Part shown: positions 1 to 64,000 of the stretch, one piece after another
Numbering within the stretch: the stretch's first letter is position 1
Layout of the letters: every line of letters starts with the position of its first letter
Source of the DNA: the human T2T-CHM13v2.0 reference genome, Homo sapiens
Reading direction: 5' to 3' (one strand)
Length of the DNA: 64,000 nucleotides
Assembly (NCBI RefSeq): GCF_009914755.1
Contig: NC_060938.1
The notes under the pieces: model-generated
The model's database searches: none
Seen by the model: the letters and a program-made list of their open reading frames with translations, nothing else
Told to the model about the DNA's origin: nothing
Translations under genes and position numbers: made by a program

Positions 1-287
1 AGAAAAAATAAAACAATCGAAAACTTAAGGTGGTGGGTATAGGGACCTCCACTGTACAATTATTTCAAATATTCTATATATTTTAAATTTTAGGTATAAA
101 ATACTGGGGAATACAATCTAGTGTGGTATGAAGTAGATAAGCTGGGTCAAGTTGGTAAAAATAAAATGAGTCTTAGCCATGGATAGGGACTTCTGTGGTT
201 GGCAATACTTTTTTTTTTTTTAATTAGAGTGATTGAGATGTCACTCTATTTCCCTAGATAAACCTTGGATCAGAAAGATGGGGTACT

Positions 288-647
<360 letters not shown>

Positions 648-1983
648 TCACAAGGGAAAGTATTTGGCTGGGCATTTCTTCTTTTCGAACTTCATTTCTA
701 TGTATCTATCTGTCTATCAATCATCTTTTGGTGAAAATGCCCATGTTATAAAGTGTTGTGATTTTTTAAAAAAATCATGTATGTGGGCTAAGAAGATAAA
801 ATAGGCTATTTGAAAATTACTGTAACTAGCCTATAGAACCTATTTATAAACATAAATAAGTACGGTAGCAGCATGAACTTATCTTAGTGCAAATCAAGTA
901 ACAACATGCCAAATGTCACACCAGCCATTTTCAAGGTGATGTCTCATTTACTACACGTGGTCAGTGTTCAAAACTATTGTTGCTATTAAGATGGTATAGG
1001 GTAGTCTACAAATCTTCTGATGGCAAATGATAACCTCCAGGTCTGTCCCTGGCTAATGGTCCAGATGAAAAAGCAGTGTATAGTGTCTAGCAGACATCTG
1101 AAATCCTGATGTGCATTTACAAATGCTTTTGGAAAAGTTAGCAGTAAGAGTTAGAAACATTTGATCATCTTTTGAATTTGGCTTCACGGGAAAGCAATTC
1201 AGTAACAACTTTGCAGCTCTATTCTGTTCTTATCCTAGCCCTGCTATCCAACTGCTGCATGGCCTCAACATTTGATTTAACCTCTCTGAATTACATTTTC
1301 CTTATTAAATGAGGTTAACAAGCTAGTGTTACAGATATACTGCTATGTTTCAAAAAAGTTAGGTATTGTGTTGACAGGTTCTCTTTCTCCATCTTCAGCT
1401 TTGCTATGTCTCCTTCTACAGTGTATTACTGCATTGTGTTTATATGTGTATATGTACAGATATAATGGTCATTGTCAAAAACTCTCATTAAGATGTTCCC
1501 TCCAGTTAAAAACAAGTTCCCCAGCTTCTCAGCATGTGCATGATTAGCCACACATGATAATTACACCCCAAATGATAATACTTAACAGCAGCAGCATATT
1601 AACCTTGTTAGGCACTCACAATAGCAGAGACTAAAGGAAAGAAAAACAAGCAAATCAAGCTCCCTCATGTTTTGTGTGAAGAACAAGTGGGATTCAGAAA
1701 ATGTGCTCTACAGAGTGCAGGGAAAAAAAGACTCAGTGAAAATGAACATATATGAGACATATGACCTTCTTTTAGAATCCTGGTCCAGTTTTTGTTAAAT
1801 ATAGTGTATTAAGAGCCACTGTCTGCTCAGAGTCATGGCCATTTCATATGAAAATTTAGATGAGGCACTAACTTATTGAGTGCATAGGTGATATTCCTTT
1901 TTCTACATCAACTCTAATTCTCATGATGATATCAAAGTTAAAAAATATTAAAAGCAATAGAAAAGAAAAGATAGTTACTATGG

Positions 1984-2339
1984 TGTATTAGTCTGTTTTT
2001 ATGCTGCTGATAAAGACGTACCCAAGACTGAGTAATTTATAAAGTAAAAGAGGTTTAGTGGACTCACAGTTCCACGTGGCTAGGGAGGCCTCACAATCAT
2101 GAAGGAAGGCAAAAGGCATGTCTTACATGGTGGCATACAAGAGAGAACTTGTGCAGGGAACCTCCTCTTTATAAAACCATCAGATCTCATGAGATTTATT
2201 CACTATCATGAGAACAGCACGGAAAGACCCACCCCCATGATTCAGTTACCTCCCACCGGGTCCCTCCCACAACATGTGGGAAGTATGGGAGCCACAATTC
2301 AAGATGAGATTTGGCTGGGGACACAGTCAAATCATATCA
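1984..2339 (-). mobile_element. MaLR solo LTR (THE1 family)
   Basis: TGTATTAGTCTGTTTT...CAAATCATATCA termini (reverse complement of the THE1 LTR), about 355 bp, with a near-perfect 5-bp TSD (tatgg/catgg). Confidence 0.88.
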
Positions 2340-2810
2340 CATGGTATGTCAATTATATTGCAATAAAGATGTTAAAAAACCCAGTTACCTACAGAGGAAT
2401 CACAGTAAGACTGAGGACAGACTTTTTAACAACATTAATGGAAACCAGAGGACAATGGGAAAAGAATGTCAAAGTATTGGGAGAAAAATACTCAGCTTAG
2501 CATTTTGTTCCCTGAGTGAAGGAAAAATAAAGATATTTTCCACAAAGTTTGACAGAGTTTTTCATTAGGAAAAAGCAACTAAATGATGCAATTGAGAAAG
2601 AAAGCAATTGAAATTAGAAGGAAGTAATGGGAAGCAAGAAGGAAGAATGAACAAATAAATTGGTTAACATGTAAGTAAATATAGGCCTGCATGGATTGCC
2701 TAAAGCAAAAACAGGAGCGGTAGGAAAAATGACTACTATTGCGGGTACTACCACAAAATGGTAATAAAATTCTAGGCAGAAATTACATAAATATGGGAAT
2801 GGGATAGTGA

Positions 2811-3422
2811 CTCCAGATGATTTTTGACAAGGCTGCCGAGACCATTCAAAGGGAAAAGGATAGTCTATTCAACCAATGGTGCTAGAAAAAGTGGATCTCA
2901 ACCTGCAAAAGCATGAAGGTTGGATCCTTACCTAACACCATATATAAAAATGAACTCAAAATGGATGAAAGACCTAAATATAACACCTAAAACTATAAAA
3001 CTCTTTGAAGAAAACATAGGGCAAAAACTTTATGACCTTGGATTTGGCAGTGATTTCTTGGATATGACAACAAATGCATAGGCAACAAAATTAAAAATAG
3101 ACAACTGGACTTCATGTAAGTTCAAAAATTTTGTGCATCAAAAGATAGTAGAGTAAATAGACCACCCATAGAATGGGAGAAAATATTTGCAAATTATATA
3201 TCTGATAACAAACTAATATCCAGAATATATAGAGAACTCCTAAAACTCAACAACAAAACAGTGTGAGTTTAAAACTGGATTAAAGACTTGAGTAGACATT
3301 CCTCCAAAGTTGATATATAAATGGCCAATAGAAATATGAAAAAATGCTCAAAATCAATCATCAGGAAAATGCAAATCAAAACTACAGTGAGATACCACCT
3401 CATACCCATTAGGATGGCTACT

Positions 3423-3456
<34 letters not shown>

Positions 3457-4147
3457 CAAGTGTTAATGAGAATGTGGAGAAATTGGAGCCCTTGTCCATT
3501 ACTGGTAGGAATGTAAAATGGTACAGCTCCTATGGAAAACAGTATGACAGTTCCTGAAAAGATGAAAAATAGAATCACCATATAACTCAGCAAATCCATT
3601 TGTGGGTATGTACTCCAAGGAATTGAAAGCAGGGTCTTGAGAAATTTGTACACCCATGTTCATAGCAACATTATTCACTATAGCTAAAATGTGGAAGCAG
3701 CCTAAGTGTCCATTGAGGGATTAATGTATGAGCAAAATGTGGTATATACATATAAGGAATACTATTCAACCTTAAAAAGGAAAAAAATTCTGACATATGC
3801 TGCAGTATGGATGAACCTTGAGGACATTATGTTAAATGAAATAAGCCAGTCACAAAAAGACAAACACTGTATGATTCCACTTATAAGAGGTATTTAGAGT
3901 AGAAAAAAAAATCATAAAAGCCAGTAGAATGGTGGTTGCCAGGGGGTGAAGGAGAGGGAAATGGGGAGTTATCATTTAATGGATATGGAGTTTCAGTTTT
4001 TACAAGATGAAAAGAGTTCTGGAGATGGATGGTGGTGATTTTGTACAACATTATGAATCTAATACCACTGAAATGTACACTTAAATATGTTAAAATGGTA
4101 AATTTTGTTGTGTATATTTTAACACAATTTTTTAAAATTGAAAAAAA
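2811..4147 (+). mobile_element. Old L1 (L1M-class) ORF2 3' part and 3' UTR
   Basis: Degenerate ORF2 C-terminal peptides (MQIKTTVRYHLIPIRMA; WMNLEDIMLNEISQSQKDK) followed by L1M-type 3' UTR and an A-rich end. Confidence 0.88.
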
Positions 4148-4259
4148 TACACTGGAGAGAGATCAGAGGATATTGCAAAACCAGGTTATGAGTAAGAAAT
4201 ATGACAGCTGGATGTTTAGACTGATGTTGCTTCAAGGAAAAGAAATACTAGTATTAAAA

Positions 4260-7200
4260 TGAAGAGATTAGCAGGCTGTATGTATGTGGGAGCAGGGAGT
4301 TTATGGGAAATCTCTGTACCTTCTGCTCAATTTTGTTAAGAAACTAAAACAGTTCTAAAAAATTAAGTCTATTTAAAAAATTAAGAGATTTAAAAATAGA
4401 AGAGAGTAGAGATTTTGATTAATTTTAGACATTAAACCAAGTGAACATATTAAAATTTTAATCTTTTAAACCAATAGAGGGAATAAATGAGAATAAAGCA
4501 AATGTAACCAATTCAATAGAAAGCAGAGAAAATACTTTTTAAAGTGTAGAAAAATGTGTGATAAATAGAAAGCACAAACCAAACAGTAAATATAAATCAA
4601 AATATATCAGTAGTCATAATAAATATAAAGGGACAAAAATTGCTATGTAAAAGATAGATATTAGATTAAGGTCTCTCTCTTTTTCCCAGTCCCTGCCTGC
4701 CCCTCTTCCTCACACTGCCTCATACTATAAACACACTACAGTTTATACTGGGTCCACCTAGCTTTATAATATATAAGGAAGGAAGCCATTAATGACCAAT
4801 GAATTGGGCTTAGCTCAGGAATGCAAGAATGATTTAATATTAGCAAAATCTGCTAGTGTAATTTACCATATTAACTGGCTTACGAGAAAGCCTTATGATA
4901 ATCTCAGTAGATGCAAATAGAAGCTTTTGATTAAAAAATAAAATTTTTGAAAAAATTACGATTATCTCAATAGATGCAAAAAGTTGCTTTTGGCAAAATG
5001 CACTCTTCATTACTGACAAAAATCTTAGCAGATGTGTAATAGAAGATGTATTAATATAGACTAGGCTATGATGTAATGATTAAACCCTGCTGACTCAGGG
5101 GCTTCACACAGCAAAAGCTTATTTCTCCTTTGCATTACAGTCCAAAGTAGTTATGTGACTGTTCTCTAAGCTGTAACTCAGACATACAGGCACTCCCCGT
5201 TTACTGAGGTGATGATATTCAAAATGTGACCTCCATTGTTGGCATGGAAAGGGAAGAGACAGCATGGGAGATTTATTGCTTGGGTGGGAGTGGTTGAATA
5301 TAACCATGATTGAAGGTGACATTTATCACTTCTCATATTCCATTTTTCAGAACTCAGTCACATGGCTCAGATAATTCAATTCTGGTGTAAAGACCACACT
5401 GTTAATTTGATATTTGACCTGAATTAAATGTCACATTATTCACCTGAGAAAGTTTACTGGGCCTTTGTGGCTCAAAGCCTTTTAAAATCTCTTTCTTCAG
5501 AGATCCGGAATCAATCAACTCTTCCAGCCAGGGCTGAATTTCTGTATTTTCTCTTTTTTCTTGCATACTGGTCAGTTCTTTCCCAAGCTTAACTTTTCCC
5601 CTCTTCCCCCTAAATGCAGCCAGTAGTACTGAATACATACTTCTAACATTCCATTTTTCAATTTCTTTTTTTAGAGCAACAAACTCATTAGGCACATGTT
5701 CTTTATTCTAAGTTATAGCAGGTGGAAGTGTTACCATCTCATAATATGGATTATGGATCTTCGCTGTTATATCCTCTGATATTAGTTTATTCATTACCTG
5801 ATACCCAACTTCTAGACCAATCCCCAATCTTATTTTATTTTATTTTTATGATAGCAACGTTCCAGTTCAGGTTAGTAATTACTGTATCAGTCACATATTT
5901 TCAGGAAAATAGCAAATATTCTAGGTATGTTTGATCAGAAGTTATTATGGGATTTAAACATTGGAAGACAAGGTAGTAAAGATCAGGAAGACTGTTTTCA
6001 GGAAGTTCAGGAGTATAAGGCATTACAGGAGAGATGTCAATAGGCTCTGAACTGTTTGCACACAGGACAGGCGATTTTTTTATAGGGATCTTTGATCAAT
6101 ATGGGCAAAATTTTTCCATTCTCATCTAATGATCACTATGGGCAAAAATTTTCCATTGTCATCTTCTAATGCCTACTCATGCCTGCAACCGGTTCTAGAG
6201 TACTGGGGCTCTCTCTCCTTCCACTTTCCTGTCTCTTGCCATAGCTTTCTTTAGTGGAACCTTACTGATAAGAGACTAGGGGAATGTCATTTTAAGGGTT
6301 TATATCTTTCACCCAGGAAAGATCTTAGAATGGTGGATATCGTAGTAAATATCAATAACTAATAATGTGGCACAGAAAGAAACTTGCTCAACTTGACAGT
6401 GGATATTTTAAGGAAATCTATACCAATTCTTAATCCTCAAATCCCTTTATAGTCAAGAGCAAAATAAGGATTCCCACCAGTAGTTTTGTTTAATATTAGA
6501 CTGGAAACTTGAGGCAGTTAAGTATAATAAGAAAAATAAATAAACATTTAAAGATTGAAAGGAAGAAATGAAGCTGCCATTCATTATTTGTAGAAAATCT
6601 TATTATCAACATTAAAGATAAATGAAAATCTATAAAGTAATATTTCTTATATAAAATCAGTTGTGTTATAATACGTCAGCAACAATCAGAAAGTGGAGCT
6701 TTGAAATGTTACTATTTATAATAGGAACAAAATATCTACGATACCAAAAAATAATAAAAGATGAATATGAAAATTATAGAAAAACAACAGAACTTTATGA
6801 AAGACACAAACAGAAACTATATACACACACACACAAACACACACATATCTATATATACTATGTTCATTAGCAAGAATATTCCATATTGTAAAAACAACAG
6901 TTTTTTTTCCACATTATATGTCCAGTACAATACCAAGTAGAATCCCAAGTGTTTCTTAGTATTTTTGTTTTAGTTTGTTTTTTTATCTTGTTTTGTTTTT
7001 TACAGAGCTTGGCAAACTCATTCTAAAATTCATATGCAAGAGCCAATTAAACCAAGCAAGAGAGTAGAATAACTAAAATAGCTTTTAAAAAGATGGTAGA
7101 GGGATTATCCCTAGCAGATATCAAGACATGTTATAAAATGATTATAATAAATATTGTCAGACTTAGGGAAAGACACTGAAGCTTGGAAACTTGATATTTG

Positions 7201-8060
7201 ACAGACATGGTATTAGAAATTAGTGGGGAGATAATGGATTATTTAATGAATAATCCTTCCCATATACAAAATTTAGATCCCTACCTCACACCACATGCAA
7301 AGCTCAATTACAGCTGTATTAAAGATCAAATGTGAAAAACAAGATCTTAAGATTCAGAAGATAATATGGGAGACTATTGAGTTTGGGTAGGGTTTCTTTT
7401 AAAAAGCATCAACTTAAAAGAAGACACCAATAAACCTGACTCCACAAAAATTTAAAACATTTGTACTGCAACTGACTATAAATGAAGCTGAAAGGCAGGT
7501 AGAAGGTAGTAGCAATTAATACAACTGGCAAAGATTTTGTGTCTAGAATTTGTAAAGAGCACAGTCATTCACTTCTAGGTATATCCTAGAGAAATTTTTG
7601 AATATTGATATAATGCAAAATAGAGAAAAACGTTCACTGAAATCTTTTTAATTTTTGGTAATTATAAGCAATTAAATGTTCATTAACAGAATGAAAAAAT
7701 GAATTATAATTTATTAATACATTGGAACATTACACACAGAAGATAAAATAAATGAATCACATACATGTATACATAGAGATAATATAAAAAATTAATGGTA
7801 AATTAAGTTTTAGAAGGACATACACTACAATGTTAAATTTTCTAATGTGCAAAATTCTATTAAATATATTTTGGACACCTCTATTTACATATTGAAAGTT
7901 TAAATACATCTATGGAAATGATAAACTGGAAATGATAAACTCCAAATCCAACATAGTAATTACCTTTGTTGAGAAAAGAAGTTGGACAGGATCCCAAAGA
8001 GGGAGACTAAAGGATCTTCAGTTGCAATGTTTTATTTCTTAAAAATCAATAAAAAGGCAG
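4260..8060 (+). mobile_element. Patchwork of highly diverged L1 fragments, with a probable MaLR (MLT1-like) insert near 5050-5390
   Basis: L1 ORF2-like pieces (ATCTCAATAGATGCAAAAAG, TTCTAAAATTCATATG, GATCCCTACCTCACACCA). Boundaries are approximate. Confidence 0.55.
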
Positions 8061-9861
8061 AAACATTAGTAGCACATGTGACAAATTCTAAATATCCTGT
8101 CAGTTTGTGTGATTTTTTTATTTTCATATATGTTTAAAATTGTTTATACATATTAATAAATTAAAAGGGAAAGTTAAATGGCCAAATTCCTTTCCCTTAC
8201 CCTGTATCCCAGAGATTCATAGTTCCTCTGACCCCTAGGCCAAGGCTCAGCTCAGCAATTCGTAGAAAATTATGCTGTAAATGGGTAGGTATTTTGTGGG
8301 GGCTGTTTAACTACGGGGTACCATGTTGTTTCTTTGGAAAAATGCCTTCTGAGTTCCAAATGACATACTTTTGTGCCATAATAATTTGGAGATTATGTAC
8401 TATTATAAATATTTTAGTACAAGTGGCGTCTTCCTTTAGCAAGAAAAAGGGAAGTGACTAGTAAAACAGTTGACAGGGCTGTCAAGGGATTATGACCCAT
8501 TCAGTGTTTTGCTAATGGTTCTGAGTTACTAAAGATACTATAAAGCTTTCTGAATCACCACCAGAAAAGAAAATATTGCTCAGCATTGTTTTGTAGCCAC
8601 TATTACCAGTTTCCAAAGATTAAAACACAGCTTATTTAAATGGCATATTTACTTAGCTAGAGTCTTTCTCCATTCAGTCTGACTGGTGTTCATCAGAGTA
8701 AGTCACGGAACCCCAAAAGACCCTGGTCATGCTCCCCAACTATTCCACAGAAGCAGAATTTCCTGGGCACAGCCTCTGCTCTGAAAGTTAAGAAGTAGGT
8801 GCATTATTACTGTTAATAGATGTTTCCGTTTTGAACTAGAACAATGAACATTTTCCTTCCTTTTGTCTGGTGTCTTCAGACTGGATTGCTTTTAAGATTA
8901 TTATTATTTCTCTGCGTTATACACATACAATCCAACTTCAGTGATAGTAATTTGGTAGTAAGTGGCCTTTCTCATAATTAGAAAATACTCTTATGGCAGG
9001 ATAAAGCTTGAAATTGCTCTCTTTGTGAAATGAGCATGCTTTTGTTTGCAAGATTAACTCAATTCCCACTGCTATACCTGGCAGCACAATTGCCCAATCA
9101 GTTTGGTGACTGGACTGAACTTTTTCTACAGGAATCATGTAGCTATGCAGCTTCAGAAACACAAATCCACTCCCTCATTGTTGGTTTTCTGACAGCTTTT
9201 TCTGTAGAACAGTTTGAAGAGAAGAGAGCCCTGTTTCTGAGACAGAGAAGTGTTTTCACACCTGAAGTGTAATTTCACACCTTGTGTTTCTCAGCAGATA
9301 AGTGCATAAAATAACACATCAAACTGGAATAGAAAAAGATCAACATAGAAAGAAAACTGCAGGTTGTAATTTGTTTCCTATCTTACAATGCTTTTGGAGA
9401 GAACAGTAAATTACAGAGATCTGCGTTTACGCTTTAAAAAGTTTGACTGGTCGTTAGGTGGGAAAATGAGCAGTAAACACTAATCAGCTTGCTGCCTGCA
9501 TTGAACAGAATGTACAGAATGATTGAATTTGGGAAACACCCTAACATTTTGAGTTTTAAGGAGAATAATGTGTGCATGTTAGTAGTAAAAGTTGCAGATA
9601 AAGGTCAAGACATTTATAAATTGATTTTAATAAAAATGTGATTGAGGAGATAATTATTTTATGATGGTTCCATTCAGGAATTTTAGCAAAAGGAGATCAT
9701 GTTGGTAAAATTTGAATGCTTTCTTTCCTTTCTATATTGACGCTAGTCACTGTTTTCTGGCACTCTAGTGGAAGGGTTCTACGATGAGGAGGTTTAGCTT
9801 TATTGCACAAGTTTGAAAACTTGAGACTGAAAGAAAAAGTTGAGCTTCCTGACTAGACATG

Positions 9862-10905
9862 AACATTCATTACAAAATATTTATTGAAGGTCTAGCACAT
9901 GGTAGTCACGAGCTAAGCATCAGGGGTTCAATGGTTAATAAGGAAATCCCTCTCTTTACCATTGGAAAACTGCGTCTTTGCAGACAAATAGGCAGCGATA
10001 ATACTGGTGATAAGTGCTGAGACAGGCTAAAACTAGGTTTTAGTGGAGACTATAAGAGGGTTATCTGAACTGGTGGGAGTGAGAGAAAAAGGTCAGAAAG
10101 GTCAGCAAATATTCCCAGATAAAGTGATATCCAGATTGAACTTAATGAACAAAAGTCATATGAGGCTGAGTATTAGTGGGGATGTCAGAGCATGGGGAGC
10201 ATGTACAGATGAGACAGGGAAAAAGAACAAATTGGGTTGGAGGAGGGGAGGAAGTTCAATGTAGTAGAATGCAGTGTATAATGGCAGCAGTGGTAAGCAA
10301 TGAGACTAGAAGATAGGGCCAAAGAAGACAGTCTACACCAAGAAATTGAGCTCTCATCTTGAGACTAGTGGGAAGTATTGAAGACTTTGTTTGTGTTTAT
10401 TAGTGAGAGTGACATGGCCAGATTTGTATTTCACAGAGATTGCTCTGGCAGTCCCCTGACTAGAAGGTCAGTGAGGAAACGTGAGGTAATAAAGGTGAGA
10501 AATGCTGGCACCCTGAGCTTGCAGTGTACACAGAGTTCAGAGGCACTGGGGATGGAAAGAAGTGGGTAGATTTGGGAGCTGTTTGAGAGTTAGAATCAAC
10601 AGAATGTGGCAACTGATTGGGTGGACTGGGAATGAGGAAGTCAGTCTTGTGAAAAATGAGGTCCTGATTTCTGACTTGGATAATTTGGTGAATGATGCTG
10701 CTATTCACAGGGATAGGGAACACTGGAACAGCAAATGTTTAGAGTTGGGGGCATATTGAATGTAAGATTAGTGTAAGATTTCAAGAGAAGAAGTGTAGTA
10801 TTCAGCTGGATCTCGAGTTTGGGAGAGAAGTTGAGGCCAGACCTGTGGACTTGGTAGATGTCATTGAAACTATGGGAGTGGATGAGATGGTCCAAAGGAT
10901 ATGTA
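9862..10905 (-). mobile_element. L2 LINE fragment
   Basis: CATTCATT...ATATTTATTGA (reverse complement of the L2 3' end) followed by purine-rich antisense L2 body. Confidence 0.7.
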
Positions 10906-10907
10906 GA

Positions 10908-11097
10908 TGCCTGGGCAACATAGGGAGACCCTATTTCTACAAAAAGTTAAAAAATTAGCTGGGCATGATGGTGCATGCCTGTGGTTCCAGCTACTCAGGA
11001 GGCTGATGGGGTAGGATCGCTTTGGGCCCAGAAGTCAAGGCTTTAGTGAGCTGTGATCATGCCACTGCACCCCAGCCTGGGCAACGGAGCAAGACCT

Positions 11098-11129
<32 letters not shown>

Positions 11130-11165
11130 ACTCACACACACATGCACACACACATACACAGACAT
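10908..11165 (+). mobile_element. 5'-truncated AluJ-like element with tail converted to a (TGTC)n(TC)n(CA)n compound microsatellite
   Basis: GCCTGGGCAACATAG..AAAATTAGCTGGGCATG..GCCACTGCACCCCAGCCTGGGCAAC, then the microsatellite at about 11097-11162. Confidence 0.85.
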
Positions 11166-11615
11166 ATGAATATGTAGAGAGTGAGAAAAGAATTCTCCAA
11201 TTCAGGCATAAAATAGCAATTTGACTATGAAAAAATCATGTAGAGCAAAATGTGTATATTTATCTTGTTACATAAATAAATGTAGATGAAGAACTGTGCC
11301 TGCCCACAAGCACCATTGCACGTATGCCTGTGCACGAATGTATACACCCTGTGCATGTAGAAGTACTAATGAACATCAGCAATGTGTGCTGGATAGTGAG
11401 CCACATGAAACATTAGGTATTCAAGGTAATAATTCCCTTCCTTAATAATTCATGCAAGATGTGTTGCCCAACAGCAAGAACCAGGCTTAAGGATACTGAT
11501 CAGTATGTTGAAAGGAGAAATTTGTAGCCCATATAAATGTTACAGCTAGTCTAGCCAAACAGAGAGCACTAATGTTTCTTATCATCCCCACCCCACCCTT
11601 TTTTTTTTGTCTTAG

Positions 11616-11929
11616 ATACATATGGAAAACTCTTTCTCCTCAATTCTGTGGGTCAAGAGATGTCCCGTTGCAAGACGTCCATTCGGCGTGGTCAGCCCAA
11701 TCCTGTCTATAAGGAGACCTTTGTTTTCCAGGTGGCCCTCTTTCAGCTGTCTGATGTCACGTTGATGATTTCCGTTTATAACAGGCGTACTATGAAGCGT
11801 AAAGAGATGATTGGCTGGATTGCCCTGGGCCAGAACAGCAGTGGAGAGGAGGAACAAGATCACTGGGAGGAGATGAAGGAAACCAAAGGCCAGCAGATCT
11901 GCAGATGGCACACTTTGCTGGAATCCTAG
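11616..11929 (+). CDS. SYT16: Synaptotagmin-16, last coding exon (C-terminal part of the C2B domain)
   Basis: Polypyrimidine acceptor ttttttttttgtcttag|AT. Translation (D)[103 protein letters not shown] has synaptotagmin C2B hallmarks (NPxYxExFxF, terminal WHxL) of the SYT14/16 type. Confidence 0.93.
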
Positions 11930-14900
11930 GTTTGCTAACCTGCATTTGTGTGCTGTGTCCACCTTGGTTACCTGTGTTGCTGTCTACTGACACTAAGTGT
12001 CCTGGCAAGGGTTTCAGGGTTTCAAAAACAGATTCCACTAACCCCTAGGACATTGTGAGTGGGAGTTTTGGGTTTCTCAATGGTCTGATTTGGATTTAAA
12101 TATTGTAATTTTAAAAACACACATACACAGTGAAGTGTCCGTATGGAAAATATTATACCACAATTAAGACCACTGATGAGTTAATTTGTGCCAATAGATC
12201 ATTGAGTTTTAGTTCAGGGTATGGGGTGAAGCTTCTTCTGCTGTCTCTGTTTGCTTGAAGAGTAACCTGAGATTGCAAGGGAGCTGTTAATTGTTACTAT
12301 TTGCAACCATTTAGGTGGATGAATCAGAATTTTCTTAATATGGTACAAAAAACTCCAAAATATAGATATGAATCAGATGCTGAGCCTCATAAAAGAATCA
12401 AACTCTAATCCATAAACTCTTATTTCACATTTTTCTCTTTATCAAAGAAACCTATTTACCTAACGAGTAAATATTATAAACTTGCACTTTTAAAATAAAT
12501 TTGTATTAATTAAATACCTCTTTTATCTTATATTTTGTGGTTTCTATGAGATTTGGTTAGATGAATCATTTTGAAGCAAGAAAAGAGTTCAGAAACTACT
12601 GTTTTAAGACAACTTGTCTCCTTTTGAATATGTAAGATTTCAAACTTGTGACTTTCAAGGTTTTTATGCTGTCTTTCTCACCCAATAAGTTCTTAGAGAA
12701 TAAGAAAACAAAAAACAAGACTACTGCAGTCATAGATTTATTGATTTTTTCTGCTTCTGGTGTTCTTTTGGATTATCCTTTTTCTATGTTCAATTATATA
12801 TACTCATATATGAATATTTTGAATGTACTGCATGTAAACCATGCTCTTTTTAAACTGAGTATTTTCCATCACTAGAGCATAGTAAATTGTACACAGTGAG
12901 TCCTTAATAAATATTGATTTGATTGACTCTTCAAAGTGAACATGTTATAACACCTGTGAATGGAGAAATATTTTCAGCTTGTGTGGAATGACATTAAGTT
13001 TTTCTTTGAGCATTTGAAGTGCCTATAACTGTCATTTTTTTATGGCATTTGCAGCAACATATATTAGTCACTACTTGCAATCTGGGCATGTGCCATTCAG
13101 AATACTGATCTTGTATGGTTATGAGCATGGGATTTTACTTATGACTTAATTTTACATATTTATGCAGTGCATGTTTACTTTCCTTATTCATAGGTCTGGG
13201 CCCTTAATTTCAATTACTTTAAATTGGCATTAATAAAAAAATAGGGAAAGAATGTATGTACATTTAATCCCTGCGCTCAATGTGCAGCTCTTCTGAGCAA
13301 TTGCTCAGTCACCTATTTTTAGTTTCTATGTTTCATTGTGGACTTTTTCCTGTCTGTGGGAAGAGTGATAGCTAGTGATGGCTGTATACAGTTAAAAACA
13401 CATAACTCCTCCTCAGCTCCACGTTTTGACAGATTGTAAGCGTAGGCTGTAACACTTGAAGAACATATTTATTCCTTACAGTGTGTAATGGTTATCCTGA
13501 CAAGACCAGACTAGGGCACAGGATAACTCTACTATGCTTTCAGGGTTCAGTCTTTGAATGAAATGATTTCATATGGAAGAATGAGAATTTGCCAAATAAA
13601 TTAATACCTTAATTACTTTTCAGGTCATGGGAGTTTCATATATATGGCTGCTCAGTTATTAGGAATATGTAATAAAACCATGTTCCTCTGGGTTTTTACC
13701 CTACCTTTCTTTGGGAGATCTCAGAGTGCTTTTCCAGCATTATATCCATTAACTGCTGAGTGGTCTTTGCAGCGTGGCTAAGTCATTGAGTAGAACTGAG
13801 TGCGATTGATTAAGTAGCAGCACAAAGAAGTGGCTTTTCACATCTCTTACTCTTTATGCCTTGTGTTTAAAGGGAAGTAGAACAGCCTCGCTATGCTTTC
13901 CTTTATGCAGTAACATAATAGCAGCATTCATTTTAAAATTTACATTTGAAAAAAATCTGTATATATTGTACAGACAGCCCTGAATTTTTCCCTCTCATAT
14001 TTTCCTGCTGCTGCATCCTTGTTTCTTGGTACCCAATAATCACCTATACTTCATTTTCTGTTCCCAAGACCCACCCATTTTTAAGGTTTTCGGCTAGTGT
14101 AGTGAAGATATTTGTGTGCTTGATCTGCCTTCCAATGGTCTGTTTATGATACAGTTTACAGGAATGCGCACCATTTTAAGGGAAGGAATGCCTGAAAACA
14201 TTTTTTATTTTTATAATTTTACTATGTTGGTGCTACTCACCAAATAGGATGCATGTACATCTTGAATATACAGCAACATTCACCCTCAGCTGATTGTATA
14301 CATTTAAGTGCTGAAGACAAGATATATAACAATATGTGGCTGATTTTTTTTACCTTTATTTGAAATTCTAGTTTAGTAAGATCTTTTGATTTTGTGCACT
14401 TAAACTCCCTTATTTTCTTGGCAAAGTCTAGACACAAATGCATTTAACATGTTTTTCACTTGAGCTTTTACATTTGGTTTTCAAAAGAGTTATGAAAGAT
14501 AATTAGTTGGTTCTGCAGTAAAAAACTGCTTTTGCCTATTTCTTCCAGCTAATGATTAATATCTCATAGGGAGATTTGACATTGAAGCAGCACTGGTTTT
14601 TGTTGCTTGAGTAGGTCTTTCAGCGATTTTGCCTGAAGAGCATGCTTTTAAAATAATATCGTTAAGAGTAAATGATGCGCTGGGTTTATGGAAATCTGCT
14701 TTATAGTGTGCCTTCTTTTAGGGTGTGAGTTTACACTGAATTGAGAAATCCTGATTTCACCAATTACGGTGGTGGCTGTTGTACTCTCTACTCCCCTCTG
14801 ACTATTGTTGAATTTTTAAATGGACCATTCACCAGGCAGCCGAACACCTGCTCTCCGTTCCCTCTCCTTCACTGGCTCCCAGTGTGATGCACAGTTGTTT

Positions 14901-15914
14901 TGGACTCTGTTTTTGCTGATGCTGCATAACTGTTGGAGGTGGGGGTGTCTTGCCTTCCCTAACATAAGAAGAATTTGTAATGTCTTTGGATGTGGCATTC
15001 CACCTGCATGAAATCAGGAAAAGAATCATCACCATGTTTGTGAGAGGGAAAAGAGTATGGCATTGCATAGTCATTCGCTTTAGGCACTATTAATTCTGAC
15101 ATCCTTCATTGAAAATTAACTGACATCAAATGTCAATATTCTCCATAGTCCTAGGTGCCAGTGAGCCTGAAACACAGCTTCTGCCTTTTCAATGTGTAGA
15201 TTTCATGATATTTTACAAATTATTGTTACCTCTTGTGCAGTTACTGTGCTTTAGATGACCTTATCTGAGAACCAAAATTCTTTTCTTTCCAGATGAAGTA
15301 CTATTTAAGTAGAAACTAGCATTAGGTTAAATCAAAGTGCTTCTCTGATAGCCACCAATTTGATTTAATTGATGATTCGGTGTGGACACCACTGTGGGTT
15401 TCCAAAAAAACTGGTTATCCTTTTGCAGCAGAGGACTTAGTATTTTAAAAACAGAAAAGTAAGTAGGAAAGTATTATTTGTAAATGTCATAAAACCAGAT
15501 GGAGGCATATTCTTTACTGATAAAGAAACAGGACTAGAACACGCATGTGGTATCTCCTTTTACTTTTGAGGAAACTGTGGTTAAAGAACATTCTATTCTA
15601 TTTGATCTAAGAGCAAAGCAAATGATGGATAATCCTGAAATGGTAAAAGTATTTTTGTCTTAAAAATTATTCATTTGGGCAAAGTCATTTACAACAAAAT
15701 AAAAAGTCATACAGCACACCTATGGAAGAATTAAAGAATACATAAATGTGCTGGATACATTTAGCATCCTCCAGTGAGTTGTATGTAAGGAGAGTAAACT
15801 AATAAACCAAAATACATATCAGATCAACTAGCTATCACTTTTCTAAAACTTGTAGAATTCTGAAAAATATTTAAAGATGGGAGAAACGAAACTGTGCTAA
15901 GACAATGAGATTGG

Positions 15915-16135
15915 CATAGCACAGTGAAGTTGGCACAAACTGTGATCCTGGCCTGGGTTTACATGAAACTCTGCTGTGTGGCCTTAAGAAAATTACTTAG
16001 CCAGCCTGTATCCTGGTTTCTTCAACTGGAAAATGGAAATAATACCTACCTCATTAGGTGTCTTAAAAGATATCAGTGAAATCACAGATGTAATGTGCCT
16101 AGCATAGAGCCGGGCATGTAGTTAGCATTCCGTAG
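15915..16135 (+). mobile_element. MIR SINE
   Basis: Core GTGTGGCCTTAAGAAAATTACTTA..TTTCTTCAACTGGAAAATGGAAATAATACCTACCTCA..GTAATGTGCCTAGCATAG. Confidence 0.75.
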
Positions 16136-18351
16136 TTCCTCCTTACAGTCATGCCTGAAAAAGAAAATATTTAAGATGTGTCTTCTTTTTCTAGCAAATG
16201 TTATTATAACACTAGAGAAAAACAAAAACCAACGTTCAGATACTGTAACAAGGATAGGCTCATGAAGCCAGGCTGGATTCGTAAATAAAGGAGGCTTCAT
16301 CAGGACAGCCTAATCAGAGATAAGCCTGGTATGTGGAGGAAATTGAGCCTTAATAGAGTCCAACTGTGGTAGAACCAAGTCTTTGCATTTATCCCCTTAG
16401 TTTGGAGGGAGTACAAATCCTTGATGGTTTGTGTGTACCTCTTGATCGATCACAAACAAGGCCTCTCCTTGTCTCCAGTTCTCTTATTCATAAATGGACA
16501 AGGCATCTTGTCGCCTTTATCAAAAGAGTTGGTGACAATGGCAGTTTGACTACATATTTCAACTGTGATCCAAAAAAGTAAAATAAATGATGTGATACTA
16601 TACTGAGACTGTTTTAAAAATGGATAACACTTTCTTTAAAACCTGCATTATATATCCATTTTATATCCTGATAGCCAAACATTTTAAAATACTCTAATAA
16701 CACAGCTCTCAAAACGTATCTGTTTGACTGGAATGTCCTGCTCAGAACAAATTATCACTGTTTCCCTTATGAGATCCTAATGAAAGAAATTCAGTTGATA
16801 CTACTTTTTAAAATGGGTTTTAAGAGTGGCTTGTTGATATAATAGCGCATCCACTTGTTCTCAAGTGATTCAAACCTTGAGTAAAAAGGAGAGTTTCTGG
16901 AGAATTTAGAAGAATCTTTGTTGACATTTAATCTAGAGAAGTCTTCAGGAGCAAACCACTTCAAGTTCAGTGTAACCAGGTGCCATGAGTCAGTCATGTG
17001 CTACTTGTGGTTTTAAACGAAACATGATTCTGGGATGAGAAGTGCGAGGCTACACTCCTAATATAATCAAATTGCCAAAGCACTGTTTTGAGTCCTCGGT
17101 ATCCCAATTAAGGAGAAACATGAAGACATTGGAGAATCACTTAGCTTAGGGCTTTTAGTAGGGAATAATTAAACATGTAGGGAAGGTGAAGGAGTTAGAT
17201 GGGAGGTAAGAAGGCTGAGGAGATTTCTAGTAACAATGATCCAAAAGTTCTAACCAGGGGGATGGTGCACACTTTCTCTTCTTGACCACATGGATAGATT
17301 TCAGAGCATCCCTCTAAATCAAGTCTGGAGAATTATGTGAAGGTTGTTTCTCATTAATTCAAAATGTATTCATTGTCTAGTACTATGCTATCTGGGCTGG
17401 CACAGAACTTAAAATCTCTTTGGAGTGCTATGAGTGCACATTGAAGCAGTTGGTCATCATTATACAATGATGCTTACCAATATACAACTGTTAAGTTAGT
17501 CTAACTATGTGCCATAAACAGTAGAGTTCCTTGTTACTAGTATTGGAAGGTGAAACATTGGCTGAATTTATTGGGGCAAGTGTCTAGGAAGCCTTGGACT
17601 GGCAGTGAGTCTTGGTTGCATTATATGGGAAATTGGTGGGGATGGGGGTGTCATAGAATCATCATCTTTGGAAGTTTTTTAAAATAGAAAAATGTACTTG
17701 AAGTCTTGGTTCTGCTAAAGAAGAATGAGAGGACACCCATGAATATACCCTTTATAAAGTTCCTTCTAATATTTAGGTGTAACGTTAAAAAAGAATCAAC
17801 AATAACACTCCAGGCCTGTCTTCTTCCACTTTGGACATTTTTTCCACATTGATTTTTCTCTGCATCATAGAAAGTTTTCTCTGAAGAGTTCCTATTTGGG
17901 TTTTGTTTAGGGCTTTGGGGATGCCTGCAGGCTCAGGGGGAGTTTCCTCTCCTATGGTGCTTTGACTGTTTTTGTTTCCCTTGGGTCACAAAACCATATC
18001 CTAGACACACAGACAATAATCACCTTATTTATATCCACTGTGGAACCTGTGAAACAGCTCGAGGCTTTACAGAACAAGCTCATAGGCAGTCATGGAGATC
18101 TGAGGCCTTTCTTGGAATGAAGCCGCTAACTTGCTAACTGCTTTCCATTGCTCACTAATGCTGCCTTAAGGTTTCTTCATGGGAATTTTTACTTCATGCC
18201 TTTGAGTGACAGTGTTACCAGTTTTACCTTGAGGATGATGAGAAGGCTGACTTCCTATTGTATTGCCATATTTATGCATTATTTTTGTTTACGTCATTTC
18301 CCCCTTGAAGTATCTAGTTGCTGGGGTTTTGTTTGTTTTATACAAAATTTA

Positions 18352-18670
<319 letters not shown>

Positions 18671-20094
18671 AGACCTTTTTAAGTGTAAATGTTCCAGACT
18701 CAGGGTTAGGGGTTGGAGAATGGCAGATGGATAAAATAGTTTAAGTTCAACAATATTTTTTTGTTGTTTCTAAATATTCTTTTTAAAAACTAGAGTCTGA
18801 TAAGAAATCTAGGTAAATAATAAGATCTTTTATTAACCTTGAATTTTTGGCTTAATGTATTTCTGTAATTGTCTCTTTCCCCCTTTGAAAGGCAGAAGAT
18901 TTAGGGAAGGTGAAAGTTATTACCCTGTATCTAATTAAGAAATAGGTACACTTGTTTGTCAGTCTATGCTTTCATTCAAAATAAATGGATATGTTTTGTA
19001 TCTGGGGGAGGAAATGCATCATTCCATTCCAGCAGTGAAAAGAATTATAGCATCAAATAGGATATTTAGTATTCTTGACTTTTATAATTAAATACTGAAT
19101 GCCCTTTGCAAGACAGTAAGTTAGATCCTGGAATGCTAGGTCTGTACAAACTTGACACATTTCTTACAAGCTCTGTGTTTTAATAGTCAAAGGCATTGCT
19201 ACCCTTTGCTTTTTGAAAGAGTGAACTGGTAACAGTAGCCGCCAGAGAAAGAGGTGACAATCTAAACAAAGAGCCCTGCTTACCTTTCTGTGACTAAAAC
19301 TAGTCTTAAAAACTGAATACATTTGGGGCATCCTTATGAAATAGGTAAAGGTCAACATTGGGAGTGTCCCTACCTTGGCAGATAGACCAATACTTTTTTC
19401 CTAGACTCAACCCATTTTTAAAGCAGGAGTTTTTCCAATGGATTTATTGTTTATAATTCTACTAAACATGTCTTAGTCCACGCAAATTAACTCAAAATCT
19501 TTGGTGGCCTGAAAATTCTGACTGAAAGCAAGTTTTTCGTGTTGCCCAGTTGATAGTCCATAATAAAAAATGTACATATCTTGTTTACAAAAGACCTTGA
19601 TGTTTGAGAAGAAATATCGGAAGTCTGCCAGTAAAAACTCTGATTAAGTGAGGAACATGTACATTAAAAGATATTTTCATGTAAGTTATTTTAAGATAGT
19701 TGCATTCTAGGACCATGTTTCTTTTTTGAGAGTGTTTCTTTGTCAAGTTCCTTATAGCCAATGCCTTGACCAAAGCTTACTAATTTTGCCACATTTCCTT
19801 GTGGGTTATGATAATCTTTATTAATTCACAACTCTACCAAATTATAATACAGTCTTTTATTATGCCACCATATGAATGCAGCTGCAAATTCAATTTTGTG
19901 AAATACAAAGTCCTTTCCAGAATTTTAAAACTTAATTTCAGTATAGATTTTAAGTTTGTGAATAAGAAATTAGTATTTGTATACCTTATTATGACAGAGG
20001 TTTCTGTTACAATATTTTCTCTTATAGTGTTGGGATAGGATTTGACCTGTATTTTCAGGTTAAAGCTGGTCTTTGAGATCTACTTTTTAAGAAA

Positions 20095-20620
20095 TTAATA
20101 AATTTTATTTTTTAGAGTTTTAGGTTCACAGCAAAATTGATCCTAAAATATAGAGTTCTCATATACTCCAAACACAACCTTCTTCCCCGTGAACATTTTG
20201 AACACCACAGTGCTATATTTGTTACAACTGATGAACCTTCATTGACATAACATTATCACCCAAAGTGCATAGTTCATATTAAGGTTCACTCTTGGTGTTG
20301 TGTATTTTATGGGTTTTGACCAATGCACAATGACGTGTGTCCACTATTGTAGTATCATACAGAAGATTTTCACTGCCCTAAAAATCCTCTGTGCTCTGCC
20401 TATTCATTCCTCCCTCCCACCTAAGCCCTGGCATCCACTGGTCCTTGTACTGTCCCCAGAGTTTTGCCTTTTCCAGAATGTCATACAGTATGTAGCCTTT
20501 TCAGATTGGCTTTTTTTTTTTTTTCACTTAGGGATAGTCATGTAAGTTTTCATGTCTTTTTATGGCTTGATAGTTCATTTATTTTAAGTGCTGAATAATA
20601 TTTCATTGGTTGTATCACCA
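20095..20620 (-). mobile_element. L1M-class 3' end fragment
   Basis: TTTTAGGTTCACAGCAAAATTGA..CATTATCACCCAAAG..TCACTCTTGGTGTTG matches antisense old L1 3' UTR. Confidence 0.75.
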
Positions 20621-23600
20621 TTTATGACCTATTTGCTCTTATTTCTAGTTCCAGTTGCTATGGCAAATTTTATTAAAGTGCGTGCTCTCAGGAAAAGCTG
20701 CATATATTTTATATGATCCATCAAATAAAATGTAGCAACTTCCAGTCTAGAATAAATTTCACCTATATGATATTGAGCTTGTTTTACATTGGGGGAGGAG
20801 ATTTATGAAAAAATATAATAATTTCATAATTTATATTACCCTATCTATGAGTTTTTCCCTCCATTGGAATCTAAACAGAAAGTTCTGAAGGTTATGAAGA
20901 CGTGATCCCAAATTTAGTGACTCTGTAGTGTCTTTTGTTGAGCAATGAGTTAAATACCTGTCGATAAAAAGTGTTAATTATGTTATTACTGATTCATGAT
21001 AGAAAATCACCTTCTGTCGCTAGTTTATATGACTTTACATTTACCACTCCTGCCAAGAGAAAGGAAGCTTTGTGATTGTGCCCCGTCATAGTTAATTGTA
21101 CAAATCAATTAAAAATGGTATGTAAGCATCTGGCTCACACAGCAGCTCTGAATTCTGAATGAAAAGATAACCCATGCTAATGTATATGTTGCATGAACAA
21201 GTAGATGGGTGTTGGAAAGAAAACACTGATAGTCACTCTGGGTGAAGGGGGAGGCCTGGCCAATGATTTGTATCTGAGAAACATTTTGAGATTATTTATA
21301 TGTCTTCTGACTGCCCTTTGCTTTGTAGCTACAGCAACTTGCAGAACCTGGCATTATTGCAGAGATGAAGGTATAGTTGTATAAAGAATATTGGATTAAA
21401 GTTGATGAGGCCTGTGTTCTGATATCAAATCTTCCACTAATGAGCTCTAAAATGAATATCAAGTCACAATTTTTTCAAGCCTTCATTGTTGCATCTATCA
21501 GATGGGAATAGTAATACTCATTTTACCTATTTTTACCAGGTGGTTGTAGGAACAGGATTCATTCATTCCTTCATTAATATAATGAACACTTTGAGACCCC
21601 ACTATATAACAGGGCCATACATATGACAAGGTGATAGATGGAAAGACGTTTTGCAGAATTTTTGAAGACTTGCAATGTTTTTGAAGACTACAGGATAGTT
21701 TGTGATTTTTATATTAAGGTCGTATCAACTCTTTATGTCAATATATCAAAGTAATTGACACTTTTAGAGCTCTGCCAATCAGTGGGCCATATTCATAGAA
21801 TGTCAGTAATCTGTCTGAATACAAGTTATAGTTGGTCTTTAGCTGTTCTGTCTCTGAGGAGCTAGAAATAAAATATTAGGTTCTAATTTTTTTTTGTTCA
21901 AACACTGATCATGTAACAAACTGCAAATCCATGTTTTCAGCAGGTTCGCCAACCTTTGAGTTGAATGCAGACCTTTCTTTAGAACAACCTAACTTTGAGT
22001 ACAGGCAAAGTATTAAATGGAATAGCTTTTCCTCCCCTACAAAGTGGATTTGAATACAGTCCTTAGAAAAATTCTTCCCCTGCCAAAAAAGGTCCTTCAA
22101 TCTCCTTTATTATTTTTCTTTTGAAGAATCAAACTTGTCCATCTCTCCCCTCCCAAGTGACTTTCCTCACTCATGTAATCATTTTCTTCATAAATGCCCT
22201 TTTATTATCCCACAGAAAAAGTAAAGATTTAAAAAATCATTTTTAAGGTACATCCAAGATTTCATAGCAATATTTTATTTGTGTTCACAGTGCAAGATAA
22301 ATCTGACTTTCTCAATATTTTTGGTCTTCATATGGCATCTGAAACAGTTGTTCACATTCACACATTTATGTTTCACCATATGCATACTGTGTACAGCTCT
22401 GTTGTTCTAAAATATTTTATTGGTTTTCCTTTATATCTCAACTTTTGATGGGTGTCCTTGAAGAACTTTCATGAAAAAAATGTAAATGTGAATGATTCAT
22501 TCATTTTGAACATATGTAACTATTTTAGGAGATTTTCAGGAGATTTTACCCTACATGGAGTACACTGTTCTTAGCAGGGAATGTGCTTTATATTACTATT
22601 CTACTCACAGCTGGATGCTGCAGATGTATTAACATTGTAAACATGTACTTTTTCTATTCTATGCTTACTTTAATACATTATTTATATGTGCTAGACTGTG
22701 CTGAGTTTTGGTGGTTGTCAAAGGCAGTCAGTAATTTTATAAATTTCACTTTTGTGGATAGTTAAGTATAACATGGTTTAGTATAAAATCTGGTCTTCCT
22801 CTAGATTTCTAAGTCACTAGAAGAATTTCTTGGCAAATTGATTGTTCAAGGCCAGTTTTGTTAGTTGTAAGGTGGAAGCCACCCCAATCCTCTCCCAGTG
22901 TTTCATAGGCATTTTCAGACCTGGATGCTATTATAGTTCCTCCTCTAGTTTTCCAGTAGAGAATTCGTATGTGGTCCAGAGGTTCAAGAGAGAGAGAGAA
23001 AAAATTTCTCCTCAAAAGAATTGAACCCTTACTTTAGAAACTTCTGACAATCTTCAGAACATTCCATGTGGGTGTCCTTGTGTTTCTCATAGTATGACTT
23101 ATTGATTCATGGTGTCTCTTATTAAAGAAGCATGAATGTATCACTAGCTGTTACCAGAACAAACAGCTGTAGAATGTAATGACCCATCCTATTTCTAAAT
23201 TTACTTCTATCAGTGGATAATTTGTGTATAGGAAAAGGTGTGGAAATTTTTTAATTGTTAAAAACTGGAATAACTTTCTACCTTTTGTAGTCTTTAAGAT
23301 TTCATAATGATGGTTTTAATGTATTACTATCTTACTATTATGTATTGTGTTTAAACAAGACCAATCAGTGAAATATTGAATGTCAATACTTTTTGTTAGA
23401 AATGCCCTCTGAAAATGTTAGAAAATGTAAAACTTTACCTGTGACAAGGAATAAATTCATGATTAGAAGAATTATACTGTTTTTCTTGTGCAAATAATAC
23501 TTAAGGCAGATGTTCAGTCTCACAGTGATGTTGGAAAGCATATTTTATGCAGTCTAAACACTATTTCTGTATTAGATATTTAAATGCATGAGGATAAATT

Positions 23601-24388
23601 CTAATTGCTTTTTGTTTAAAACAGAAACATAGAAGAAGCATTAGCCCCAGTTTGTATAAAATGTCTGCTGCAACTGAATTCATGATAGTTCATGAAAACT
23701 GAAAATCATTCCAATTTTGTAAAACTGCTGCTACTGGTTTTATCAATAAAGTTTTAGCAGATGGCTTATATGTACATGTGTGAAAATTTTTTATGTTAAA
23801 AAAAGATACAGTTTTGCAGCATCAACATGCAAATTTTATGGGCCTGAATGATACTGCTTATTTTAGTATATACAAAAACCATTAACTTCAAAACCATACC
23901 AACTGCAGACATATATTTTAGAACTATAAGCATTACATGTATGATCCATACAGTTTATTTGGTTTCAGGGTGCTGTAGGCTTTTATGGTGAACACACATA
24001 CAAATCAACATATACCAGTTCAAATGCTGACTTGAAGAACATCAGGTAAGGAGCTATATAAATGTAAGGATCACCTGAATTAATTAAATTGCATCTAAAG
24101 GGGATTCTGAGAAGGCAAACTGCAAAGTGTAGGTGTTCATGTACAAAAGTGTATGTAATTCCTCATTAGAGAAGCTCTTGTCCAGAACACTTTCCCCTCT
24201 ATGAATACCCAGTTCTCAAAAGTTAACAAGGCTCAGATGCAACAAGCTAGAAGTAGAGGGAGCTGAGTTATTATATTCGGACACCTACATAGCACTCAAA
24301 ACATGGCTGACTTCCCCCAAACAGAAAAGCATAGAGAAATACAATTCTATAGATGTTTCAGTGACAATTTTTAACAATTTTACAATTC

Positions 24389-24765
24389 TGTATTAGTTGA
24401 GGTAATGTTACCTGTTGTAATAACCCAAAATGTCAGTTGACTCACATAAGAAAGGTTTATTTCTCCCTCATCTGGGATGTTTTTGGCCATTCAGTTTTCT
24501 TTCTAGCAGTATCTCAGGGATTGAGGCTCCTTTTGTGATTTGGCCTTTCAGAGTCCTTATGGACTTTGAAGGAATGTATTGCCATGCAAATGGAGGAAGA
24601 AAAGCCATGAGGGTCAAATGATGTGTTTTAGGGGACAGGCTTAGAGGTGCTGCTCTTCACTCCTGCCCAAACTCCGTTGGCCAGAACTAGTCCAATGGGT
24701 CCACCTATATTTAAGAAGGCTGGGAATTGTAGTTTATTTATATGCCCGAGAAAATGAAACAGTAT
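24389..24765. mobile_element. Old MaLR (MLT1-like) LTR
   Basis: Starts TGTATTAGTT, then AAAGGTTTATTTCTCCCTCA and TTGGCCAGAACTAGTC..GGCTGGGAATTGTAGT motifs. Confidence 0.6.
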
Positions 24766-26504
24766 TGGTAAGACTCTTGTTAAGTCAGTTAAGTTATGGC
24801 ATACTTACATTTTTAAAAAAATTATTTGAAATGTTGTGGTACTGGTGATTATTTATGAAAAGCTTATTGGTTGCTTAAGTTCTTTCTAACCCATGACAGC
24901 ACTAGAACACTATGGGCTGATTAAGGGTTCTACTTGTACTTTTACATCCATAGTCACCTTAGACTTAGACCATTTCAACACTTGAAGGAGCATTGTTGCA
25001 AATAAAGACTATTTGAGTTCACATTTCCAAAGCCACAGGGCAAAGAGTTTTGAGCTAGTAGGCTGAGCAAGATTGACCATTTCTACATGTGTATGTGCAC
25101 TAGTAGGTACATACATATATGGCATACTGAAAACATTAAAGCAAATATATGAGCAAAAGAAGAATAATGCAGAAGAAACATTTTTCCATATATGAATCTT
25201 AGAGTATGTCATCTGGAGAGCTTAAACTTGGCAAATGATTGCTATCTTGTGGCATTGCTTCAACACAGGCTTACCCATGCTGAAATGTTAAAATAATTGA
25301 GACAGCCATCTATGACTCTGGTTCTTTGGTTCTTTTTTTTTTTTTTGTCTTTTGTAGTAATTAAAAAATTGTGCTGTGTAGCATTTTATTGATAAGTCAA
25401 ATAAGTCAAATCACATTATATGTATTGTAAGCTTCATAGTCTCCTTACAGTTTCTCTGGGGTTGCTCCAGAAAGATTCAGAAATATGGCTCAAGGGGAAG
25501 CTTGGGTGACATTTCACAGTGCTGATAAATTTTAATGTGCATTCCACTACATAATAAAACATCTGATTCTTTTCAGTAAACAGATAAGAAGTAGGAGACA
25601 GGATTGGCATTATATCTATGGTCATGTCGAGGAGGGACAAGATTGAGTGGTGAGAAGATTAGAATTTGGATAGATTCTAAGGTAGGTAGTATGGAATTTT
25701 AATATGTATTTTAAAATCCAAAATTGTTTAGTGAAAGATTCTAATCTTACAAGGAGAATTGCAGAATTTATCCAATTATATATGCAGACATAAATAACAC
25801 AGTCGAGATTAAAATCATACCTGTTTTCTAATTCCAGTTATGCCATCAAGGAATCCTGTGATCTTGGATTACCTTGACCTTTCTTTCGTGTCTTCCAACA
25901 TCTGTTATATCTTGAGGTAGTCCCAGAGGAGGAGGGGACTTGGCAATTATTTGTTGATTTAAACTGACAATAGTAAAGATTTCCTAGTCCATTCAGATAA
26001 AGTATAACACTAGACATACCATCCATACTGGTCAAATTACCTAGCTGCTCCCAAATACATTTTTTTCTCCATAAGATATAGCGTGTTGTTATGGAGGCTG
26101 CTTTTACCTGAGGTAGAGGAGTATTTTAAGGAAAAATGAAACCGTTCATCTCGGAGGTCTCACAACCACTTTAGAGGGTGTGGAAAGACAAGAATTAGGA
26201 AAATATATAAATGACTTTAGGTGAGTATTTCCCAATGCTATTAAAATGCAGGTAGTGACCTTTATAAGATGTTTTGAAAAGGAAAAAAAAAAGTCACTTT
26301 ATAAACACAATGTCTCATTAAGGGAAGAAAACTATTTTCTGTATAACAGGCTTTCCCCCAGCTCCCTTCTTCTGCTTGAGTAACTGTAAAGACAGCAACT
26401 AGTGGCTGCCTTCAAGGTTAGTGTAAGTTCATGAACTGATAGCTACGTAGCTAAGGTGAAAACAGGGACCTCAAACCAGGCAGGGTGGATTCATCTATTC
26501 CCAG

Positions 26505-26910
26505 GCGTTCTTGGTTACCTTTGATGTACCAGGCACTGTGTGCTAGACAGTTGGGACACAGTGTTAACCAGGTGAACTAGCTTAAAATCTGGTGTAATGA
26601 ATATTGTGAAATAGGATTGGTAGGGTGAATTGGGAACATAATTAGGGGGCTAATGTAGTCGGTGGGAGGCTGTCAGGGGAAGCTGCTATGAGGAAGTGGT
26701 ATTTAAGCTGAGACGTGAAAGCTGAGTAGGAGTAAGCCAGGTAAAAGGGAGGCACATTAAGAAAGAAGAAACAGCATGTACAAAATACCTTAGGCAAGTG
26801 AGACCCTTCCCTATTCAAGGAAACTGAAAAAAGTCCAGCGTGACTGGACCTTAAAGAGCAAGGAGGAGAGTGTTTTGAGATGAGCTGGACAAGAAGACAA
26901 GGCTCATTGA
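26505..26910 (-). mobile_element. L2 fragment
   Basis: ATGTACCAGGCACTGTG..GTCAGGGGAAGCTGCTATGAGGAAGTGGTATTTAAGCTGAGACGTGAA is typical antisense L2. Confidence 0.65.
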
Positions 26911-27822
26911 GATATCAGCTGCATCTTGCCCTTATTCCAACGAAGAAGGAAGCAGCAGTGGTGTACTTCTGGCTAGGACCATCTCCTGGATGTGAAGTGT
27001 ACCCGTCTCAAAGCCCCCTGTCATACCCGATAGCTGAAACTTTATCATCAGATCTTCAACCCACTGTGGCTTATTATTACTTCTTCAGACAGTTCGATTT
27101 TAGGTTACCAGCTTTTTAAATCTTAGGGCTAACAAACTGTTAGCTTTGCCACAGGCTTTCAGTAGGTGCTGAGAGAGCAAGCAGGGGGCCCTGAGAGTGG
27201 TGGGGCCGCTGGTGTAGCCCCTTCAGCCTCACAGAGTGCCAGCCACCAGAGGAATCAACATAACACTGCACAGCAGCCCTGCCCTGGCTCCAAAGACAGC
27301 AACTTTTCTTTCTAATTGATTCCCAGTCGTGTTCTCTTCCTTCCAGGCCCTGGCATGACTCTACAGGGAACCAGGGAAGTGATGTGTCTCTTCTTCAGTG
27401 CGATTCTCTCTCCGAAGATAGCTTTGGGTAACATTTCTCTAGTAGATTTTTCATCTTCCCTTCTTTAATTTGGCTTACTGGCTACCCAAATTGCCCACTT
27501 TGATGTTCTAATCATCCCCCATCCCCAAGAAAACAGCCCTATTTAACAACAACAACAAAAGCAATGTAAAACATGAAAACATAGCTTGAGATATGAGAAA
27601 TTATGCAATCATTTGGGGAAATGTATACTAATGTGTACATGTACACTAAAGTGTACTAAAGTGCTAAATCATGCACACCTCTAGTCTCCTTTGTGAAAAA
27701 TACCTTTGCTTTTGTGCATTTTCATGTTAAAGAAGTTTACATGTTGGCCTGAGGTTTTAAGTAGCTGTTGGACCAAAATGAGGACTTTCTAATTGTGTGA
27801 AGGACGTGTTTTAGAGCACAAG

Positions 27823-27859
<37 letters not shown>

Positions 27860-27999
27860 CTGAGGCCCCCTGCCAGTAGGCAGCCACAGACAACGCCAAA
27901 AGGAATTAGACTCTGGGCTGATTTTTATGGATTAGTTAACATATCCCTCCTCAGAATCTATCAAGTGCTCAAACCTGCAGACACAAACACGAACACACT

Positions 28000-28920
28000 A
28001 GGGAGGAGAGTCCCAGAAGGCGGAAGATCCCGTACTGCTCATCCCCAAACGCCTCACCCCGGGTCACACCCACGAACTCATCCGGTTCTCCCTTCTCAGG
28101 GTCCTACTCCAAGGCGAAGAGTATCCCAGAGGAAGGGTCAGGGTCTTAAAAAAAAAAAAAAAAAAAAACACTGAGCCAAACCCCGCTGCTTCCTCAGCCG
28201 CTGAAAGTGCCGCCCCACCCCTCTCCCCAAACCCGACCTCCGTAGGGGACACCGAGCCAAGGCCTGCAGCGAGTGACCTGCCCGGGGAGGCGCGGGACCG
28301 AGGCTCACCTACCCGGGCCCGCGAGTCTCGCCCAGCCCCAGCCTCCCAACCCACTCTGCCGGCCCCAACTTAGGCGAGCGCAGTCGGGACCCTTCTGTCG
28401 GGGCTCTTTGTTCGCCGCCCCTCGGCGTTCCAGCTCTCAACCTTGCTCCCAGCAGCCCCCGCCGGCGCACTCGACCTACAGGAAAGTTGCTCCCGAGCTG
28501 TGGAGGGGCGTCATCGCCTCCTAGCAACGCTCCTAGCAACCGGGTAACATCTGCTCCCTGTGGTCCAATGCGAGCTGAGAACAGCTGCGCGCCCGCCTAG
28601 CGCTGCGAACCCGGAGTGAGAGGCGCTTCAGAGACTGGAGGGACGGACCTGCAGGAGCCAGGGCTGCCCGCCGAGCTGCAGTTGCCGCTACTGCCGCTGT
28701 CAGCGCCCGACTGAAGAGTGACAGCCGCAAAAGCAGGAGTGAGCACCGAACCCCGCGCTTCTACCTAACAGGTGCATGCGCCGATCTGGTGAGTGGACCC
28801 AGCTCACAAGGTATGTCTGGATTCATCCAGCCAGGTGCCTTCCTCCGAGCTCAGAAGGGACTCCTTTCCTTGAGGGGGAGGATAGGGACGTGTTCCGGGA
28901 TCCCACCCCGCCCCCAACCA
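28000..28920 (+). promoter_or_regulatory. CpG-island promoter and first exon of the downstream + strand transcript
   Basis: The only GC/CpG-rich segment in the window. It has a CCAAT box (28565-28569), tandem CCTAGCAAC RFX half-sites (28520-28540), and donors TCTG|GTGAGT (28788/28789) and CAAG|GTATGT (28810/28811). Confidence 0.85.
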
Positions 28921-29912
28921 CTGAAGAGTAGCCAGCTGCTGGTCCCAAATGACCTGATTCGATTTTTTAAATGTAAACCTTAGGATTGGTTCTTGGGTGA
29001 AGAGTCCGCTGCTCTTCGCTATTAGGTTAGCGTTCGGAAGTTTTCAGTCCTTGTTTTCCCGTTGACTTCGCTGCCTATGTGCAGCTAGGCTGGAAGCAGC
29101 AATCGCTGATAGAAAGCCTGTGGTTAAAGCTCAAACGACATAGTGTAGTCTCGACTAATTGAATCAACACGTATGGATAGCAACATTCTTTTTAGGTCCT
29201 CCTCTGGAAAGGGTCCATTTGGCCAAGAGCACTGTTCACTGTTACTCAACCTCCTGAAAAGTAACCATAGTAACTCACCTCTCTTTTGATGGGATCCTCC
29301 TTATTGGCTGCCTATCTTCCTTTGGAAAGCGCATCTCTCTAAATTTAGAAGATGATGAGATCCGTAAGCATACATCCATGTAGAAAAGGTGCAGTTAAAC
29401 ATGGCCCTTTAAAGAAATGCTGTCTTCAAAGAAAAAGTAGCATTTGGCGATTTCAAATCTTGTGAGAAAGAATGTGCATTCCAAAGAAAGACGGGGTTCG
29501 TGTTTTGAGCTAACTGCTGGTTTGTTACTTTAGAGGGAATACTTCCTGAAATTATATAAAATCTGGCATTAAAACTTAAGAATGACTCTGATTTTTTTAA
29601 AAAAATATCAGCCTACTGATAATCTTCCAAAAATAATCTCCCAAGTAAATAACTGGTAAGATGAGTTATTCAGTTATTTCCAAATGTCTTAGGATAGTTA
29701 AGATTCCTTATGTTTAAACTTAAATCTGGACAACACTGAAGTGATTGTGTGTGTTTGAAGGTTTATCTATCTATCTAGTCCAGACCAACCCCATCTCAAA
29801 TATCTTAGATAATATCCTCCTGCTGCAGGCTTTCTCCTGACTTGAGAACCAGTTCATGTCAGTGCAGTCCTGACTCGCCCGATGTTATTTGTGTCTGTCT
29901 CCTTGTTTCAAG

Positions 29913-30036
29913 ATCTCAGGTAACCATTCATGAGCCTGAGGCTGTGAGAAATGCTCGCTGTGCAAAGGGGAACTCTCACCAGATTTTCTGAAGCTGTTCT
30001 AGAAATACACTTTTCGGATTGATTCAGCATTACCAG
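29913..30036 (+). other. Candidate internal exon (possibly the decayed first coding exon of the SERTAD4-like gene)
   Basis: Acceptor tgtctgtctccttgtttcaag| and donor CCAG|GTAATT; all three frames contain stops. Confidence 0.45.
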
Positions 30037-32552
30037 GTAATTGCTAGCTTAAAAGAAATTACTGTTTAAATATGTATCCAGAGAAATGAATGCTAATGTA
30101 ACATTACCATAACTTATAAGATCAATATAAGGGGTTGTTTATATAGATGGTTGCTGGGTAGAAGTCAATAGAGGTTTTCTGTAAAAAGGACATTTGTGGG
30201 CTGGCTGATTTTCCTCTCTAAGATCCGTGTGAATAGGGTGGGCCAAATTAGGTAGCCTGGCTCCGGAAACATGCCAAGCGGAAGCCTACTGAGCACACGA
30301 GTGCATGTCCGAATGAAGGAAGTGAGGAGAACTCTCCAAGTTGCAGAAAGAGATTATTGTGATGTTTCAAATTTAATTTGCATAAGGTCATGAGGATAGA
30401 AACTTATGAGGCTTCAACATTTTAAACTCAATTTTCAAGACTGAATACGTCTTAAACGAGTGTTCAACCCTCCAGCATTTGTAACTTTCACATGTACTGT
30501 GCCCTTCCTATAGGTAACCAGCCTAGCAAATTGCAATCAAATTTATAAGAATATACCATGCTGCATTTCATCCCATTTCTTTCCTCCCTTTATAAAAATA
30601 AATAATTGACAATTTTTATTCAGAAACCTATTTGAAAATTTATTCTGGTCTAGTGGTACAGATTTATGAATACCGTGAGACTTTAAGATTATTGATCTCT
30701 ATAGTCACTTGTTTAAATATCTGTAGTTTAATAATTTTAAGGATTAAAGATTAGCATTTGAACTGTCAAAAATGTTGGTTTTGTTGGCCCTTAGCACCAT
30801 CCATCCTTCTTCATTTATCATACTGACTGTATTTTATGGTGAGAAACAACCCAAAGAGACCAATAATATTTACCGTCATCTGCCATGAGATGTGTACAGA
30901 GTTCCATTCATGCTATCAATCTGAGGAAAGTTTGAGCAAAGCAGCCACAATTATTGGTTCATGTAGGTGAATTAGTTGTGTGATTAGTAATTTATACCAC
31001 AGCCTGTCTCTTATGTCATGTGCATAAAAGTTGAAGATCATTCAGTGCCCTTTAATTTACGTGAATCAGTCTGCCCTTTCGTTGAGACTGCTGCCACAAT
31101 CCAAAAGGGCAATGAAAGAGGTTCTTAAATTTTAATTTTGATTCTATCATAAATGTGTAATATGCAGACTATATCCTGTGCAACTTTGATAAACGGATCT
31201 GTTTGAAAAGTCATTCATCAGAAAATTTTATGGTATTTAGCTTCAAAAAATAAAAATAAATCAAATGGTATCATTATAATATCCACATTTAATCCTGGAG
31301 ACATTGGTGGGTCCAAAGTTAGAGTGTGGAAGAAAATTCCACCAATTTTTATTTAAGGATCTAGTCACCCTCATCAATTTGAACACCAGCTGCACTTGTA
31401 TATGTAATGGGTTATAAAGAAGGCATGCACTTAGGAGTATAAGATTTGGCTAAAGCTGAGATCAAGCAGGTTAAAACTAAACCAAATTCTAATTTCAGTC
31501 TTTTTTACTCATATACTCTATTTGGAAGTTTTTAGGCATGTGTGAAAATTCTATGTTCAATTTTATGTCATGTAAACTTCATGGAATTTAGAAGACGCCT
31601 TGATGCAGACAGAGATGTTGAAAACTTTTATCAAGAGGTTGAGGCCCTTACCTCCATACCTGGGCTCTCTACTGATGACTCATGTCAGCTGGCATCCCAA
31701 CAATAACTCTAAAGCCAAGGAATAATCAGTTCAGATTGCTCTATTTGTCAAAGCAATATGCCTCAGAAACCTAGAAAAAGCTAAACTGCTAACTCTGAAG
31801 CAGAGGTAGGAGTACATTGACCAAAACCATTCAGCACTAAAACGAAGGAAGGATACCTTTGAGTTTTGGGAGAGGCCAATCCTTGTCGATTCTTTTTTCC
31901 TTTTTCTTTTTAAGTTGTTTATCTAAATAGTGTTAATACATTAATGTTTACCCTTTGTAATCTAACACCATTTTTTATATTTTCTTTTTTCCTAATTAAA
32001 TTTATACAAATGGGCTAATTAACAGAGCCATCCAATTCACTGCAATAATTCTCAGCTGGGGGGAAGGGGTGGCGGAAGGATATTACTGAAAAGCACTAAG
32101 AGCTAACCAATGTTGTCCTCAATATTGTAATATAGCCTTATGTTTAGAAAACAAAAGAACGACAGAAAGTGAAGTGCAGCAAAAAGGCTTCTTGGTAGAA
32201 ACACAAGAAACACAAGATCTGAACATCAGTGGTGCTTAGAAGGACAGGAGGTACACGTTTGAGGCTGGGAAGTCTACTCTGCGTGTGTATTTCAGAGTAC
32301 ATATTGTTTTCAAAGTGCTTAGGAAAAGGGAGCATGAGTAAGGAACATGAAGAAAAGTTGGGAATATTGTAAAGAGAGACAAGACTCAAGAGCCTAGAAC
32401 CTCAATTCTGCCTCCATGTGCTGCTCATTTTACTGCTTTATGGCTCATTTTCTCTCTATCTAATGTGGGATATAAGACTACAAGCTTAAGTAGATTGCTT
32501 GAGCATGAATGTAACACAATTTAATGAAGCAACTGTAGCTCTGTAAGAAAAA

Positions 32553-32900
32553 CTTTTATGTTCACGGGTACCTGTGCAGGACTGTTACACGGGTGAATTG
32601 TATGCCACTGGGTTTGGTCTACAGATTATTTCACCACCCCCATAATAAGTGTAGTACCTGAGAGGTAGTTTTTGTATCCTCACCCTCCTCCCTCAAATAG
32701 GCCCCTGTGTCTGTTCTTTGCGTTCATGTGTACTCAGTGTAGCTCCCACTTATAGATGAGAAGATGCAGTATTTGGTTTTCTGTTCATGTGTTAGTTCTC
32801 TTAGGATAATGGCTTCCAGCTCCGTCTATGTTGATGCAAAGGACATGATTTCATTCTTTTTTTATGGCTGTGTAGTATGGCTGTGTGCTATTCCATGGAA
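32553..32900 (-). mobile_element. Older primate L1 3' end
   Basis: GGGTACCTGTGCAGG..GCTCCCACTTATAGATGAGAAGATGCAGTATTTGGTTTTCTGTTC..GCAAAGGACATGATTTCATTCTTTTTTTATGGCTG. Confidence 0.85.
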
Positions 32901-34194
32901 GCACCTATATAGCTCTTTAGCGAAAAGGTACCCTGTGAATGAAAATTATTTCACCACTAGAGCAACTCCAGGTGAAACACAAATCAGATACCATATGAGT
33001 GAGGGCAGAGAGTCACCCAACTCCACGCGAATCCTCATGTGTTTTAAAGTGAGTAAAATTAATGATTAATTCAATCTTATGTTTTTTTACAACCCTTTTG
33101 GGATAGCAGAAGCAACGTTGGCGTGGATAGATGTTTTTGTTAATATACTCAAGCATGGAGTGGTGGTGGTAGTGATATCAAAGTGGAAGACAATGTGAGT
33201 GATATAGATCAGGTACTTTTAGAAAGGCTGCTATTATCCATAGGTTAGGGATTAAAACTCTTTTCTTTGAGTACCAGTCCTGGGTATCGAGGGAAGTTGT
33301 AGTATCTCTCTAGCATATCTCTAGGTATGGATTTCTTGGAACCCATATACTGCAATGTGCTTCCAAAAAAGCAATTTTCTTTCTAATTCATTTCTACTTT
33401 CCAAGGTAAAAGATGGGGTAAAAGGAAGCATCATTCCTCAGAATCAGGAATGCACTTCTAGGGGGTGGAAAATCAAAAAGTTTACCCAAGAAGCCTCCTG
33501 CACTTCGCCTCTAAATTTCTGTCATTAGCAGGGCCAGATCACGGCAGCAACTGGCTTTAGTGCAGCATCTAAGGAAACCTAATGGTGTTCTGTTTGGTTC
33601 AGAGACCATTACCATTGGAGCAGGATAGGCTTGTGGAACTGGTGGGGTTTTCTTTACTATTCCATGCCTGTGCTTGGGGTTATCCCAAGGGACATGGATG
33701 CAATCTAGTACCAGACAATGCTGCTGGTATCTTGAGAAACTCTTCTAAGTCATTGGCTCTCAGTATTCCTGGAAGTTCCTAAGAAAGTCTGCTCGAGCTG
33801 GAACTTGTTAGTAATTCTAAATTGCCAGTAAAGTCAATATTGTGCTTGGGGTGGATAAATCTGAAGAAACAGATTGCTCCATTGATTTGGAGATAAAACC
33901 TGACACTGAGCTCTGCTACCATAAAGGATATTATCCAGAAAGGTGATAGGCAAGGGGGTTATGAGAGAGAAGAAAGATGGCTGATGGAAAATTGTTAAAC
34001 ATCAACAGAGCCAAAGGTCTCCAGAAGGCACAGCATCATAGCCTTGAACTTTGCACCCATCTACCTTCTTGAATACACTCATGAATGCTTCATGCAGCCC
34101 ATGCTTAGCACTAAAGAGAGGACCAATGTCCTAGGTATAATATAATGCTGCTGAGCAGGATATGTACTTATGATTTCAAAATGAAGTCACTGCA

Positions 34195-34415
34195 ATAATA
34201 ATACGTAACATTTACTGAGCAGGAAATATGAGCACATGTGACAGGCACTGAGTAACTGCTTTTTAAACATCATCTCTTCTAATTCCAGTAAAACTCAATG
34301 AGTTTGGTATTGTCCCCCCGTTTAACAGATAAAGAAAAGTTAGGCTCTTTGAGTTTAAATATCTTGGCCAAAGTCAGTAAGCAAATAAACTGTAGAGCTG
34401 GTATTTGAACTAGTG
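34195..34415 (-). mobile_element. MIR SINE
   Basis: ACATTTACTGAGC..TTTAACAGATAAAGAAA..CTTGGCCAAAGTCA..GAGCTGGTATTTGAAC. Confidence 0.7.
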
Positions 34416-35874
34416 CCGTTGGACAGAACTAGAAGGTTATGCTGAAGTATTTCAAGCCATGCAGTGAGACTGCAGAATGTGGTTAGCAGGGACAGATGGG
34501 GTAACTCTTTCTAATCAACTGTGGTCATGGCCCTTAAGGAAATATCTCCAGTAGCTTTGTCACCAGCAAATCATTATTTAGCTAGATAGGGACAATTGCA
34601 CTTTTAAAGGCTCATGCCAGGCTAACATGTTACAAAGAAAAATCAGTAAGACATTGTGAAGCTGAGGTGCCTGATTTATCTTTAACACAAGTCAGTTGTT
34701 GATCTGAGATGGAACCCACCTTCTTTCTTGTCATTGATCAGCCTCCACCCCTTCTGTCTGTGGGTAGGATGCACACATCTAATAGGATGGTTTCAACTCT
34801 GTTTTTGGAATGTTTTGATTTAAATGTTGTGGGGGGAAAAATGAAAGCCAAACTAAAATTAGGATATATTGAACTGATCACTTCTTCACCATGTCTCCAG
34901 CTTTGAGTCTTGACAAAGAATGGATTGCTTTGACAGGAGTTGTTCTTTTTACTGTGGTCTGTTATCTCAAAGTGTTTGTAAATTAATTTGCTGATGATGT
35001 TTCCTTAATGTACTGTCTCCAGACCATGTACCAAATGAAATCACTTACACCGTAATAGGATTTCAGTTTTCTGGAGGCAGAAGCAGAGCAATGAGGAAGA
35101 GCATTTGAGCAATCATTTGTAATTACATTTTAAACATTTATTTAAAGAATTATATAAAAATTATATTGCTAGAACTCTAATGACAGGGATGGTCACTCTG
35201 TTCTGTAACTTTTAATTTGTTGGTTATTTATGTTTTATACTACCAAATACACTGAGCTTGGCACAGATATTTTATGGGCCCAGAGGATATAGCATTAGAA
35301 ACAGCTTGAATATTCAAGCCATCATTAGCCATTTCACTTTCAGAGACAAATTTAGGCTCAGCCTAATTCAGTTTTGTAATTTACATACTGTTCTCAGAGC
35401 TCAGAACACTCAGAATGTGAAGACATAAAGTCATTTCATTTTTTTTCTTGTCTATTTCGTCATCTTTATTTGAATAATAGGCTGGGTTAAGTTTGGCCTT
35501 TTAGTTGCAGGAGAACTATAACAGATTTACACATGTTTACTGAATCATAACAACCAAACTTCTTTGGATAGTCAGATCAACTTTAATTAATTATCCAGAT
35601 GATTACCTGTATGTTTCAAAAATAGTTTACACCTCCTTCACCCAAAATGCATGACCAGTGGCAATACACCAGAAATATTTGGAGTTGTTATAGAATCTGT
35701 ACTACGTTTTTTCAACTTGATCATTTGCAATATCTTCTTGCAGTTTTTTTTAACTGTCTAATTACAATCTAGTATCTTTGGGAGGCAGGGTGGTGGAGTC
35801 TTTGAGTCAGAGCTAGGAGGCCAGGCTGGGCTCTGCTTCTATGTGGTAGATTTGTGACTAATGGCACAAATAAG

Positions 35875-36095
35875 GTCTACAATTTGATTGAGTGTTTACT
35901 ATATGCTAGGCACAGTGCCAGTCACTTTCCATGAATTATTTCAATGATCTTATGAGCCAGTGTTATTTCTATCCTTACTTTACAAATGAGATTTCTAGAG
36001 AGTTTATGTAATTTGCTCAAAGTCACTCAAATAAGAAGCAGCAGAGCTGGAATTCAGACCACTTCCATCTGACTTCAAAACCCAAACTCATAGCC
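35875..36095 (-). mobile_element. MIR SINE
   Basis: ATTGAGTGTTTACTATATGCTAGGCAC..TTTACAAATGAG..TTTGCTCAAAGTCAC..GCAGAGCTGGAATTCAGACC. Confidence 0.75.
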
Positions 36096-37181
36096 ACGTG
36101 CCAGAATGTAAATTATTGAACTCGTCTGGGCTGTAGTTTTCTCATCTGGACACTGAGGAGGCTGAATCAGGTGATGGATACATAGTTATCAGCTCCGAAT
36201 GTTTTGAGTTCTAATCCAGCCAAGCAAACAGATGTAGGAACTTATGTTTGCTATATATTTTAACCTAAAAGTGGCTAGAACCATCCTCCAAAATTGATAC
36301 TGAAAACATTTTAAATAGCTAAACAGCTTTCAGGGAGATAATTGTCAAACTGATACCAGCTGTGAAGGCTTTTCAGCATTTTAACAACCCATGTGGGTAT
36401 TTTTTAAGAGCAATAAACTAAATGGCTAAGTGTGTTGCCCACGGAGGAGCTGAGACTCAAATCTAGAACTCCTGGGAATTTTCTCTGTATTTTCAGGATC
36501 TGATACATTCAGTATATTAGGCTAATTGGTTGATGATAGCCAGACAGTCTTTATGAACCTTGGAATCATTTGATATGATTTTTTTGGTCTTGATCTGTCA
36601 AATAAAAATATCTTTCCTGGAGGTACACTTGGGATCCAGAACTATAAGTTTATTTGTCATTTGGTTCTCTAATCTGCCACCTGCCTTCCCTTGTATTACT
36701 CATTAAAAGATTCTTAATTGGTCATAAATGCTGTAGATATTGCATTACATTGGAAGATAAAATGAGCAGACATTTTAAAAAGATACATATAAGAAAGTCA
36801 TGTTTGCTCATGATGAAGTTACTCATCTCATTTTCTAGCCTTTTCTCACTGTCACCTACACTATAGTAATTCATTAGAGCTTGTTAAAAAAATTAGAGAC
36901 CTGCCCAGCTATCATGCTAATAATAGCCATTGATGCTTCTCAATGTGAACCCAGGAAAAGTGACTTCATTCTTCACTATTTAGTTAAAATGCAGTCTGGC
37001 TTTGTTCATGAGGCTAAAGCATCTAAGCCAGTGTAGGGAAGCAATAGCAACAACAACAACAATCAATCAAACCAATTGCCTGGCATTCTATTGATATGGC
37101 AATCAGCTGATTGACTGAATGTTCTGCTCTTAACTTGTTGCCATAGTGCTACTACTACACCTGCTGAATGCTGCAACCTAG

Positions 37182-37365
37182 AGGCTCTCAAAATGCAATC
37201 CCCAGACTGGCAGCATCAGCATCACCTGGAAATTTGTTAGAAATGCAAATTCACTGCTGCTAGCCCAGATCTACTGGATTAGAAACTCTGGGGGTGGGAC
37301 CCAGCAATTTGATTTAACATACCCTCCAGATAATTCTGATGCTCACTAACATTTGAAAACTACCA
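37182..37365. mobile_element. MER5A-like hAT-Charlie DNA transposon
   Basis: GCAGCATCAGCATCACCTGGAAATTTGTTAGAAATGCAAATTC..GAAACTCTGGGGGTGGGACCCAGCAAT..ATTCTGATGC. Confidence 0.85.
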
Positions 37366-39017
37366 TTACATCAATTAGTGAAACAGTTTAAAAAAAAAGT
37401 ACAAGTAATTGTCACACGGGATAACCCAAAGCTTCACCTAATTATTTGATTAAATCCTTAAAAAATATACCAAAGAAAATGCAGTTTACTAAAAAACAGC
37501 CCCTGAGAAACCTGGTTTCAGTGATGCTTTCTTTGTTCTCTCTACAATCAGCTTTGTTCTTCTTTCCTAAACTTTTGAAATCATTGAAAACTCTATATAA
37601 GCTGAGTTTGCTTACTGAATTCAGGGACTGTGTAGGTATAGTAGTAGCAACTATTGTCTTTGCTTCAGTTCACTTGTGAATTATCATGACATATTCATTT
37701 CTTTTAAGATCAGATACACCACTGTTTTAAAATTCTTCATTCCCTTAACAAAACATAACAACTATAACTTAAGGCTTTCTTGGGTTAATAATCCACAGTG
37801 ATGTCAGTGGAAAACTGGAATGCTTGGGAATGATTTTGTAGCTTTTCTTACTGACTGAGGAAAATCATTTAGCTACAAAAAGTTGCGGGAAGCTTTTGTA
37901 GCTTAGATGCACTGAGTTGGAGGACAAACTAGAAAAAGCAAATTCTTGAACACATTTAAAATATTTAAGCTTAGAAAAATTTAAGATTTTAGAGGAAAAC
38001 CATCAAATGTCTTGCTGTAGATTTATTTAACTAACACATACATTATTCATTCTTTTGTGAACTAAATGGTTTCAACACATAGAAATATTTGAGGATGTGT
38101 ATTAAGGGTAAAATAAATTATGTTTAAATATGAAGTTTCTTTCTGGCCTGGTCCCCCGAGGTTGAATGAGAATTGAACTGGACTCAATTTGTTTTCTAAA
38201 TTCATTCAGTGCTTTCTCTAGAAGCTGCTTGTCTTTAGCTTTGAAAGTAGATCTTGCCTCCTTTTTGTGATATGAGTGCCACCTAGAGTACACTCTGAGA
38301 ACTCCCTTAAGCACTATCGTTAAACTAAACGATAACTGAAAATTGGCTTTTGGAACTCCGTCCTTCCTTAAGCAAGTAAGAACCTCAGTAGCAATCGTAT
38401 TTTAAAGGAGAAAACAAAGGTCTTCACTTTCAGTATTATGACAAGGTCAAGTTTGCAAGTCAGAACGTTACCTAAATCTTTCATTTACTTAGAACACCAT
38501 TAAACCATGTGTTAGGACGATGGCTACACCATAATCATATCATAGAGTGTTTTGTCTACAGATACACCATTATTTCTTTAAAGTGTAATTGGGCTGCCAA
38601 CTATTTTATGCCAATTTGATTAACCTAGTGACACTAAATGATCTCTCTGTATTAGGCAGTTTAACTAAAAGAATGATGAAAAATTTCTTTTCTCCTCCCA
38701 TTACATTCCATTTCAAATTTGGGTGTGTTTTGACATTAAATGGCATGAAATAAAATAGTATATTGGTATTTGACTTCTGAGGGGCTGCATAAGGAAATAA
38801 ACATGAGTATCCTATCTAGAACATCTGTTTTGGGTCTGAATGGTGGTATTTTCCTGCCTGCAGGCTTTTCAATCCAGGGCAGTTGTCACTGCTTCACCAC
38901 GTTGAAGGGAGAATACCAATTTCCAGGATCACCAGTTTATTTTTATAGATAAAAGTTATATTATAAGATACTATTTGCCACAATAAAATCTAACCTTTCC
39001 CCAATTATTTTGTTTAG

Positions 39018-39133
39018 CTTATCCAACAAAAGTATTAACATATACATTAACAACGTCGAAAGTAGCCTACTTTAAGAGAAAATATGCAGAAGAAGAAGAT
39101 TTACATCAAGATTACCATGGGTATTTTCCAAAA
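39018..39133 (+). CDS. SERTAD4-like coding (or formerly coding) exon, 116 nt, phase 1 to phase 0
   Basis: ttattttgtttag|CT TAT CCA...TTT CCA AAA|gtaagg. Open frame xYPTKVLTYTLTTSKVAYFKRKYAEEEDLHQDYHGYFPK aligns without gaps to the recalled SERTAD4 segment [39 protein letters not shown]. Confidence 0.8.
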
Positions 39134-39243
39134 GTAAGGGTTTACTTATTATTATTTGTTCATTTTCATGAATGTTGTCAACATAAAAAGCTGTAGTTTT
39201 TGTTTTTCTAAATATAGATTTAATGATCATGTTTGCTTTCCAG

Positions 39244-39618
39244 CACCTGATATTACCTGAGGACAGAACTTGCATTCTCAAACTTTCTCTGGAGAAGCTC
39301 AGGTTTCTTGAAGACCCAGAAACCTACTTAAGAAGGTCTGTGTTAATTAACAATTTGCTGAGGAAGATACATCTAGAGACGGAGAAAGAGAGCTATGAAT
39401 ACTTTAAAGAAGCTCCCTGTTATAAGACTGCATATTCTGATACAAGAAAACGGCTGAAGTTTATGGTACAGGAATGCTGTTCTCAGTCTCTCTATTATGA
39501 AGAGCTGCATTCGTATCATATTGTGCCTTATGCTTCGGAGAATGCCATTTATGAAATGGGCTACACTAGCAGCCACTTGGAGCAAAATTCTCAGTTGCTT
39601 ATTTATAAAATGAATTAA
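39244..39618 (+). CDS. SERTAD4-like terminal exon encoding a SERTA domain (124 codons plus stop)
   Basis: Acceptor gtttgctttccag|CAC in phase 0. [38 protein letters not shown] carries the SERTA signature (SLxKL...LRRSVLIxN) and matches recalled SERTAD4 [38 protein letters not shown] at 26/38 positions. Confidence 0.85.
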
Positions 39619-41932
39619 AGTAACTGTTAAGTCCATTGATACTTTGTTTCTAAATGCTTGAACTGTTTATAGTGAAGATGTTAATATAAGGCACTCATTA
39701 CCAGTGCACTTGATATCAAAGATGAGATGCATGCTGAACTGATTGGAGAGAGCAATGGTTATTACTCAGCAGTCCTTAGAATCATCAAATTGAATAGAAA
39801 ATATGTTCACATATGATAAAGCGGTCAATTAGTGCTTTAGAAGCAAAGATTTTTTTTAAACATAAGATGTGTAGGAAGGGGCCTACGTTAAACAATTACA
39901 CAGATGAAAAATTTTCTTTTATGCCTTGATTTCCAAATTCTGCCACTCTTACTGGAAAGTAATGAAAGTAACAGATTAAATTGATAATGCCATGTCCCTG
40001 AGGATGAAGGGTGGAACACATTTAATTTTCTGTAAATGATATGAGGAAGGGCTGGTTCTTTCTGAAGTGCTTTGACTTGTCAAGCATTGTGCCAAATAAT
40101 TGACACCATTCTCCTTTTACCATTAGTAGCAATTCGAGATGGGGCAAAGACACTGCAACTAAACTGCTGAATGTAACAACCAGATTACTCCAAACTGATC
40201 CATTGTACTATTTTGCGGGGAGGGCTTAGACTTTTCTCTTTAAAAGTGAATTTTAACGAAATAGCCTTGCAGATGGGCTTATCTATAAGTTCTACAGGTT
40301 GGTTAAAATTTGTGGTGGGCCTTTAGTTAGCCGTTTACATTTTATTTGTTTTTTTTTTATAGGCTGTGAAGCTCAGGAAAAGGGTAGGCAGGTAAAATTT
40401 GTTTTTAATGAGTTGATACTTTTTAGAAACCTTATCTGCAAAAATTAATGAGAACAACAAATTCCACATGATGTTATTTCTTCATCTAGCTAAGAGTACA
40501 TTTAAGGCTGCCTGGATGAAACTTTGCACTGATTTTTGTATAATAGTTGATCATTCACTATTTGACAAATTGTTTCAGAATGCCTTTGGTGGTGAAGTTT
40601 AGATAAGTCCCTATGTTTTGCAATTTTACAGATAATTATTTAACAAGTTGGATAGATTCATGAAATTGTTTGAAGTGGTTCATACTGTTCTTTCAGGTTT
40701 GAGTGAGATGTCAGATTTCAGTGTCTGAAGTTTTGTCCTATGGAGCATATCATTTAAAGAATTGTCATTAACTGATAAAACAGATTGGAAAAACTAGGTG
40801 CCAAAGGTGTATTTAAGAAAATACCAAAGACTCAAAGATGAGTGTTAGGAAGACTATGATAATGAAGATAAGAATCTAAAGTAAGGATTGCATAGGACAT
40901 AGAAGAACATTGTTAAAGGGGTTTGGAATGATTTGCTTACTAATGTACTTTCAGAACACTTTATACATAATAATGGTAATCAAGGGCACTGCTTTAAATG
41001 AAGATACTACAGACCTTTAGGAATCATATGCCTTGGAAAACAATCTATGTATGGTGACTTGTCAACAAAGTATCTTCCCTAGTTGGATGCCAACTTGTAA
41101 CCAAGAAGACTTTCTTCTATTCAAGAGAAATTTGGTTTTAGTTTTGATTTAATACTTGGTCCCTCTAATTAATCACTGGGGTGATTAACATGAATTCTGT
41201 TGGTATAAAGAGTATTGGTTCCCTAATTAGCCTGCATTGTTGAAGACCACATAGATGTATTACTGATAAGACTATGAGGCTCATGTTTAATTACTCAATC
41301 AAAATTAGGAAGAAATGCTTTGGAAGAAACTAAAAAATTACAATTTAGGTTAATTTTTAAAGGCAATTTAGTATACATGATGAGCTAGCTTTGAAATACA
41401 GATTTAAATGTTTAAAAATTAATTTGAGGGCAAGATTTGGTACCAAAGTTTCAAAAATTTTATTTCACTGCTTATAAAATACTTTATCAGAACACTTATT
41501 TTAAAAAATAACATCTTATTTGAAAAACTCCAAATTTGATGGGATAGTTACACCATCATACAATTTCAAAGGTAGTATTAGCTTTCTAATACTTTAAAAT
41601 ATTTTCTGAAATGAACATTTCACTTGGTTTAGGACCGTGTCTGTAAGTAAAAGACACCAATGCTAATAGATATGACTTACAAAAATGCCACATATCGAAA
41701 TTGATTGAGGATTGAAATATATATACTTTGGCATTGAGAAGAGAGGAAGAGAAAAAAATAAAAAAAGTGTGACATTGTAATATTTATTGTATTTAATAAA
41801 TCTTGAAGAAAGAACTCTTGAGCAATGAACCAGTGACAGATATAAAAGCCTGTTTTATTTGATGACATCATTAACTGAGTTTTCTCATCTATACATTCAT
41901 ACATCGAGAAGGAACTGTCTTAAAAACCAGTG

Positions 41933-42074
41933 TTTCTTTTTTTTTTTAAGTTCTAGCGTACATGTGCAGAATGTGCAGGTTTGTTATATAGGTATACACG
42001 TGCCATGGTGGTTTGCTGCACCCATCAACCTGTCATCTACATTAGGTATTTCTCCTAATGCTATCCCTCCCCAG
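41933..42074 (-). mobile_element. Short 5'-truncated L1PA 3' end
   Basis: T-run then TACATGTGCAGAATGTGCAGGTTTGTTA..GGTGGTTTGCTGCACCCATCAAC..TCTCCTAATGCTATCCCTCCCC; CCAGTG occurs at both ends. Confidence 0.88.
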
Positions 42075-44242
42075 TGATATTTGTTAATATGCTTTTTTAA
42101 AAAAGTGTCTGCCTTGAAACAGGTAATTAAAAAATATCTCCTAGGGCATTTAATTATTTTTCCCAATAAACAACTCATAGATAACGGGTTGACTAATGTT
42201 ATCTTTATTTAGAAAATTTGTATGTAAACTGTGTAAACTTGTCTGAGTTAACCAATAGACTACCGGGGTTTTAGCATGGTAAACTGATATACAGGGAGAC
42301 CCAAATACAGGCTTGCTTTGCTGACTACCCAGCGTGCTTTATTACAGGAGATGCAAAAGGTGGAAGACCAGTTACACCTTTTTTTTTTTTTTTTTTAAAA
42401 CCTGGACATCCTTTCTCTGGTGACAAGAGCCATCCTTATGGTAAGGAAGGTGAGATAGAAAATGGAGAACCTTTGGTAATGTTGATCTTTCTTGTGGGTG
42501 TCCACCTAGCCTAAAAGCCAAGTGAAGAAGAACATAAAAAAGCAGAAGAGGAAAAATGAAGAAAAGAGGAAAAAGAGGGTGGGGCCAGAGAAATAAAGAG
42601 TAGGATTAGTAAGTGAAAGAAAAAGTTGCTTTGTTGTGTGGGGGGGGTGTTCTTGCTTGCTATACTCAATTTTGCTTTCCCGTGTCTGCTGTACACAAAA
42701 CACCTGATCTCTGCAATGTATTGCTCCTTTCTTTCATTCACCTGTGATGCATAAGACTAGATTATTTTCGGCATATCTACTGTTTGCAAAGTGTTACTAC
42801 TGAAAAATATCCCTGAAACTGAGCTCTTTGGGTGGATAAGCAAAGGAAAAATAGAAAATAATTAAGGTAAGGGAAAGGCTAAAGGATAAGCCTGTGTATA
42901 AATGGGAAATGGATAAGCTCAAATGCATTATCTGGTTTCAATGTAACACCCAAGATTTAACAAACTCAGTGCTAGAAGACTTGAAAATAAGTGTAATTTA
43001 CCACCATCTATTGAGCAGCTATTATGAGCCAGGCACTGTGCTAGGGCTGGGGATACATAAGTGAATAATGCACAGTCCCAGAACTCAGATTATTTGGTTT
43101 TGTTTTACCAAATCCAAATGCAGTACCTGCATTTCTCTTTTCCAAACTGAGATGGCTATCAAACATGTCTTTCAGAAAGTGTTTGCAGGTGAGAAGATGC
43201 GCAAGGTGAAGGAAAGTTTTCCTGACCCAGATCTTAGAAGGAAAGGAGAGGATACATTTTGCTTTGTGGCATATTTATTGTGGGCAAAAAGCTACTATTG
43301 CCTAAGGGAAGTACGGCTGACCTTAGCCCATCCCTGGGGCATATCTTGTGCGTGTGGTGGGGAGACAAATCAGGTAGGGAACAATTCCTTCTCGCCTTAC
43401 CTCTCTAGCTTCCATGTTCTTTTATGGAACAAATCAGATTAATACTAATGTTAAGGAGAGCCTTAAAGGAGAAAGAGAATCAATAAATCACAGCCTGAAA
43501 GTTGTGTATGTTGTGTGCAAGCTCAGAGGGGCAGTCTTCTTCAATTTGCCTTGTGCTGGTGAATTGCTTGAATGAACTTCGGTATTTCTTAACACCAGGT
43601 ACTGGAGCCCACCTTCTTTCTCTCCCTCTGGTTTCCTCTTTAAATCACAACCTGACCCCAGTCTTTATAGTCCATTGTAAGTGGAAGTTATAGCTCTATT
43701 CTTCACCCACACCTTGCTCCCTATCATTGATACTTAGAAGAAAGTAACAATTTGCAGTACTGGCTGAACTCCTTTGGGAAAGTTTCTGGAGTGTATCAAA
43801 TAAGAATTCATCATAGTAACATGGTCGTTACTGGCTGAACAAAATTCTTTTTGAGACTATTGTACTTAGTCATTAAATAATTGTTTACTAAGGCAATTTT
43901 CATGTTTCTAGAATTCAGTGTAATAGTTAACAGCTGTATATGTCTCACAAAAGAAACTACTTAGGTTGGAAACAATGGAAGGTTGTGTATAATTAATTCA
44001 ATCAGGTCATGAATATTTATGTAACATATGGCATTTTAATTTATATGTTCCCATTCTCATACTTCATTACTATACAGCAGCAACAAGATAAATTTCAGGT
44101 TTTTTGTTTTTTTATTAAGTGGGCCATGTCTAAAAGTTGTTACGTTCCTGGTTGAATATTATGGACAAAATTTCCCCATTAAAGTAGTTTTGTCTTTCTC
44201 AAGGATTATCCTTTAGGGTTGGGTGGATTAAAAACATTACAT

Positions 44243-44395
44243 TAGTGCTTCTTGAGCATACAAGTCACTAGGGATCTTGTGAAAATACAGATTCCTTTTA
44301 GTAGGTTTGGGATGAGGAATGAAGGTCTTCATCTCTCAAATCTCCCAGGTGATGTGGATGCTGCCAGTCCATCGACCACACTTTGAGTTGGGAGA
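44243..44395. mobile_element. MER5-family DNA transposon fragment
   Basis: GATCTTGTGAAAATACAGATTCC..CTCCCAGGTGATGTGGATGCTGCCAGTCCATCGACCACACTTTGAGT. Confidence 0.65.
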
Positions 44396-45760
44396 TTCTA
44401 CATCTTTTGAGAAATATCCACACTGAAGCCTATACTCTTAAACTTTCAAAGACTCTGTGTTCATGTCTGTGTTCTGCAAGAATTTTTTCTTTTAAGAAAT
44501 AAACTGCATAAAGTAAAATCAGAAAACCATAACACTGGTTTTCCAAATTTGCCACAAATACTGTAATACTCTGTAGAGTAAAATGCAAAGATTATTCCTG
44601 TTACAAGTTTTCTCTGTATCAAGTGCAGGAAAGGAACATGGGTAGAGTCTTGTACCATTCTTATCAGTCAGGAGATGACACGTGGTAAATTTCTCTTCTT
44701 GATTTTCCTCTTGATTATACTCACATAAGGGAGCTCCATTTGGTAACAAAGATGAAATTCTGTTCACAGTTAACAAGAATTTAGCAACTTCTTGCTTGGC
44801 AAAATCTGAGACAACCTTACAAAAACATCCTACATTAAATTCAGAATTTTGGGTAGCTGCATAAGCTGAAGATTATGGAAAACCTGAGCTGAAAATGGCA
44901 CCTGGATCTGTAACTTCTTGTCTTGAACTCTTTTTTGAGCTTTATTCTGTGAGAGATCTTCCCCTACAGTGATTTTTTCTGTTTCTCCTCAGTCGCTGGG
45001 GTCTCAGTAAGGGGTGGAGGATTGGTGTAAATGAGACAGTCACATAAATTGTCTAATTTGAGCATGCCAAGTGATTTTTGTCAGCCTCTTTTGGTCATAA
45101 AATTTTGGTATAGCTATTGTGAAATATAGTGTCATAAATTTGTCATAAGCCATTAATGAAGGAAGAGAAGCAGAAATTTATTTCTGTGGGAATGCACTCA
45201 AATATCAAGCAGATGGTGTTCTACAACATTTATTTGGGAAAATGTGTATCTGTTACATAATCTGAAATATGTCTTTTTCACATTTAAAAATATTTGGGTC
45301 ATGATTTAGAGTTTTTATTGGATTGTTTTTTAAACTGAGAGGAAGAAGAAAGGTAATTGTATTTTAAAACATTTGACATGTTACTAATAAAATTTTATTT
45401 CTGGTGAAATATAGGTGCCTTTGTTAAGTAGGGGAGGTGGGATCATGAACATCTGGCAGCTGCTGCATGTCCCTTTTTTCCAGAGGCATCGTTTTAAAGT
45501 CAAATGCTTATTTTCTTTCAGCAGTTTGTTTTCAGCACAGTTTGCTTAAGGATTTAGAAGATATTCCCAGTCTCCTGGCACAGTTTCTTCACTGAGTGAC
45601 CCTGAAATGGTTTTAAGATAGTGCAAGTCATTAAAAAGACACAACAGAACTGACTCCATTTAGGCATTATTTAAACATAACAACTATAAATCTCAGGGTG
45701 AAAGATAGCTCCTCTACCCAGTGAACAGCAGTGGGTGTGTGCATCATTCTCCATGATTCC

Positions 45761-45843
45761 TTAGGTGAACTGGGCATTAGATGAACTTGGATTCATTGGG
45801 TGAACTGGGCATTAGATGAACTTGGATTCATTAGGTGAACTGG
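45761..45843. repeat. 35-bp tandem repeat, about 2.4 copies
   Basis: Unit TTAGGTGAACTGGGCATTAGATGAACTTGGATTCA starts at 45761, 45796 (one mismatch) and 45831 (partial). Confidence 0.9.
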
Positions 45844-46010
45844 CATGCACCAGAGACATAGCGTCCCTCTTTTTCTAGCAGGAGCTAGTGTTTGTTATCA
45901 GCTTTGCAAACTGATGATCGTAGGGGCCCCTACAAAACGCTGACTCATGTGGGGCATCAGTGCCCATGTAGGTGTTTCAAAGCAAATAACCTTTTTCTGT
46001 GTATATCCAG

Positions 46011-48314
46011 CGTTTTAGTCTGTTCTCTCACTGCTAATAAAGACATACCTGAGACTGGGTAATTTATAAAGGAAAGAAGTTTAGTGGACTCACAGTTTCA
46101 CATGGCTGGGGAGGCTTCACAATCATGGCAGAAGGCAAATGGGGAGCAAAGTCATGTCTTACATGGCAGCAGGCAAGAGAGCCTGTGCAGGGGAACTCTT
46201 ATTTACAAAACCATCAGATAGCATGAGATTTATTCACTACCATAAGAACAGTATGGGGGAAACCTCCCCCCCCTCCCCGATTCCATCATCTTCACCTGGC
46301 CCTATGCTTGACATGTGGGGATTATTACAATTCAAGGTGAGTTTTGGGTGGAAACGTGGCCAAGCCATTCTACCCCTGGCCCTTCTCAAATCTCACGTCC
46401 TCACATTGCAAAACCAATCATGCCTTCCCAACAGTCCCCCAAAGTTTTAACTCATTTCAGCATTATCTTGAAAGTCTACAGTCAAAAGTTTCCCCCGAGA
46501 CAAGGCAAGTCTCTTCTGCCTATAAGTCTGTAAAATCACAAGCAAGTTAGGTACTTCCTAATACAGTGGGGATATGGGTATTGGGTAAATACAGCCATTC
46601 CAAATAGGATAAATTGGCCAAAACGAAGGGGCTACAGGCCCCATGCAAGTCCAAAATCCAGCAGGGCTGTCAAATCTTAAGGGTCCAAAATGATCTCCTT
46701 TGACTCCATGTCTCACATCCAGGTCATGCTGATGCAAGAGGTAGGTTCCCATGGTCTTGGGCAGCTCCACCCCTGTGGCTTTGCAGGGTACAGCCTCCCT
46801 CTCAGCTGTTTTCATGGGCTGCCATTGAGTGTCTGTGGCTTTTGCAGGCACACGGTGTAAGCTATTGGTGGATCTATTATTCTGGGTTCTGGAGGACAGT
46901 GGCCTTCTTCTCACAGCTCCACTAGGCAGTGCCCCAGTGGGAACTCTGTTTGGGGGATCCAACCCCACATTTCCCTTCTTGACTGCCCTAGCAGAGGTTC
47001 TCCATGAGGGCCCCGCCCCTGCAGATTTCTTTCTGGACATCCAGGAGTTGCCACATCTCCTCTGAAATCTAGGCAGAGGTTACCAAACCTCAATTGTTGA
47101 CTTCTGTGCACCCACAGGCTCAACACCGTGTGGAAACCACCAATGCTTGGGGCTTGCACCCTCTGAAGCAATGGCCTGTGCTCTACATTGGCCCTTTTTA
47201 GCCATGGCTGGGATGCAGAGCACCAACTCCCAAGACTGCACAAAGCAGCAAGGCCCTGGGCCTGGCACACAAAACCATTTTTAATTCCTAGGCCTCCAGA
47301 CCTGTGATGGGAGGGGCTGCTGTGAAGACCTCTGACATGCCCTGGAGGCATTTTCTCCATTGTTTTGGTGATTAACATTTTACTTCTCGTTACTTATGCA
47401 GCCAGGTTGAATTGTTCCTCAGAAAATGGGTTTTTCTTTTCTATCACATCATCAGGCTGCAAATTTTCTAAACTTTTATGCTCTGCTTCCCTTTTAGACA
47501 TAAGTTCCGATTCCAAACCACTTCTCTGTGAATACATAAAACTGAATGCTTTTAAGAGCACCCAAGTCAAATCTTGATCGCTGTGCTGCTTAGAAAATTT
47601 CTTCTGCCAGATGCCTTAAATCGTCTCTCTCAAGTTCAAGGTTCCACAGATCTCTAGGGCAGGGGCAAAATGCTGTCAGTCTCTTTGTAAAACATAGCAA
47701 AAGTCACCTTTATTCCAGTTCCCAACAAATTCCTTATTTCCATCTGAGACCACCTCAGCCTGGACCTTATTGTCCATATCACTATCAGCATTTTCTTCAA
47801 AGCCATTCAACAAGTCTCTAGGAAGTTCCAAACTTTCTCACATTTTCCTGTCTTCTTCTGTGCCCTCCAAACTGTTCCAACCTCTGCCTGTTACCCAGTT
47901 CCAAATTCACTTCCACATTATCAGGTATCTTTACAGCAGTGCCCCACGACCCAGTACCAATTTACTGTGTTAGTTCATTCTCACACTACCATACCCAAGA
48001 CTGAGTAATTTATAAAGGAAAGAGGTTTAATGGATTCACAGTTCCACATGGATGAGGAGGCCTCACAATCGTGGTGGAAGGCAAAGGAGAAGCAAAGACA
48101 CATCTTATATGGTGGCAGGCAAGAGAGCTTGTGCAGGGGAACTCCCACTTATAAAACGATCAGATCTTGTAAGACTTATTCACTATCAGGAGAACAATAT
48201 GGGGGAAACTGCCCCCATGATTTAGTTATCTCCACCTGGCCCTACACTTGACATGTGGGGATTATTACAATTCAAGGCGAGATTTGGGTGGGGACACAGA
48301 GCAAAACCATATCA
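46011..48314 (-). mobile_element. Full-length MaLR element (THE1D-like): LTR, internal region, LTR
   Basis: Two similar LTRs (about 46011-46370 and 47967-48314) flank about 1.6 kb of THE1-internal sequence; TSD tccag/tctag. Confidence 0.9.
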
Positions 48315-48699
48315 TCTAGCAAGACAAAGTCTTGATTAAATGTACAGTTATTTGAGCAACCCAGTTATTTCAGTTTATATGAACAACTGACTCATATAAA
48401 TGACAGACTATCACGTATGTGTTAGTAGAAACTTAAACACATCCAAGACAGTAACATACACATCCAAGACAGTAACATAAAGAGCTGATCAGTACTTTCC
48501 AGCAGTAAAGAATCAATCTTATATATTATATTATGTAAGTGCCTTGGATAGTGCCTGGAGCATATCTGGTAGTAATAAATGGCACTGTCCAAGTGACTCT
48601 TAGTTTATTTTTTAAAGAAATGTGTTTTTTTTCCATTGGTGTTCTACTTTAAAGTTTAAAAGTAGGTTGATATAATTTTCTTTCATATTGAAATTTGTA

Positions 48700-49166
<467 letters not shown>

Positions 49167-51905
49167 TCAAGGTGTTTCTTTCAATAACCTTGGAATCTGC
49201 ATGAGAATTTCAAGCCACATTGAGAAGCTTAAATATAGCGGAATTTGTGAGTTGATAGTTTTAACCTCAAAACGAAGATCCACCACAAAAAAATTTCTGT
49301 TTTTATTTCCCAACACTACTCCCCAACCTTATTCTAGCTTATTCCTGGCCCACTGCTTCTGTTTCAGACCTGATTGCTGTCACTGAAATTATATATTAAT
49401 GGTAAACTCTACCAGGACAAATCTTTCAAAGGCTTTGGTTAAATCACCCCAGTCGTTTCTTCACATTTTACTTGTTTTCTTACAATTCCTCTGTGTGTTC
49501 CATACAGTGAGACTCACTACCAAACATTTACTTATCTGAAAGGTATTCATACTGTTGCCTCATGGATTTTATAATTAGAAGTGTTTACAAACAGTTCTAT
49601 GTAAACTCAAATTATACAGAATTATTACTCCCCTCAATGCAAAAGAAGAGATATTAAATTATTATTAGTTCATACGTACAAGTAGAATACAGCACCACTT
49701 TGATCAATTATGGTCATAGTATTTCTATAGTTTATGAAGAAGCCAAATACAGAAGTTTTATCTGTATGTCTGATATTCCCTCCACTTTCTTTTTATCAGT
49801 TTGTGAAAAAAAGGGTACAATTCTTTAATTATCTAATTAAAATACTTCATGCTCACCTGACCTCATTGGCAGGAGGAAAGACTGGACATCTTTCTCCTGG
49901 GAGAGCTTACCCCAAGGTTCTCCAGGGCCATGTCCACTGGTCACTAGCCAGCTGCATCTTGTCAGGAGAGAGCAGGACTGCTTAAGGTGTCTAATCTTGC
50001 CAACTAGAGGCTGCTGGGGCTCAAGTAGCAAAGTGATGTCACCATGGAAACCAAGCCCTTCCAGGGCAGGCCTTACTACTACTTGTGGTTACCGTGAATA
50101 GGGAAACTGTCTTCTTACAATGGAACCTTATCCTGATTGCCCTATTTTTATAAAACACACATAGACTAAACTCCTTTTCATGTCATACTCCCCAAGGAAA
50201 TTATCTCTGTGGATACTAAATAATTAAGAGGCCCAAATAAACTAGAAACTGTTGTCTCTGTTTAGCTTTCAAAATGAGCCAACTGCAAAAACTCTTCACT
50301 CTGTTGTAGTTGATAGGCCATTAGGAACTGGAAAACAAGCAAAACCCAAAACACTAAGTAGTTCACTGTCTCTGGTTTGTATTATGTCCACTTTCCCGGA
50401 TCCCTGCATGATTGAATGGAATGGAATTGATGTAGTCAGCATTGATGGAGAGAGTTTTCTGCCTGGGGATAAGAAGCAGTCAAGTCGTGGGGAGGCAGAA
50501 GCATGGAAGCAACCTGGACAGTGGGAACAAATGCACCAGGGAATTAAATATTTATTCCTATATTTAGAGGAAAAGAACCCTAGGCATGGGACCAAAACTT
50601 CGACAGTGCTGTTTTTCCTTCTTTGAATTTGCTCTAAGGGTGTGAGTGTCTTTCAGACAGATGGCTGAAATGATTGCTACCATCACTTGCATATTGCACA
50701 ATGAATTTAGTTTCATGGATTTGGTTTTATCTAAAGAAACTTTTATATTATTTTTACATACCACTGGCCTACTGATTTACAAACTTGTATCCTATTACCC
50801 TGGAACAAAGACCCAGTAATTGTCCTGGTTATAGAATGAGACATCATCTGGGAGAATATAAGGGATATCCTCAGCCAAAAACAAGATTATAGTATTGGAA
50901 AAAATGCTCCTGGAGATGGTGAGGATGCACACATTATAATATGACAGCCCTTCAGTAATGATGCCAGGCTTCTCTCTCCTATGCAGCAGTTTCCAAAACA
51001 ATGCTGCCTGAAAACACATCTCCAAAAGAGAGTCTGTAGGCTAGCTTTTTGGGTTTTAACCTTAACTTCCCATTTAAGCTCACAGAAAAAAAAATATGAC
51101 ATTAAATCTCCCTGCCTTTATGGGTACTTACTGTTGCCTGAATGATGGAAAGCTCTTTCGAAAAGATGGTTTTCTGCACTTTTGCTTTTCTTCACCAATG
51201 GGTCTCAGAGATTGGCTTCTCTTACGTATCTATTTGTAGATTCAAGGAACCAGTTGACTGTTGCCTGGGATACTGAGATTTTAAAGATTCCATCCTGGCT
51301 CGCAACAGGCTAAAAATTAGAAGGGATAAGAAAAATATACACAAAATAGATTTGCCTAAGTTGCATGAGAAATACAGAATCGTGCAATAAAATAATGAAG
51401 AGATTCTATTTAGTTGGGAAAAACAGGCAAGCATTAATGAAAAAGTAGAGTTCAGCAACAACTTTGAAGAAAGAGTAAAATTTTAATAGGCAGAGAGGGG
51501 AGCCAATGACCAAAGTGAAAGGGTTGGAAAAGTAGGGATACGATGGGGGAACAATCTGTAGTCTGGATTAATTGTAGGAGACTTGTGTTAGAGAGGGGCA
51601 AAGAAAAGTGATGCCCTAAAATAATCAGGGCACTTTTTGTGGAAGGCTTTGAACACCAGTGTGAGGCATCTGAATCCTCTTTGGTAGGCGACTGGGAGCC
51701 ATTGATGGTGTTTTTGATAGCACTTTGGAGAGGTTGGTCTTACATGTGTTGAATAGAAATGGCAAAATAGTTATGAGAGACATTACGGAGACACACTAAA
51801 CGCTTGGAGATGGAGGGTGAGGGAACAAGAGTGAAGAGTCACTTTTCAGATGCAGACAGACCTGCATTTTCTATGTAACAAAGACCCAGTAATGTAGCAA
51901 CTGGC

Positions 51906-52160
51906 CGCTTGAACTGTGGATGGTCTAAATTGAGATGTACTGTAATTGTAAAATATACTCTGGATTTCTAAGGTTTTTATATTGAAGAATGTAAATATCA
52001 CATTGCTTACATGTTGAAATGCTAATATTTAGTTCATACAGCATTACATAAAATATATTTAAAATTAACTTAACCTGTTTCTTTAAAAATGTTTAGTGTG
52101 GACACTAGAAAATTTAAAATTATGTATGTGGCTCACATTGTATTTCTATTTGGATGGCGG
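51906..52160. mobile_element. MER33-like hAT-Charlie DNA transposon
   Basis: AATTGAGATGTACTGTAATTGTAAAATATAC..TTACATGTTGAAATG..ACTAGAAAATTTAAAATTATGTATGTGGCTCACATTGTATTTCTATT. Confidence 0.75.
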
Positions 52161-53468
52161 TCGTTTAGATTTCGGACAAATGGAACAACGGTCGGCCACT
52201 TACAGACAAAGAAAAAGAAGAACATGAGGTAGGGAGAGGGATCATCAACTTAGTGTTTCATATTTTAGCTTGGAGTGAAACATTCAAGTGGAACGTCAAT
52301 AAAGCAGCTGAAAATATAAGTCTGGGATTAGGAGGGAATTGAGTGGGAGAAGCAGTTAGAAAGCCAGTTGCTAAATCTTCTAGAACTACTGATAATTACT
52401 CAAAAATACTATATCATTATGATTCTCTGACAAATAATTTCTTTGGGCATGCTCCTTAAAATTCCATATGGTATATATGGACCTCCTTGACCTTCCATGT
52501 GGGCCTTCTCCTTACAAAATTCTCTCTAGTTTCCAGTGCCCATAGATATGGATGACTTACAAGGTGCCAAAGACTTGTAATGGAGTGAGAGATGATGGTG
52601 TGGGGTGCAGGCTGCTGCCACAATTGTGAACAAACTGGTCCCTAGGGGTTGGTGACGTGAGTGAATATTGACACTCAGAACAACCACAACTGTTTTGCAG
52701 TGCTCAGGAGGGAACAACAGAAGCAGTCTTTGCTCTTCACGATTTTATAATCTGATTTGTGGACATAAAACACCATCAGACAGTGGGATTTTTCTTTTTC
52801 GATCCCAGTGTCTAGAACTGTATGACCAGCAATTTAAACGCTCCATTCATTTTTGGTCCAATTCTAATGTCATTTTTTTTTCCATTAAATGTCTTGTACT
52901 CTTCCAACTGGATATACTCTTTTTTTCATTTGGGCCCTTATAGCATTTTGTATCTCTCTCTCTCTCTTTTTCATTGTCTGCCTTGTGTTGAATTATTTCA
53001 TTACATACCTCTCCTCTCCCCTAGACTATATGGCCCTTGGATATGGAGGCCACATATTATCTTGATCTTTCCTGATAATTTGTCTTTAATTCATTCAGCC
53101 AGTGCTATGCTGAATGAACAAAAATTAAAATAGCTACCATTTGTTCAGCATTTACTATATGTGAGGTTTTGTAAGTGTTTAATTGACTTCTCACCAACCA
53201 TAAAAGTTACATTTTATTATTTTCAAATTTATAGTGAAGAAAACTGAGGTACAAAGAATTTAAGAAACTAGTCCAGCGCTGTCCAGCTGGTCGGTGGTAG
53301 AGCCAAAATTAGAACTCCTGTAGCCTGACTGCTGAGCCTTCACTGTGAGACAGTGTATTGTTGTGCTTAGGAAAATGGTTTTTGAGTAAGATGGACCCAG
53401 CTTCAAGCCTTAATACCACTACCTATACCTGTAGGACTTTGGGAAAGTTCCTGTCTAAGCTTCTTTAA

Positions 53469-53935
53469 CCCTTTTCCTGTTTTCCTTGAGACGACTTGCC
53501 GGTGGCTGCAGCGTTTACTCCAAGATAACTTTGCCACAAAATATCTCGCTTTTATTATTATTTTCACATCGCTCTACTATATCAACTTTGGAAACAAGAG
53601 ACACCATTCTATTGATAGCATTCTGTTTTTAGTAGTGGTATTTTCGTTTACAAAAATGTAATAATTCTCCATCGCTGAAAATGTCAAATCCTAGAAAACG
53701 TAGCATTCCTACAACGAGCAGTTGTTGGCCAATGATTCATTTGATGAATTTGATTTTTCTGAAACGGATGATTCTGATGTTAGTTCTGTTTAGAAGTAAC
53801 CCCAAGAACAGTTTTTATATTTTATTTTCACATTGAAAATCAGTCGGATTGGCTTTAGCCTCAAAGAATGTGTTTATGTAAAATTAAATGAGTGCTGGTA
53901 GCGAGCTGCATTTTTTTTTCTAAATGGAAAAAGCA
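53469..53935 (+). mobile_element. MER75 piggyBac-family non-autonomous DNA transposon
   Basis: TTAA (53465-53468) and TTAA (53936-53939) flank CCCTTTTCC.. and ..GGAAAAAGCA termini. Internal ATGTCAAATCCTAGAAAACGTAGCATTCCT encodes MSNPRKRSIP. Confidence 0.88.
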
Positions 53936-56900
53936 TTAAACTTTGGTTTTCTCGTCTCTAAAACAGGGGAAACAATTTCACCTAAGTCTTAGGTTTACTA
54001 AGAGAAGCACCAATTATCTCATGTACAGCATTTAATACTATGCCCAAGTTAAGGATCAAACTCAAAAAATTTTAGCTGAGTAAAATAAATAACAATGCAA
54101 GATTAAAATGTCAATCCATTAATCTGATTAAGAAAATTTCTGTTACTGACTTAGAAATAATGAGAAACCTTTAGTTTTCCAGTTATTCTAGGTTCCTCAT
54201 TCATTCAAAAATAGCTTGGTATAAAATGGTTCCAGACAAGTAATTCTGATGCTTCTCATGAGACTTCTCAAAGCTTGAGGTATTTATTCTTTATAAAAGA
54301 TGCTCTGTTCTAAGCCAATGTGTATGTATTAATTAGATGGTGGAGACTTCAAAATAAGAGGAGGTATTTCTTTTTTTTCCTGCCAAGAACATGCTAAGGA
54401 AACCTAACGTATATACACATACACACCACAAATGAACTGAGAGTGACTGACGCGGGGGGCATAAAGGAAAGCATTGCCAGGACATTCTCACTGTTTATTT
54501 TCCAGGCCATGTTCCTATTAGCTAAGTGATGCCCACAACACAGGCAATACAGCCTTCCCAAGCACAAACAGTTTTTCCAACAAAGAACTCCAATCACAGA
54601 GAGGAGTCTGACTCAATACTTGCCAGACGCCTGAGTAAGGGCTGTTCCCTAAGCTTGGCAGTGTTTTCAAACACACTCAAGGGCCAGATGGCTATTGGTC
54701 TGATTCACAGGAATGTGGTATAGTTACCAATAATGTGTCCAATTTTTAATTCCCACGCAGATAGTTCATCTTGAGGGGAGATTAAACATAGCTAGATAAG
54801 ATGGCAGTGAACCAGAACTTCAAAGCTATGTGTTATTGAGAGGTTGCAGTTTGAACTAGTTGTAGAGAAGTTTCTTCTGTAGCCTTTAGAATTACAGATT
54901 TGTAGCATGTGATAGCCAGAGAGAATGTTGGAGGCCATCTCACGTAGCATTCTCCTTTTATAGAGAGAACAGAACCCAAGAGGTTATGTGATTCAAGATG
55001 GAAATCTGGGGTAGAAGCCGGAAATCTCAACTCCTCCCCAGTTCTGAACATTTTTCAGTAATTATGATAACATGTTCAGCAGTTGTTTCAGTAGCCTTAT
55101 AACATAATCATTAACAAATTCTAGAGAATAAAGGAGTTAAGCTTCAATATTATTCTAGTCATGTTTCACAGCCCTGTTATTCTTTGTTGCCATAACTGGT
55201 TTTGTCTGTCCCCTCCTCTACTCTGTGACGTCCCCAGGAGAATGAGTGTCTTTTGTTTTTCTCTTTATCCTCATGAACTAAATAAATGTTTCTTGAATGA
55301 ATAAATGAATAGATATAGACCTGTCTGTGAAATTCCCTTTACAGGGCACTTCACACATAGTAAAACTCAGGTAAACTCATACTTACTTACTAGGATGATA
55401 ATGAAAGTAAGTCCATGGAACAAAACACACACTTCCTATTCACTGGCAATAAAAGAGAATTTATATTGCGAATGAACAGTTAATAACTAAATGAAACTAC
55501 CAAGTAGAAGACGTGTTAAATAAATGGAGACGCTAAAATGGAGCACAATGACAAATGCATGTGGTGCTGAAGAAGGTGCTTTCAGGACGATAAAAAGATC
55601 CAATTTCTAACCTCTGTAGGCACCATCATGGAGCAACACAACAGCTGTTATTATTTTAGTCTTGCATTGTTATTTACTCAGAGCAAATCTTCAAACAAGT
55701 AAATAAAAGAAATATTATGCTAAAATCAAATTAGTAAAAGAGGTAGGGATATTATATGCTAATTTCAAGTATATTGCAAGAGATCATATTAATAGATGGA
55801 AGAATTAGTACTGAGACAGACTGCTTTTATCCATAGCCAGGAAAGGCTTCAAAGAAAAGATGGAGTTTTAGGTGAAATCCATTAAACTGAAAACAGCAAA
55901 CTGATGGATTGCTCAACCTTACATCGAAAGGCAGTGATAAGTAAATATAAAATTTGGGGTTCTTAATTTTGAACCCAGAGCTCAGTTCACTGAGTATTGT
56001 ACATTGAAGCTACAGTTTAGCACATTAAAAAAGCAATATATTGATAAGGATTCTTCTTACTACATGTGACCGAAACACAACTAGTTTAGGCAAAAGGAGA
56101 AAAGCATTAGCCAGAGATAATTCTGGATATTTAGAGAGACACTGTTTGATTAAGAGAACTCCTTTCTCTCCAATGCCTGGCTCTGGCAACTAAAGACTAT
56201 TGTTTCTACTTATGCTCTTTTAGAAAGTTTGTTTTGAAAGTCAACGTTGGACAATTTCTTTGTTGTTCTTGGCTGTATCTTTCCTTCCTCTGAAGTGCTG
56301 GATGCCTCAGCTTCCATGTATGAAACAAGAATTTTAGAAAATGAAAATACATCTGGTAATATTTCAGAAATATTATCTTATTATGTTGATTTGTGGCAGA
56401 CTTGGGTTTCTGCTGACATTTGCAAGCCCAAATGGAATAGGAACACTCTGCTAGCAGTAATTAATATTACTTATAAGATATGAATATTTTCAGTGACTTC
56501 AACATAAATTAATAGTGCATTTAAACTACTAAATCTTTATCCTCTTCCACCTGATTCCAGTGGAGGTTGAATTTATCTGTATTTTCCCTTCAGGCATACG
56601 AAGCAATTGCCAACTTTAAGAGTTTTTAGGTAGTGGGCAATTTCAACAATTTCCTAGCAGATTTTTGCAGGTCTACAGTGTAGGGTAGAAACTTCTGGGT
56701 TGAAATATACATGTCAATAATCCCTTGACTGACCCCCTACTTTCTACTATGATGTCCACTGTAAAGGCACACACTGTCTCCCTATGAACCACTGTTCCCC
56801 TCACTACACACAAACTCAAAATAGCTTTAAACCTAAGCTGCACCTTATCTATTGCCAGTTTCTGGGATAATTTTCTATTTTCTAAGACAAATGGAGCTGA

Positions 56901-58099
56901 AGTGATGTTGACATCTATTTTGCCACCTGAAACTTAACTAACCCATCATCATCCCTTTCTTATTCCTTTGCTTGCCTTCTGATTGGGGTCTTTATAGTCC
57001 TATCTGAGTACTGTCTCCACGTCCCAACCCTTATTTTCTCCTTCCTCATTAGTACCTCTTTTTCAACATTCGTTTGGATACTGAAACTTCCAGAAAACAA
57101 CAGGACAAGATATCAGCATTTGGGTGGGGAGGTGGCAAACAGTTTTACTTTGTATTACTGGAGATAGAGTACCAATATATAAAAATCCTGTGGGTGGGAG
57201 CAAAAAGAAGAACAGCCCGAATACTCCAATGGTTCACCAAATCAGATAGTCAAATAGCAGGAATAGGATTAATGATTTCACTGAAATCCAGCAGAGCCAT
57301 AATAGCAGAATATCTCTAAACCCTGGAAATCAAGTTAGATGCTAATATATCATTATACCCTCCAATTGTAGTAAGCTGTGTTAGAGCTAAGCCATAACCC
57401 CTGTGTGTTGGCAAACATTGGGACTAGATAGATCTTTTCTCTTTCCACGAGGAGTAAACTGAAAAATAATAACAGACTTCAACAACAGCTGGGATGTTGC
57501 TCAACATGTAAAATTATGTTGGAATACAAGAGATATTACATAATTGTTAAAATTCAGAGGAATGACAGTCTCTTCAAATGATGAATTCCTGGTGTCAGAA
57601 AAAAGTTTAGAAAAAGTTAGTGTCCACAGTAACATATGTGACGATATGGCATCTATAAAATAGGAATGAAAAGCTATAAAAAGCGAAAAAGTTACAGAGA
57701 AAAGATGACCAGATGAGCTCAAAAGCCACTATTTCAAGGTGAAGCTGAAGCTGAATGCAATGAAAAAAGATTACACAGCAATTAAAAATACAAAACAGAA
57801 TTAAAATCAACATCAGAAACAGCAGAAGGTTAATATAAAATCAGTAACAGAGAGTAGCAATATGAAAGCAAATTTAATGACTTCTTCCATAATGCAGAGG
57901 CAAAAATTAATTAGAGTTTTAAATATCATGAAAAAGAATATTTACAGAGGCCATGCAGTGGAGAAAAATGTTTAAAGTGTAAAGATTTATGAAGGATAAA
58001 CAATTGTCACAGAAGAGATACTAAAAGAAATCACTGAAGAAAATACTTCTCAGCATACAGATTAAAGGCTCACTGTGTTTGAGGAAAAGTTGACAAATT

Positions 58100-61000
58100 A
58101 CCAAGCCACCACTACAAGGACTTCTAAAAGGAGCTCTAAATCTTGAAACAAATCCTGGAAACACATCAAACAGAACCTCTTTAAAGCAAAAATCACACAG
58201 GACCTATAAAACAAAAATACAAGTTAAAAAAAAAACAAAAAAAATCAGTGTACACAGGCAACAAAGAACATGATGAAAGCAATGGTACCTGCAAATAATC
58301 TCACTAAGAAACAAAAGGGGAGATATTACAACTGACCCCATTGAAATACAAAAGATCATTCAAGGCTACCATGAACACCTTTATGCACATAAACTAGAAT
58401 ATCTAGAAGAGATGGATAAATTCTTGGAAAAATACAACCTTCCTAGCTTAATTCAGGAAGAATGAGATACCACGAACAGACCAATAACAAGCAGTGAGAT
58501 TGAAATGGTAATTTAAAAATTACCAACACAAAAAAGTCCAGGACCAGATGGATTCACAGCAGAATTCTACCAGACATTCAAAGAAGAATTGGTACCAATC
58601 CTTTTGACACTATTCCACAAGATAGAGAAAGAAGAAACCCTCCCTAATTCATTCTATGAAGCCACCCTAATACCCAAACCAGGAAAGGACACAACCAAAA
58701 AATAAAACTACAGACCGATATCCTTGATGAATGTAGATGCTAAAATCCTTAACAAAATACTAGCTAACCAAACCCAACAAGATAATATCAAAAAGATCAT
58801 CCACCATGATCGAGTGGATTTCATACCAGGAATGCAGGGATGGTTTAACATATGCAAGTCAATAAATGTGATATACCACATAAACAGAATCAAAAGCAAA
58901 AATCACATTATCATCTCAATAGATGCAGAAAAAGCATTTGACAAAATCCAGTGTTGCTTGATGATTAAAACTCTCAGCAAAATCGGCATACAAGGGACAT
59001 ATCTTAAGGTAATAAAAACCATCTATTAAAAACCACAGCCAACATAATACTGCATGGAGAAAAGTTGAAAGCATTCCCTCTGAGAGCTGAACGAGACAAG
59101 GATGCCCACTCTCACCACTCCTCTTCAACATAGTACTGGAACTCCTAGCCAGAGCAATCAGACAAGAGAAAGAAATAAAGGGCATCCAAATTGGTAAAGA
59201 GGAAGTCAAACTATCACTGTTTGCTGACAATATGATTGTTTACCTTGAAAACTCTAAGGACTCCTCTAGAAAGCTCCTAGAACTGATAAAAGAATTCAGC
59301 AAAGTTTCCAGATACAAGATCAATGTACACAAATCACTAGCTCCTCTATACACCAACAGCAACCAAGCAGAGACCAAATCAAGAACTCAACCCGTTTTAC
59401 AATAGTTGTAAAAAAAGTACTTAGGACTATACCTAACAAAGGAGTCAAAAGACCTCTGCAAGGAAAACTACAAAACACTACTGAAAGAAACCATAGATGA
59501 CACAAACAAATGGAAACACATCTCATGCTCATGGATGGGTAGAATCAATATTGTGAAAATGACCATACTGCTAAAGCAGTCTACAAATTCAATGCAGTCC
59601 CTGTCAGAATGCCATCATCATTCTTCACAGAATTAGAAAAAAACAATTCTAAAATTCATATGGAACCAAAAAAGAGCTCACATAGCCAAAGCAAGACTAA
59701 GCAAAAAGAACAAATCTGGAGGCATCACACTACCTGATTTCAAACTATACCATAAGGCCATAATCATCAAAACAGCATGGTACTGGTATAAAAATAGGCA
59801 CATAGACCAATGGAACAGAATAGAGAACCCAGAAATAAATCCAGTGCTTACAGCCAACTGATCTTCGACAAAGCAAACAAAAGCATAAAGTGGGGAAAGG
59901 GAACCCTTTTCAACAAATGGTTCTGGGATAGTTGACTAGCCACACATAGGAGAATGAAACTGGATCCTCATCTCTCACCTTATACAAAAATCAACTCAAG
60001 ATAGATTAAGGACTTAAACCGAAGACCTGAAACTACAAAAATTCTACAAGATAACATTGGAAAAACCCTTGTAGACATTGGCTTCGGCAAGGATTTCATG
60101 ACCAAGAACCCAAAAGCAAATGCAATAAAAACCAAGATAAATAGCCAGGGCCTAATTAAACTAAAGAGCTTTTGCACAGCAAAAGGAACAGTCAGAATAA
60201 CCCAGGAATAACAGGAATAACCCACAGAGTGGGAGAAAATCTTCACAATCTATACATCTGACAAAAGACTAATATCCAGAATCTACAACGAACTCAAATT
60301 AGTAAGAAAAAAAAACAAACAATCCCATCAAAAAGTGGGCTAAGAACATGAATAGACAATTCTCAAAAGAAGATATACATATGGCCAACAAGCATATGAA
60401 AATAATGCTCAACATCACTAACGATGAGAGAAATGCAAATCAAAACCACAATGTGATACCACCTTACTTCTGCGAGAATGGTCATAATCAAAAAATCAAA
60501 AAACAGTAGATGCTGGCATGGATGTGGTGAATAGGGAACACTTCTACACTGCTGGTGGGAATGTAAACTAGTACAGCCACTATGGAAAACGGTGTGGAGA
60601 TTCCTTAAAGAACTAAAAGTGGAATTACCATTTCATCCAGCAATCTTACTACTGGGTATCTGTCCAGAGGAAAAGAAGTCATTATTTGAAAAAGATATTT
60701 GCACACGCATGTTTATAGCAGCACAGTTCACAATTGCAAAATCGTGGAACCAACCCAAATGCCCATCAATCAGCGAGTGGATAAATAAACTGTTGTGTGT
60801 GTATATATATATATATATATAATATATACTATGGAATACTATGCAGCGATAAAAGTGAATGAATTAACAGCATTTGCAGTGACCTGGAGGAGATTGGAGA
60901 CTATTATTCTACGTGATATAACTCAGGAATGGAAAACCAAACGTTGTATGTTCTCACTGATATGTGGGAGCTAAGCTATAAAGGTGCAAAGGCATAAGAA

Positions 61001-61183
61001 TGATACAATGAACTTTGGGGATTTGGAGGGAAGAATGGGAGGGGGCGAGGGTTAAAAGACAATAAATATGGTGCAGTGTATACTCCTTGGGTAATGGGTG
61101 CACCAATATCTCACAAATAACCCCTAAAGAACTTACTCATGTAACCAAATACCACCTGTACCCAAATAACTTATGAAAAAAAA
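58100..61183 (+). mobile_element. L1PB-type LINE with internal deletion (ORF1 end joined to ORF2 RT region through the 3' UTR)
   Basis: RT peptides ([46 protein letters not shown]) with stops and frameshifts; 3' end GTAACCAAATACCACCTGTACCC followed by an A-run. Confidence 0.92.
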
Positions 61184-61544
61184 TGCAAATAATATCGGCA
61201 ATGAATACTGAAATTAGTTAAACACAAAAGTATAAATGAATGGCAGAAATATGGTTATAAGACTGAATAAAAATATAAAAAATATTTTTAAATTTAAATT
61301 TAAAAAATAGAATTGGGGTACAAATGTAGTTTTGTATACTGATATGTAGTGGTGAAGTCTGGGCTGTTAATGTACTCATCATCCAAGTGGTATATATTGT
61401 ACCCTTAGTTAGTATTTCATTCCTCACCCCCACTCCCATTCTTCCACCTTTAAAAATTATTCTTAAAAAAGAAAATATAAACTGTTAATAAACAATGTTT
61501 AAAGCAAAGACTCTAGCTCTGTATTATTTTTTTTTTAAATTATT

Positions 61545-61820
<276 letters not shown>

Positions 61821-64000
61821 CTTGTATTATTCTTTAAAATTGTTTTTGGAAACAACGTTTAAGAATCGCTGTGGATAGTTAAGAGAATGGATATATGACT
61901 CATTCAAGACAATGGAGTATCAAAGCTAGTAGAAGACAAGTTAAATGACAGATCCTCATCTTCTCTTAGTTCTATGGGCTTCAGCCATCTCAAAAACCTT
62001 CCTAGAGCTTTTATATCTTAATATGCCTCAGAAAACTCTTCTTTCTTCATCACTTCACTTTTGTACCAGCGAAAAATGGCATCAGGTTCAGATGAGTCCT
62101 CAGTGACAGGTGAGGTATTGCTTATATGTACATAGCTATCAGTAACTTTGATAACATCTCCCAGGGGAGTGATAGTGGGAGGCTGACTGATAATTGAGCA
62201 TGACTTCCAAGTTAGTGAGGCACCAACCTATAAGCTGCGTGCTGCACTTGGTCTTGACGTGGCAAAAGCAGCATGGGCATTATTGAGAATCAGATAACTC
62301 AGCACAACAAACAGCAAAAAAATGTGTTTACTATGATGAAGGTGACATTTAACCAACCTATTTGGCGTCTTATTCATTAGTAAACTCTGCTATAGCCAAT
62401 TGCTTTGACAGAATTTCCCAGTAGTTGTTACTGCAGCATATATGGGGAGAGGGAGATGAATATGGGGATTGATTTGGAATTCTGTCTGTTCAATATTCAG
62501 AGTATTATCCAATTTGAGAAATAAGGGATGGCACACCCAGTCTTGCTAACTAGGCTGGGCCTTTAACTGGTCTTTCTAAAAAGCAGAGGCTGAGTTAAGG
62601 ATTAAAAGTCTTTTTCATTGGAGAAACACAAGACAAGCGCAGTGAGATTGAGGAAAAAGTGGAGTGAGGCAAGGGAAGAGGCAAGGAGAAGCAGTGGAGA
62701 CCCCTTCTTGAAGAGTCAGAGGAGATATGCGAGGTCACATGGTGGAAGTGTTCGCTTGGCACTCAAATATTGTCTCAGAGGCCAGGGAGGAAGAGCTAAA
62801 TTCTGGAGTAATTCATGAGAGGGAGAAAGGAGGGGGGAATGTATTGGCCCACCTCCTTCCCATTTCCTGGTTTCCATTGGCCGAGTTCACCTGTGGTTCC
62901 CGCATTCATCCTCCTTTGCTACTTAGGAAGTTTAGATACCGTACCGGCAGCGTGTCATTTCATCTTAGTCTAGAAGTAGAGATGCCATTTGGTATGGATA
63001 AGCTTTTGGAGTCAGGCAGCATCTTTGGAAGGAAGGAGACAGTCAAGGGAAACTGAAGAGTGACTACAAGGTTTTCGTCTCATAGAGGCGGTTAAGGTTA
63101 GTGTCATTTGGGTACTTTGTACTGAGGTTTCTGTAATTGATTTTGAAGACAACCTTATAGTTATTTATGAACATATAATCAGAGTGCTTTAGGATGGTGA
63201 TGATGATGGCGTGTTAGGGATGAACTATAATTATGAGAACCTCAGGGACGAGGAATAGAGAATTGCTGCTCTGGCTTCTTATCCTTATCAACATTATCAC
63301 CATTATCAGAACTAGACCTATCACTCAAACTGGAGGACCAAGAAGCTCTGAAGACGTGTACCCAGGTCAGAAATTTTTTGAGTCCAGTCAAGAATAAGAT
63401 AAACGATTTCATTGCAGTAGTACAGTGCCCACAAGCCTAGTTTCTTTCACATCTTCCTTGCTGGAGGTGAGATGCTATAGATGAAAGGGTTTCTAGGTCA
63501 ATTCTATTCCTGCCAATAACCATAAGGCTTTTGGGTTGCATTCTTGTGTTGGCTGGCAATATGTTCCCAACAGGACTACCCTATCTGGATTTTTGATATA
63601 ATGCAGTAATAAATAATAAAATATAAATTTCTAAGCATATATCAAATACAATTTTTTTCTCTGGGCCATAGAACTTCAACTCCTAGTCGGTAATGTAGGT
63701 TTTTTATTTCTGGCACCAGGAGATTTTCCTTTTCTGCTTCTCTGCTGAGCTATGTAGAATTAGCCTTCTTTCCCCTGCAGACATGGCAATTCTAATTTCT
63801 GGGAGTCGGGTGTGTAGTGGTGGTGAGCTTTTCTTCATCTGCTTATTCTGTGGTCTTCATTCAGAAGTCTCTCAAGGCATTCTGTCCTAGCATTTGAAAT
63901 ACAAACTTTACCTTGAATTAAATTCCCACCATATATGCGGGTCTGTTCCTGAAATCTTAACTCTGTGCCAATGATACGTTTGCCTATTCTTGTGCCATTG

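What the first reader, a model, noticed from the sequence alone, without database searches (positions are those of the whole stretch)
11616..39618. Gene order suggests an ohnologue: SYT16 plus SERTAD4-like mirrors SYT14 plus SERTAD4
Seen: the SERTA exons lie on the same strand directly downstream of SYT16, behind their own CpG island. Known (recalled): SERTAD4 lies directly downstream of SYT14, the closest paralogue of SYT16, on 1q32 with KCNH1 nearby, while SYT16 neighbours KCNH5 on 14q23. Inference: both blocks come from one ancient duplication, likely vertebrate whole-genome duplication. The high amino-acid identity then implies long purifying selection, so any loss of coding function must be comparatively recent.
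Basis: partly seen in the sequence, partly recalled or inferred. Interest (0 to 1): 0.85.

Follow-up and report, generated by a model that had tools for sequence, protein, structure and literature searches.

The report
SERTAD4B relic beside SYT16: ancient ohnologue
Just downstream of human SYT16 lies the transcribed remnant of SERTAD4B, an old vertebrate duplicate of SERTAD4 whose reading frame is almost unchanged but has no start codon; databases already name it as such, so it is a tidy confirmation, not a discovery.

Summary
SYT16's last coding exon (C2 domain) is followed on the same strand by the window's only CpG island and by SERTAD4BP. Exons 3-4 of SERTAD4BP keep an open 162-codon frame with a SERTA motif and a UPF0730 domain.

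- In the same genome the order and strands SYT16(+), SERTAD4BP(+), KCNH5(-) on chr14 mirror SYT14(+), SERTAD4(+), KCNH1(-) on chr1. Both lie in a wider chr1/chr14 paralogon (PPP2R5A/E, VASH2/1, PROX1/2).
- Both SERTA genes have a 116-nt exon flanked by phase-1 and phase-0 introns, which excludes a retrocopy.
- 4B-type proteins occur from shark, coelacanth, bichir and teleosts to mammals and form a 100/100 clade apart from SERTAD4.
- Nesting the human copy inside mammalian SERTAD4 is rejected (p-AU 1.4e-5).
- The human frame matches camel at 161 of 162 residues, so any loss is recent.

In human no AUG precedes the SERTA motif, and exon 2 carries three in-frame stops.

Synteny in non-mammals could not be tested here. 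HGNC (SERTAD4BP) and Ensembl (transcribed unitary pseudogene) already encode most of this. No paper I found states the ohnology.

The parts
11616..11929 (+). Last coding part of SYT16 (end of the C2B domain)
   Evidence: Frame from 11618 is open. Pfam C2 E 7.5e-12. Best paralogue in the genome is chr1:209399348-209399656(+), 84% identity.
27901..29100 (.). CpG island, promoter of SERTAD4BP
   Evidence: Only stretch of the window with GC >= 0.55 and CpG o/e >= 0.6: 8 windows, up to 44 CpG per 500 bp.
28520..28572 (+). Promoter-proximal motif: CCTAGCAAC twice, then CTGTGGTC
   Evidence: Sequence. Gene models from a turtle-like protein (P0002), bichir (P0017) and a teleost-like protein (P0015) translate the homologous DNA in two different frames. 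The SERTAD4 CpG island on chr1 has the only CCTAGCAAC of that 20-kb locus, followed 15 nt later by CTGTGGTC. This is a post-hoc observation.
28579..28810 (+). SERTAD4BP exon 1 (non-coding as annotated)
   Evidence: Frame 0 is open for 77 codons, has no ATG and ends in phase 1, so it is compatible with exon 3. A pangolin model (P0038) joins the homologous exon end directly to exon 3.
29913..30036 (+). SERTAD4BP exon 2, with three in-frame stops (TGA 29931, TGA 29937, TAG 30000) and no in-frame ATG
   Evidence: It is 47.5% identical over 40 aa to the N-terminal part of the Crocodylus (P0003) and Alligator (P0011) models, where the frame is open.
39018..39133 (+). SERTAD4BP exon 3: 116 nt, phase 1 at the 5' end and phase 0 at the 3' end; encodes ...TTSKVAYFKRKYAEEEDLH...
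   Evidence: Homologous to the 116-nt exon of SERTAD4 at chr1:209478177-209478292 with the same phases. It holds the only non-repeat DNA-level match between the two loci (58 nt, 77.6%).
39223..39243 (+). In-frame ATG (39223) inside intron 3; would give a 131-aa ORF with SERTA and UPF0730
   Evidence: An unnamed database protein (P0014, 79 aa) starts with the same [15 protein letters not shown].
39244..39618 (+). Coding-like part of exon 4: SERTA motif 39274-39378, UPF0730 39472-39609, stop 39616-39618
   Evidence: Pfam, PF06031 genome scan. The stop is at the same position as in tetrapod orthologues, which end ...LLIYKMN.
39553..39555 (+). GAA (Glu): the only residue that differs from Camelus ferus
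   Evidence: G in 10 of 10 other mammalian rows and in 19 of 22 tetrapod rows; E in none.
39619..45409 (+). Rest of exon 4 (3' untranslated as annotated)
   Evidence: Annotation given with the finding. tblastn with SERTAD4 finds no counterpart of its 186-residue C-terminal tail.

Best explanation
The region holds the 3' end of SYT16 and, 4.5-4.8 kb behind its annotated transcript ends (23770 or 24045), a separate transcription unit driven by its own CpG island: SERTAD4BP (formerly LINC00643). This is the human remnant of SERTAD4B, a short SERTA-domain gene. Its protein has a variable N-terminus, a KRKY/acidic motif, the SERTA helix hairpin, a UPF0730 C-terminus, and none of the long SERTAD4 tail.

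SERTAD4B arose together with SYT16 and KCNH5 when the ancestral SYT-SERTAD4-EAG block was duplicated before the jawed-vertebrate radiation, most likely in one of the vertebrate whole-genome duplications. After a burst of change (long stem branch, loss of the conserved SERTAD4 N-terminal exon and of the tail) it came under very strong purifying selection in tetrapods.

In human the conserved 162-codon core is intact, but no AUG-initiated frame reaches it, so it is annotated as a transcribed unitary pseudogene. Any loss of coding is recent.

Shown here: domains, exon structure, human synteny, the clade and its taxonomic breadth, and the near-identity to camel. Inferred: WGD as the mechanism, the timing of loss, and the function of the protein in other species.
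For: Domains: SERTA and PF15827 both above cut-off.

Paralogy within the genome:
- exon 4 matches chr1:209480254(+), E 2.9e-10;
- exon 3 matches chr1:209478197(+);
- the SYT16 exon matches chr1:209399348(+), 84%;
- a KCNH exon query hits chr1:210353057(-) and chr14:57224448(-).
Order and strands are therefore the same on both chromosomes.

Wider paralogon: B56 genes at chr1:211.57 Mb and chr14:57.6 Mb, among 5 intron-bearing loci. Prospero domain only at chr1:213.25 Mb and chr14:69.06 Mb. Vasohibin only at chr1:212.2 Mb and chr14:70.98 Mb.

Gene structure: both genes have a 116-nt exon with a phase-1 intron before it and a phase-0 intron after it.

Age: outside that exon there is no DNA similarity apart from interspersed repeats (1 of 19 blastn HSPs). 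4B-type proteins are named from Cetorhinus, Latimeria, Erpetoichthys, many teleosts, frogs, squamates, crocodilians, birds and mammals. SERTAD4 proper is found in the same groups, plus two hagfish proteins of SERTAD4 type.

Tree: 4B clade 100/100; SERTAD4 on one side of a branch at 74/85 with hagfish as root. SERTAD4 monophyly is not rejected when outgroups are included (p-AU 0.37). Nesting in mammalian SERTAD4 is rejected.

Constraint: 161 of 162 identical to Camelus ferus, about 90% to crocodile and turtle-like rows, about 80% to two frogs.

Literature (passages read): SYT14/SYT16 share a gene structure, and invertebrate genomes (e.g. Capitella) hold orthologues of Syt16 (PMC2823689). KCNH1/KCNH5 are attributed to 1R/2R, with synteny SERTAD4-HHAT-KCNH1 and SYT16-KCNH5 in shark, mouse and human (PMC13398235). 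Ensembl biotype is transcribed_unitary_pseudogene, and the rabbit homologue lies between SYT16 and KCNH5 (PMC7555810 supplement).
Against: Synteny of the 4B gene in non-mammalian vertebrates was not examined, because no vertebrate genome other than this one is held.

SERTAD4 monophyly has only moderate support (74/85; 76% of bootstrap trees). With human SERTAD1/2/3/CDCA4 as outgroups the root fell inside ray-finned-fish SERTAD4. I read that as a long-branch artefact, but it means the root is assumed, not shown.

The trees used hand-picked subsets of the hits.

HHAT lies between SERTAD4 and KCNH1 on chr1 and no counterpart was seen on chr14.

N-termini of the 4B gene models differ in nearly every species. 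The ancestral start codon is therefore unknown, and 'loss of the start in human' is not demonstrated as an event.

No nucleotide sequences of orthologues were available, so dN/dS was not computed.
Confidence: 0.8

Rival explanations
1. The block SYT-SERTAD4-KCNH was copied by a regional (segmental) duplication in the vertebrate stem, not by whole-genome duplication.
For: The three adjacent pairs alone would fit a single segmental event. The tree dates the split only as 'before crown jawed vertebrates'.
Against: Paralogue pairs extend over about 4 Mb of chr1 and about 15 Mb of chr14. These include two families whose only two genomic loci are on these arms (HPD, Vasohibin), plus B56. That is the pattern of a WGD paralogon. 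KCNH1/5 are ascribed to 1R/2R in PMC13398235 (passages).
Confidence: 0.1
2. The human locus is not dead. The intact 162-codon frame is still translated, from a non-AUG codon, an unannotated 5' exon, or the in-frame AUG at 39223 in retained intron 3. 'Pseudogene' would then be an annotation artefact caused by an unknown N-terminus.
For: The frame is intact, with conserved splice sites, phases and stop position, and 161 of 162 identity to camel. No consistent start codon exists in the models of any species, so lack of an obvious AUG is not specific to human. An in-frame ATG at 39223 gives a 131-aa ORF, and a database protein P0014 starts there. The CpG island is retained and brain expression is reported (PMC7549351 passage). 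One proteomics table lists UniProt Q86TS7 with count 1 (PMC6798591), which is very weak.
Against: There are three in-frame stops in exon 2 and none of the N-terminal solutions used elsewhere is open with an ATG in human. The single human change, G to E, hits a residue that is G in all 10 other mammalian rows, as expected under relaxed constraint. RefSeq, HGNC and Ensembl all class it as a pseudogene (annotation given). My one literature search on translation of LINC00643 returned no paper naming it among the 10 listed.
Confidence: 0.2
3. Exons 3-4 are conserved because the RNA itself is the functional product (a conserved lncRNA), and the open frame is incidental.
For: A preprint reports tumour-suppressive effects of LINC00643 and of its 'highly conserved Exon 3' expressed alone, interpreted as lncRNA action on HIF1A (10.1101/2025.09.16.676559, passages).
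Against: The conserved stretch corresponds exactly to Pfam protein domains. It keeps frame, intron phases and stop position from fish to human and has a protein-coding paralogue with the same exon structure. In the passages searched, the preprint does not mention SERTA or pseudogene (0 occurrences each).
Confidence: 0.05
4. SERTAD4BP is a retrocopy or a recent mammalian duplicate of SERTAD4.
For: None beyond the shared SERTA motif.
Against: Introns are retained at homologous positions and phases. Orthologues reach sharks and teleosts. The AU test rejects nesting in mammalian SERTAD4 (p 1.4e-5).
Confidence: 0.01

Closest known systems
SERTAD4 (human chr1, 1q32)
   Same: SERTA motif; the preceding TTSK(I/V)xYFKRKYxEEED motif on a 116-nt exon with identical intron phases; an RKR...CC...Y.E region after the SERTA motif; its own CpG island; position downstream of a SYT14/16-type gene on the same strand.
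   Different: Only 45-62% identical in the alignable 97 residues. SERTAD4 has a conserved MTLVLSM... N-terminal exon and a 186-residue C-terminal tail, and neither has a counterpart in the window. SERTAD4 proteins carry no PF15827 in the precomputed Pfam column. The intron after the 116-nt exon is 1949 nt against 110 nt.
SERTAD4B-type proteins of other vertebrates (variously named 'SERTA domain-containing protein 4-like', 'SRTD4', 'UPF0730 protein', 'sertad4')
   Same: Same domains, the same stop position in tetrapods, 58-99% identity over 162 columns, one 100/100 clade.
   Different: The human copy has no AUG-initiated frame, has three stops in exon 2, and has a unique G-to-E change. Models in other species each have a different N-terminus.
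Ohnologue pairs of the 1q32-q41 / 14q23-q24 paralogon (SYT14/SYT16, KCNH1/KCNH5, PPP2R5A/E, VASH2/1, PROX1/2)
   Same: Same two chromosome arms and, for the three adjacent genes, the same local order and strands.
   Different: In the other pairs the gene names are recalled, not given by a tool, and only their locations were seen here. This is the pair in which one member is annotated as a human pseudogene.
Human unitary pseudogenes listed in PMC7555810 (e.g. CMAHP, FMO6P)
   Same: Listed there as LINC00643, with Ensembl biotype transcribed_unitary_pseudogene.
   Different: No frameshift or stop occurs in the conserved core. The rabbit 'coding homologue' used in that paper is only a 156-bp model.

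Membership tests
SERTA-domain (SERTAD / TRIP-Br) family | SERTA motif, Pfam PF06031, above the gathering score | tested here: met
   52.3 bits against a cut-off of 25, E 4.4e-14. It is one of 6 strong PF06031 loci in the genome (E 4.3e-11 or better); the other 4 of the 10 matches are 2 CDCA4-like pseudogene loci and 2 weaker, uninspected matches on chr1.
SERTA-domain (SERTAD / TRIP-Br) family | Complete AUG-initiated reading frame, i.e. a functional gene | tested here: not met
   No in-frame ATG lies upstream of the motif in the annotated transcript, and exon 2 has stops at 29931, 29937 and 30000.
SERTAD4B orthologue group | UPF0730 (PF15827) C-terminal domain after the SERTA motif | tested here: met
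   88.2 bits, profile 1-47 of 47. By my count 58 of the 90 hits carry PF15827, and no SERTAD4-named protein listed does.
SERTAD4B orthologue group | Falls in the 4B clade, not in SERTAD4 | tested here: met
   Clade support 100/100 and 100 SH-aLRT. The alternative is rejected at p-AU 1.4e-5.
Ohnologue (WGD-derived paralogue) of SERTAD4 | Both copies lie in paralogous blocks with conserved order and orientation | tested here: met
   Human only.
Ohnologue (WGD-derived paralogue) of SERTAD4 | Duplication predates crown jawed vertebrates, with both copies in cartilaginous and bony fishes | tested here: met
   4B type: Cetorhinus, Latimeria, Erpetoichthys, teleosts. SERTAD4: Callorhinchus, Carcharodon, Mobula, Heterodontus, Latimeria, Erpetoichthys, teleosts. 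SERTAD4 monophyly is only 74/85.
Ohnologue (WGD-derived paralogue) of SERTAD4 | DNA-level duplication (shared introns), not retroposition | tested here: met
   116-nt exon with phases 1 and 0 in both genes.
Ohnologue (WGD-derived paralogue) of SERTAD4 | 4B gene syntenic with SYT16 and KCNH5 in non-mammalian vertebrates | not testable with these tools
   No non-human vertebrate genome is held. Only rabbit is known, from a supplement.
Ohnologue (WGD-derived paralogue) of SERTAD4 | Single pre-duplication gene in invertebrate chordates | not tested
   No amphioxus or tunicate sequence was identified among the hits. The two hagfish proteins are SERTAD4-like.
Unitary pseudogene | Orthologues functional in other species and a disabling lesion in human | tested here: inconclusive
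   The core is under strong constraint in other species, and human lacks an AUG and has exon-2 stops. However, the true start codon of the orthologues is not established.

The most novel reading that the evidence does not exclude
SERTAD4B is still a working protein-coding gene in humans. The untouched 162-codon core (161 of 162 identical to camel) would be translated from a non-canonical or unannotated start. The biology now ascribed to the 'lncRNA' LINC00643 and its 'conserved exon 3' would then really be that of a small SERTA-domain protein, one of the most conserved members of its family.
Probability: 0.15. Interest if true: 0.7.

Novelty: new member of a known kind. Interest (0 to 1): 0.38.

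Why it matters
It adds a gene pair (SERTAD4/SERTAD4B) to a well-known vertebrate paralogon. It also explains why a transcript studied as the brain lncRNA LINC00643 has strikingly conserved exons: they are the coding exons of an ancient SERTA-domain gene.

The case is odd in one respect. The protein core is conserved at about 90% between human and crocodile, yet the gene is annotated as dead in human and was not found named in Mus or Rattus.

It also flags an annotation problem. 4B genes are named inconsistently (SERTAD4, SERTAD4-like, UPF0730, 'LINC00643') and their N-termini are unresolved in all species.

The core facts are already implied by the HGNC name and the Ensembl biotype, so the gain is modest.

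Tried and rejected
- One search failed because the frame was wrong (stops in the translation). Coordinates were corrected.
- tblastn with SERTAD4 found no counterpart of its first coding exon or its tail in the window; all other hits had E >= 0.67.
- A PAS_9 Pfam scan of the genome found six other KCNH-type loci but not the chr1 and chr14 ones. It was replaced by an exon query, which found both.
- Rooting with human SERTAD1/2/3/CDCA4 gave very long branches and put the root inside ray-finned-fish SERTAD4. I judged this unreliable and used hagfish as root.
- The first 'careful' tree did not finish, and a quick tree was reported instead.
- No solved structure is related by sequence (best E 0.58).
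- The AlphaFold model of the 124-aa part is confident only for the SERTA helix hairpin (pLDDT 84-91 over residues 11-40; mean 65.7, pTM 0.38). No fold search was run on it.
- Rfam gave no match in the window.
- Literature searches for SERTAD4B/SERTAD4BP, SERTAD4+SYT14+synteny, SERTAD4+'unitary pseudogene' and SERTAD4+paralog/WGD found no paper on this relationship.
- The one paper listed for 'SERTAD4BP' showed no occurrence in the part of its text that is held.
- A search for translation evidence was too unspecific to help.
- An attempt to align the koala model's start codon with the human exon-2 end was not convincing: the aligned human codon is CGG.

Full report
**1. What is in the sequence**

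The frame from 11618 to 11926 on the + strand is open and matches the Pfam C2 domain (E 7.5e-12). This agrees with the annotated last coding part of SYT16.

The only CpG island of the 64-kb window spans about 27901-29100: 8 overlapping 500-bp windows with GC >= 0.55 and o/e >= 0.6, and none elsewhere. It contains exon 1 of SERTAD4BP.

All three annotated SERTAD4BP introns have canonical GT and AG ends. Exon 3 (39018-39133, 116 nt) and the start of exon 4 (39244-39618) splice into one open frame of 162 codons. The exon-4 part matches Pfam SERTA (E 4.4e-14) and UPF0730/PF15827 over the whole 47-position profile (E 3.3e-25). Rfam finds nothing in the window.

**2. State of the human copy**

In the frame that joins exon 3, exon 2 has stops at 29931, 29937 and 30000. 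The last stop lies 11 codons before the splice junction, and no ATG follows it.

Exon 1 is open in the phase compatible with exon 3 (77 codons) but has no ATG, and a TGA immediately precedes it.

An in-frame ATG lies inside intron 3 at 39223 and would give a 131-aa ORF. An unnamed database protein (P0014) starts with exactly this sequence.

tblastn was run with the N-terminal segments of 36 4B-type proteins, and 10 gave hits at E <= 0.01:
- The crocodilian models read the homologue of exon 2 as coding: 47.5% over 40 aa, with three stops and a two-codon gap in human.
- A turtle-like model reads the exon-1 region, where human has a stop.
- Camel and one unnamed model read a 5' extension of exon 3, which is frame-shifted in human.
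- A vole model uses a segment at 33854-33940.

Nearly every species' model has a different N-terminus. No N-terminal solution is open with an ATG in human, but the true start codon is not established anywhere.

**3. Paralogy inside the same genome**

Exon 4 has one significant paralogue in the assembly, chr1:209480254-209480514(+) (E 2.9e-10, 44%); the other five matches have E > 1. Exon 3 hits chr1:209478197-209478271(+).

The SYT16 exon hits chr1:209399348-209399656(+) at 84%. It also hits a chr4 copy at 72%, which PMC2823689 describes as a retroposed SYT14 pseudogene.

Reading the chr1 locus gives SERTAD4 with three coding exons of 175, 116 and 780 nt. Its 116-nt exon is entered in phase 1 and left in phase 0, exactly like SERTAD4BP exon 3, and the following exon starts at the homologous residue. 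A retrocopy is thereby excluded.

Protein identity to SERTAD4 is 62.5% over 24 aa and 45.2% over 73 aa. No counterpart of SERTAD4's first coding exon or of its C-terminal tail exists in the window. At the DNA level, 18 of 19 blastn matches between the loci are interspersed repeats and one is 58 nt of the 116-nt exon. The split is therefore old.

A KCNH exon query hits chr1:210353057(-) and chr14:57224448(-). The order and strands are thus SYT(+), SERTA(+), KCNH(-) on both chromosomes. The distance from the SYT exon to the SERTA exon is 78.5 kb on chr1 and 27.1 kb on chr14.

Further along the same arms:
- B56 genes lie at chr1:211.57 Mb and chr14:57.6 Mb.
- The only two Prospero-domain loci lie at chr1:213.25 Mb and chr14:69.06 Mb.
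- The only two Vasohibin loci lie at chr1:212.2 Mb and chr14:70.98 Mb.

The gene names for these loci are recalled, not given by a tool.

**4. Relatives elsewhere**

A full HMMER scan gave 169 proteins at E <= 1e-3, 13 of them at E <= 1e-30. The word-indexed search gave 90 hits, many with source names. Identities below are over the 124-aa exon-4 query.

| Group | Examples | Identity |
|---|---|---|
| Mammals | Camelus, Phascolarctos, Myodes, Loxodonta | 99, 96, 95, 93% |
| Crocodilians | Crocodylus | 93% |
| Birds | several | 85-91% |
| Squamates | Podarcis, Crotalus | 86, 84% |
| Frogs | two species; a third | 81%; 68% |
| Shark | Cetorhinus | 64% |
| Coelacanth | Latimeria | 61% |
| Teleosts | many | 42-56% |

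Erpetoichthys also has a 4B-type protein. By my count 58 of the 90 hits carry PF15827. None of the SERTAD4-named proteins listed does.

SERTAD4 proper was found from mammals to Latimeria, Protopterus, Erpetoichthys, teleosts and four named chondrichthyans. Two hagfish proteins are of SERTAD4 type. Several species have both genes: koala, Ascaphus, Latimeria, Erpetoichthys.

**5. Trees**

All trees used hand-picked subsets chosen for taxonomic spread and named sources. The remaining hits were left out.

- With 43 rows (20 4B, 21 SERTAD4, 2 hagfish; LG+G4, careful search, hagfish root), the 4B clade has 100/100 support. SERTAD4 is one side of a branch at 74/85, found in 76% of bootstrap trees.
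- With four human outgroups added (47 rows, quick), the 4B clade is again 100, but the outgroup attaches inside ray-finned-fish SERTAD4 on very long branches.
- The AU test does not reject SERTAD4 monophyly on that data set (delta lnL 1.24, p 0.37).
- It rejects a clade of the human sequence with mammalian SERTAD4 (delta lnL 333.85, p 1.4e-5).
- The first tree (56 rows) was a quick substitute for an unfinished careful run and agrees on the 4B clade.

The 4B stem branch is long (1.48 changes per column) while tetrapod 4B branches are short.

**6. Constraint**

Over the 162 human columns, identity is 99.4% to Camelus ferus and to one unnamed sequence, 93% to koala, 89.5% to Crocodylus, 90.7% to a turtle-like row, about 80% to two frogs, 67% to the shark and 58% to Conger.

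The single human difference from camel is Glu (GAA, 39553-39555). The other 10 mammalian rows, and 19 of 22 tetrapod rows, have Gly at that position. This supports long, strong purifying selection and a recent loss, if there was a loss. It cannot distinguish 'recently dead' from 'still alive'.

**7. Literature**

Passages only were read, unless stated otherwise.

- PMC7555810 lists LINC00643 among human pseudogenes with a coding homologue in rabbit and none in mouse or rat. Its supplement gives the Ensembl biotype transcribed_unitary_pseudogene. It places the rabbit model, only 156 bp long, between SYT16 and KCNH5.
- PMC13398235 reports the syntenies SERTAD4-HHAT-KCNH1 and SYT16-KCNH5 in shark, mouse and human, and ascribes KCNH1/5 to the early vertebrate duplications.
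- PMC2823689 groups Syt14 with Syt16 as duplicates sharing a gene structure.
- The preprint 10.1101/2025.09.16.676559 treats LINC00643 as a lncRNA whose 'highly conserved Exon 3' is its functional part. It has no occurrence of 'SERTA' or 'pseudogene'.
- PMC7549351 notes brain-enriched expression.
- Searches found no paper that describes SERTAD4B or its ohnology with SERTAD4.

**8. Verdict**

SERTAD4BP is the human remnant of SERTAD4B, duplicated together with SYT16 and KCNH5 from the SYT14-SERTAD4-KCNH1 block before jawed vertebrates diverged, most likely by whole-genome duplication.

Three points remain open:
- synteny in non-mammals, which was not testable here;
- the root of the SERTAD4/4B tree;
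- whether the human copy is truly untranslated.

Nomenclature (SERTAD4BP) and the Ensembl biotype already carry most of the message, so novelty is modest.

Noticed in passing
window 28520-28572; chr1:209472401 (locus L014): The SERTAD4BP promoter has CCTAGCAAC twice, followed 17 nt later by CTGTGGTC. The SERTAD4 CpG island holds the only CCTAGCAAC of its 20-kb locus, followed 15 nt later by CTGTGGTC. Gene models from a turtle-like, a bichir and a teleost-like 4B protein translate the homologous DNA in two different frames, which suggests a promoter element conserved at the DNA level. The motif resembles an RFX half-site (recalled).
   Followed up: partly
window 39018-39133: The 'highly conserved Exon 3' that a 2025 preprint calls the functional part of the lncRNA LINC00643 is the 116-nt coding exon that carries the TTSKVAYFKRKYAEEEDLH motif shared with SERTAD4. 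In the passages searched, the preprint mentions neither SERTA nor pseudogene.
   Followed up: partly
window 33854-33940 (+): An exon-like segment is 73% identical over 30 aa to the N-terminus of the Myodes glareolus 4B model (P0001). In human it has no ATG and is not in the annotated transcript.
   Followed up: no
window 25893-25952 (+): Weak similarity (57% over 21 aa, E 0.005) to part of the N-terminus of the Pontoporia 4B model, upstream of the CpG island. It may be chance.
   Followed up: no
G000 chr4:71505730-71506032 (-), locus L010: A third copy of the SYT14/16-type last exon (72% to SYT16). PMC2823689 describes a retroposed SYT14 pseudogene on chromosome 4.
   Followed up: partly
G000 chr9:14603361-14603465 and chr1:86393195-86393275 (loci L022, L023): SERTA-motif matches that translate as near-copies of the CDCA4-type ORF on chr14:99.26 Mb. 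They are probably processed CDCA4 pseudogenes. Two weaker matches at chr1:206.9 and 207.0 Mb were not looked at.
   Followed up: partly
protein hits: [quoted passage not shown] Their predicted N-termini disagree. No Mus or Rattus 4B protein appeared, although vole, woodrat and jerboa ones did.
   Followed up: no
window 39244-39615 (model mb7aefaaabd50): AlphaFold with 34 aligned sequences predicts a confident helix-turn-helix for the SERTA motif (residues 5-21 and 25-56; pLDDT 84-91 over residues 11-40). It gives only low-confidence short strands for the UPF0730 part.
   Followed up: no

What the first reader, a model, noticed from the sequence alone, without database searches (positions are those of the whole stretch)
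11616..39618. Gene order suggests an ohnologue: SYT16 plus SERTAD4-like mirrors SYT14 plus SERTAD4
Seen: the SERTA exons lie on the same strand directly downstream of SYT16, behind their own CpG island. Known (recalled): SERTAD4 lies directly downstream of SYT14, the closest paralogue of SYT16, on 1q32 with KCNH1 nearby, while SYT16 neighbours KCNH5 on 14q23. Inference: both blocks come from one ancient duplication, likely vertebrate whole-genome duplication. The high amino-acid identity then implies long purifying selection, so any loss of coding function must be comparatively recent.
Basis: partly seen in the sequence, partly recalled or inferred. Interest (0 to 1): 0.85.

Follow-up and report, generated by a model that had tools for sequence, protein, structure and literature searches.

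The report
SERTAD4BP: ancient duplicate of SERTAD4
The transcribed "pseudogene" just downstream of SYT16 is the human copy of an old vertebrate sister gene of SERTAD4, sitting in a duplicated gene block, and its main reading frame is still almost untouched although it has no normal start codon.

Summary
SYT16(+), SERTAD4BP(+) and KCNH5(-) on chr14 mirror SYT14(+), SERTAD4(+), [HHAT] and KCNH1(-) on chr1. SERTAD4BP has its own CpG island and a real SERTA motif.

The ohnologue reading is supported.
- Intron positions and phases match SERTAD4, including a 116-nt exon 3 in both.
- Trees split SERTAD4 from "SERTAD4B" at 100/100. Each side holds sharks, ray-finned fishes, coelacanth and tetrapods.
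- Nesting the human sequence inside mammalian SERTAD4 is rejected (p-AU 4.5e-7).
- 17 of 37 consecutive chr1 genes have a same-family partner on chr14.

Two things were not testable here: the position of SERTAD4B in non-mammalian genomes, and the pre-duplication state in cyclostomes or invertebrates.

The paralogy is already implied by the official name, so novelty is low.

The twist concerns coding status. The 163 codons of exons 3-4 are open and differ by one residue from camel and fur seal. No in-frame ATG exists, and exon 2 carries three stops. Gene models of other mammals also lack a shared start. So the loss of coding is either recent (at most about 13-27 My) or not real. Published work treats the locus as lncRNA LINC00643 with a "conserved exon 3".

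The parts
11616..11929 (+). Last coding exon of SYT16 (C2B end). The 3' UTR runs on to 23770.
   Evidence: RefSeq annotation. The peptide 11618-11926 matches SYT14 on chr1 at 84% identity, its best paralogue.
28100..28900 (.). CpG island and promoter of SERTAD4BP.
   Evidence: GC 63.5%, CpG obs/exp 0.72, 58 CpG. Translations of this DNA appear as spurious N-termini in turtle, beaver, bichir and arapaima gene models.
28518..28540 (+). Exact 11-base motif present twice in tandem, about 40-60 bases upstream of the RefSeq start site.
   Evidence: 2 matches in the window; 0 of 100 shuffles gave 2. Sequence read.
28579..28810 (+). Exon 1 (non-coding leader). One frame is open over the whole exon and is in phase with exon 3 if exon 2 is skipped.
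   Evidence: The fur seal model N-terminus aligns here (28568-28702, 93%), with a TAG in human at codon 11 of that frame.
29913..30036 (+). Exon 2. The frame that joins exon 3 carries three stops (TGA 29931-29933, TGA 29937-29939, TAG 30000-30002). The only ATG is out of frame.
   Evidence: The same frame is open in crocodile, alligator and turtle models, which align here at 47-56% identity.
39018..39133 (+). Exon 3, 116 nt, 39 codons (phase 1 in, phase 0 out). It holds the TTSKVAYFKRKY motif. This is the 'conserved exon 3' of the LINC00643 literature.
   Evidence: 39 of 39 residues are identical to the fur seal model and to the matching stretch of the camel model. SERTAD4 exon 3 is also 116 nt with the same phases.
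39244..39618 (+). Coding-type part of exon 4: 124 codons plus TAA (39616-39618). The SERTA motif is at about 39274-39378 and the UPF0730 domain at about 39472-39609.
   Evidence: 45 named homologues, from 99% (camel) to 43% (teleost) identity.
39223..39618 (+). 131-codon ATG-started ORF that begins 21 nt inside intron 3.
   Evidence: The ATG is not kept in the dolphin model P0003. It is probably the UniProt entry 'Putative UPF0730 protein encoded by LINC00643' named in a table of PMC6798591; the link to this ORF is my inference.
39619..45409 (+). Long 3' untranslated-type part of exon 4. Its end overlaps LINC00644 on the other strand.
   Evidence: RefSeq annotation.

Best explanation
SERTAD4BP is the human copy of SERTAD4B, a small SERTA-domain gene that arose together with SERTAD4 when one ancestral block (SYT14/16, SERTAD4/4B, KCNH1/5 and many further genes) was duplicated before the last common ancestor of jawed vertebrates. 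The duplication was most likely one of the two early vertebrate whole-genome duplications.

Shown here:
- the same order, strand and exon-intron design in the two human loci;
- a deep split between the two gene lineages, each spanning sharks to mammals;
- a wide set of other paralogue pairs shared by the two human regions.

Inferred: that the block duplication was a whole-genome event, and that SERTAD4B lies beside SYT16 in other vertebrates.

In other vertebrates the gene encodes a protein of roughly 160-220 residues. It has a basic motif in exon 3, a two-helix SERTA hairpin and a short C-terminal UPF0730 segment. By analogy with the SERTAD/TRIP-Br family it is presumably a nuclear co-regulator; that is an inference and was not tested.

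In human the locus is still transcribed from its own conserved CpG-island promoter. The 163-codon core frame is intact and nearly unchanged. But the annotated transcript offers no in-frame ATG, and exon 2 is closed by three stops. So either the protein was lost very recently or it is made from a start that is not yet recognised.
For: Gene order and strands.

Exon structure. SERTAD4 exon 3 and SERTAD4BP exon 3 are both 116 nt, entered in phase 1 and left in phase 0, and exon 4 starts just before the SERTA motif in both. Retained introns exclude a processed copy.

Paralogy. 33 of 73 residues are identical over the SERTA region (E 5e-18), and it is the only paralogous match in the genome.

Trees.
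- 53 rows with four human outgroups: SERTAD4 clade 100/100; the human sequence sits in a 16-row SERTAD4B clade with shark and coelacanth at 99/96.
- 62 rows without outgroup: SERTAD4 and SERTAD4B split at 100/100, and both sides hold cartilaginous fishes, bichir, teleosts, coelacanth and tetrapods.
- AU tests: SERTAD4B held as one clade is not rejected (p 0.343). Human plus 5 mammalian SERTAD4 held as a clade is rejected (p 4.5e-7).

Profile search. SERTAD4B hits score 139-307 bits and SERTAD4 hits at most 128 bits.

Paralogon. 17 of 37 consecutive coding genes from SYT14 to TGFB2 have a same-stem partner on chr14. In 288 random windows the mean was 2.6 and the maximum 14, and 0 of 288 reached 17.

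Literature (passages read). PMC13398235 reports SERTAD4-HHAT-KCNH1-RCOR3-TRAF5 conserved in shark, mouse and human, and SYT16-KCNH5-RHOJ-...-PPP2R5E conserved in shark, gar, mouse and human. It places single invertebrate KCNH1/5-like channels outside the KCNH1 and KCNH5 groups.

Constraint. Human differs from camel and fur seal at 1 of 163 residues. The human end branch is 0.0088, against 0.08-0.12 for beaver, elephant and vole.
Against: - With the long outgroup branch, teleost SERTAD4B sequences fall as a grade at the root instead of with the other SERTAD4B. I read this as long-branch attraction, but it is a real feature of that tree.
- The paralogon count rests on gene-name stems, not on sequence, and includes some loose pairs. 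A first, wider version of the count was not convincing: chr14 ranked sixth by raw pair count, and second after chr12 when scaled by gene number.
- HHAT has no counterpart in the chr14 block, and the SYT-SERTAD spacing differs 13-fold.
- No vertebrate genome other than the human one could be inspected, so synteny of SERTAD4B outside human is unverified. PMC13398235 does not mention a SERTA gene beside SYT16.
- No cyclostome or invertebrate pro-orthologue was seen among the 120 listed of 339 hits, so the upper age bound is open.
Confidence: 0.85

Rival explanations
1. The human locus (and its mammalian orthologues) is not a pseudogene but a still-translated SERTAD4B gene whose start has not been recognised. 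The start could be a non-AUG codon, an unannotated 5' exon, or an exon-2-skipping isoform. This concerns coding status only and is compatible with the ohnologue origin.
For: - The 163-codon frame is open and differs from camel and fur seal at one residue.
- The human end branch is shorter than that of species where the gene is annotated as coding.
- Gene models of other mammals have no common N-terminus. They start in the leader exon (fur seal, beaver), inside the end of intron 2 (camel, koala, dolphin) or in other exons (vole, woodrat). This suggests that the missing canonical start is not peculiar to human.
- PMC7555810 reports no mouse or rat orthologue for LINC00643, only a rabbit one, and the glioblastoma preprint speaks of a mouse homologue of the lncRNA (passages). 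Yet the vole model is 94% identical to human over exon 4.
- An exon-2-skipped transcript would be open for 240 codons from its first base.
- One proteomics table lists the UniProt entry for this locus once (PMC6798591).
Against: - There is no in-frame ATG upstream of the SERTA motif in the RefSeq transcript, and there are three stops in exon 2 where reptile models are open.
- RefSeq labels it a transcribed pseudogene.
- The preprint reports a mainly nuclear RNA.
- Promoter and leader DNA are also strongly conserved, so DNA- or RNA-level constraint could mimic protein conservation in mammals.
- I could not measure synonymous divergence.
- A single proteomics listing is weak.
Confidence: 0.3
2. 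The two blocks come from a regional (segmental) duplication before jawed vertebrates diverged, not from a whole-genome duplication.
For: The three focal pairs (SYT14/16, SERTAD4/4B, KCNH1/5) each have only two members. That needs only one duplication event.
Against: The shared paralogue pairs spread over about 8.5 Mb of chr1 and from 56 to 98 Mb of chr14. That scale is typical of the early vertebrate paralogons. PMC13398235 attributes the increase in vertebrate KCNH gene number to whole-genome duplications.
Confidence: 0.08
3. SERTAD4BP is a young copy of SERTAD4 (a mammalian duplication or a retrocopy) that landed by chance next to SYT16.
For: None beyond the shared SERTA motif.
Against: - It has introns at the parental positions.
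- Orthologues exist from shark to birds.
- The AU test rejects a clade with mammalian SERTAD4 (p 4.5e-7).
- Identity to SERTAD4 is only 45%.
Confidence: 0.01

Closest known systems
SERTAD4 (human chr1q32; SERTA domain containing 4)
   Same: SERTA motif (Pfam PF06031). Basic motif in a 116-nt exon 3. Identical intron phases. Same position and strand relative to a SYT14/16-type gene and a KCNH1/5-type gene.
   Different: Only 45% identity over 73 residues. SERTAD4 has an N-terminus conserved from shark to human and a long serine-rich C-terminal half (356 aa). SERTAD4B has no conserved N-terminus, ends about 100 residues after the SERTA motif, and carries the UPF0730 segment instead.
SERTAD4B / 'SERTA domain-containing protein 4-like' / UPF0730 proteins of other vertebrates (Pfam PF15827)
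   Same: Orthologous. Identity over the 124 exon-4 codons is 99% (camel), 96% (koala), 93% (crocodile), 85-91% (birds), 81% (frogs), 64% (basking shark) and 61% (coelacanth). Same two Pfam domains.
   Different: The human transcript has no in-frame ATG and has three stops in exon 2. Human has Glu at a C-terminal position where 0 of 45 aligned orthologues have Glu and 28 have Gly.
SERTAD1/2/3 and CDCA4 (TRIP-Br/SEI family of co-regulators)
   Same: SERTA motif. They were used as outgroups. The family is described as regulating cell-cycle progression through CDK/cyclin complexes (PMC12259730, passages).
   Different: They are separated from SERTAD4 plus SERTAD4B by a 100/100 branch. They are encoded by a single open frame in the loci fetched. 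Whether SERTAD4B shares their biochemical activities was not tested.
lncRNA LINC00643 as described in bioRxiv 10.1101/2025.09.16.676559
   Same: The same locus and the same four exons. Their 'highly conserved exon 3, the functional part' is the 116-nt exon at 39018-39133 (passages).
   Different: The preprint treats the RNA as non-coding. In the main text searched there are 0 occurrences of SERTAD4, pseudogene or open reading frame. Here the conservation of that exon is explained by its origin as a coding exon of SERTAD4B.

Membership tests
SERTA-domain proteins (Pfam PF06031) | Match to the SERTA motif profile above the curated cut-off | tested here: met
   52.3 bits against a cut-off of 25, residues 11-45 of the exon-4 frame.
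UPF0730 family (Pfam PF15827) | Match to the UPF0730 profile above the curated cut-off | tested here: met
   88.2 bits against a cut-off of 25, full profile 1-47. SERTAD4 does not match it.
Ohnologue pair (paralogues from the early vertebrate genome duplications) | The two genes are each other's closest paralogues | tested here: met
   SERTAD4 is the only significant second match in the human genome. The two form sister groups against SERTAD1/2/3/CDCA4 at 100/100.
Ohnologue pair (paralogues from the early vertebrate genome duplications) | The duplication is older than the split of cartilaginous and bony vertebrates | tested here: met
   Both lineages contain sharks, ray-finned fishes, coelacanth and tetrapods.
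Ohnologue pair (paralogues from the early vertebrate genome duplications) | The duplication is younger than the split from invertebrate chordates (a single pro-orthologue outside vertebrates) | not tested
   No cyclostome or invertebrate SERTAD4-type protein was seen among the 120 listed of 339 hits. The Atlas lists only generic SERTA clusters in cnidarians and arthropods (a lead only).
Ohnologue pair (paralogues from the early vertebrate genome duplications) | Both genes lie in paralogous chromosome blocks with many other duplicated pairs | tested here: met
   Flanking pairs SYT14/SYT16 (84% identity) and KCNH1/KCNH5 lie in the same order and orientation. 17 of 37 chr1 genes have chr14 partners by name stem, and 0 of 288 random windows reached 17.
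Ohnologue pair (paralogues from the early vertebrate genome duplications) | The block arrangement is conserved in distant vertebrates (SERTAD4B beside SYT16 and KCNH5) | not testable with these tools
   No non-human vertebrate genomes are on hand. PMC13398235 shows the SYT16-KCNH5 block in shark and gar but does not list a SERTA gene there.
Unitary (non-processed) pseudogene | Retains the exon-intron structure of the ancestral gene at the ancestral locus | tested here: met
   Four exons. Exon 3 length and both phases are the same as in SERTAD4.
Unitary (non-processed) pseudogene | A disabling lesion in human that is absent from species with a working gene | tested here: inconclusive
   There is no in-frame ATG, and there are three stops in exon 2 where crocodile, alligator and turtle models are open. 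However, models of other mammals avoid exon 2 as well and share no start, and the core frame is intact.
Processed pseudogene / retrocopy of SERTAD4 | Intronless copy of the parent mRNA | tested here: not met
   Introns of 1.1 kb, 9.0 kb and 110 nt are present, and the last two lie at the parental positions.

The most novel reading that the evidence does not exclude
SERTAD4B is a vertebrate protein-coding gene (sharks to mammals) with no functional study found in the papers searched. In human and other mammals it is still translated from an unrecognised start: a non-AUG codon, an exon-2-skipping isoform that is open from its first base, or an unannotated 5' exon. On this reading 'SERTAD4BP/LINC00643' is a missing human protein-coding gene. 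The biological effects reported for the 'conserved exon 3' of the lncRNA would then need re-reading in the light of a SERTA-domain protein.
Probability: 0.3. Interest if true: 0.6.

Novelty: already known. Interest (0 to 1): 0.35.

Why it matters
The ohnologue relation itself is a tidy but expected piece of vertebrate genome history, and the official symbol (SERTA domain containing 4B, pseudogene) already implies it.

What matters more in practice is how the locus is studied. It is treated as a long non-coding RNA (36 papers hold the name LINC00643). One preprint assigns tumour-suppressor activity to its "conserved exon 3". That exon and the next form a 163-codon frame that is 99% identical between human and camel and is recognisable in sharks.

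Anyone working on this RNA should know three things. Its conservation is that of a coding gene. The human frame is essentially intact. And the basis for calling it dead (no recognised start) may apply to mammals in general.

Tried and rejected
(1) Out-of-frame ATG in exon 2. I suspected it marked the ancestral start because its peptide looked like the SERTAD4 N-terminus. A shuffle test gave p 0.06-0.88 against five SERTAD4 N-termini. Dropped.

(2) Conserved start codon among SERTAD4B models. I looked for one. The methionines of the koala, vole, camel, fur seal, beaver, turtle and alligator models all lie at different places. Several N-termini are translations of the promoter, the leader or intron ends. 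No start could be named.

(3) Rooting with SERTAD1/2/3/CDCA4 put teleost SERTAD4B as a basal grade. I do not read this as history, because SERTAD4 itself contains teleosts and sharks and the AU test allows a single SERTAD4B clade.

(4) The first name-stem count over +-8 Mb was too crude: chr14 had 11 pairs against 27 for chr12. It was replaced by the 37-gene window with random-window control.

(5) No solved structure matches the family profile (0 hits at E up to 1). The AlphaFold model is confident only for the SERTA hairpin (mean pLDDT 63, pTM 0.36), so I ran no fold search.

(6) The Atlas search gave only generic SERTA clusters.

(7) Literature.
- 'SERTAD4BP': 1 paper, a gene list.
- 'SERTAD4B/UPF0730/sertad4l': 2 papers, lists only.
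- 'SERTAD4+SYT14+SYT16': 3 papers; only the search listing was seen, and none is an evolutionary study by title.
- 'SERTAD4 + whole genome duplication': the KCNH study only.
- A family search: no paper with a sixth SERTAD member by title.
- One search was badly framed (any 2 of 5 terms) and says nothing about this locus.

(8) Synonymous against non-synonymous change could not be measured, because no DNA of other vertebrates is available.

Full report
WHAT IS THERE. The window holds the 3' end of SYT16. Its last coding exon is at 11616-11929 and its 3' UTR runs to 23770. The four-exon transcribed pseudogene SERTAD4BP lies 4.5 kb further on, on the same strand. Its exons are 28579-28810, 29913-30036, 39018-39133 and 39244-45409. 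Exon 1 lies in a CpG island: 28100-28900 has GC 63.5% and CpG obs/exp 0.72, against 0.21 and 0.32 in flanking kilobases. The frame 39244-39615 of exon 4 matches Pfam SERTA (52.3 bits, cut-off 25) and Pfam UPF0730 (88.2 bits, cut-off 25).

GENE ORDER. The RefSeq gene table gives these orders.
- chr1: SYT14(+), SERTAD4(+), HHAT(+), KCNH1(-), RCOR3, TRAF5 ... PPP2R5A.
- chr14: SYT16(+), SERTAD4BP(+), KCNH5(-), RHOJ, GPHB5, PPP2R5E.

The three focal genes have the same order and relative orientation. Two things differ. HHAT has no counterpart on chr14. The SYT-SERTAD gap is 61 kb on chr1 against 4.5 kb on chr14. SYT14 is clearly the nearest paralogue of SYT16: the last-exon peptide matches it at 84% identity, SYT14P1 at 72%, and the remaining three matches at 25-32%. 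The only significant second match of the SERTA frame in the whole genome is SERTAD4 (44% identity, E 2.9e-10). The other five of seven matches have E above 1.

GENE STRUCTURE. I fetched the SERTAD4 locus (L001, L002) and located its coding exons. In both genes a non-coding first exon in a CpG-rich region is followed by a small second exon. Next comes a 116-nt third exon, entered in phase 1 and left in phase 0, that encodes the motif TTSK-x-x-YFKRKY. A large last exon begins just before the SERTA motif. A retrocopy is excluded. The pairwise identity of the last-exon frames is 33 of 73 residues (45%, E 5e-18).

ORTHOLOGUES. A search with the 124 exon-4 codons returned 45 named proteins out of 45 scored candidates. 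A further 52 candidates of unnamed source were left out by the tool. Identities were 99% for camel, 96% for koala, 93% for crocodile, 85-91% for birds, 81% for frogs, 64% for basking shark, 61% for coelacanth and 43-57% for teleosts. Most of the hits carry both Pfam domains.

A search with the SERTAD4 last-exon frame returned 99 proteins of SERTAD4 proper, from elephant shark and manta to mammals.

A profile of 17 SERTAD4B sequences found 339 proteins at E up to 0.001 among 954 candidates, of which 120 were listed. SERTAD4B sequences score 139-307 bits and SERTAD4 sequences at most 128 bits. This search added fur seal, beaver, three turtles, two catsharks, bichir, arapaima and pike. No primate protein appears among the listed SERTAD4B hits. 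That fits their annotation as non-coding, but cluster members cannot be listed here.

TREES. The first tree has 53 rows, four human outgroups taken from L003-L006 and 313 columns. It gives a SERTAD4 clade at 100/100. It places the human sequence next to camel inside a 16-row SERTAD4B clade with shark, coelacanth and tetrapods at 99/96. Against my reading, the teleost SERTAD4B rows fall as a grade next to the very long outgroup branch, and the tool itself warns of long branches meeting there. Holding all 25 SERTAD4B rows together costs 1.44 log-likelihood units (p-AU 0.343), so a single clade is not rejected. Holding the human sequence with five mammalian SERTAD4 rows costs 323 units (p-AU 4.5e-7).

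The second tree has 62 rows, no outgroup and 186 columns. It splits the two groups at 100/100. Both sides hold cartilaginous fishes, bichir, teleosts, coelacanth and tetrapods. Rows were picked by me from the hit lists to span taxa. The many near-identical bird, rodent and frog rows were left out.

THE WIDER BLOCK. Of the 37 consecutive protein-coding genes from SYT14 to TGFB2 on chr1, 17 have a partner with the same name stem on chr14. Examples are KCNH5, PPP2R5E, RCOR1, TRAF3, RD3L, FLVCR2, VASH1, ANGEL1, PROX2, ESRRB, TGFB3, GPATCH2L and PTPN21-type pairs. In 288 random windows of 37 genes the mean was 2.6 and the maximum 14, and none reached 17. The measure is crude because it uses names, not sequences.

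PMC13398235 (passages read) reports two conserved blocks. SERTAD4-HHAT-KCNH1-RCOR3-TRAF5 is conserved in shark, mouse and human. PRKCH-HIF1A-SNAPC1-SYT16-KCNH5-RHOJ-...-PPP2R5E-WDR89 is conserved in shark, gar, mouse and human. The paper places invertebrate KCNH1/5-like channels outside the KCNH1 and KCNH5 groups. It does not mention a SERTA gene beside SYT16.

That 1q32-q41 and 14q23-q32 belong to one early-vertebrate paralogon is also my recollection of published reconstructions. I did not check this.

CODING STATUS IN HUMAN. In the spliced RefSeq transcript the SERTA frame is open for 174 codons, from a TAG in exon 2 (30000-30002) to the TAA at 39616-39618. It has no in-frame ATG before the SERTA motif. 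In the same frame exon 2 has two more stops (29931-29933, 29937-29939). Crocodile, alligator and slider-turtle models are open there and align to the human exon at 47-56% identity.

Against this, the 163 codons of exons 3-4 differ from fur seal and camel at one residue. Exon 3 is 39 of 39 identical to fur seal. The one difference is a Glu where 28 of 45 aligned orthologues have Gly and none has Glu. The human end branch (0.0088) is shorter than those of beaver, elephant and vole (0.08-0.12).

A simple neutral model was run on these 489 bases. About 72% of random changes would alter the protein. With substitution rates of 0.5 to 1.0e-9 per site per year, which I assumed, one or fewer protein changes stays plausible (P above 0.05) only up to about 13-27 My.

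IS IT LOST AT ALL? The N-termini of SERTAD4B models in other mammals share nothing.
- Fur seal and beaver run from the leader exon straight into exon 3.
- Camel, koala and dolphin start inside the end of intron 2.
- Vole uses a block that aligns to human intron 2 (33854-33940).
- Woodrat and a second camel model splice other exons to exon 4.

Several fish and turtle N-termini are translations of the conserved promoter. So the lack of a recognisable start may hold for mammals in general. It would then sit badly with the near-perfect conservation of the frame. PMC7555810 (passages) lists LINC00643 among human pseudogenes with a coding counterpart in rabbit and no orthology in mouse or rat. It says the counterpart is retained in chimpanzee, bonobo and gibbon but not gorilla.

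An exon-2-skipped human transcript would be open for 240 codons from its first base, again without ATG. The 131-codon ATG-started ORF at 39223-39618 starts in intron 3, and its ATG is not kept in the dolphin model.

I cannot decide between three readings: a protein made from an unrecognised start; RNA- or DNA-level constraint in mammals, where the promoter and leader are also highly conserved; and a very recent loss. The first is my most novel reading, at about 0.3.

WHAT THE PROTEIN WOULD BE. Across 45 aligned orthologues the invariant columns cluster in the exon-3 basic motif and the SERTA motif. Length differences in teleosts appear as inserted acidic runs in the protein alignment. The AlphaFold model of the elephant protein with that alignment is confident only for a helical hairpin over the SERTA region (pLDDT above 90 for about residues 40-80). 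It is below 50 over the UPF0730 tail, with mean 63 and pTM 0.36. No solved structure matches the profile. By analogy with the SERTAD/TRIP-Br family, which is described as acting on cell-cycle progression through CDK/cyclin complexes (PMC12259730, passages), I infer a small nuclear adaptor. This was not tested.

LITERATURE AND NOVELTY. The symbol SERTAD4BP already states that the locus is a dead paralogue "4B" of SERTAD4, and Pfam holds the UPF0730 family. I found no paper that spells out the SYT14-SERTAD4 / SYT16-SERTAD4B mirror or treats SERTAD4B as a gene family. Thirty-six papers use the older name LINC00643. One preprint (10.1101/2025.09.16.676559; passages) reports brain expression, nuclear localisation and a tumour-suppressive effect of the "highly conserved exon 3". 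Its main text does not mention SERTAD4, a pseudogene or an open reading frame.

VERDICT. The finding is correct and well supported, but it is an expected kind of result. The open question worth following up is whether the frame is still translated.

Noticed in passing
window 28518-28540 (and 28505-28645): An exact 11-base motif occurs twice in tandem just upstream of a CCAAT box and the RefSeq start site. Translations of this promoter and leader DNA appear as N-termini of database proteins from turtles (E 6e-9), beaver, bichir (E 0.009) and arapaima (E 0.14), so the core promoter seems conserved far beyond mammals. It resembles RFX X-box half-sites; that is recalled, not tested.
   Followed up: partly
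window 33854-33940 (intron 2 of SERTAD4BP): Thirty codons here are 73% identical to the N-terminus of the bank-vole SERTAD4B model. The human frame is open over 33821-33943, lacks an ATG, and ends at a stop that overlaps a GT. This is either a conserved intronic element or an alternative exon.
   Followed up: partly
window 39223-39618: A 131-codon ORF starts at an ATG 21 nt inside the 110-nt intron 3. It is probably the UniProt entry 'Putative UPF0730 protein encoded by LINC00643', which is listed once in a follicular-fluid proteomics table (PMC6798591).
   Followed up: partly
window 28579-28810 joined to 39018-39618: If exon 2 is skipped, the transcript is open from its very first annotated base to the TAA. 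That is 240 codons with no ATG, and a stop codon sits immediately upstream of the annotated start site.
   Followed up: no
database proteins P0001-P0005, P0144-P0148, P0151, P0152, P0156, P0166: Public gene models of SERTAD4B are inconsistent. N-termini are taken from leader exons, intron ends or promoter DNA. Names range from 'SERTAD4-like' and 'sertad4' to 'KAT6B-like', 'podocalyxin-like' and 'long intergenic non-protein coding RNA 643'.
   Followed up: partly
window 45372-45601 and 62003-62509: LINC00644 overlaps the 3' end of SERTAD4BP tail to tail by 38 bases, and a TUBA1C pseudogene lies further downstream (annotation only).
   Followed up: no

What the first reader, a model, noticed from the sequence alone, without database searches (positions are those of the whole stretch)
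28776..39618. A splice path gives an intact 167-aa ORF starting in the CpG-island exon
Seen: ATG CGC CGA TCT G|gtgagt (28776-28788) ends in phase 1 at a strong donor, and the exon at 39018 needs exactly phase 1. Joining 13+116+375 = 504 nt gives MRRSAYPTKVLTYTLTTSKVAYFKRKYAEEED...SERTA...IYKMN* (167 aa). The stop falls in the presumed last exon, so it should escape NMD. Caveats: the Kozak context is weak (-3 T, +4 C), and a phase match has a 1-in-3 chance. If the 29913 exon is included, the same ATG yields only MRRSDLR*. Inference: exon skipping could switch the transcript between non-coding and coding.
Basis: partly seen in the sequence, partly recalled or inferred. Interest (0 to 1): 0.8.

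Follow-up and report, generated by a model that had tools for sequence, protein, structure and literature searches.

The report
Intact SERTAD4B reading frame lacking a start
A human locus filed as a pseudogene or long non-coding RNA still carries the undamaged, almost unchanged coding body of an old vertebrate gene, and the splice path proposed here is one untested way of giving it the start codon that its annotated RNA lacks.

Summary
The arithmetic holds. ATG 28776 to 28788, followed by GTGAGT, joined to 39018-39133 and 39244-39618 gives 504 nt and 167 codons.

Of these codons, 163 are the body of SERTAD4B, the old sister gene of SERTAD4. It has a SERTA motif and a UPF0730 tail, the same intron phases as SERTAD4, and the same neighbour type: SYT16 here, a SYT16-like gene beside SERTAD4. 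The human body matches five Laurasiatherian mammals at 161 of 162 residues. Neutral drift longer than about 0.02 substitutions per site is rejected.

GENCODE already flagged these exons and called the locus a unitary pseudogene (PMC6886504 supplement). The lesions I could find lie only upstream of the conserved body.

The four-codon leader is unproven:
- RefSeq's donor is 22 nt downstream (28810) and is out of frame with this ATG.
- The GTGAGT donor seems absent or weakened in 3 of 7 other mammals, and the frame differs in a fourth.
- Exon-2 skipping does appear in four other species' gene models.
- No junction or ribosome data could be consulted.

The parts
28518..28570 (+). Conserved promoter block just upstream of the RefSeq start: two tandem copies of CTCCTAGCAAC (28518-28528, 28530-28540), a CCAAT at 28565-28569, and an ATG at 28568-28570 that begins the fur seal model's ORF
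   Evidence: Sequence. Translations of this block match ORF-derived proteins from turtles, beaver, bichir, Arapaima and Danionella. Fur seal P0221 residues 1-45 match 28568-28702 at 93%, with a human TAG at codon 11.
28579..28810 (+). RefSeq exon 1 (CpG island). The frame starting at its first base is open for all 77 codons and is in phase with exon 3 at the annotated donor, but it holds no ATG.
   Evidence: This frame is open in 6.5% of Markov resamples.
28776..28788 (+). It is the only ATG of exon 1 and has a weak Kozak context.
28789..28794 (+).
   Evidence: Rough matrix score 10.2 bits. It cannot be read back in 2 of 7 other species' records and is weakened in a third.
28811..28816 (+). 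GTATGT, the RefSeq exon-1 donor (the exon ends at 28810). It is phase 2 from ATG 28776 and phase 1 for the cap-open frame.
   Evidence: Hub annotation.
29913..30036 (+). RefSeq exon 2. It is orthologous to a coding exon of turtle and crocodilian models. In human it has three stops in the SERTA frame (29931-29933, 29937-29939, 30000-30002), so it acts as a poison exon.
   Evidence: tblastn matches of crocodile P0003, alligator P0011 and Trachemys P0229 to 29913-30029 at 47-56% identity.
38921..39017 (+). The 3' end of intron 2. Camel and two unnamed records read through it in frame from ATGs placed differently in each record; koala's ten-residue leader aligns here only weakly. Human needs two frame changes here and has stops.
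   Evidence: [quoted passage not shown]
39018..39133 (+). Exon 3: phase-1 acceptor, 38 whole codons, with the TTSKVAYFKRKY motif shared with SERTAD4 exon B
39244..39618 (+). Coding part of exon 4 (124 codons plus TAA). SERTA motif at 39274-39378, UPF0730 tail at 39472-39609, human-only Glu codon GAA at 39553-39555, and ATG 39469 of the 51-aa UniProt ORF.

Best explanation
This gene is the vertebrate-wide sister of SERTAD4. It lies downstream of SYT16, just as SERTAD4 lies downstream of the SYT16-like gene on chromosome 1.

Shown:
- The body (exon 3 plus the first 375 nt of exon 4, 163 codons) has no stop or frameshift.
- It carries a SERTA helix hairpin and the UPF0730 tail.
- It differs from five Laurasiatherian mammals at one residue.
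- The annotated RNA lacks only a start. Exon 2 carries three stops in this frame and also ends the ORF from the only exon-1 ATG, so it behaves as a poison exon.

Inferred: the locus still makes, or made until the last 10-20 million years, a nuclear SERTA-domain protein of about 170 aa from transcripts that skip exon 2. Two in-frame routes exist for that:
This is the only AUG route.
(b) The annotated donor at 28810, from which the frame is open back to the first base of the RNA. This route would need a near-cognate start, for instance the CUG at 28786 with G at -3 and +4.

I put about 45% on a protein being made by some route, and about a third of that on route (a).
For: - Identity: Pfam SERTA, E 4.4e-14, and UPF0730, E 3.3e-25, matching the whole 47-position model.
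- Only one paralogue in the genome, SERTAD4 on chromosome 1. It has the same intron phases (1, then 0, after a Lys codon).
- SYT16's last exon has its closest paralogue 77 kb upstream of SERTAD4 on the same strand.
- The two gene clades separate at 100/100 support, each holding both fish and tetrapods.
- Constraint: 161/162 identity to camel, fur seal, buffalo, ibex and sheep; 158/162 beaver; 151/162 koala; 145-150/162 turtles; about 102/154 sharks.
- A neutral simulation gives P(at most one residue change and no stop) = 0.12 at K=0.01, 0.006 at K=0.02 and 0.0003 at K=0.03.
- The region whose indels fit GENCODE's disablement (intron 2's 3' end) is about 70% alike between the camel record and unnamed P0155, where the body is 100% alike. 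Its ATGs sit at different places in each record.
- Exon-2 skipping appears in the fur seal, pangolin, dingo and beaver models.
- Route (a): the donor ranks in the top 0.3% of GT sites, and 28776 is the first AUG of the RNA.
- Route (b): 240 codons are open from base 1 of the transcript.
Against: - No in-frame AUG exists in the RefSeq RNA before the 51-aa ORF.
- GENCODE and RefSeq curators call the locus a unitary pseudogene (hub annotation).
- The one human change, Gly to Glu at 39553-39555, hits a residue that is Gly in all 19 amniote rows. That could be the first sign of relaxed constraint.
- A 2025 preprint reports the RNA as mainly nuclear (passages).
- The only mass-spectrometry mention I found is a single row in a follicular-fluid table.
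- No start is shared by the other mammals' models: 12 named mammalian models use at least six different upstream sources.
- Route (a) cannot be the general mammalian start. The donor or phase fails in 4 of 7 records, yet pangolin still has the conserved body as far as its partial 106-aa model reaches.
- I had no DNA of other mammals, so dN/dS on the primate branch could not be measured.
Confidence: 0.45

Rival explanations
1. This is a young unitary pseudogene that now acts, if at all, as a nuclear long non-coding RNA (the GENCODE/RefSeq view). The start was lost in the ape or human lineage, and the body looks intact only because too little time has passed.
For: [quoted passage not shown]
- Its Ensembl biotype is transcribed_unitary_pseudogene.
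- The annotated RNA has no AUG for the frame.
- Exon 2 has three stops in that frame.
- The human-only Gly to Glu change sits at a conserved site.
- The neutral simulation cannot exclude drift of K 0.01 or less (P 0.12-0.45).
- The RNA is reported as nuclear, and its effects are attributed to 'exon 3' as RNA.
Against: - GENCODE gives the point of pseudogenisation as 'primate / rodent'. That is hard to square with 161/162 identity in human and with intact bodies in beaver, vole and jerboa. Drift of K 0.02 or more is rejected.
- The only lesions I could find lie outside the constrained body, in a stretch that evolves about as fast as intron.
- Dingo lacks an in-frame AUG on its exon-1-to-exon-3 model in the same way, so the lack of a start is not peculiar to human.
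Confidence: 0.4
2. A minority of transcripts use the GTGAGT donor at 28789 and skip exon 2, and the first AUG (28776) then gives the 167-aa protein. Including exon 2, or using the 28810 donor, switches the RNA to non-coding.
For: - The ORF arithmetic holds.
- 28776 is the first and only AUG of exon 1.
- The donor scores 10.2 bits against 9.8 for the annotated one, and this is one of only 3 such paths in 15 kb.
- In fur seal, Bactrian camel and unnamed P0260 the amino-acid strings allow ATG plus GT at 16 nt instead of 13, so the phase is kept across a 3-nt length difference.
- The beaver model's junction falls near this donor.
Against: - RefSeq does not use this donor.
- The fur seal, pangolin and dingo models use the 28810-type donor.
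- The donor cannot be read back in pangolin (Leu-Pro-Ala-Ser) or in P0262 (Leu-Leu-Thr-Ser). In dingo it would have C at +3. In beaver the ATG frame is out of phase.
- The Kozak context is weak.
- All the cross-species points are read from predicted proteins, not from DNA.
Confidence: 0.15
3. The start is a near-cognate codon on exon-2-skipped transcripts that use the annotated donor. The frame is open from the cap, and a CUG at 28786-28788 (G at -3, G at +4) or another non-AUG codon starts a protein of about 171 to 240 aa.
For: - Exon 1 frame 0, plus exon 3 and exon 4, gives 240 codons with no stop.
- That frame is open in only 6.5% of resamples, and it is the one frame that is in phase.
- Fur seal and pangolin models read this frame at the junction. 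A Leu is kept at the CUG position in all five records that read this frame: fur seal, pangolin, P0260 and P0262, plus human.
- GENCODE notes other genes whose conserved frame extends upstream of any ATG.
Against: - No data on initiation were available.
- The upstream part of exon 1 changes frame between species, so any long extension is not conserved.
- Near-cognate starts are usually weak (established knowledge).
- AUG 28776 lies 10 nt upstream in another frame and would capture some ribosomes.
Confidence: 0.15
4. The body is translated as an alternative C-terminus of SYT16, from read-through transcripts that splice SYT16's penultimate exon to 39018.
For: - SYT16's last intron is phase 1, the same as exon 3's acceptor.
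- An NCBI model named 'synaptotagmin-16 isoform X1' in swamp buffalo makes exactly this join (...NRAP|AYPTKV).
- Ibex, sheep-hybrid, green turtle and two fish records also fuse SYT16 to this ORF.
Against: - Most of the fusions join after SYT16's last coding exon and come from automatic pipelines that tend to merge a neighbour lacking a start.
- The hub's annotation lists SYT16 exons only as far as 24045.
- The locus has its own conserved promoter and CpG island.
- A phase match has a 1-in-3 chance.
Confidence: 0.05
5. Only the 51-aa UPF0730 peptide (the UniProt Q86TS7 ORF, ATG at 39469) is made from the annotated RNA.
For: - It is the first in-frame AUG of the SERTA frame in the RefSeq RNA.
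- It matches the whole Pfam UPF0730 model.
- It appears once in a proteomics table.
Against: - Five upstream ATGs (exons 1-3) precede it on the RNA.
- The constraint covers all 162 residues, not just the tail.
- Teleost orthologues have no Met at that position.
Confidence: 0.05

Closest known systems
SERTAD4 (human chromosome 1; Pfam SERTA family PF06031)
   Same: - A SERTA motif in the last exon.
- A preceding small exon with the TSK-x-x-YFKRKY motif.
- Identical intron phases.
- A synaptotagmin-14/16-type gene upstream on the same strand.
   Different: - SERTAD4 has its own ATG exon (MTLVLS...) conserved from fish to human, and a tail of about 200 aa.
- The 4B body stops 124 codons into the last exon and ends in the UPF0730 motif instead.
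- The two are 44% identical over the SERTA region and form separate clades.
GENCODE 'edge-case' unitary pseudogenes found by PhyloCSF (Mudge et al. 2019, PMC6886504), e.g. the TMEM30CP and 4930504O13Rik-orthologue rows of Supplemental Data S3
   Same: This very locus is listed there (ENSG00000186369, region rank 275): conserved coding signal, transcribed, and no valid start in human. [quoted passage not shown]
   Different: Here the whole conserved body is intact and 161/162 identical to distant mammals. The lesions I found lie in a poorly conserved upstream stretch. A concrete AUG route exists on paper.
Poison-exon / alternative-donor switches between coding and non-coding isoforms
   Same: Including exon 2 ends every frame that enters it from exon 1. 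Skipping it restores a long frame.
   Different: No junction data were examined here. In known cases the coding isoform is the annotated one.
LINC00643 as a tumour-suppressive nuclear lncRNA (bioRxiv 10.1101/2025.09.16.676559)
   Same: It is the same transcript. [quoted passage not shown]
   Different: They treat the conservation as an RNA feature. The words peptide, SERTA and pseudogene do not occur in their main text. Here the same exons are shown to be the coding body of a vertebrate protein.

Membership tests
SERTA-domain proteins (Pfam PF06031) | Match to the SERTA motif model above the curated cut-off | tested here: met
   52.3 bits against a cut-off of 25, E 4.4e-14, residues 11-45 of the exon-4 peptide. 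The motif is modelled as a helix hairpin with pLDDT above 90.
UPF0730 (Pfam PF15827) | Full-length match to the 47-position model | tested here: met
   88.2 bits against a cut-off of 25, E 3.3e-25, model positions 1-47 of 47.
SERTAD4B, the ancient paralogue of SERTAD4 | Separate clade from SERTAD4 that spans fish to mammals | tested here: met
   The two clades separate at 100/100 support. The 4B clade holds sharks, coelacanth, teleosts and tetrapods.
SERTAD4B, the ancient paralogue of SERTAD4 | Shared exon structure and paralogous neighbourhood | tested here: met
   Introns of phase 1 and phase 0 at matching positions. SYT16's last exon has its closest paralogue 77 kb upstream of SERTAD4 on the same strand. 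The name SYT14 for that gene is recalled, not tested.
Unitary pseudogene | Coding orthologues in other species and no intact copy elsewhere in the genome | tested here: met
   90 relatives in the near-length search and 50 in the longer-length search. Only SERTAD4 besides the locus itself is found in the human assembly.
Unitary pseudogene | Disabling lesion (stop, frameshift or lost splice site) inside the conserved coding sequence | tested here: not met
   There is no stop or frameshift in the 163 codons, and both introns have GT-AG ends. Stops and frame changes occur only in exon 2 and at the 3' end of intron 2.
Unitary pseudogene | Relaxed constraint on the lineage | tested here: inconclusive
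   There is one human-only residue change in 162. Drift of K 0.02 or more is rejected and K 0.01 or less is not. No primate DNA was available for dN/dS.
Protein-coding gene | AUG-initiated ORF on an annotated transcript | tested here: not met
   In NR_015358.2 the SERTA frame has no AUG before the 51-aa ORF.
Protein-coding gene | Evidence of translation (footprints, peptides) | not testable with these tools
   I found only one table row naming Q86TS7 in a follicular-fluid proteome. No Ribo-seq data were at hand.
   No RNA-seq or long-read data were at hand. The only indirect evidence is that four other species' models skip exon 2.

The most novel reading that the evidence does not exclude
Human SERTAD4BP/LINC00643 is a mis-filed protein-coding gene. 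It makes a SERTA-domain protein of about 167-171 aa from exon-2-skipped transcripts, so the tumour-suppressive effects ascribed to its 'conserved exon 3' may be protein effects. In addition, mammals as a group keep this 163-codon body almost invariant without any shared AUG, which implies either start-codon turnover or non-AUG initiation as the normal mode for this gene.
Probability: 0.35. Interest if true: 0.8.

Novelty: new member of a known kind. Interest (0 to 1): 0.6.

Why it matters
If the human locus is coding, a sixth human SERTA-domain protein has been missed. This is a family of nuclear co-regulators of E2F/CDK4-type pathways (established knowledge about SERTAD1-3 and CDCA4; not tested here). 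Work that treats LINC00643 as a pure RNA, including the 2025 glioblastoma preprint that maps its activity to the conserved exon 3, would then need a protein control.

The locus is also a clean test case for a wider annotation problem. It is a frame kept at 161/162 residues across roughly 90 million years (a recalled date) on each lineage. Yet 12 named mammalian gene models give it at least six different starts, and GENCODE calls it dead. Either the pseudogene call or the assumption of an AUG start is wrong. Junction counts, initiation-site profiling and a knock-in tag can settle the question directly.

Tried and rejected
- DNA of other mammals for a dN/dS test: none of the collections holds it.
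- A vole-type first coding exon (vole model P0001, starting MDDKSEETDC): it matches 33854-33940 at 73% identity. In human the place of the Met reads GTG or GGG, and two stops follow ...YYPER. I rejected it as a human start.
- A dolphin-type upstream exon (Pontoporia P0154): it matches 25893-25952, but human has no ATG after the preceding stop and no GT at the junction. Rejected.
- A sheep-type block at 16480-16575: it lies inside the SYT16 3' UTR and was not pursued.
- The fur-seal-type start at ATG 28568: in human it lies 9 nt upstream of the RefSeq start (its last base at 28570), hits TAG at codon 11 and is in another frame. Musk deer and unnamed P0259 and P0264 also stop early. Rejected as a conserved start.
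- An ATG at the 3' end of intron 2 (camel type): human has stops and two frame changes there.
- The 'protein-coding orthologues' of PMC7555810: the rabbit gene is only 156 bp, that is, the 51-aa ORF. That paper therefore adds no independent evidence.
- One literature search was badly framed and returned nothing on this locus.
- No fold search was run. The model is a single helix hairpin plus disorder, which would give meaningless matches. No complex prediction was run.

Full report
**1. The observation**

ATG CGC CGA TCT G occupies 28776-28788 and is followed by gtgagt. Joining 28776-28788, 39018-39133 and 39244-39618 gives 504 nt and an unbroken 167-codon frame ending in TAA at 39616-39618. 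The context is -3 T, +4 C. With exon 2 included, the same ATG and donor give seven codons and a stop. The exon lies in a CpG island (GC 0.66, CpG o/e 0.79 over 28300-28799), and 28776 is its only ATG.

From that donor the ATG is in phase 2. It gives 37 aa on the annotated RNA and 30 aa if exon 2 is skipped.

I scored donors on a rough matrix built from recalled consensus frequencies. The two donors are equally good, at 10.2 and 9.8 bits, and both fall in the top 0.4% of 3334 GT sites. Only three paths from an ATG to a phase-1 donor of 8 bits or more exist in the 15 kb upstream of exon 3, and only this one lies in an annotated exon. The coincidence is mildly unlikely, about 1 in 20 for an exon of this size. 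It is not compelling on its own.

**2. What the frame is**

Four codons are the leader. The other 163 are a real gene body.

- The exon-4 peptide matches Pfam SERTA (E 4.4e-14) and the whole UPF0730 model (E 3.3e-25).
- The human assembly holds one relative, on chromosome 1. Reading that locus shows SERTAD4 with an ATG exon, a small exon carrying [11 protein letters not shown] and a last exon with the SERTA motif. The intron phases are the same as here: phase 1, then phase 0 after a Lys codon.
- SYT16's last coding exon, at 11616-11929 in this window, has its closest paralogue 77 kb upstream of SERTAD4 on the same strand. The two pairs are therefore old duplicates.
- A tree separates a SERTAD4 clade from a '4B' clade at 100/100 support. 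The 4B clade runs from sharks to mammals.
- An AlphaFold model of the exon-4 peptide, built on a 38-row alignment, gives a confident helix hairpin for the SERTA motif (residues 5-19 and 25-55, pLDDT above 90). The rest is low-confidence.

**3. How well it is kept**

A search of 1.8 billion representative proteins found 169 relatives, 13 of them at E 1e-30 or better. The named database gave 90 relatives of similar length and 50 longer ones.

Identity to the human sequence over the 162 residues downstream of the junction codon:

| Species | Identical residues |
|---|---|
| camel, fur seal, buffalo, ibex, sheep (each) | 161/162 |
| beaver | 158/162 |
| koala | 151/162 |
| four turtles | 145-150/162 |
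| crocodile | 145/162 |
| two birds | 137/153 |
| three frogs | 108-128 (of 157-162) |
| coelacanth | 99/155 |
| two sharks | 101-104/154 |

The stop is at the same place in every amniote row (most teleosts run three to five residues past it). The single human difference is Glu (GAA, 39553-39555) where all 19 amniote rows have Gly.

A neutral substitution simulation of the 486 nt gives the following:

| Drift on the human lineage (substitutions per site) | P(at most one residue change and no stop) |
|---|---|
| 0.005 | 0.45 |
| 0.01 | 0.12 |
| 0.02 | 0.006 |
| 0.03 | 0.0003 |

Taking recalled, approximate primate divergences, constraint cannot have been lost much before the great-ape stage.

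**4. What is already in print**

GENCODE's PhyloCSF study lists exactly these exons as candidate coding regions, rank 275. It re-filed ENSG00000186369 from lincRNA to unitary pseudogene. [quoted passage not shown] The mouse counterpart 1700086L19Rik is also called a unitary pseudogene. (PMC6886504; I saw main-text passages and rows of Supplemental Data S1 and S3. Files 1 and 8 were not searched.)

PMC7555810 lists the locus among human pseudogenes, but its rabbit 'orthologue' is only 156 bp, the 51-aa ORF (passages and a supplement).

A 2025 preprint treats LINC00643 as a nuclear lncRNA whose 'highly conserved exon 3' carries its tumour-suppressive activity. Its main text holds none of the words peptide, SERTA or pseudogene (passages only, supplements closed).

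Literature searches gave these counts:
- SERTAD4BP: 1 paper.
- SERTAD4B: 1 paper.
- UPF0730: 1 paper, where the only mention is a table row.
- LINC00643: 36 papers, 30 titles seen.
- SERTAD4 together with 'unitary pseudogene': 0 papers.

**5. Where the lesions are**

They lie upstream of the conserved body.

Exon 2 is orthologous to a coding exon of crocodile, alligator and Trachemys models (47-56% identity in the SERTA frame, with an in-frame two-codon gap). In human it has three stops in that frame.

The 3' end of intron 2 is read through in frame by the camel model and by two unnamed records; koala's ten-residue leader aligns there only weakly (46% over 15 residues, E 0.28). In human it needs two frame changes and contains stops. 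This fits GENCODE's stated disablement. That stretch, however, is about 70% alike between the camel record and unnamed P0155, where the body is 100% alike. Its ATGs sit at -33 (camel), -20 and -18 (the two unnamed records) and -10 (koala) codons. It therefore looks like intron rather than a lost N-terminus.

More generally, the predicted N-termini disagree everywhere. Twelve named mammalian models draw them from at least six sources:
- the end of intron 2;
- exon 1;
- SYT16;
- blocks matching 25893-25952, 29189-29233 or 33854-33940;
- an unplaced exon.

By contrast, SERTAD4's MTLVLS start is shared from fish to human.

**6.

Exon-2 skipping has outside support. The fur seal, pangolin, dingo and beaver models join exon-1 sequence straight to exon 3.

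Fur seal, pangolin and dingo use the 28810-type donor. In dingo the model then reads exon 3 in the wrong frame, just as the human ATG would.

I read the amino-acid strings of seven records back onto the human three-frame translation. This is an inference from predicted proteins, not from DNA.
- The Met is seen directly only in dingo. It is merely allowed in the other six.
In all three the distance from the ATG is 16 nt rather than 13, so the phase is kept.
- The GT is absent in pangolin (Pro-Ala) and in P0262 (Thr).
- In dingo it would have C at +3.
- In beaver the ATG frame is out of phase.

So 3 of 7 allow the route and 4 of 7 do not. Pangolin nevertheless has the conserved body, as far as its partial 106-aa model reaches.

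A second in-frame route exists. With the annotated donor and exon 2 skipped, the frame is open for 240 codons from the first base of the RefSeq RNA, but it has no AUG. An exon-1 frame is open in 6.5% of resamples. A CUG at 28786 with G at -3 and +4 sits in it.

A third route is a SYT16 chimera. SYT16's last intron has the same phase, and an NCBI buffalo model makes that join.

**7. Verdict**

The specific start is one of several candidates and is unverified.

My odds:
- about 45% that the human locus yields a SERTA-domain protein by some route;
- about 40% that it is a young pseudogene or a pure lncRNA;
- about 5% each for a SYT16 chimera and for the 51-aa peptide alone.

The locus and its conserved frame are already known. 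What is new is a concrete AUG route, together with evidence that the published pseudogene argument rests on lesions outside the constrained body.

Noticed in passing
window 28518-28570: There are two tandem copies of CTCCTAGCAAC followed by a CCAAT box, just upstream of the RefSeq start. Translations of this block match ORF-derived records from turtles, beaver, camel, dingo, bichir, Arapaima and Danionella, so the promoter DNA seems to be kept from fish to human. The repeat resembles an RFX X-box half-site; that resemblance is recalled and not tested.
   Followed up: partly
window 11606-11617 and 39018: SYT16's last intron and the acceptor of exon 3 are both phase 1. A splice from SYT16's penultimate exon to 39018 would therefore be in frame. 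An NCBI swamp-buffalo model named synaptotagmin-16 isoform X1 does exactly this, and five other records fuse SYT16 to this ORF.
   Followed up: partly
window 39553-39555: This is the only human-specific residue change in the 162-residue body: Glu (GAA) where all 19 amniote rows have Gly. Whether it is fixed in humans or shared with apes could not be checked.
   Followed up: no
window 33854-33940: A block in intron 2 matches the predicted N-terminus of the bank vole model at 73% identity (E 3e-8 in the whole-protein search, 1e-11 with the N-terminus alone). In human it has no ATG and is followed by two stops.
   Followed up: yes
window 28771-28772: ctaacag|GTGC looks like a 3' splice site inside exon 1. 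The pangolin model appears to splice an upstream exon onto this point, which would make 28772-28810 a 39-nt exon there.
   Followed up: no
window 25893-25952 and 16480-16575: Two further blocks match upstream exons of a river-dolphin model and a sheep-hybrid model (57% and 53% identity). Neither gives a usable human start.
   Followed up: partly
window 39018-39133 (literature): A 2025 preprint ascribes the tumour-suppressive activity of LINC00643 to its 116-nt 'exon 3' expressed alone. That fragment has no in-frame ATG, so if the result holds it argues for an RNA-level role of the same exon that encodes the most conserved N-terminal motif.
   Followed up: no

What the first reader, a model, noticed from the sequence alone, without database searches (positions are those of the whole stretch)
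39018..39618. Hidden SERTAD4 paralogue inside a locus regarded as lncRNA
Seen: two open exons with canonical GT-AG sites, separated by a 110-nt intron (39134-39243), splice in frame to give ...[78 protein letters not shown]...IYKMN*. There is no stop or frameshift across 491 nt. The ORF track shows only the second exon, with an intronic Met. Known (recalled): this is the SERTA domain of the TRIP-Br/SERTAD1-4/CDCA4 co-regulator family. The best match is SERTAD4, 26/38 identical in the core with mostly conservative changes. The upstream exon matches a SERTAD4 segment of the same 39-residue length, including TTSK-x-x-YFKRKY-x-EEED. Inference: a retained intron rules out a processed pseudogene, so this is an old, intron-bearing additional SERTA family member, either coding or a fossil.
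Basis: partly seen in the sequence, partly recalled or inferred. Interest (0 to 1): 0.95.

Follow-up and report, generated by a model that had tools for sequence, protein, structure and literature searches.

The report
Known SERTAD4-like pseudogene with intact ORF
This is the human copy of an ancient sister gene of SERTAD4, already catalogued as the pseudogene SERTAD4BP (formerly LINC00643); its last two exons still carry an almost perfectly preserved protein-coding frame, but no usable start codon was found.

Summary
Exon 39018-39133 and exon 39244 onward have AG/GT borders and splice in frame across a 110-nt intron. Together they give a 162-codon open frame ending at TAA 39616-39618. Pfam finds a SERTA motif (E 4.4e-14) and the UPF0730 domain (E 3.3e-25).

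SERTAD4 on chr1 is the closest human paralogue. It shares a 116-nt exon with identical intron phases. It also lies downstream of SYT14, just as this locus lies downstream of SYT16. A tree splits the two genes 100/100, and each clade runs from cartilaginous fish to mammals.

None of this is new. RefSeq calls the locus SERTAD4BP, Ensembl calls it a transcribed unitary pseudogene, and Pfam and UniProt hold the peptide.

What remains open is the coding status. The frame is 161/162 identical to camel, fur seal and bovids. However, no in-frame AUG exists in human exons 1, 2 or a third candidate exon. Gene models from other species also disagree on the N-terminus.

My best reading (0.6) is a recently silenced unitary pseudogene. 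The alternative (0.3) is that it is still translated from an unannotated start. A 2025 preprint studies its "conserved exon 3" as lncRNA without mentioning the SERTA frame.

The parts
28505..28578 (+). Core promoter just upstream of the annotated start of transcription. It holds a tandem pair of the 11-mer CTCCTAGCAAC and a CCAAT box.
   Evidence: Sequence. Gene models from turtle, beaver and bichir that wrongly translate this stretch still match it: P0099 E 8.9e-6, P0096 E 4e-23, P0109 E 0.065. This points to DNA conservation. Reading the 11-mer as an RFX-type site is recall only and was not tested.
28579..28810 (+). Exon 1 of NR_015358.2, a G+C-rich leader. It ends in phase 1.
   Evidence: Hub annotation; donor AAG|gtatgt. 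One frame is open over all 77 codons but has no ATG. It would be in frame with exon 3 if exon 2 were skipped. The fur seal and pangolin models P0091 and P0090 make that join. The frame of the fur seal model's Met (ATG at 28568, upstream of the annotated start) has a stop at codon 11 in human.
29913..30036 (+). Exon 2 (124 nt, ends in phase 1). It is a degenerate relative of an exon that is open in frame in crocodilian and turtle models.
   Evidence: tblastn of P0009, P0035 and P0100 to 29916-30029, E 0.002-0.02, 47-56% identity. Human has three in-frame stops and no in-frame ATG. It also holds two out-of-frame ATGs with short ORFs.
33854..33942 (+). Candidate alternative 5' exon inside intron 2.
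   Evidence: The N-terminal exon of the bank vole model P0007 matches here (73% over 30 aa, E 3e-8). The donor AAAG|gtgata at 33942/33943 is phase-compatible with exon 3. Human has GGG GTG where the vole has its Met, and the compatible frame is closed by TAA with no ATG.
39018..39133 (+). Exon 3 (116 nt), encoding the box TTSKVAYFKRKYAEEE.
   Evidence: Residues 11-26 are at least 95% conserved in the alignment of 125 relatives plus human. The SERTAD4 homologue is also 116 nt, with a phase-1 acceptor and a phase-0 donor.
39134..39243 (+). Intron 3 (110 nt, GT...AG), at the same position as the roughly 1.9-kb SERTAD4 intron.
39244..39618 (+). Coding-type part of exon 4: 124 codons plus TAA. The SERTA motif is at 39274-39378 and the UPF0730 domain at 39472-39609. 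The human-private Glu codon GAA is at 39553-39555.
   Evidence: Pfam; genome scan. The peptide is 99% identical to camel and dolphin, 96% to koala, 90-93% to birds and crocodile, 64% to basking shark. Glu is found in 0 of 113 relatives at that column. Of the 32 relatives at least 80% identical to human, 31 have Gly and 1 has Ser.
39619..45409 (+). Long 3' untranslated part of exon 4.
   Evidence: Hub annotation. The spliced transcript is 6638 nt.
11616..11929 (+). Last coding exon of SYT16, the upstream neighbour on the same strand (synteny anchor).
   Evidence: Its best paralogue in the genome lies at chr1:209399348-209399656 (84% identity), which is 80.6 kb upstream of the SERTAD4 SERTA exon on the same strand.

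Best explanation
The locus is the human orthologue of a vertebrate-wide gene, here called SERTAD4B, which databases name 'SERTA domain-containing protein 4-like' or 'UPF0730 protein'. It is the sister of SERTAD4.

Origin. The pair arose when a block holding a synaptotagmin gene and a SERTA gene was duplicated before jawed vertebrates diverged. The results are SYT14-SERTAD4 on chr1 and SYT16-SERTAD4B on chr14.

Function where the gene is active (inferred from the SERTA family, not tested here). The last two exons encode a small protein with three parts: a basic TTSK/YFKRKY box, a helical-hairpin SERTA motif, and a short C-terminal UPF0730 motif. It most likely works as a nuclear adaptor that binds partner proteins.

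Status in human. The promoter, splicing and transcript persist, and the 162-codon frame is intact. However, the annotated mRNA offers no in-frame AUG, and several upstream AUGs open short out-of-frame ORFs. The frame is therefore most likely not translated. This makes it a transcribed unitary pseudogene, and any loss of coding is recent, within roughly the last 20-30 million years.
For: Identity and age.
- SERTA and UPF0730 Pfam hits.
- 90 of 97 candidates and 50 of 142 are relatives. Those that carry source names come from cartilaginous and bony fishes, amphibians, reptiles, birds and mammals.
- In the tree of 36 rows, the 20 4B-type rows and 16 SERTAD4 rows split at 100/100. Cartilaginous fish, bichir, teleosts and tetrapods appear on both sides.
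- Both genes have the 116-nt exon with the same phases.
- Both lie downstream of a SYT14/16-type last exon on the same strand.

No start codon.
- The spliced NR_015358.2 frame is closed by a stop in exon 2.
- It has no ATG before a Met 112 codons into the 162-codon frame.
- Exon 1, exon 2 and the 33854-33942 element give no in-frame ATG.

Curated status. Ensembl lists it as a transcribed_unitary_pseudogene (supplement of PMC7555810). The hub's RefSeq table lists it as a transcribed_pseudogene.

One human-private change. Gly to Glu occurs at a column where 31 of the 32 close relatives keep Gly.

Structure. The AlphaFold2 model of the elephant orthologue shows a helix pair at residues 36-85 with block pLDDT 70-92. 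The rest is below 65.
Against: The missing AUG is not shown to be a human lesion. N-termini upstream of the TTSK box differ in nearly every named model, including mammals whose exon 3-4 peptide is 161/162 identical to human. The same apparent defect may therefore exist where the protein is clearly under selection.

Human carries only 1 private residue in 162 and no stop. Under neutrality, P(at most 1 change and no stop) is 0.09 for 20 My and 0.02 for 30 My at 0.5e-9 per site per year (the rate is recalled). Constraint lasted until at least the ape lineage and may still hold.

Phase-compatible joins that would keep the frame open exist in human: exon 1 to exon 3, and the SYT16 penultimate exon to exon 3.

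One proteomics table lists Q86TS7 once (PMC6798591). This is weak evidence.
Confidence: 0.6

Rival explanations
1. The frame is still translated in human, as it must be in other mammals, from a start that annotation misses. Candidates are a non-AUG codon, a leader that skips exon 2, another 5' exon, or a splice from the SYT16 penultimate exon into exon 3. SERTAD4BP would then be a live sixth SERTA-domain protein gene.
For: - The frame is 161/162 identical to five laurasiatherian models, and the ORF is intact.
- Predicted N-termini are inconsistent across species, so a conserved canonical start has not been found anywhere.
- The human exon 1 frame is open over 77 codons and in frame with exon 3 if exon 2 is skipped.
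- The human SYT16 donor at chr14:56291637 is phase 1. Joining it to exon 3 reads through to the normal stop. The buffalo model P0093, named synaptotagmin-16 isoform X1, makes exactly this join.
- 6 of the 50 longer hits fuse C2 domains to SERTA/UPF0730.
- The promoter is conserved and the 3' UTR is long, as in an mRNA.
Against: - Two curated resources call it a pseudogene.
- No in-frame AUG was found, and upstream AUGs are present.
- Phase compatibility has a one-in-three prior.
- Fused models are what gene predictors produce when a downstream ORF lacks a start. Five of the six fused models carry only 'hypothetical protein', or a name from a source I cannot tie to RNA evidence.
- The join after ...GQQ used by several of them is impossible in human, because no GT follows that codon.
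- The human-private Gly to Glu change argues for relaxed constraint.
Confidence: 0.3
2. The locus works as a nuclear long non-coding RNA, and the conservation of exon 3 reflects an RNA function, as proposed for LINC00643 in glioblastoma.
For: bioRxiv 10.1101/2025.09.16.676559 (abstract, section 9 and passages read) reports four things. The transcript is nuclear. Exon 3 alone suppresses glioblastoma cell growth. The mouse homologue does the same. The RNA contacts a HIF1A enhancer.
Against: - The conservation is fully explained by a protein. The frame is matched by 140 relatives, with a Pfam domain on either side of the intron-3 junction region.
- 52 columns are at least 95% conserved.
- Substitutions are conservative, and the exon structure is shared with a coding paralogue.
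- The preprint does not contain the words SERTA or pseudogene, so the coding origin was not controlled for.
- An RNA role in human could coexist with pseudogene status. It does not explain the conservation.
Confidence: 0.09
3. It is a chance ORF, or a processed (retro-copied) SERTAD4 pseudogene.
For: None found.
Against: - The chance of an open frame this long is about 4e-6.
- Pfam E-values are 4e-14 and 3e-25.
- Introns lie at the ancestral positions and phases.
- Synteny with SYT16 mirrors SYT14-SERTAD4.
Confidence: 0.01

Closest known systems
SERTAD4 (human chr1:209.48 Mb in this assembly)
   Same: Both have the SERTA motif: 26 of 38 core residues are identical, and 42-44 of 74 across the box plus motif against three mammalian SERTAD4 proteins. 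Both have the TTSK/YFKRKY exon of 116 nt with the same intron phases. The start of the UPF0730 stretch aligns to the RKRL...CC...Y region of cartilaginous-fish SERTAD4. Both lie downstream of a SYT14/16-type gene on the same strand.
   Different: SERTAD4 has a first coding exon with an AUG and a long Ser-rich C-terminal half; the proteins are 300-390 aa. The 4B type ends about 85 residues after the SERTA motif with the UPF0730 motif. Its intron 3 is 110 nt rather than about 1.9 kb, and it evolves more slowly in tetrapods, as the branch lengths show. None of the listed SERTAD4 proteins carries PF15827.
Vertebrate SERTAD4B orthologues, filed as 'SERTA domain-containing protein 4-like', 'UPF0730 protein' or 'SRTD4 protein' (Pfam PF06031 + PF15827)
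   Same: Same two-exon coding body. Identity to the human exon-4 peptide is 99% in camel, dolphin, fur seal and bovids, 96% in koala, 90-93% in birds and crocodile, 81% in frogs, 64% in basking shark, and about 45-57% in teleosts.
   Different: In those species the gene is annotated as coding, mostly by automatic pipelines and with mutually inconsistent N-termini. In human it is annotated as a pseudogene and carries one private Gly to Glu change.
Transcribed unitary pseudogenes (GENCODE class)
   Same: It is expressed and spliced, stands at the ancestral locus, has no functional copy elsewhere, and has orthologues annotated as coding.
   Different: The body of the ORF has no stop, no frameshift, and only one private substitution. 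The only 'lesion' is the absence of a start, and that was not shown to be specific to human.
LINC00643 as a tumour-suppressive lncRNA (bioRxiv 10.1101/2025.09.16.676559)
   Same: It is the same transcript: four exons, about 6.4 kb, close to HIF1A and SYT16. Its 'most conserved exon 3' is 39018-39133.
   Different: The preprint ascribes the conservation to RNA function. Here it is explained by the coding history of the exon.

Membership tests
SERTA-domain family (SERTAD1-4, CDCA4) | SERTA motif, Pfam PF06031, above the gathering score | tested here: met
   52.3 bits against a cut-off of 25, E 4.4e-14, model positions 1-36 of 36. It is one of 9 SERTA matches in the genome scan.
SERTAD4 subfamily (SERTAD4 plus SERTAD4B) | A TTSK-x-x-YFKRK box encoded by a separate 116-nt exon, phase 1 at the acceptor and phase 0 at the donor, directly upstream of the SERTA exon | tested here: met
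   Both human loci have it: 39018-39133 and chr1:209478177-209478292.
SERTAD4B orthologue group | C-terminal UPF0730 motif (PF15827) after the SERTA motif | tested here: met
   88.2 bits against a cut-off of 25. It is precomputed on most 4B-type hits and on none of the SERTAD4 hits listed.
SERTAD4B orthologue group | Groups with 4B-type sequences and not with SERTAD4 in a tree | tested here: met
   The split has 100/100 support. The human end branch is 0.0056 and sits next to camel.
SERTAD4B orthologue group | Position directly downstream of SYT16 on the same strand | tested here: met
   In human the SERTA exon lies 27 kb after the SYT16 last coding exon. For other species this is shown only indirectly, by 6 fused SYT16-SERTA gene models.
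Protein-coding gene | An in-frame initiation codon in a transcribed exon | tested here: not met
   There is no in-frame ATG in exons 1-3 of NR_015358.2 or in the 33854-33942 element. Non-AUG starts and unannotated exons cannot be excluded with these tools.
Protein-coding gene | Purifying selection on the human branch (dN/dS), ribosome footprints, peptides | not testable with these tools
   No orthologous nucleotide sequences, Ribo-seq data or MS data were within reach. There is only an indirect Poisson bound.
Unitary pseudogene | A disabling change that is specific to the lineage, while orthologues stay functional | tested here: inconclusive
   Human has three stops in the exon-2 frame that is open in crocodilians and a turtle. 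No mammalian model uses that frame beyond 6 residues (P0094). The starts of mammalian models disagree.
Processed pseudogene | No introns, copied away from the parent's genomic context | tested here: not met
   Introns are at the ancestral positions, and the synaptotagmin neighbour is conserved.
Long non-coding RNA | No conserved open reading frame | tested here: not met
   The 162-codon frame is conserved from sharks to mammals.

The most novel reading that the evidence does not exclude
The 162-codon SERTA/UPF0730 frame is still made into protein in human brain, and in mammals generally, by a non-canonical route. The route could be non-AUG initiation, an exon-2-skipping leader, or an in-frame SYT16-to-exon-3 splice giving a synaptotagmin-SERTA hybrid. 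SERTAD4BP would then be a live sixth SERTA-domain gene, and the growth-suppressing effects reported for 'LINC00643 exon 3' would need to be re-tested as peptide effects.
Probability: 0.25. Interest if true: 0.6.

Novelty: already known. Interest (0 to 1): 0.3.

Why it matters
As a discovery it adds nothing to the catalogue, because the locus already bears the name SERTAD4BP. Two points are still useful.

First, the ORF body is as well preserved in human as in species where the gene is called coding. In addition, no species shows a convincing conserved start. The pseudogene label therefore rests on weaker ground than usual and is cheap to test with existing Ribo-seq, proteomic and comparative data.

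Second, current functional work treats the transcript as a lncRNA and builds on its 'conserved exon 3'. That work does not note that the exon is conserved because it encodes the TTSK/YFKRKY box of a SERTA protein. This changes which controls those experiments need, namely frame-breaking versus synonymous mutants.

Tried and rejected
- **Faulty script.** A first script for the family alignment used too narrow a pattern and picked 1 sequence. It was redone. There, 125 of the 128 proteins P0001-P0128 carried the anchor motif and were aligned, and 3 were dropped.
- **Solved structures.** A profile search of the PDB gave 0 hits at E up to 1.
- **Structure model.** The AlphaFold2 model has mean pLDDT 59.3 and pTM 0.35. 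Only the SERTA helices are confident. I ran no fold search, because it would be meaningless at that confidence.
- **Exon 2 against the SERTAD4 N-terminus.** Comparing 4B exon-2 peptides with the SERTAD4 first coding exon gave only E 0.45-0.8 matches around a SE-x-CS motif. This is not evidence.
- **Join after ...GQQ.** Goat, sheep, green turtle and one fish model join SYT16 to the SERTA exons right after ...GQQ. No GT follows those codons in human, so this route is rejected for human.
- **Intronic Met starts.** Camel, koala and unnamed models start at Met codons directly upstream of exon 3. In human the camel-type frame is shifted and the koala-type frame is closed by TAA at 38984-38986 with no Met. 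I read these as prediction artefacts.
- **A turtle 'MDDK' start.** It resembles the vole start, but it lies upstream of the promoter-like stretch in the model's order, so it is not the same exon.
- **Literature search for translation evidence.** The term logic let in papers without LINC00643. None of the 15 papers listed holds the name, so the search says nothing either way.
- **Wrong donor picked.** In one search my loop picked a GT other than the real SYT16 donor. One search corrected this.
- **Unused loci.** L015 and L016 were fetched but not used.
- **dN/dS and PhyloCSF.** Not computed, because no orthologous DNA was within reach.
- **First report submission.** It was returned for a schema slip (the confidence field was misplaced) and re-sent unchanged in content.

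Full report
**What is there**

The window is chr14:56296001-56360000 of T2T-CHM13 (hub note, confirmed). At 39018-39133 lies a 116-nt exon with an AG acceptor and a GTAAGG donor. A 110-nt intron follows at 39134-39243, and the next exon starts at 39244.

Read in the frame whose first full codon is 39020, the two exons join without shift. In local base composition such a frame is open by chance with P about 4e-6.

Pfam finds two domains in the 124 residues of exon 4:
- the SERTA motif (PF06031, 52.3 bits, E 4.4e-14, residues 11-45)
- the UPF0730 domain (PF15827, 88.2 bits, E 3.3e-25, residues 77-122)

Exon 3 alone matches no Pfam family.

**What it is related to**

A six-frame scan of the same genome with the SERTA model gives 9 matches. 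The loci lie on chr2, chr14 (two), chr19 (two), chr1 (three) and chr9.

Exon 4 matches the chr1:209.48 Mb locus best, at 62.8 bits. The next best loci score 32.3 and 24.6 bits. That locus encodes SERTAD4, as shown by tblastn with mole-rat and mole SERTAD4 proteins.

- Identity is 42-44 of 74 over the TTSK/YFKRKY box plus the SERTA motif for three mammalian SERTAD4 proteins.
- Identity is 63-67 of 149-153 for three cartilaginous-fish SERTAD4 proteins. In those the alignment runs on into the start of the UPF0730 stretch.

The SERTAD4 exon that holds the TTSK/YFKRKY box is chr1:209478177-209478292. Like exon 3 here, it is 116 nt long, with a phase-1 acceptor and a phase-0 donor at the same residue. 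This is shared ancestral gene structure, so a retro-copy is excluded.

**Synteny**

The last coding exon of SYT16 lies at 11616-11929 of the window. Its best paralogue in the genome is at chr1:209399348-209399656 (84% identical). That is 80.6 kb upstream of the SERTAD4 SERTA exon, on the same strand. Here the SERTA exon lies 27 kb downstream of the SYT16 exon, also on the same strand.

The two SERTA genes therefore sit in duplicated synaptotagmin-SERTA blocks. That the chr1 synaptotagmin is SYT14, and that such blocks date from the early vertebrate genome duplications, is my recall. No tool output here gave that name.

**Age**

Protein searches with exon 4 returned 90 relatives of 68-217 aa among 97 candidates, and 50 relatives of 218 aa or more among 142 candidates.

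Identity to the human exon-4 peptide, by group:

| Group | Identity |
|---|---|
| Camel, dolphin, fur seal, bovids | 99% |
| Koala | 96% |
| Birds, crocodile | 90-93% |
| Frogs | 81% |
| Basking shark | 64% |
| Coelacanth | 61% |
| Teleosts | 45-57% |

A search with a Danio SERTAD4 protein brought in SERTAD4 proper from mammals, a bird, anoles, three cartilaginous fishes, bichir, sturgeon and many teleosts.

A maximum-likelihood tree of 36 rows (153 columns) separates 20 4B-type rows from 16 SERTAD4 rows with 100/100 support. Cartilaginous fishes, bichir, a mormyrid and tetrapods appear on both sides. The duplication therefore predates the jawed-vertebrate crown. The tree has no outgroup, so this rests on the species content of the two sides.

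**Already known**

- The hub's RefSeq table names the locus SERTAD4BP, 'SERTA domain containing 4B, pseudogene', with exactly these exons.
- The supplement of PMC7555810 (passages) lists ENSG00000186369 LINC00643, right after SYT16, as a transcribed_unitary_pseudogene. Orthologues are annotated as coding in many primates and other mammals. The rabbit 'orthologue' spans only 156 bp.
- The main text of that paper (passages) says there is no coding orthologue in mouse or rat, and none in gorilla.
- UniProt Q86TS7, 'Putative UPF0730 protein encoded by LINC00643', appears once in a proteomics table (PMC6798591, one passage).
- Searches for SERTAD4BP, SERTAD4B and UPF0730 found 1 paper each (listings only for PMC12519442). 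LINC00643 found 36 papers.
- Three papers hold SERTAD4, SYT14 and SYT16 together, with only 1-2 occurrences of each term (listing only). I found no paper that describes the paralogous blocks, within those searches.

**The open point: is it dead?**

Spliced as NR_015358.2, the SERTA frame is closed by a stop 12 codons before the end of exon 2. It has no ATG until a Met 112 codons into the 162-codon frame, and the leader holds three out-of-frame ATGs with short ORFs.

- **Exon 2.** It is a degenerate relative of an exon that is open in frame in crocodile, alligator and a turtle model (E 0.002-0.02). Human has three stops there.
- **Exon 1.** One frame is open for all 77 codons and would be in frame with exon 3 if the 124-nt exon 2 were skipped, but it has no ATG. 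Another frame matches the fur seal model's Met-start at 93%. In human, however, it has a stop at codon 11, and the ATG lies 11 nt upstream of the annotated start of transcription.
- **A third candidate exon at 33854-33942.** It matches the N-terminal exon of a bank vole model (E 3e-8) and has a phase-compatible donor. Human has no ATG there, and the compatible frame is closed.

So no canonical start was found in human.

The same is true, in effect, of every other species I could see. Upstream of the TTSK box, the N-termini of the named models differ from one another almost without exception. Several simply read into the intron in front of exon 3, in frames that are not conserved between camel, koala and human.

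Six of the 50 longer hits solve the problem by fusing SYT16 to the SERTA exons. The buffalo model, named synaptotagmin-16 isoform X1, joins the SYT16 penultimate exon directly to exon 3. In human that donor (chr14:56291637, phase 1) would also read through exon 3-4 to the normal stop. The phase match has a one-in-three prior, and such fusions are typical predictor artefacts.

**How well is the body preserved?**

In an alignment of 125 relatives plus human:
- 52 columns are at least 95% conserved. They cover the TTSKVAYFKRKYAEEE box, most of the SERTA motif and two later positions.
- Five laurasiatherian models are 161/162 identical to human.
- The single difference is Glu (GAA, 39553-39555). 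At that column, none of the 113 filled sequences has Glu. Of the 32 relatives at least 80% identical to human, 31 have Gly and 1 has Ser. It is the only human-private residue.

The frame has 355 non-synonymous and 33 stop-creating sites. At a recalled rate of 0.5e-9 per site per year, neutral drift would leave at most one change and no stop with these probabilities:

| Time since constraint was lost | Probability |
|---|---|
| 6 My | 0.64 |
| 20 My | 0.09 |
| 30 My | 0.02 |

The frame was therefore under protein-level constraint until at least the ape lineage. It either still is, or was released recently.

I could not compute dN/dS, because no orthologous DNA is within reach of these tools.

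**How it most likely works**

*Shown:* the domain content, and a confident helix pair over the SERTA motif. The model is of the elephant orthologue from a 34-sequence alignment. Block pLDDT is 70-92 for residues 31-80, below 65 elsewhere, and the mean is 59.3. No solved relative exists.

*Inferred from recalled knowledge of the SERTA family* (co-regulators that bind cell-cycle and chromatin proteins): where the gene is active, it makes a small nuclear adaptor. Its basic box, SERTA hairpin and C-terminal motif would be partner-binding elements.

*For human*, I lean (0.6) to the curated reading. The transcript persists from a conserved promoter, but the frame is not translated. I give 0.3 to continued translation from an unannotated start.

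**A practical consequence**

A 2025 preprint (10.1101/2025.09.16.676559; abstract, section 9 and passages read) reports that LINC00643 and its 'most conserved' exon 3 suppress glioblastoma growth, and treats both as lncRNA. The words SERTA and pseudogene do not occur in it.

The exon is conserved because it encodes the TTSK/YFKRKY box, so that conservation is no argument for an RNA function. I could not open the preprint's supplementary figures (construct maps).

**Verdict**

The residual interest lies in the unusually intact ORF and the unexplained lack of a conserved start codon across vertebrates.

Noticed in passing
window 33854-33942: An unannotated exon-like element in intron 2 matches the N-terminal exon of a bank vole gene model (73% over 30 aa, E 3e-8). 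It has a GT donor in the phase needed for exon 3. Human has no ATG there.
   Followed up: partly
window 28505-28578: A tandem pair of the 11-mer CTCCTAGCAAC plus a CCAAT box sits just upstream of the annotated transcription start. Gene models of turtle, beaver and bichir that mistranslate this stretch still match it, so the promoter DNA seems deeply conserved. Its resemblance to RFX-type sites is recall only.
   Followed up: partly
proteins P0093, P0094, P0095, P0098, P0113, P0115: Six gene models from bovids, a turtle and two fishes fuse synaptotagmin-16 C2 domains to the SERTA/UPF0730 exons. The join made by the buffalo model would also be in frame in human (donor chr14:56291637 to window 39018).
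   Followed up: partly
window 39553-39555: This is the only human-private residue of the 162-codon frame. It is Glu, where 31 of 32 close relatives have Gly and none of 113 relatives has Glu. I could not tell whether it is fixed in humans or shared with other apes.
   Followed up: partly
G000 chr9:14603361-14603465 (L007), chr1:86393195-86393275 (L008), chr1:206905251-206905337: Three further weak SERTA-motif matches lie outside the five expected genes and this locus. One has only a 38-aa open frame and one has an internal TAG. They are probably decayed copies.
   Followed up: no
G000 chr4:71505730-71506218 (L011): A SYT14/16-like copy is 72% identical to the SYT16 last exon. The match to the preceding exon abuts it, and a 203-aa frame is open across both. 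It looks like an intron-less (processed) copy.
   Followed up: no
window 39018-39133: Exon 3 holds two out-of-frame ATGs. The second sits in ACCATGG context and opens a 7-codon ORF across the splice junction. A scanning ribosome that had not already started upstream would be diverted there.
   Followed up: no
protein P0013 (elephant): The elephant model is only 143/155 identical to human. It is more diverged than koala (151/162), which hints at relaxed constraint or poor sequence in that lineage.
   Followed up: no
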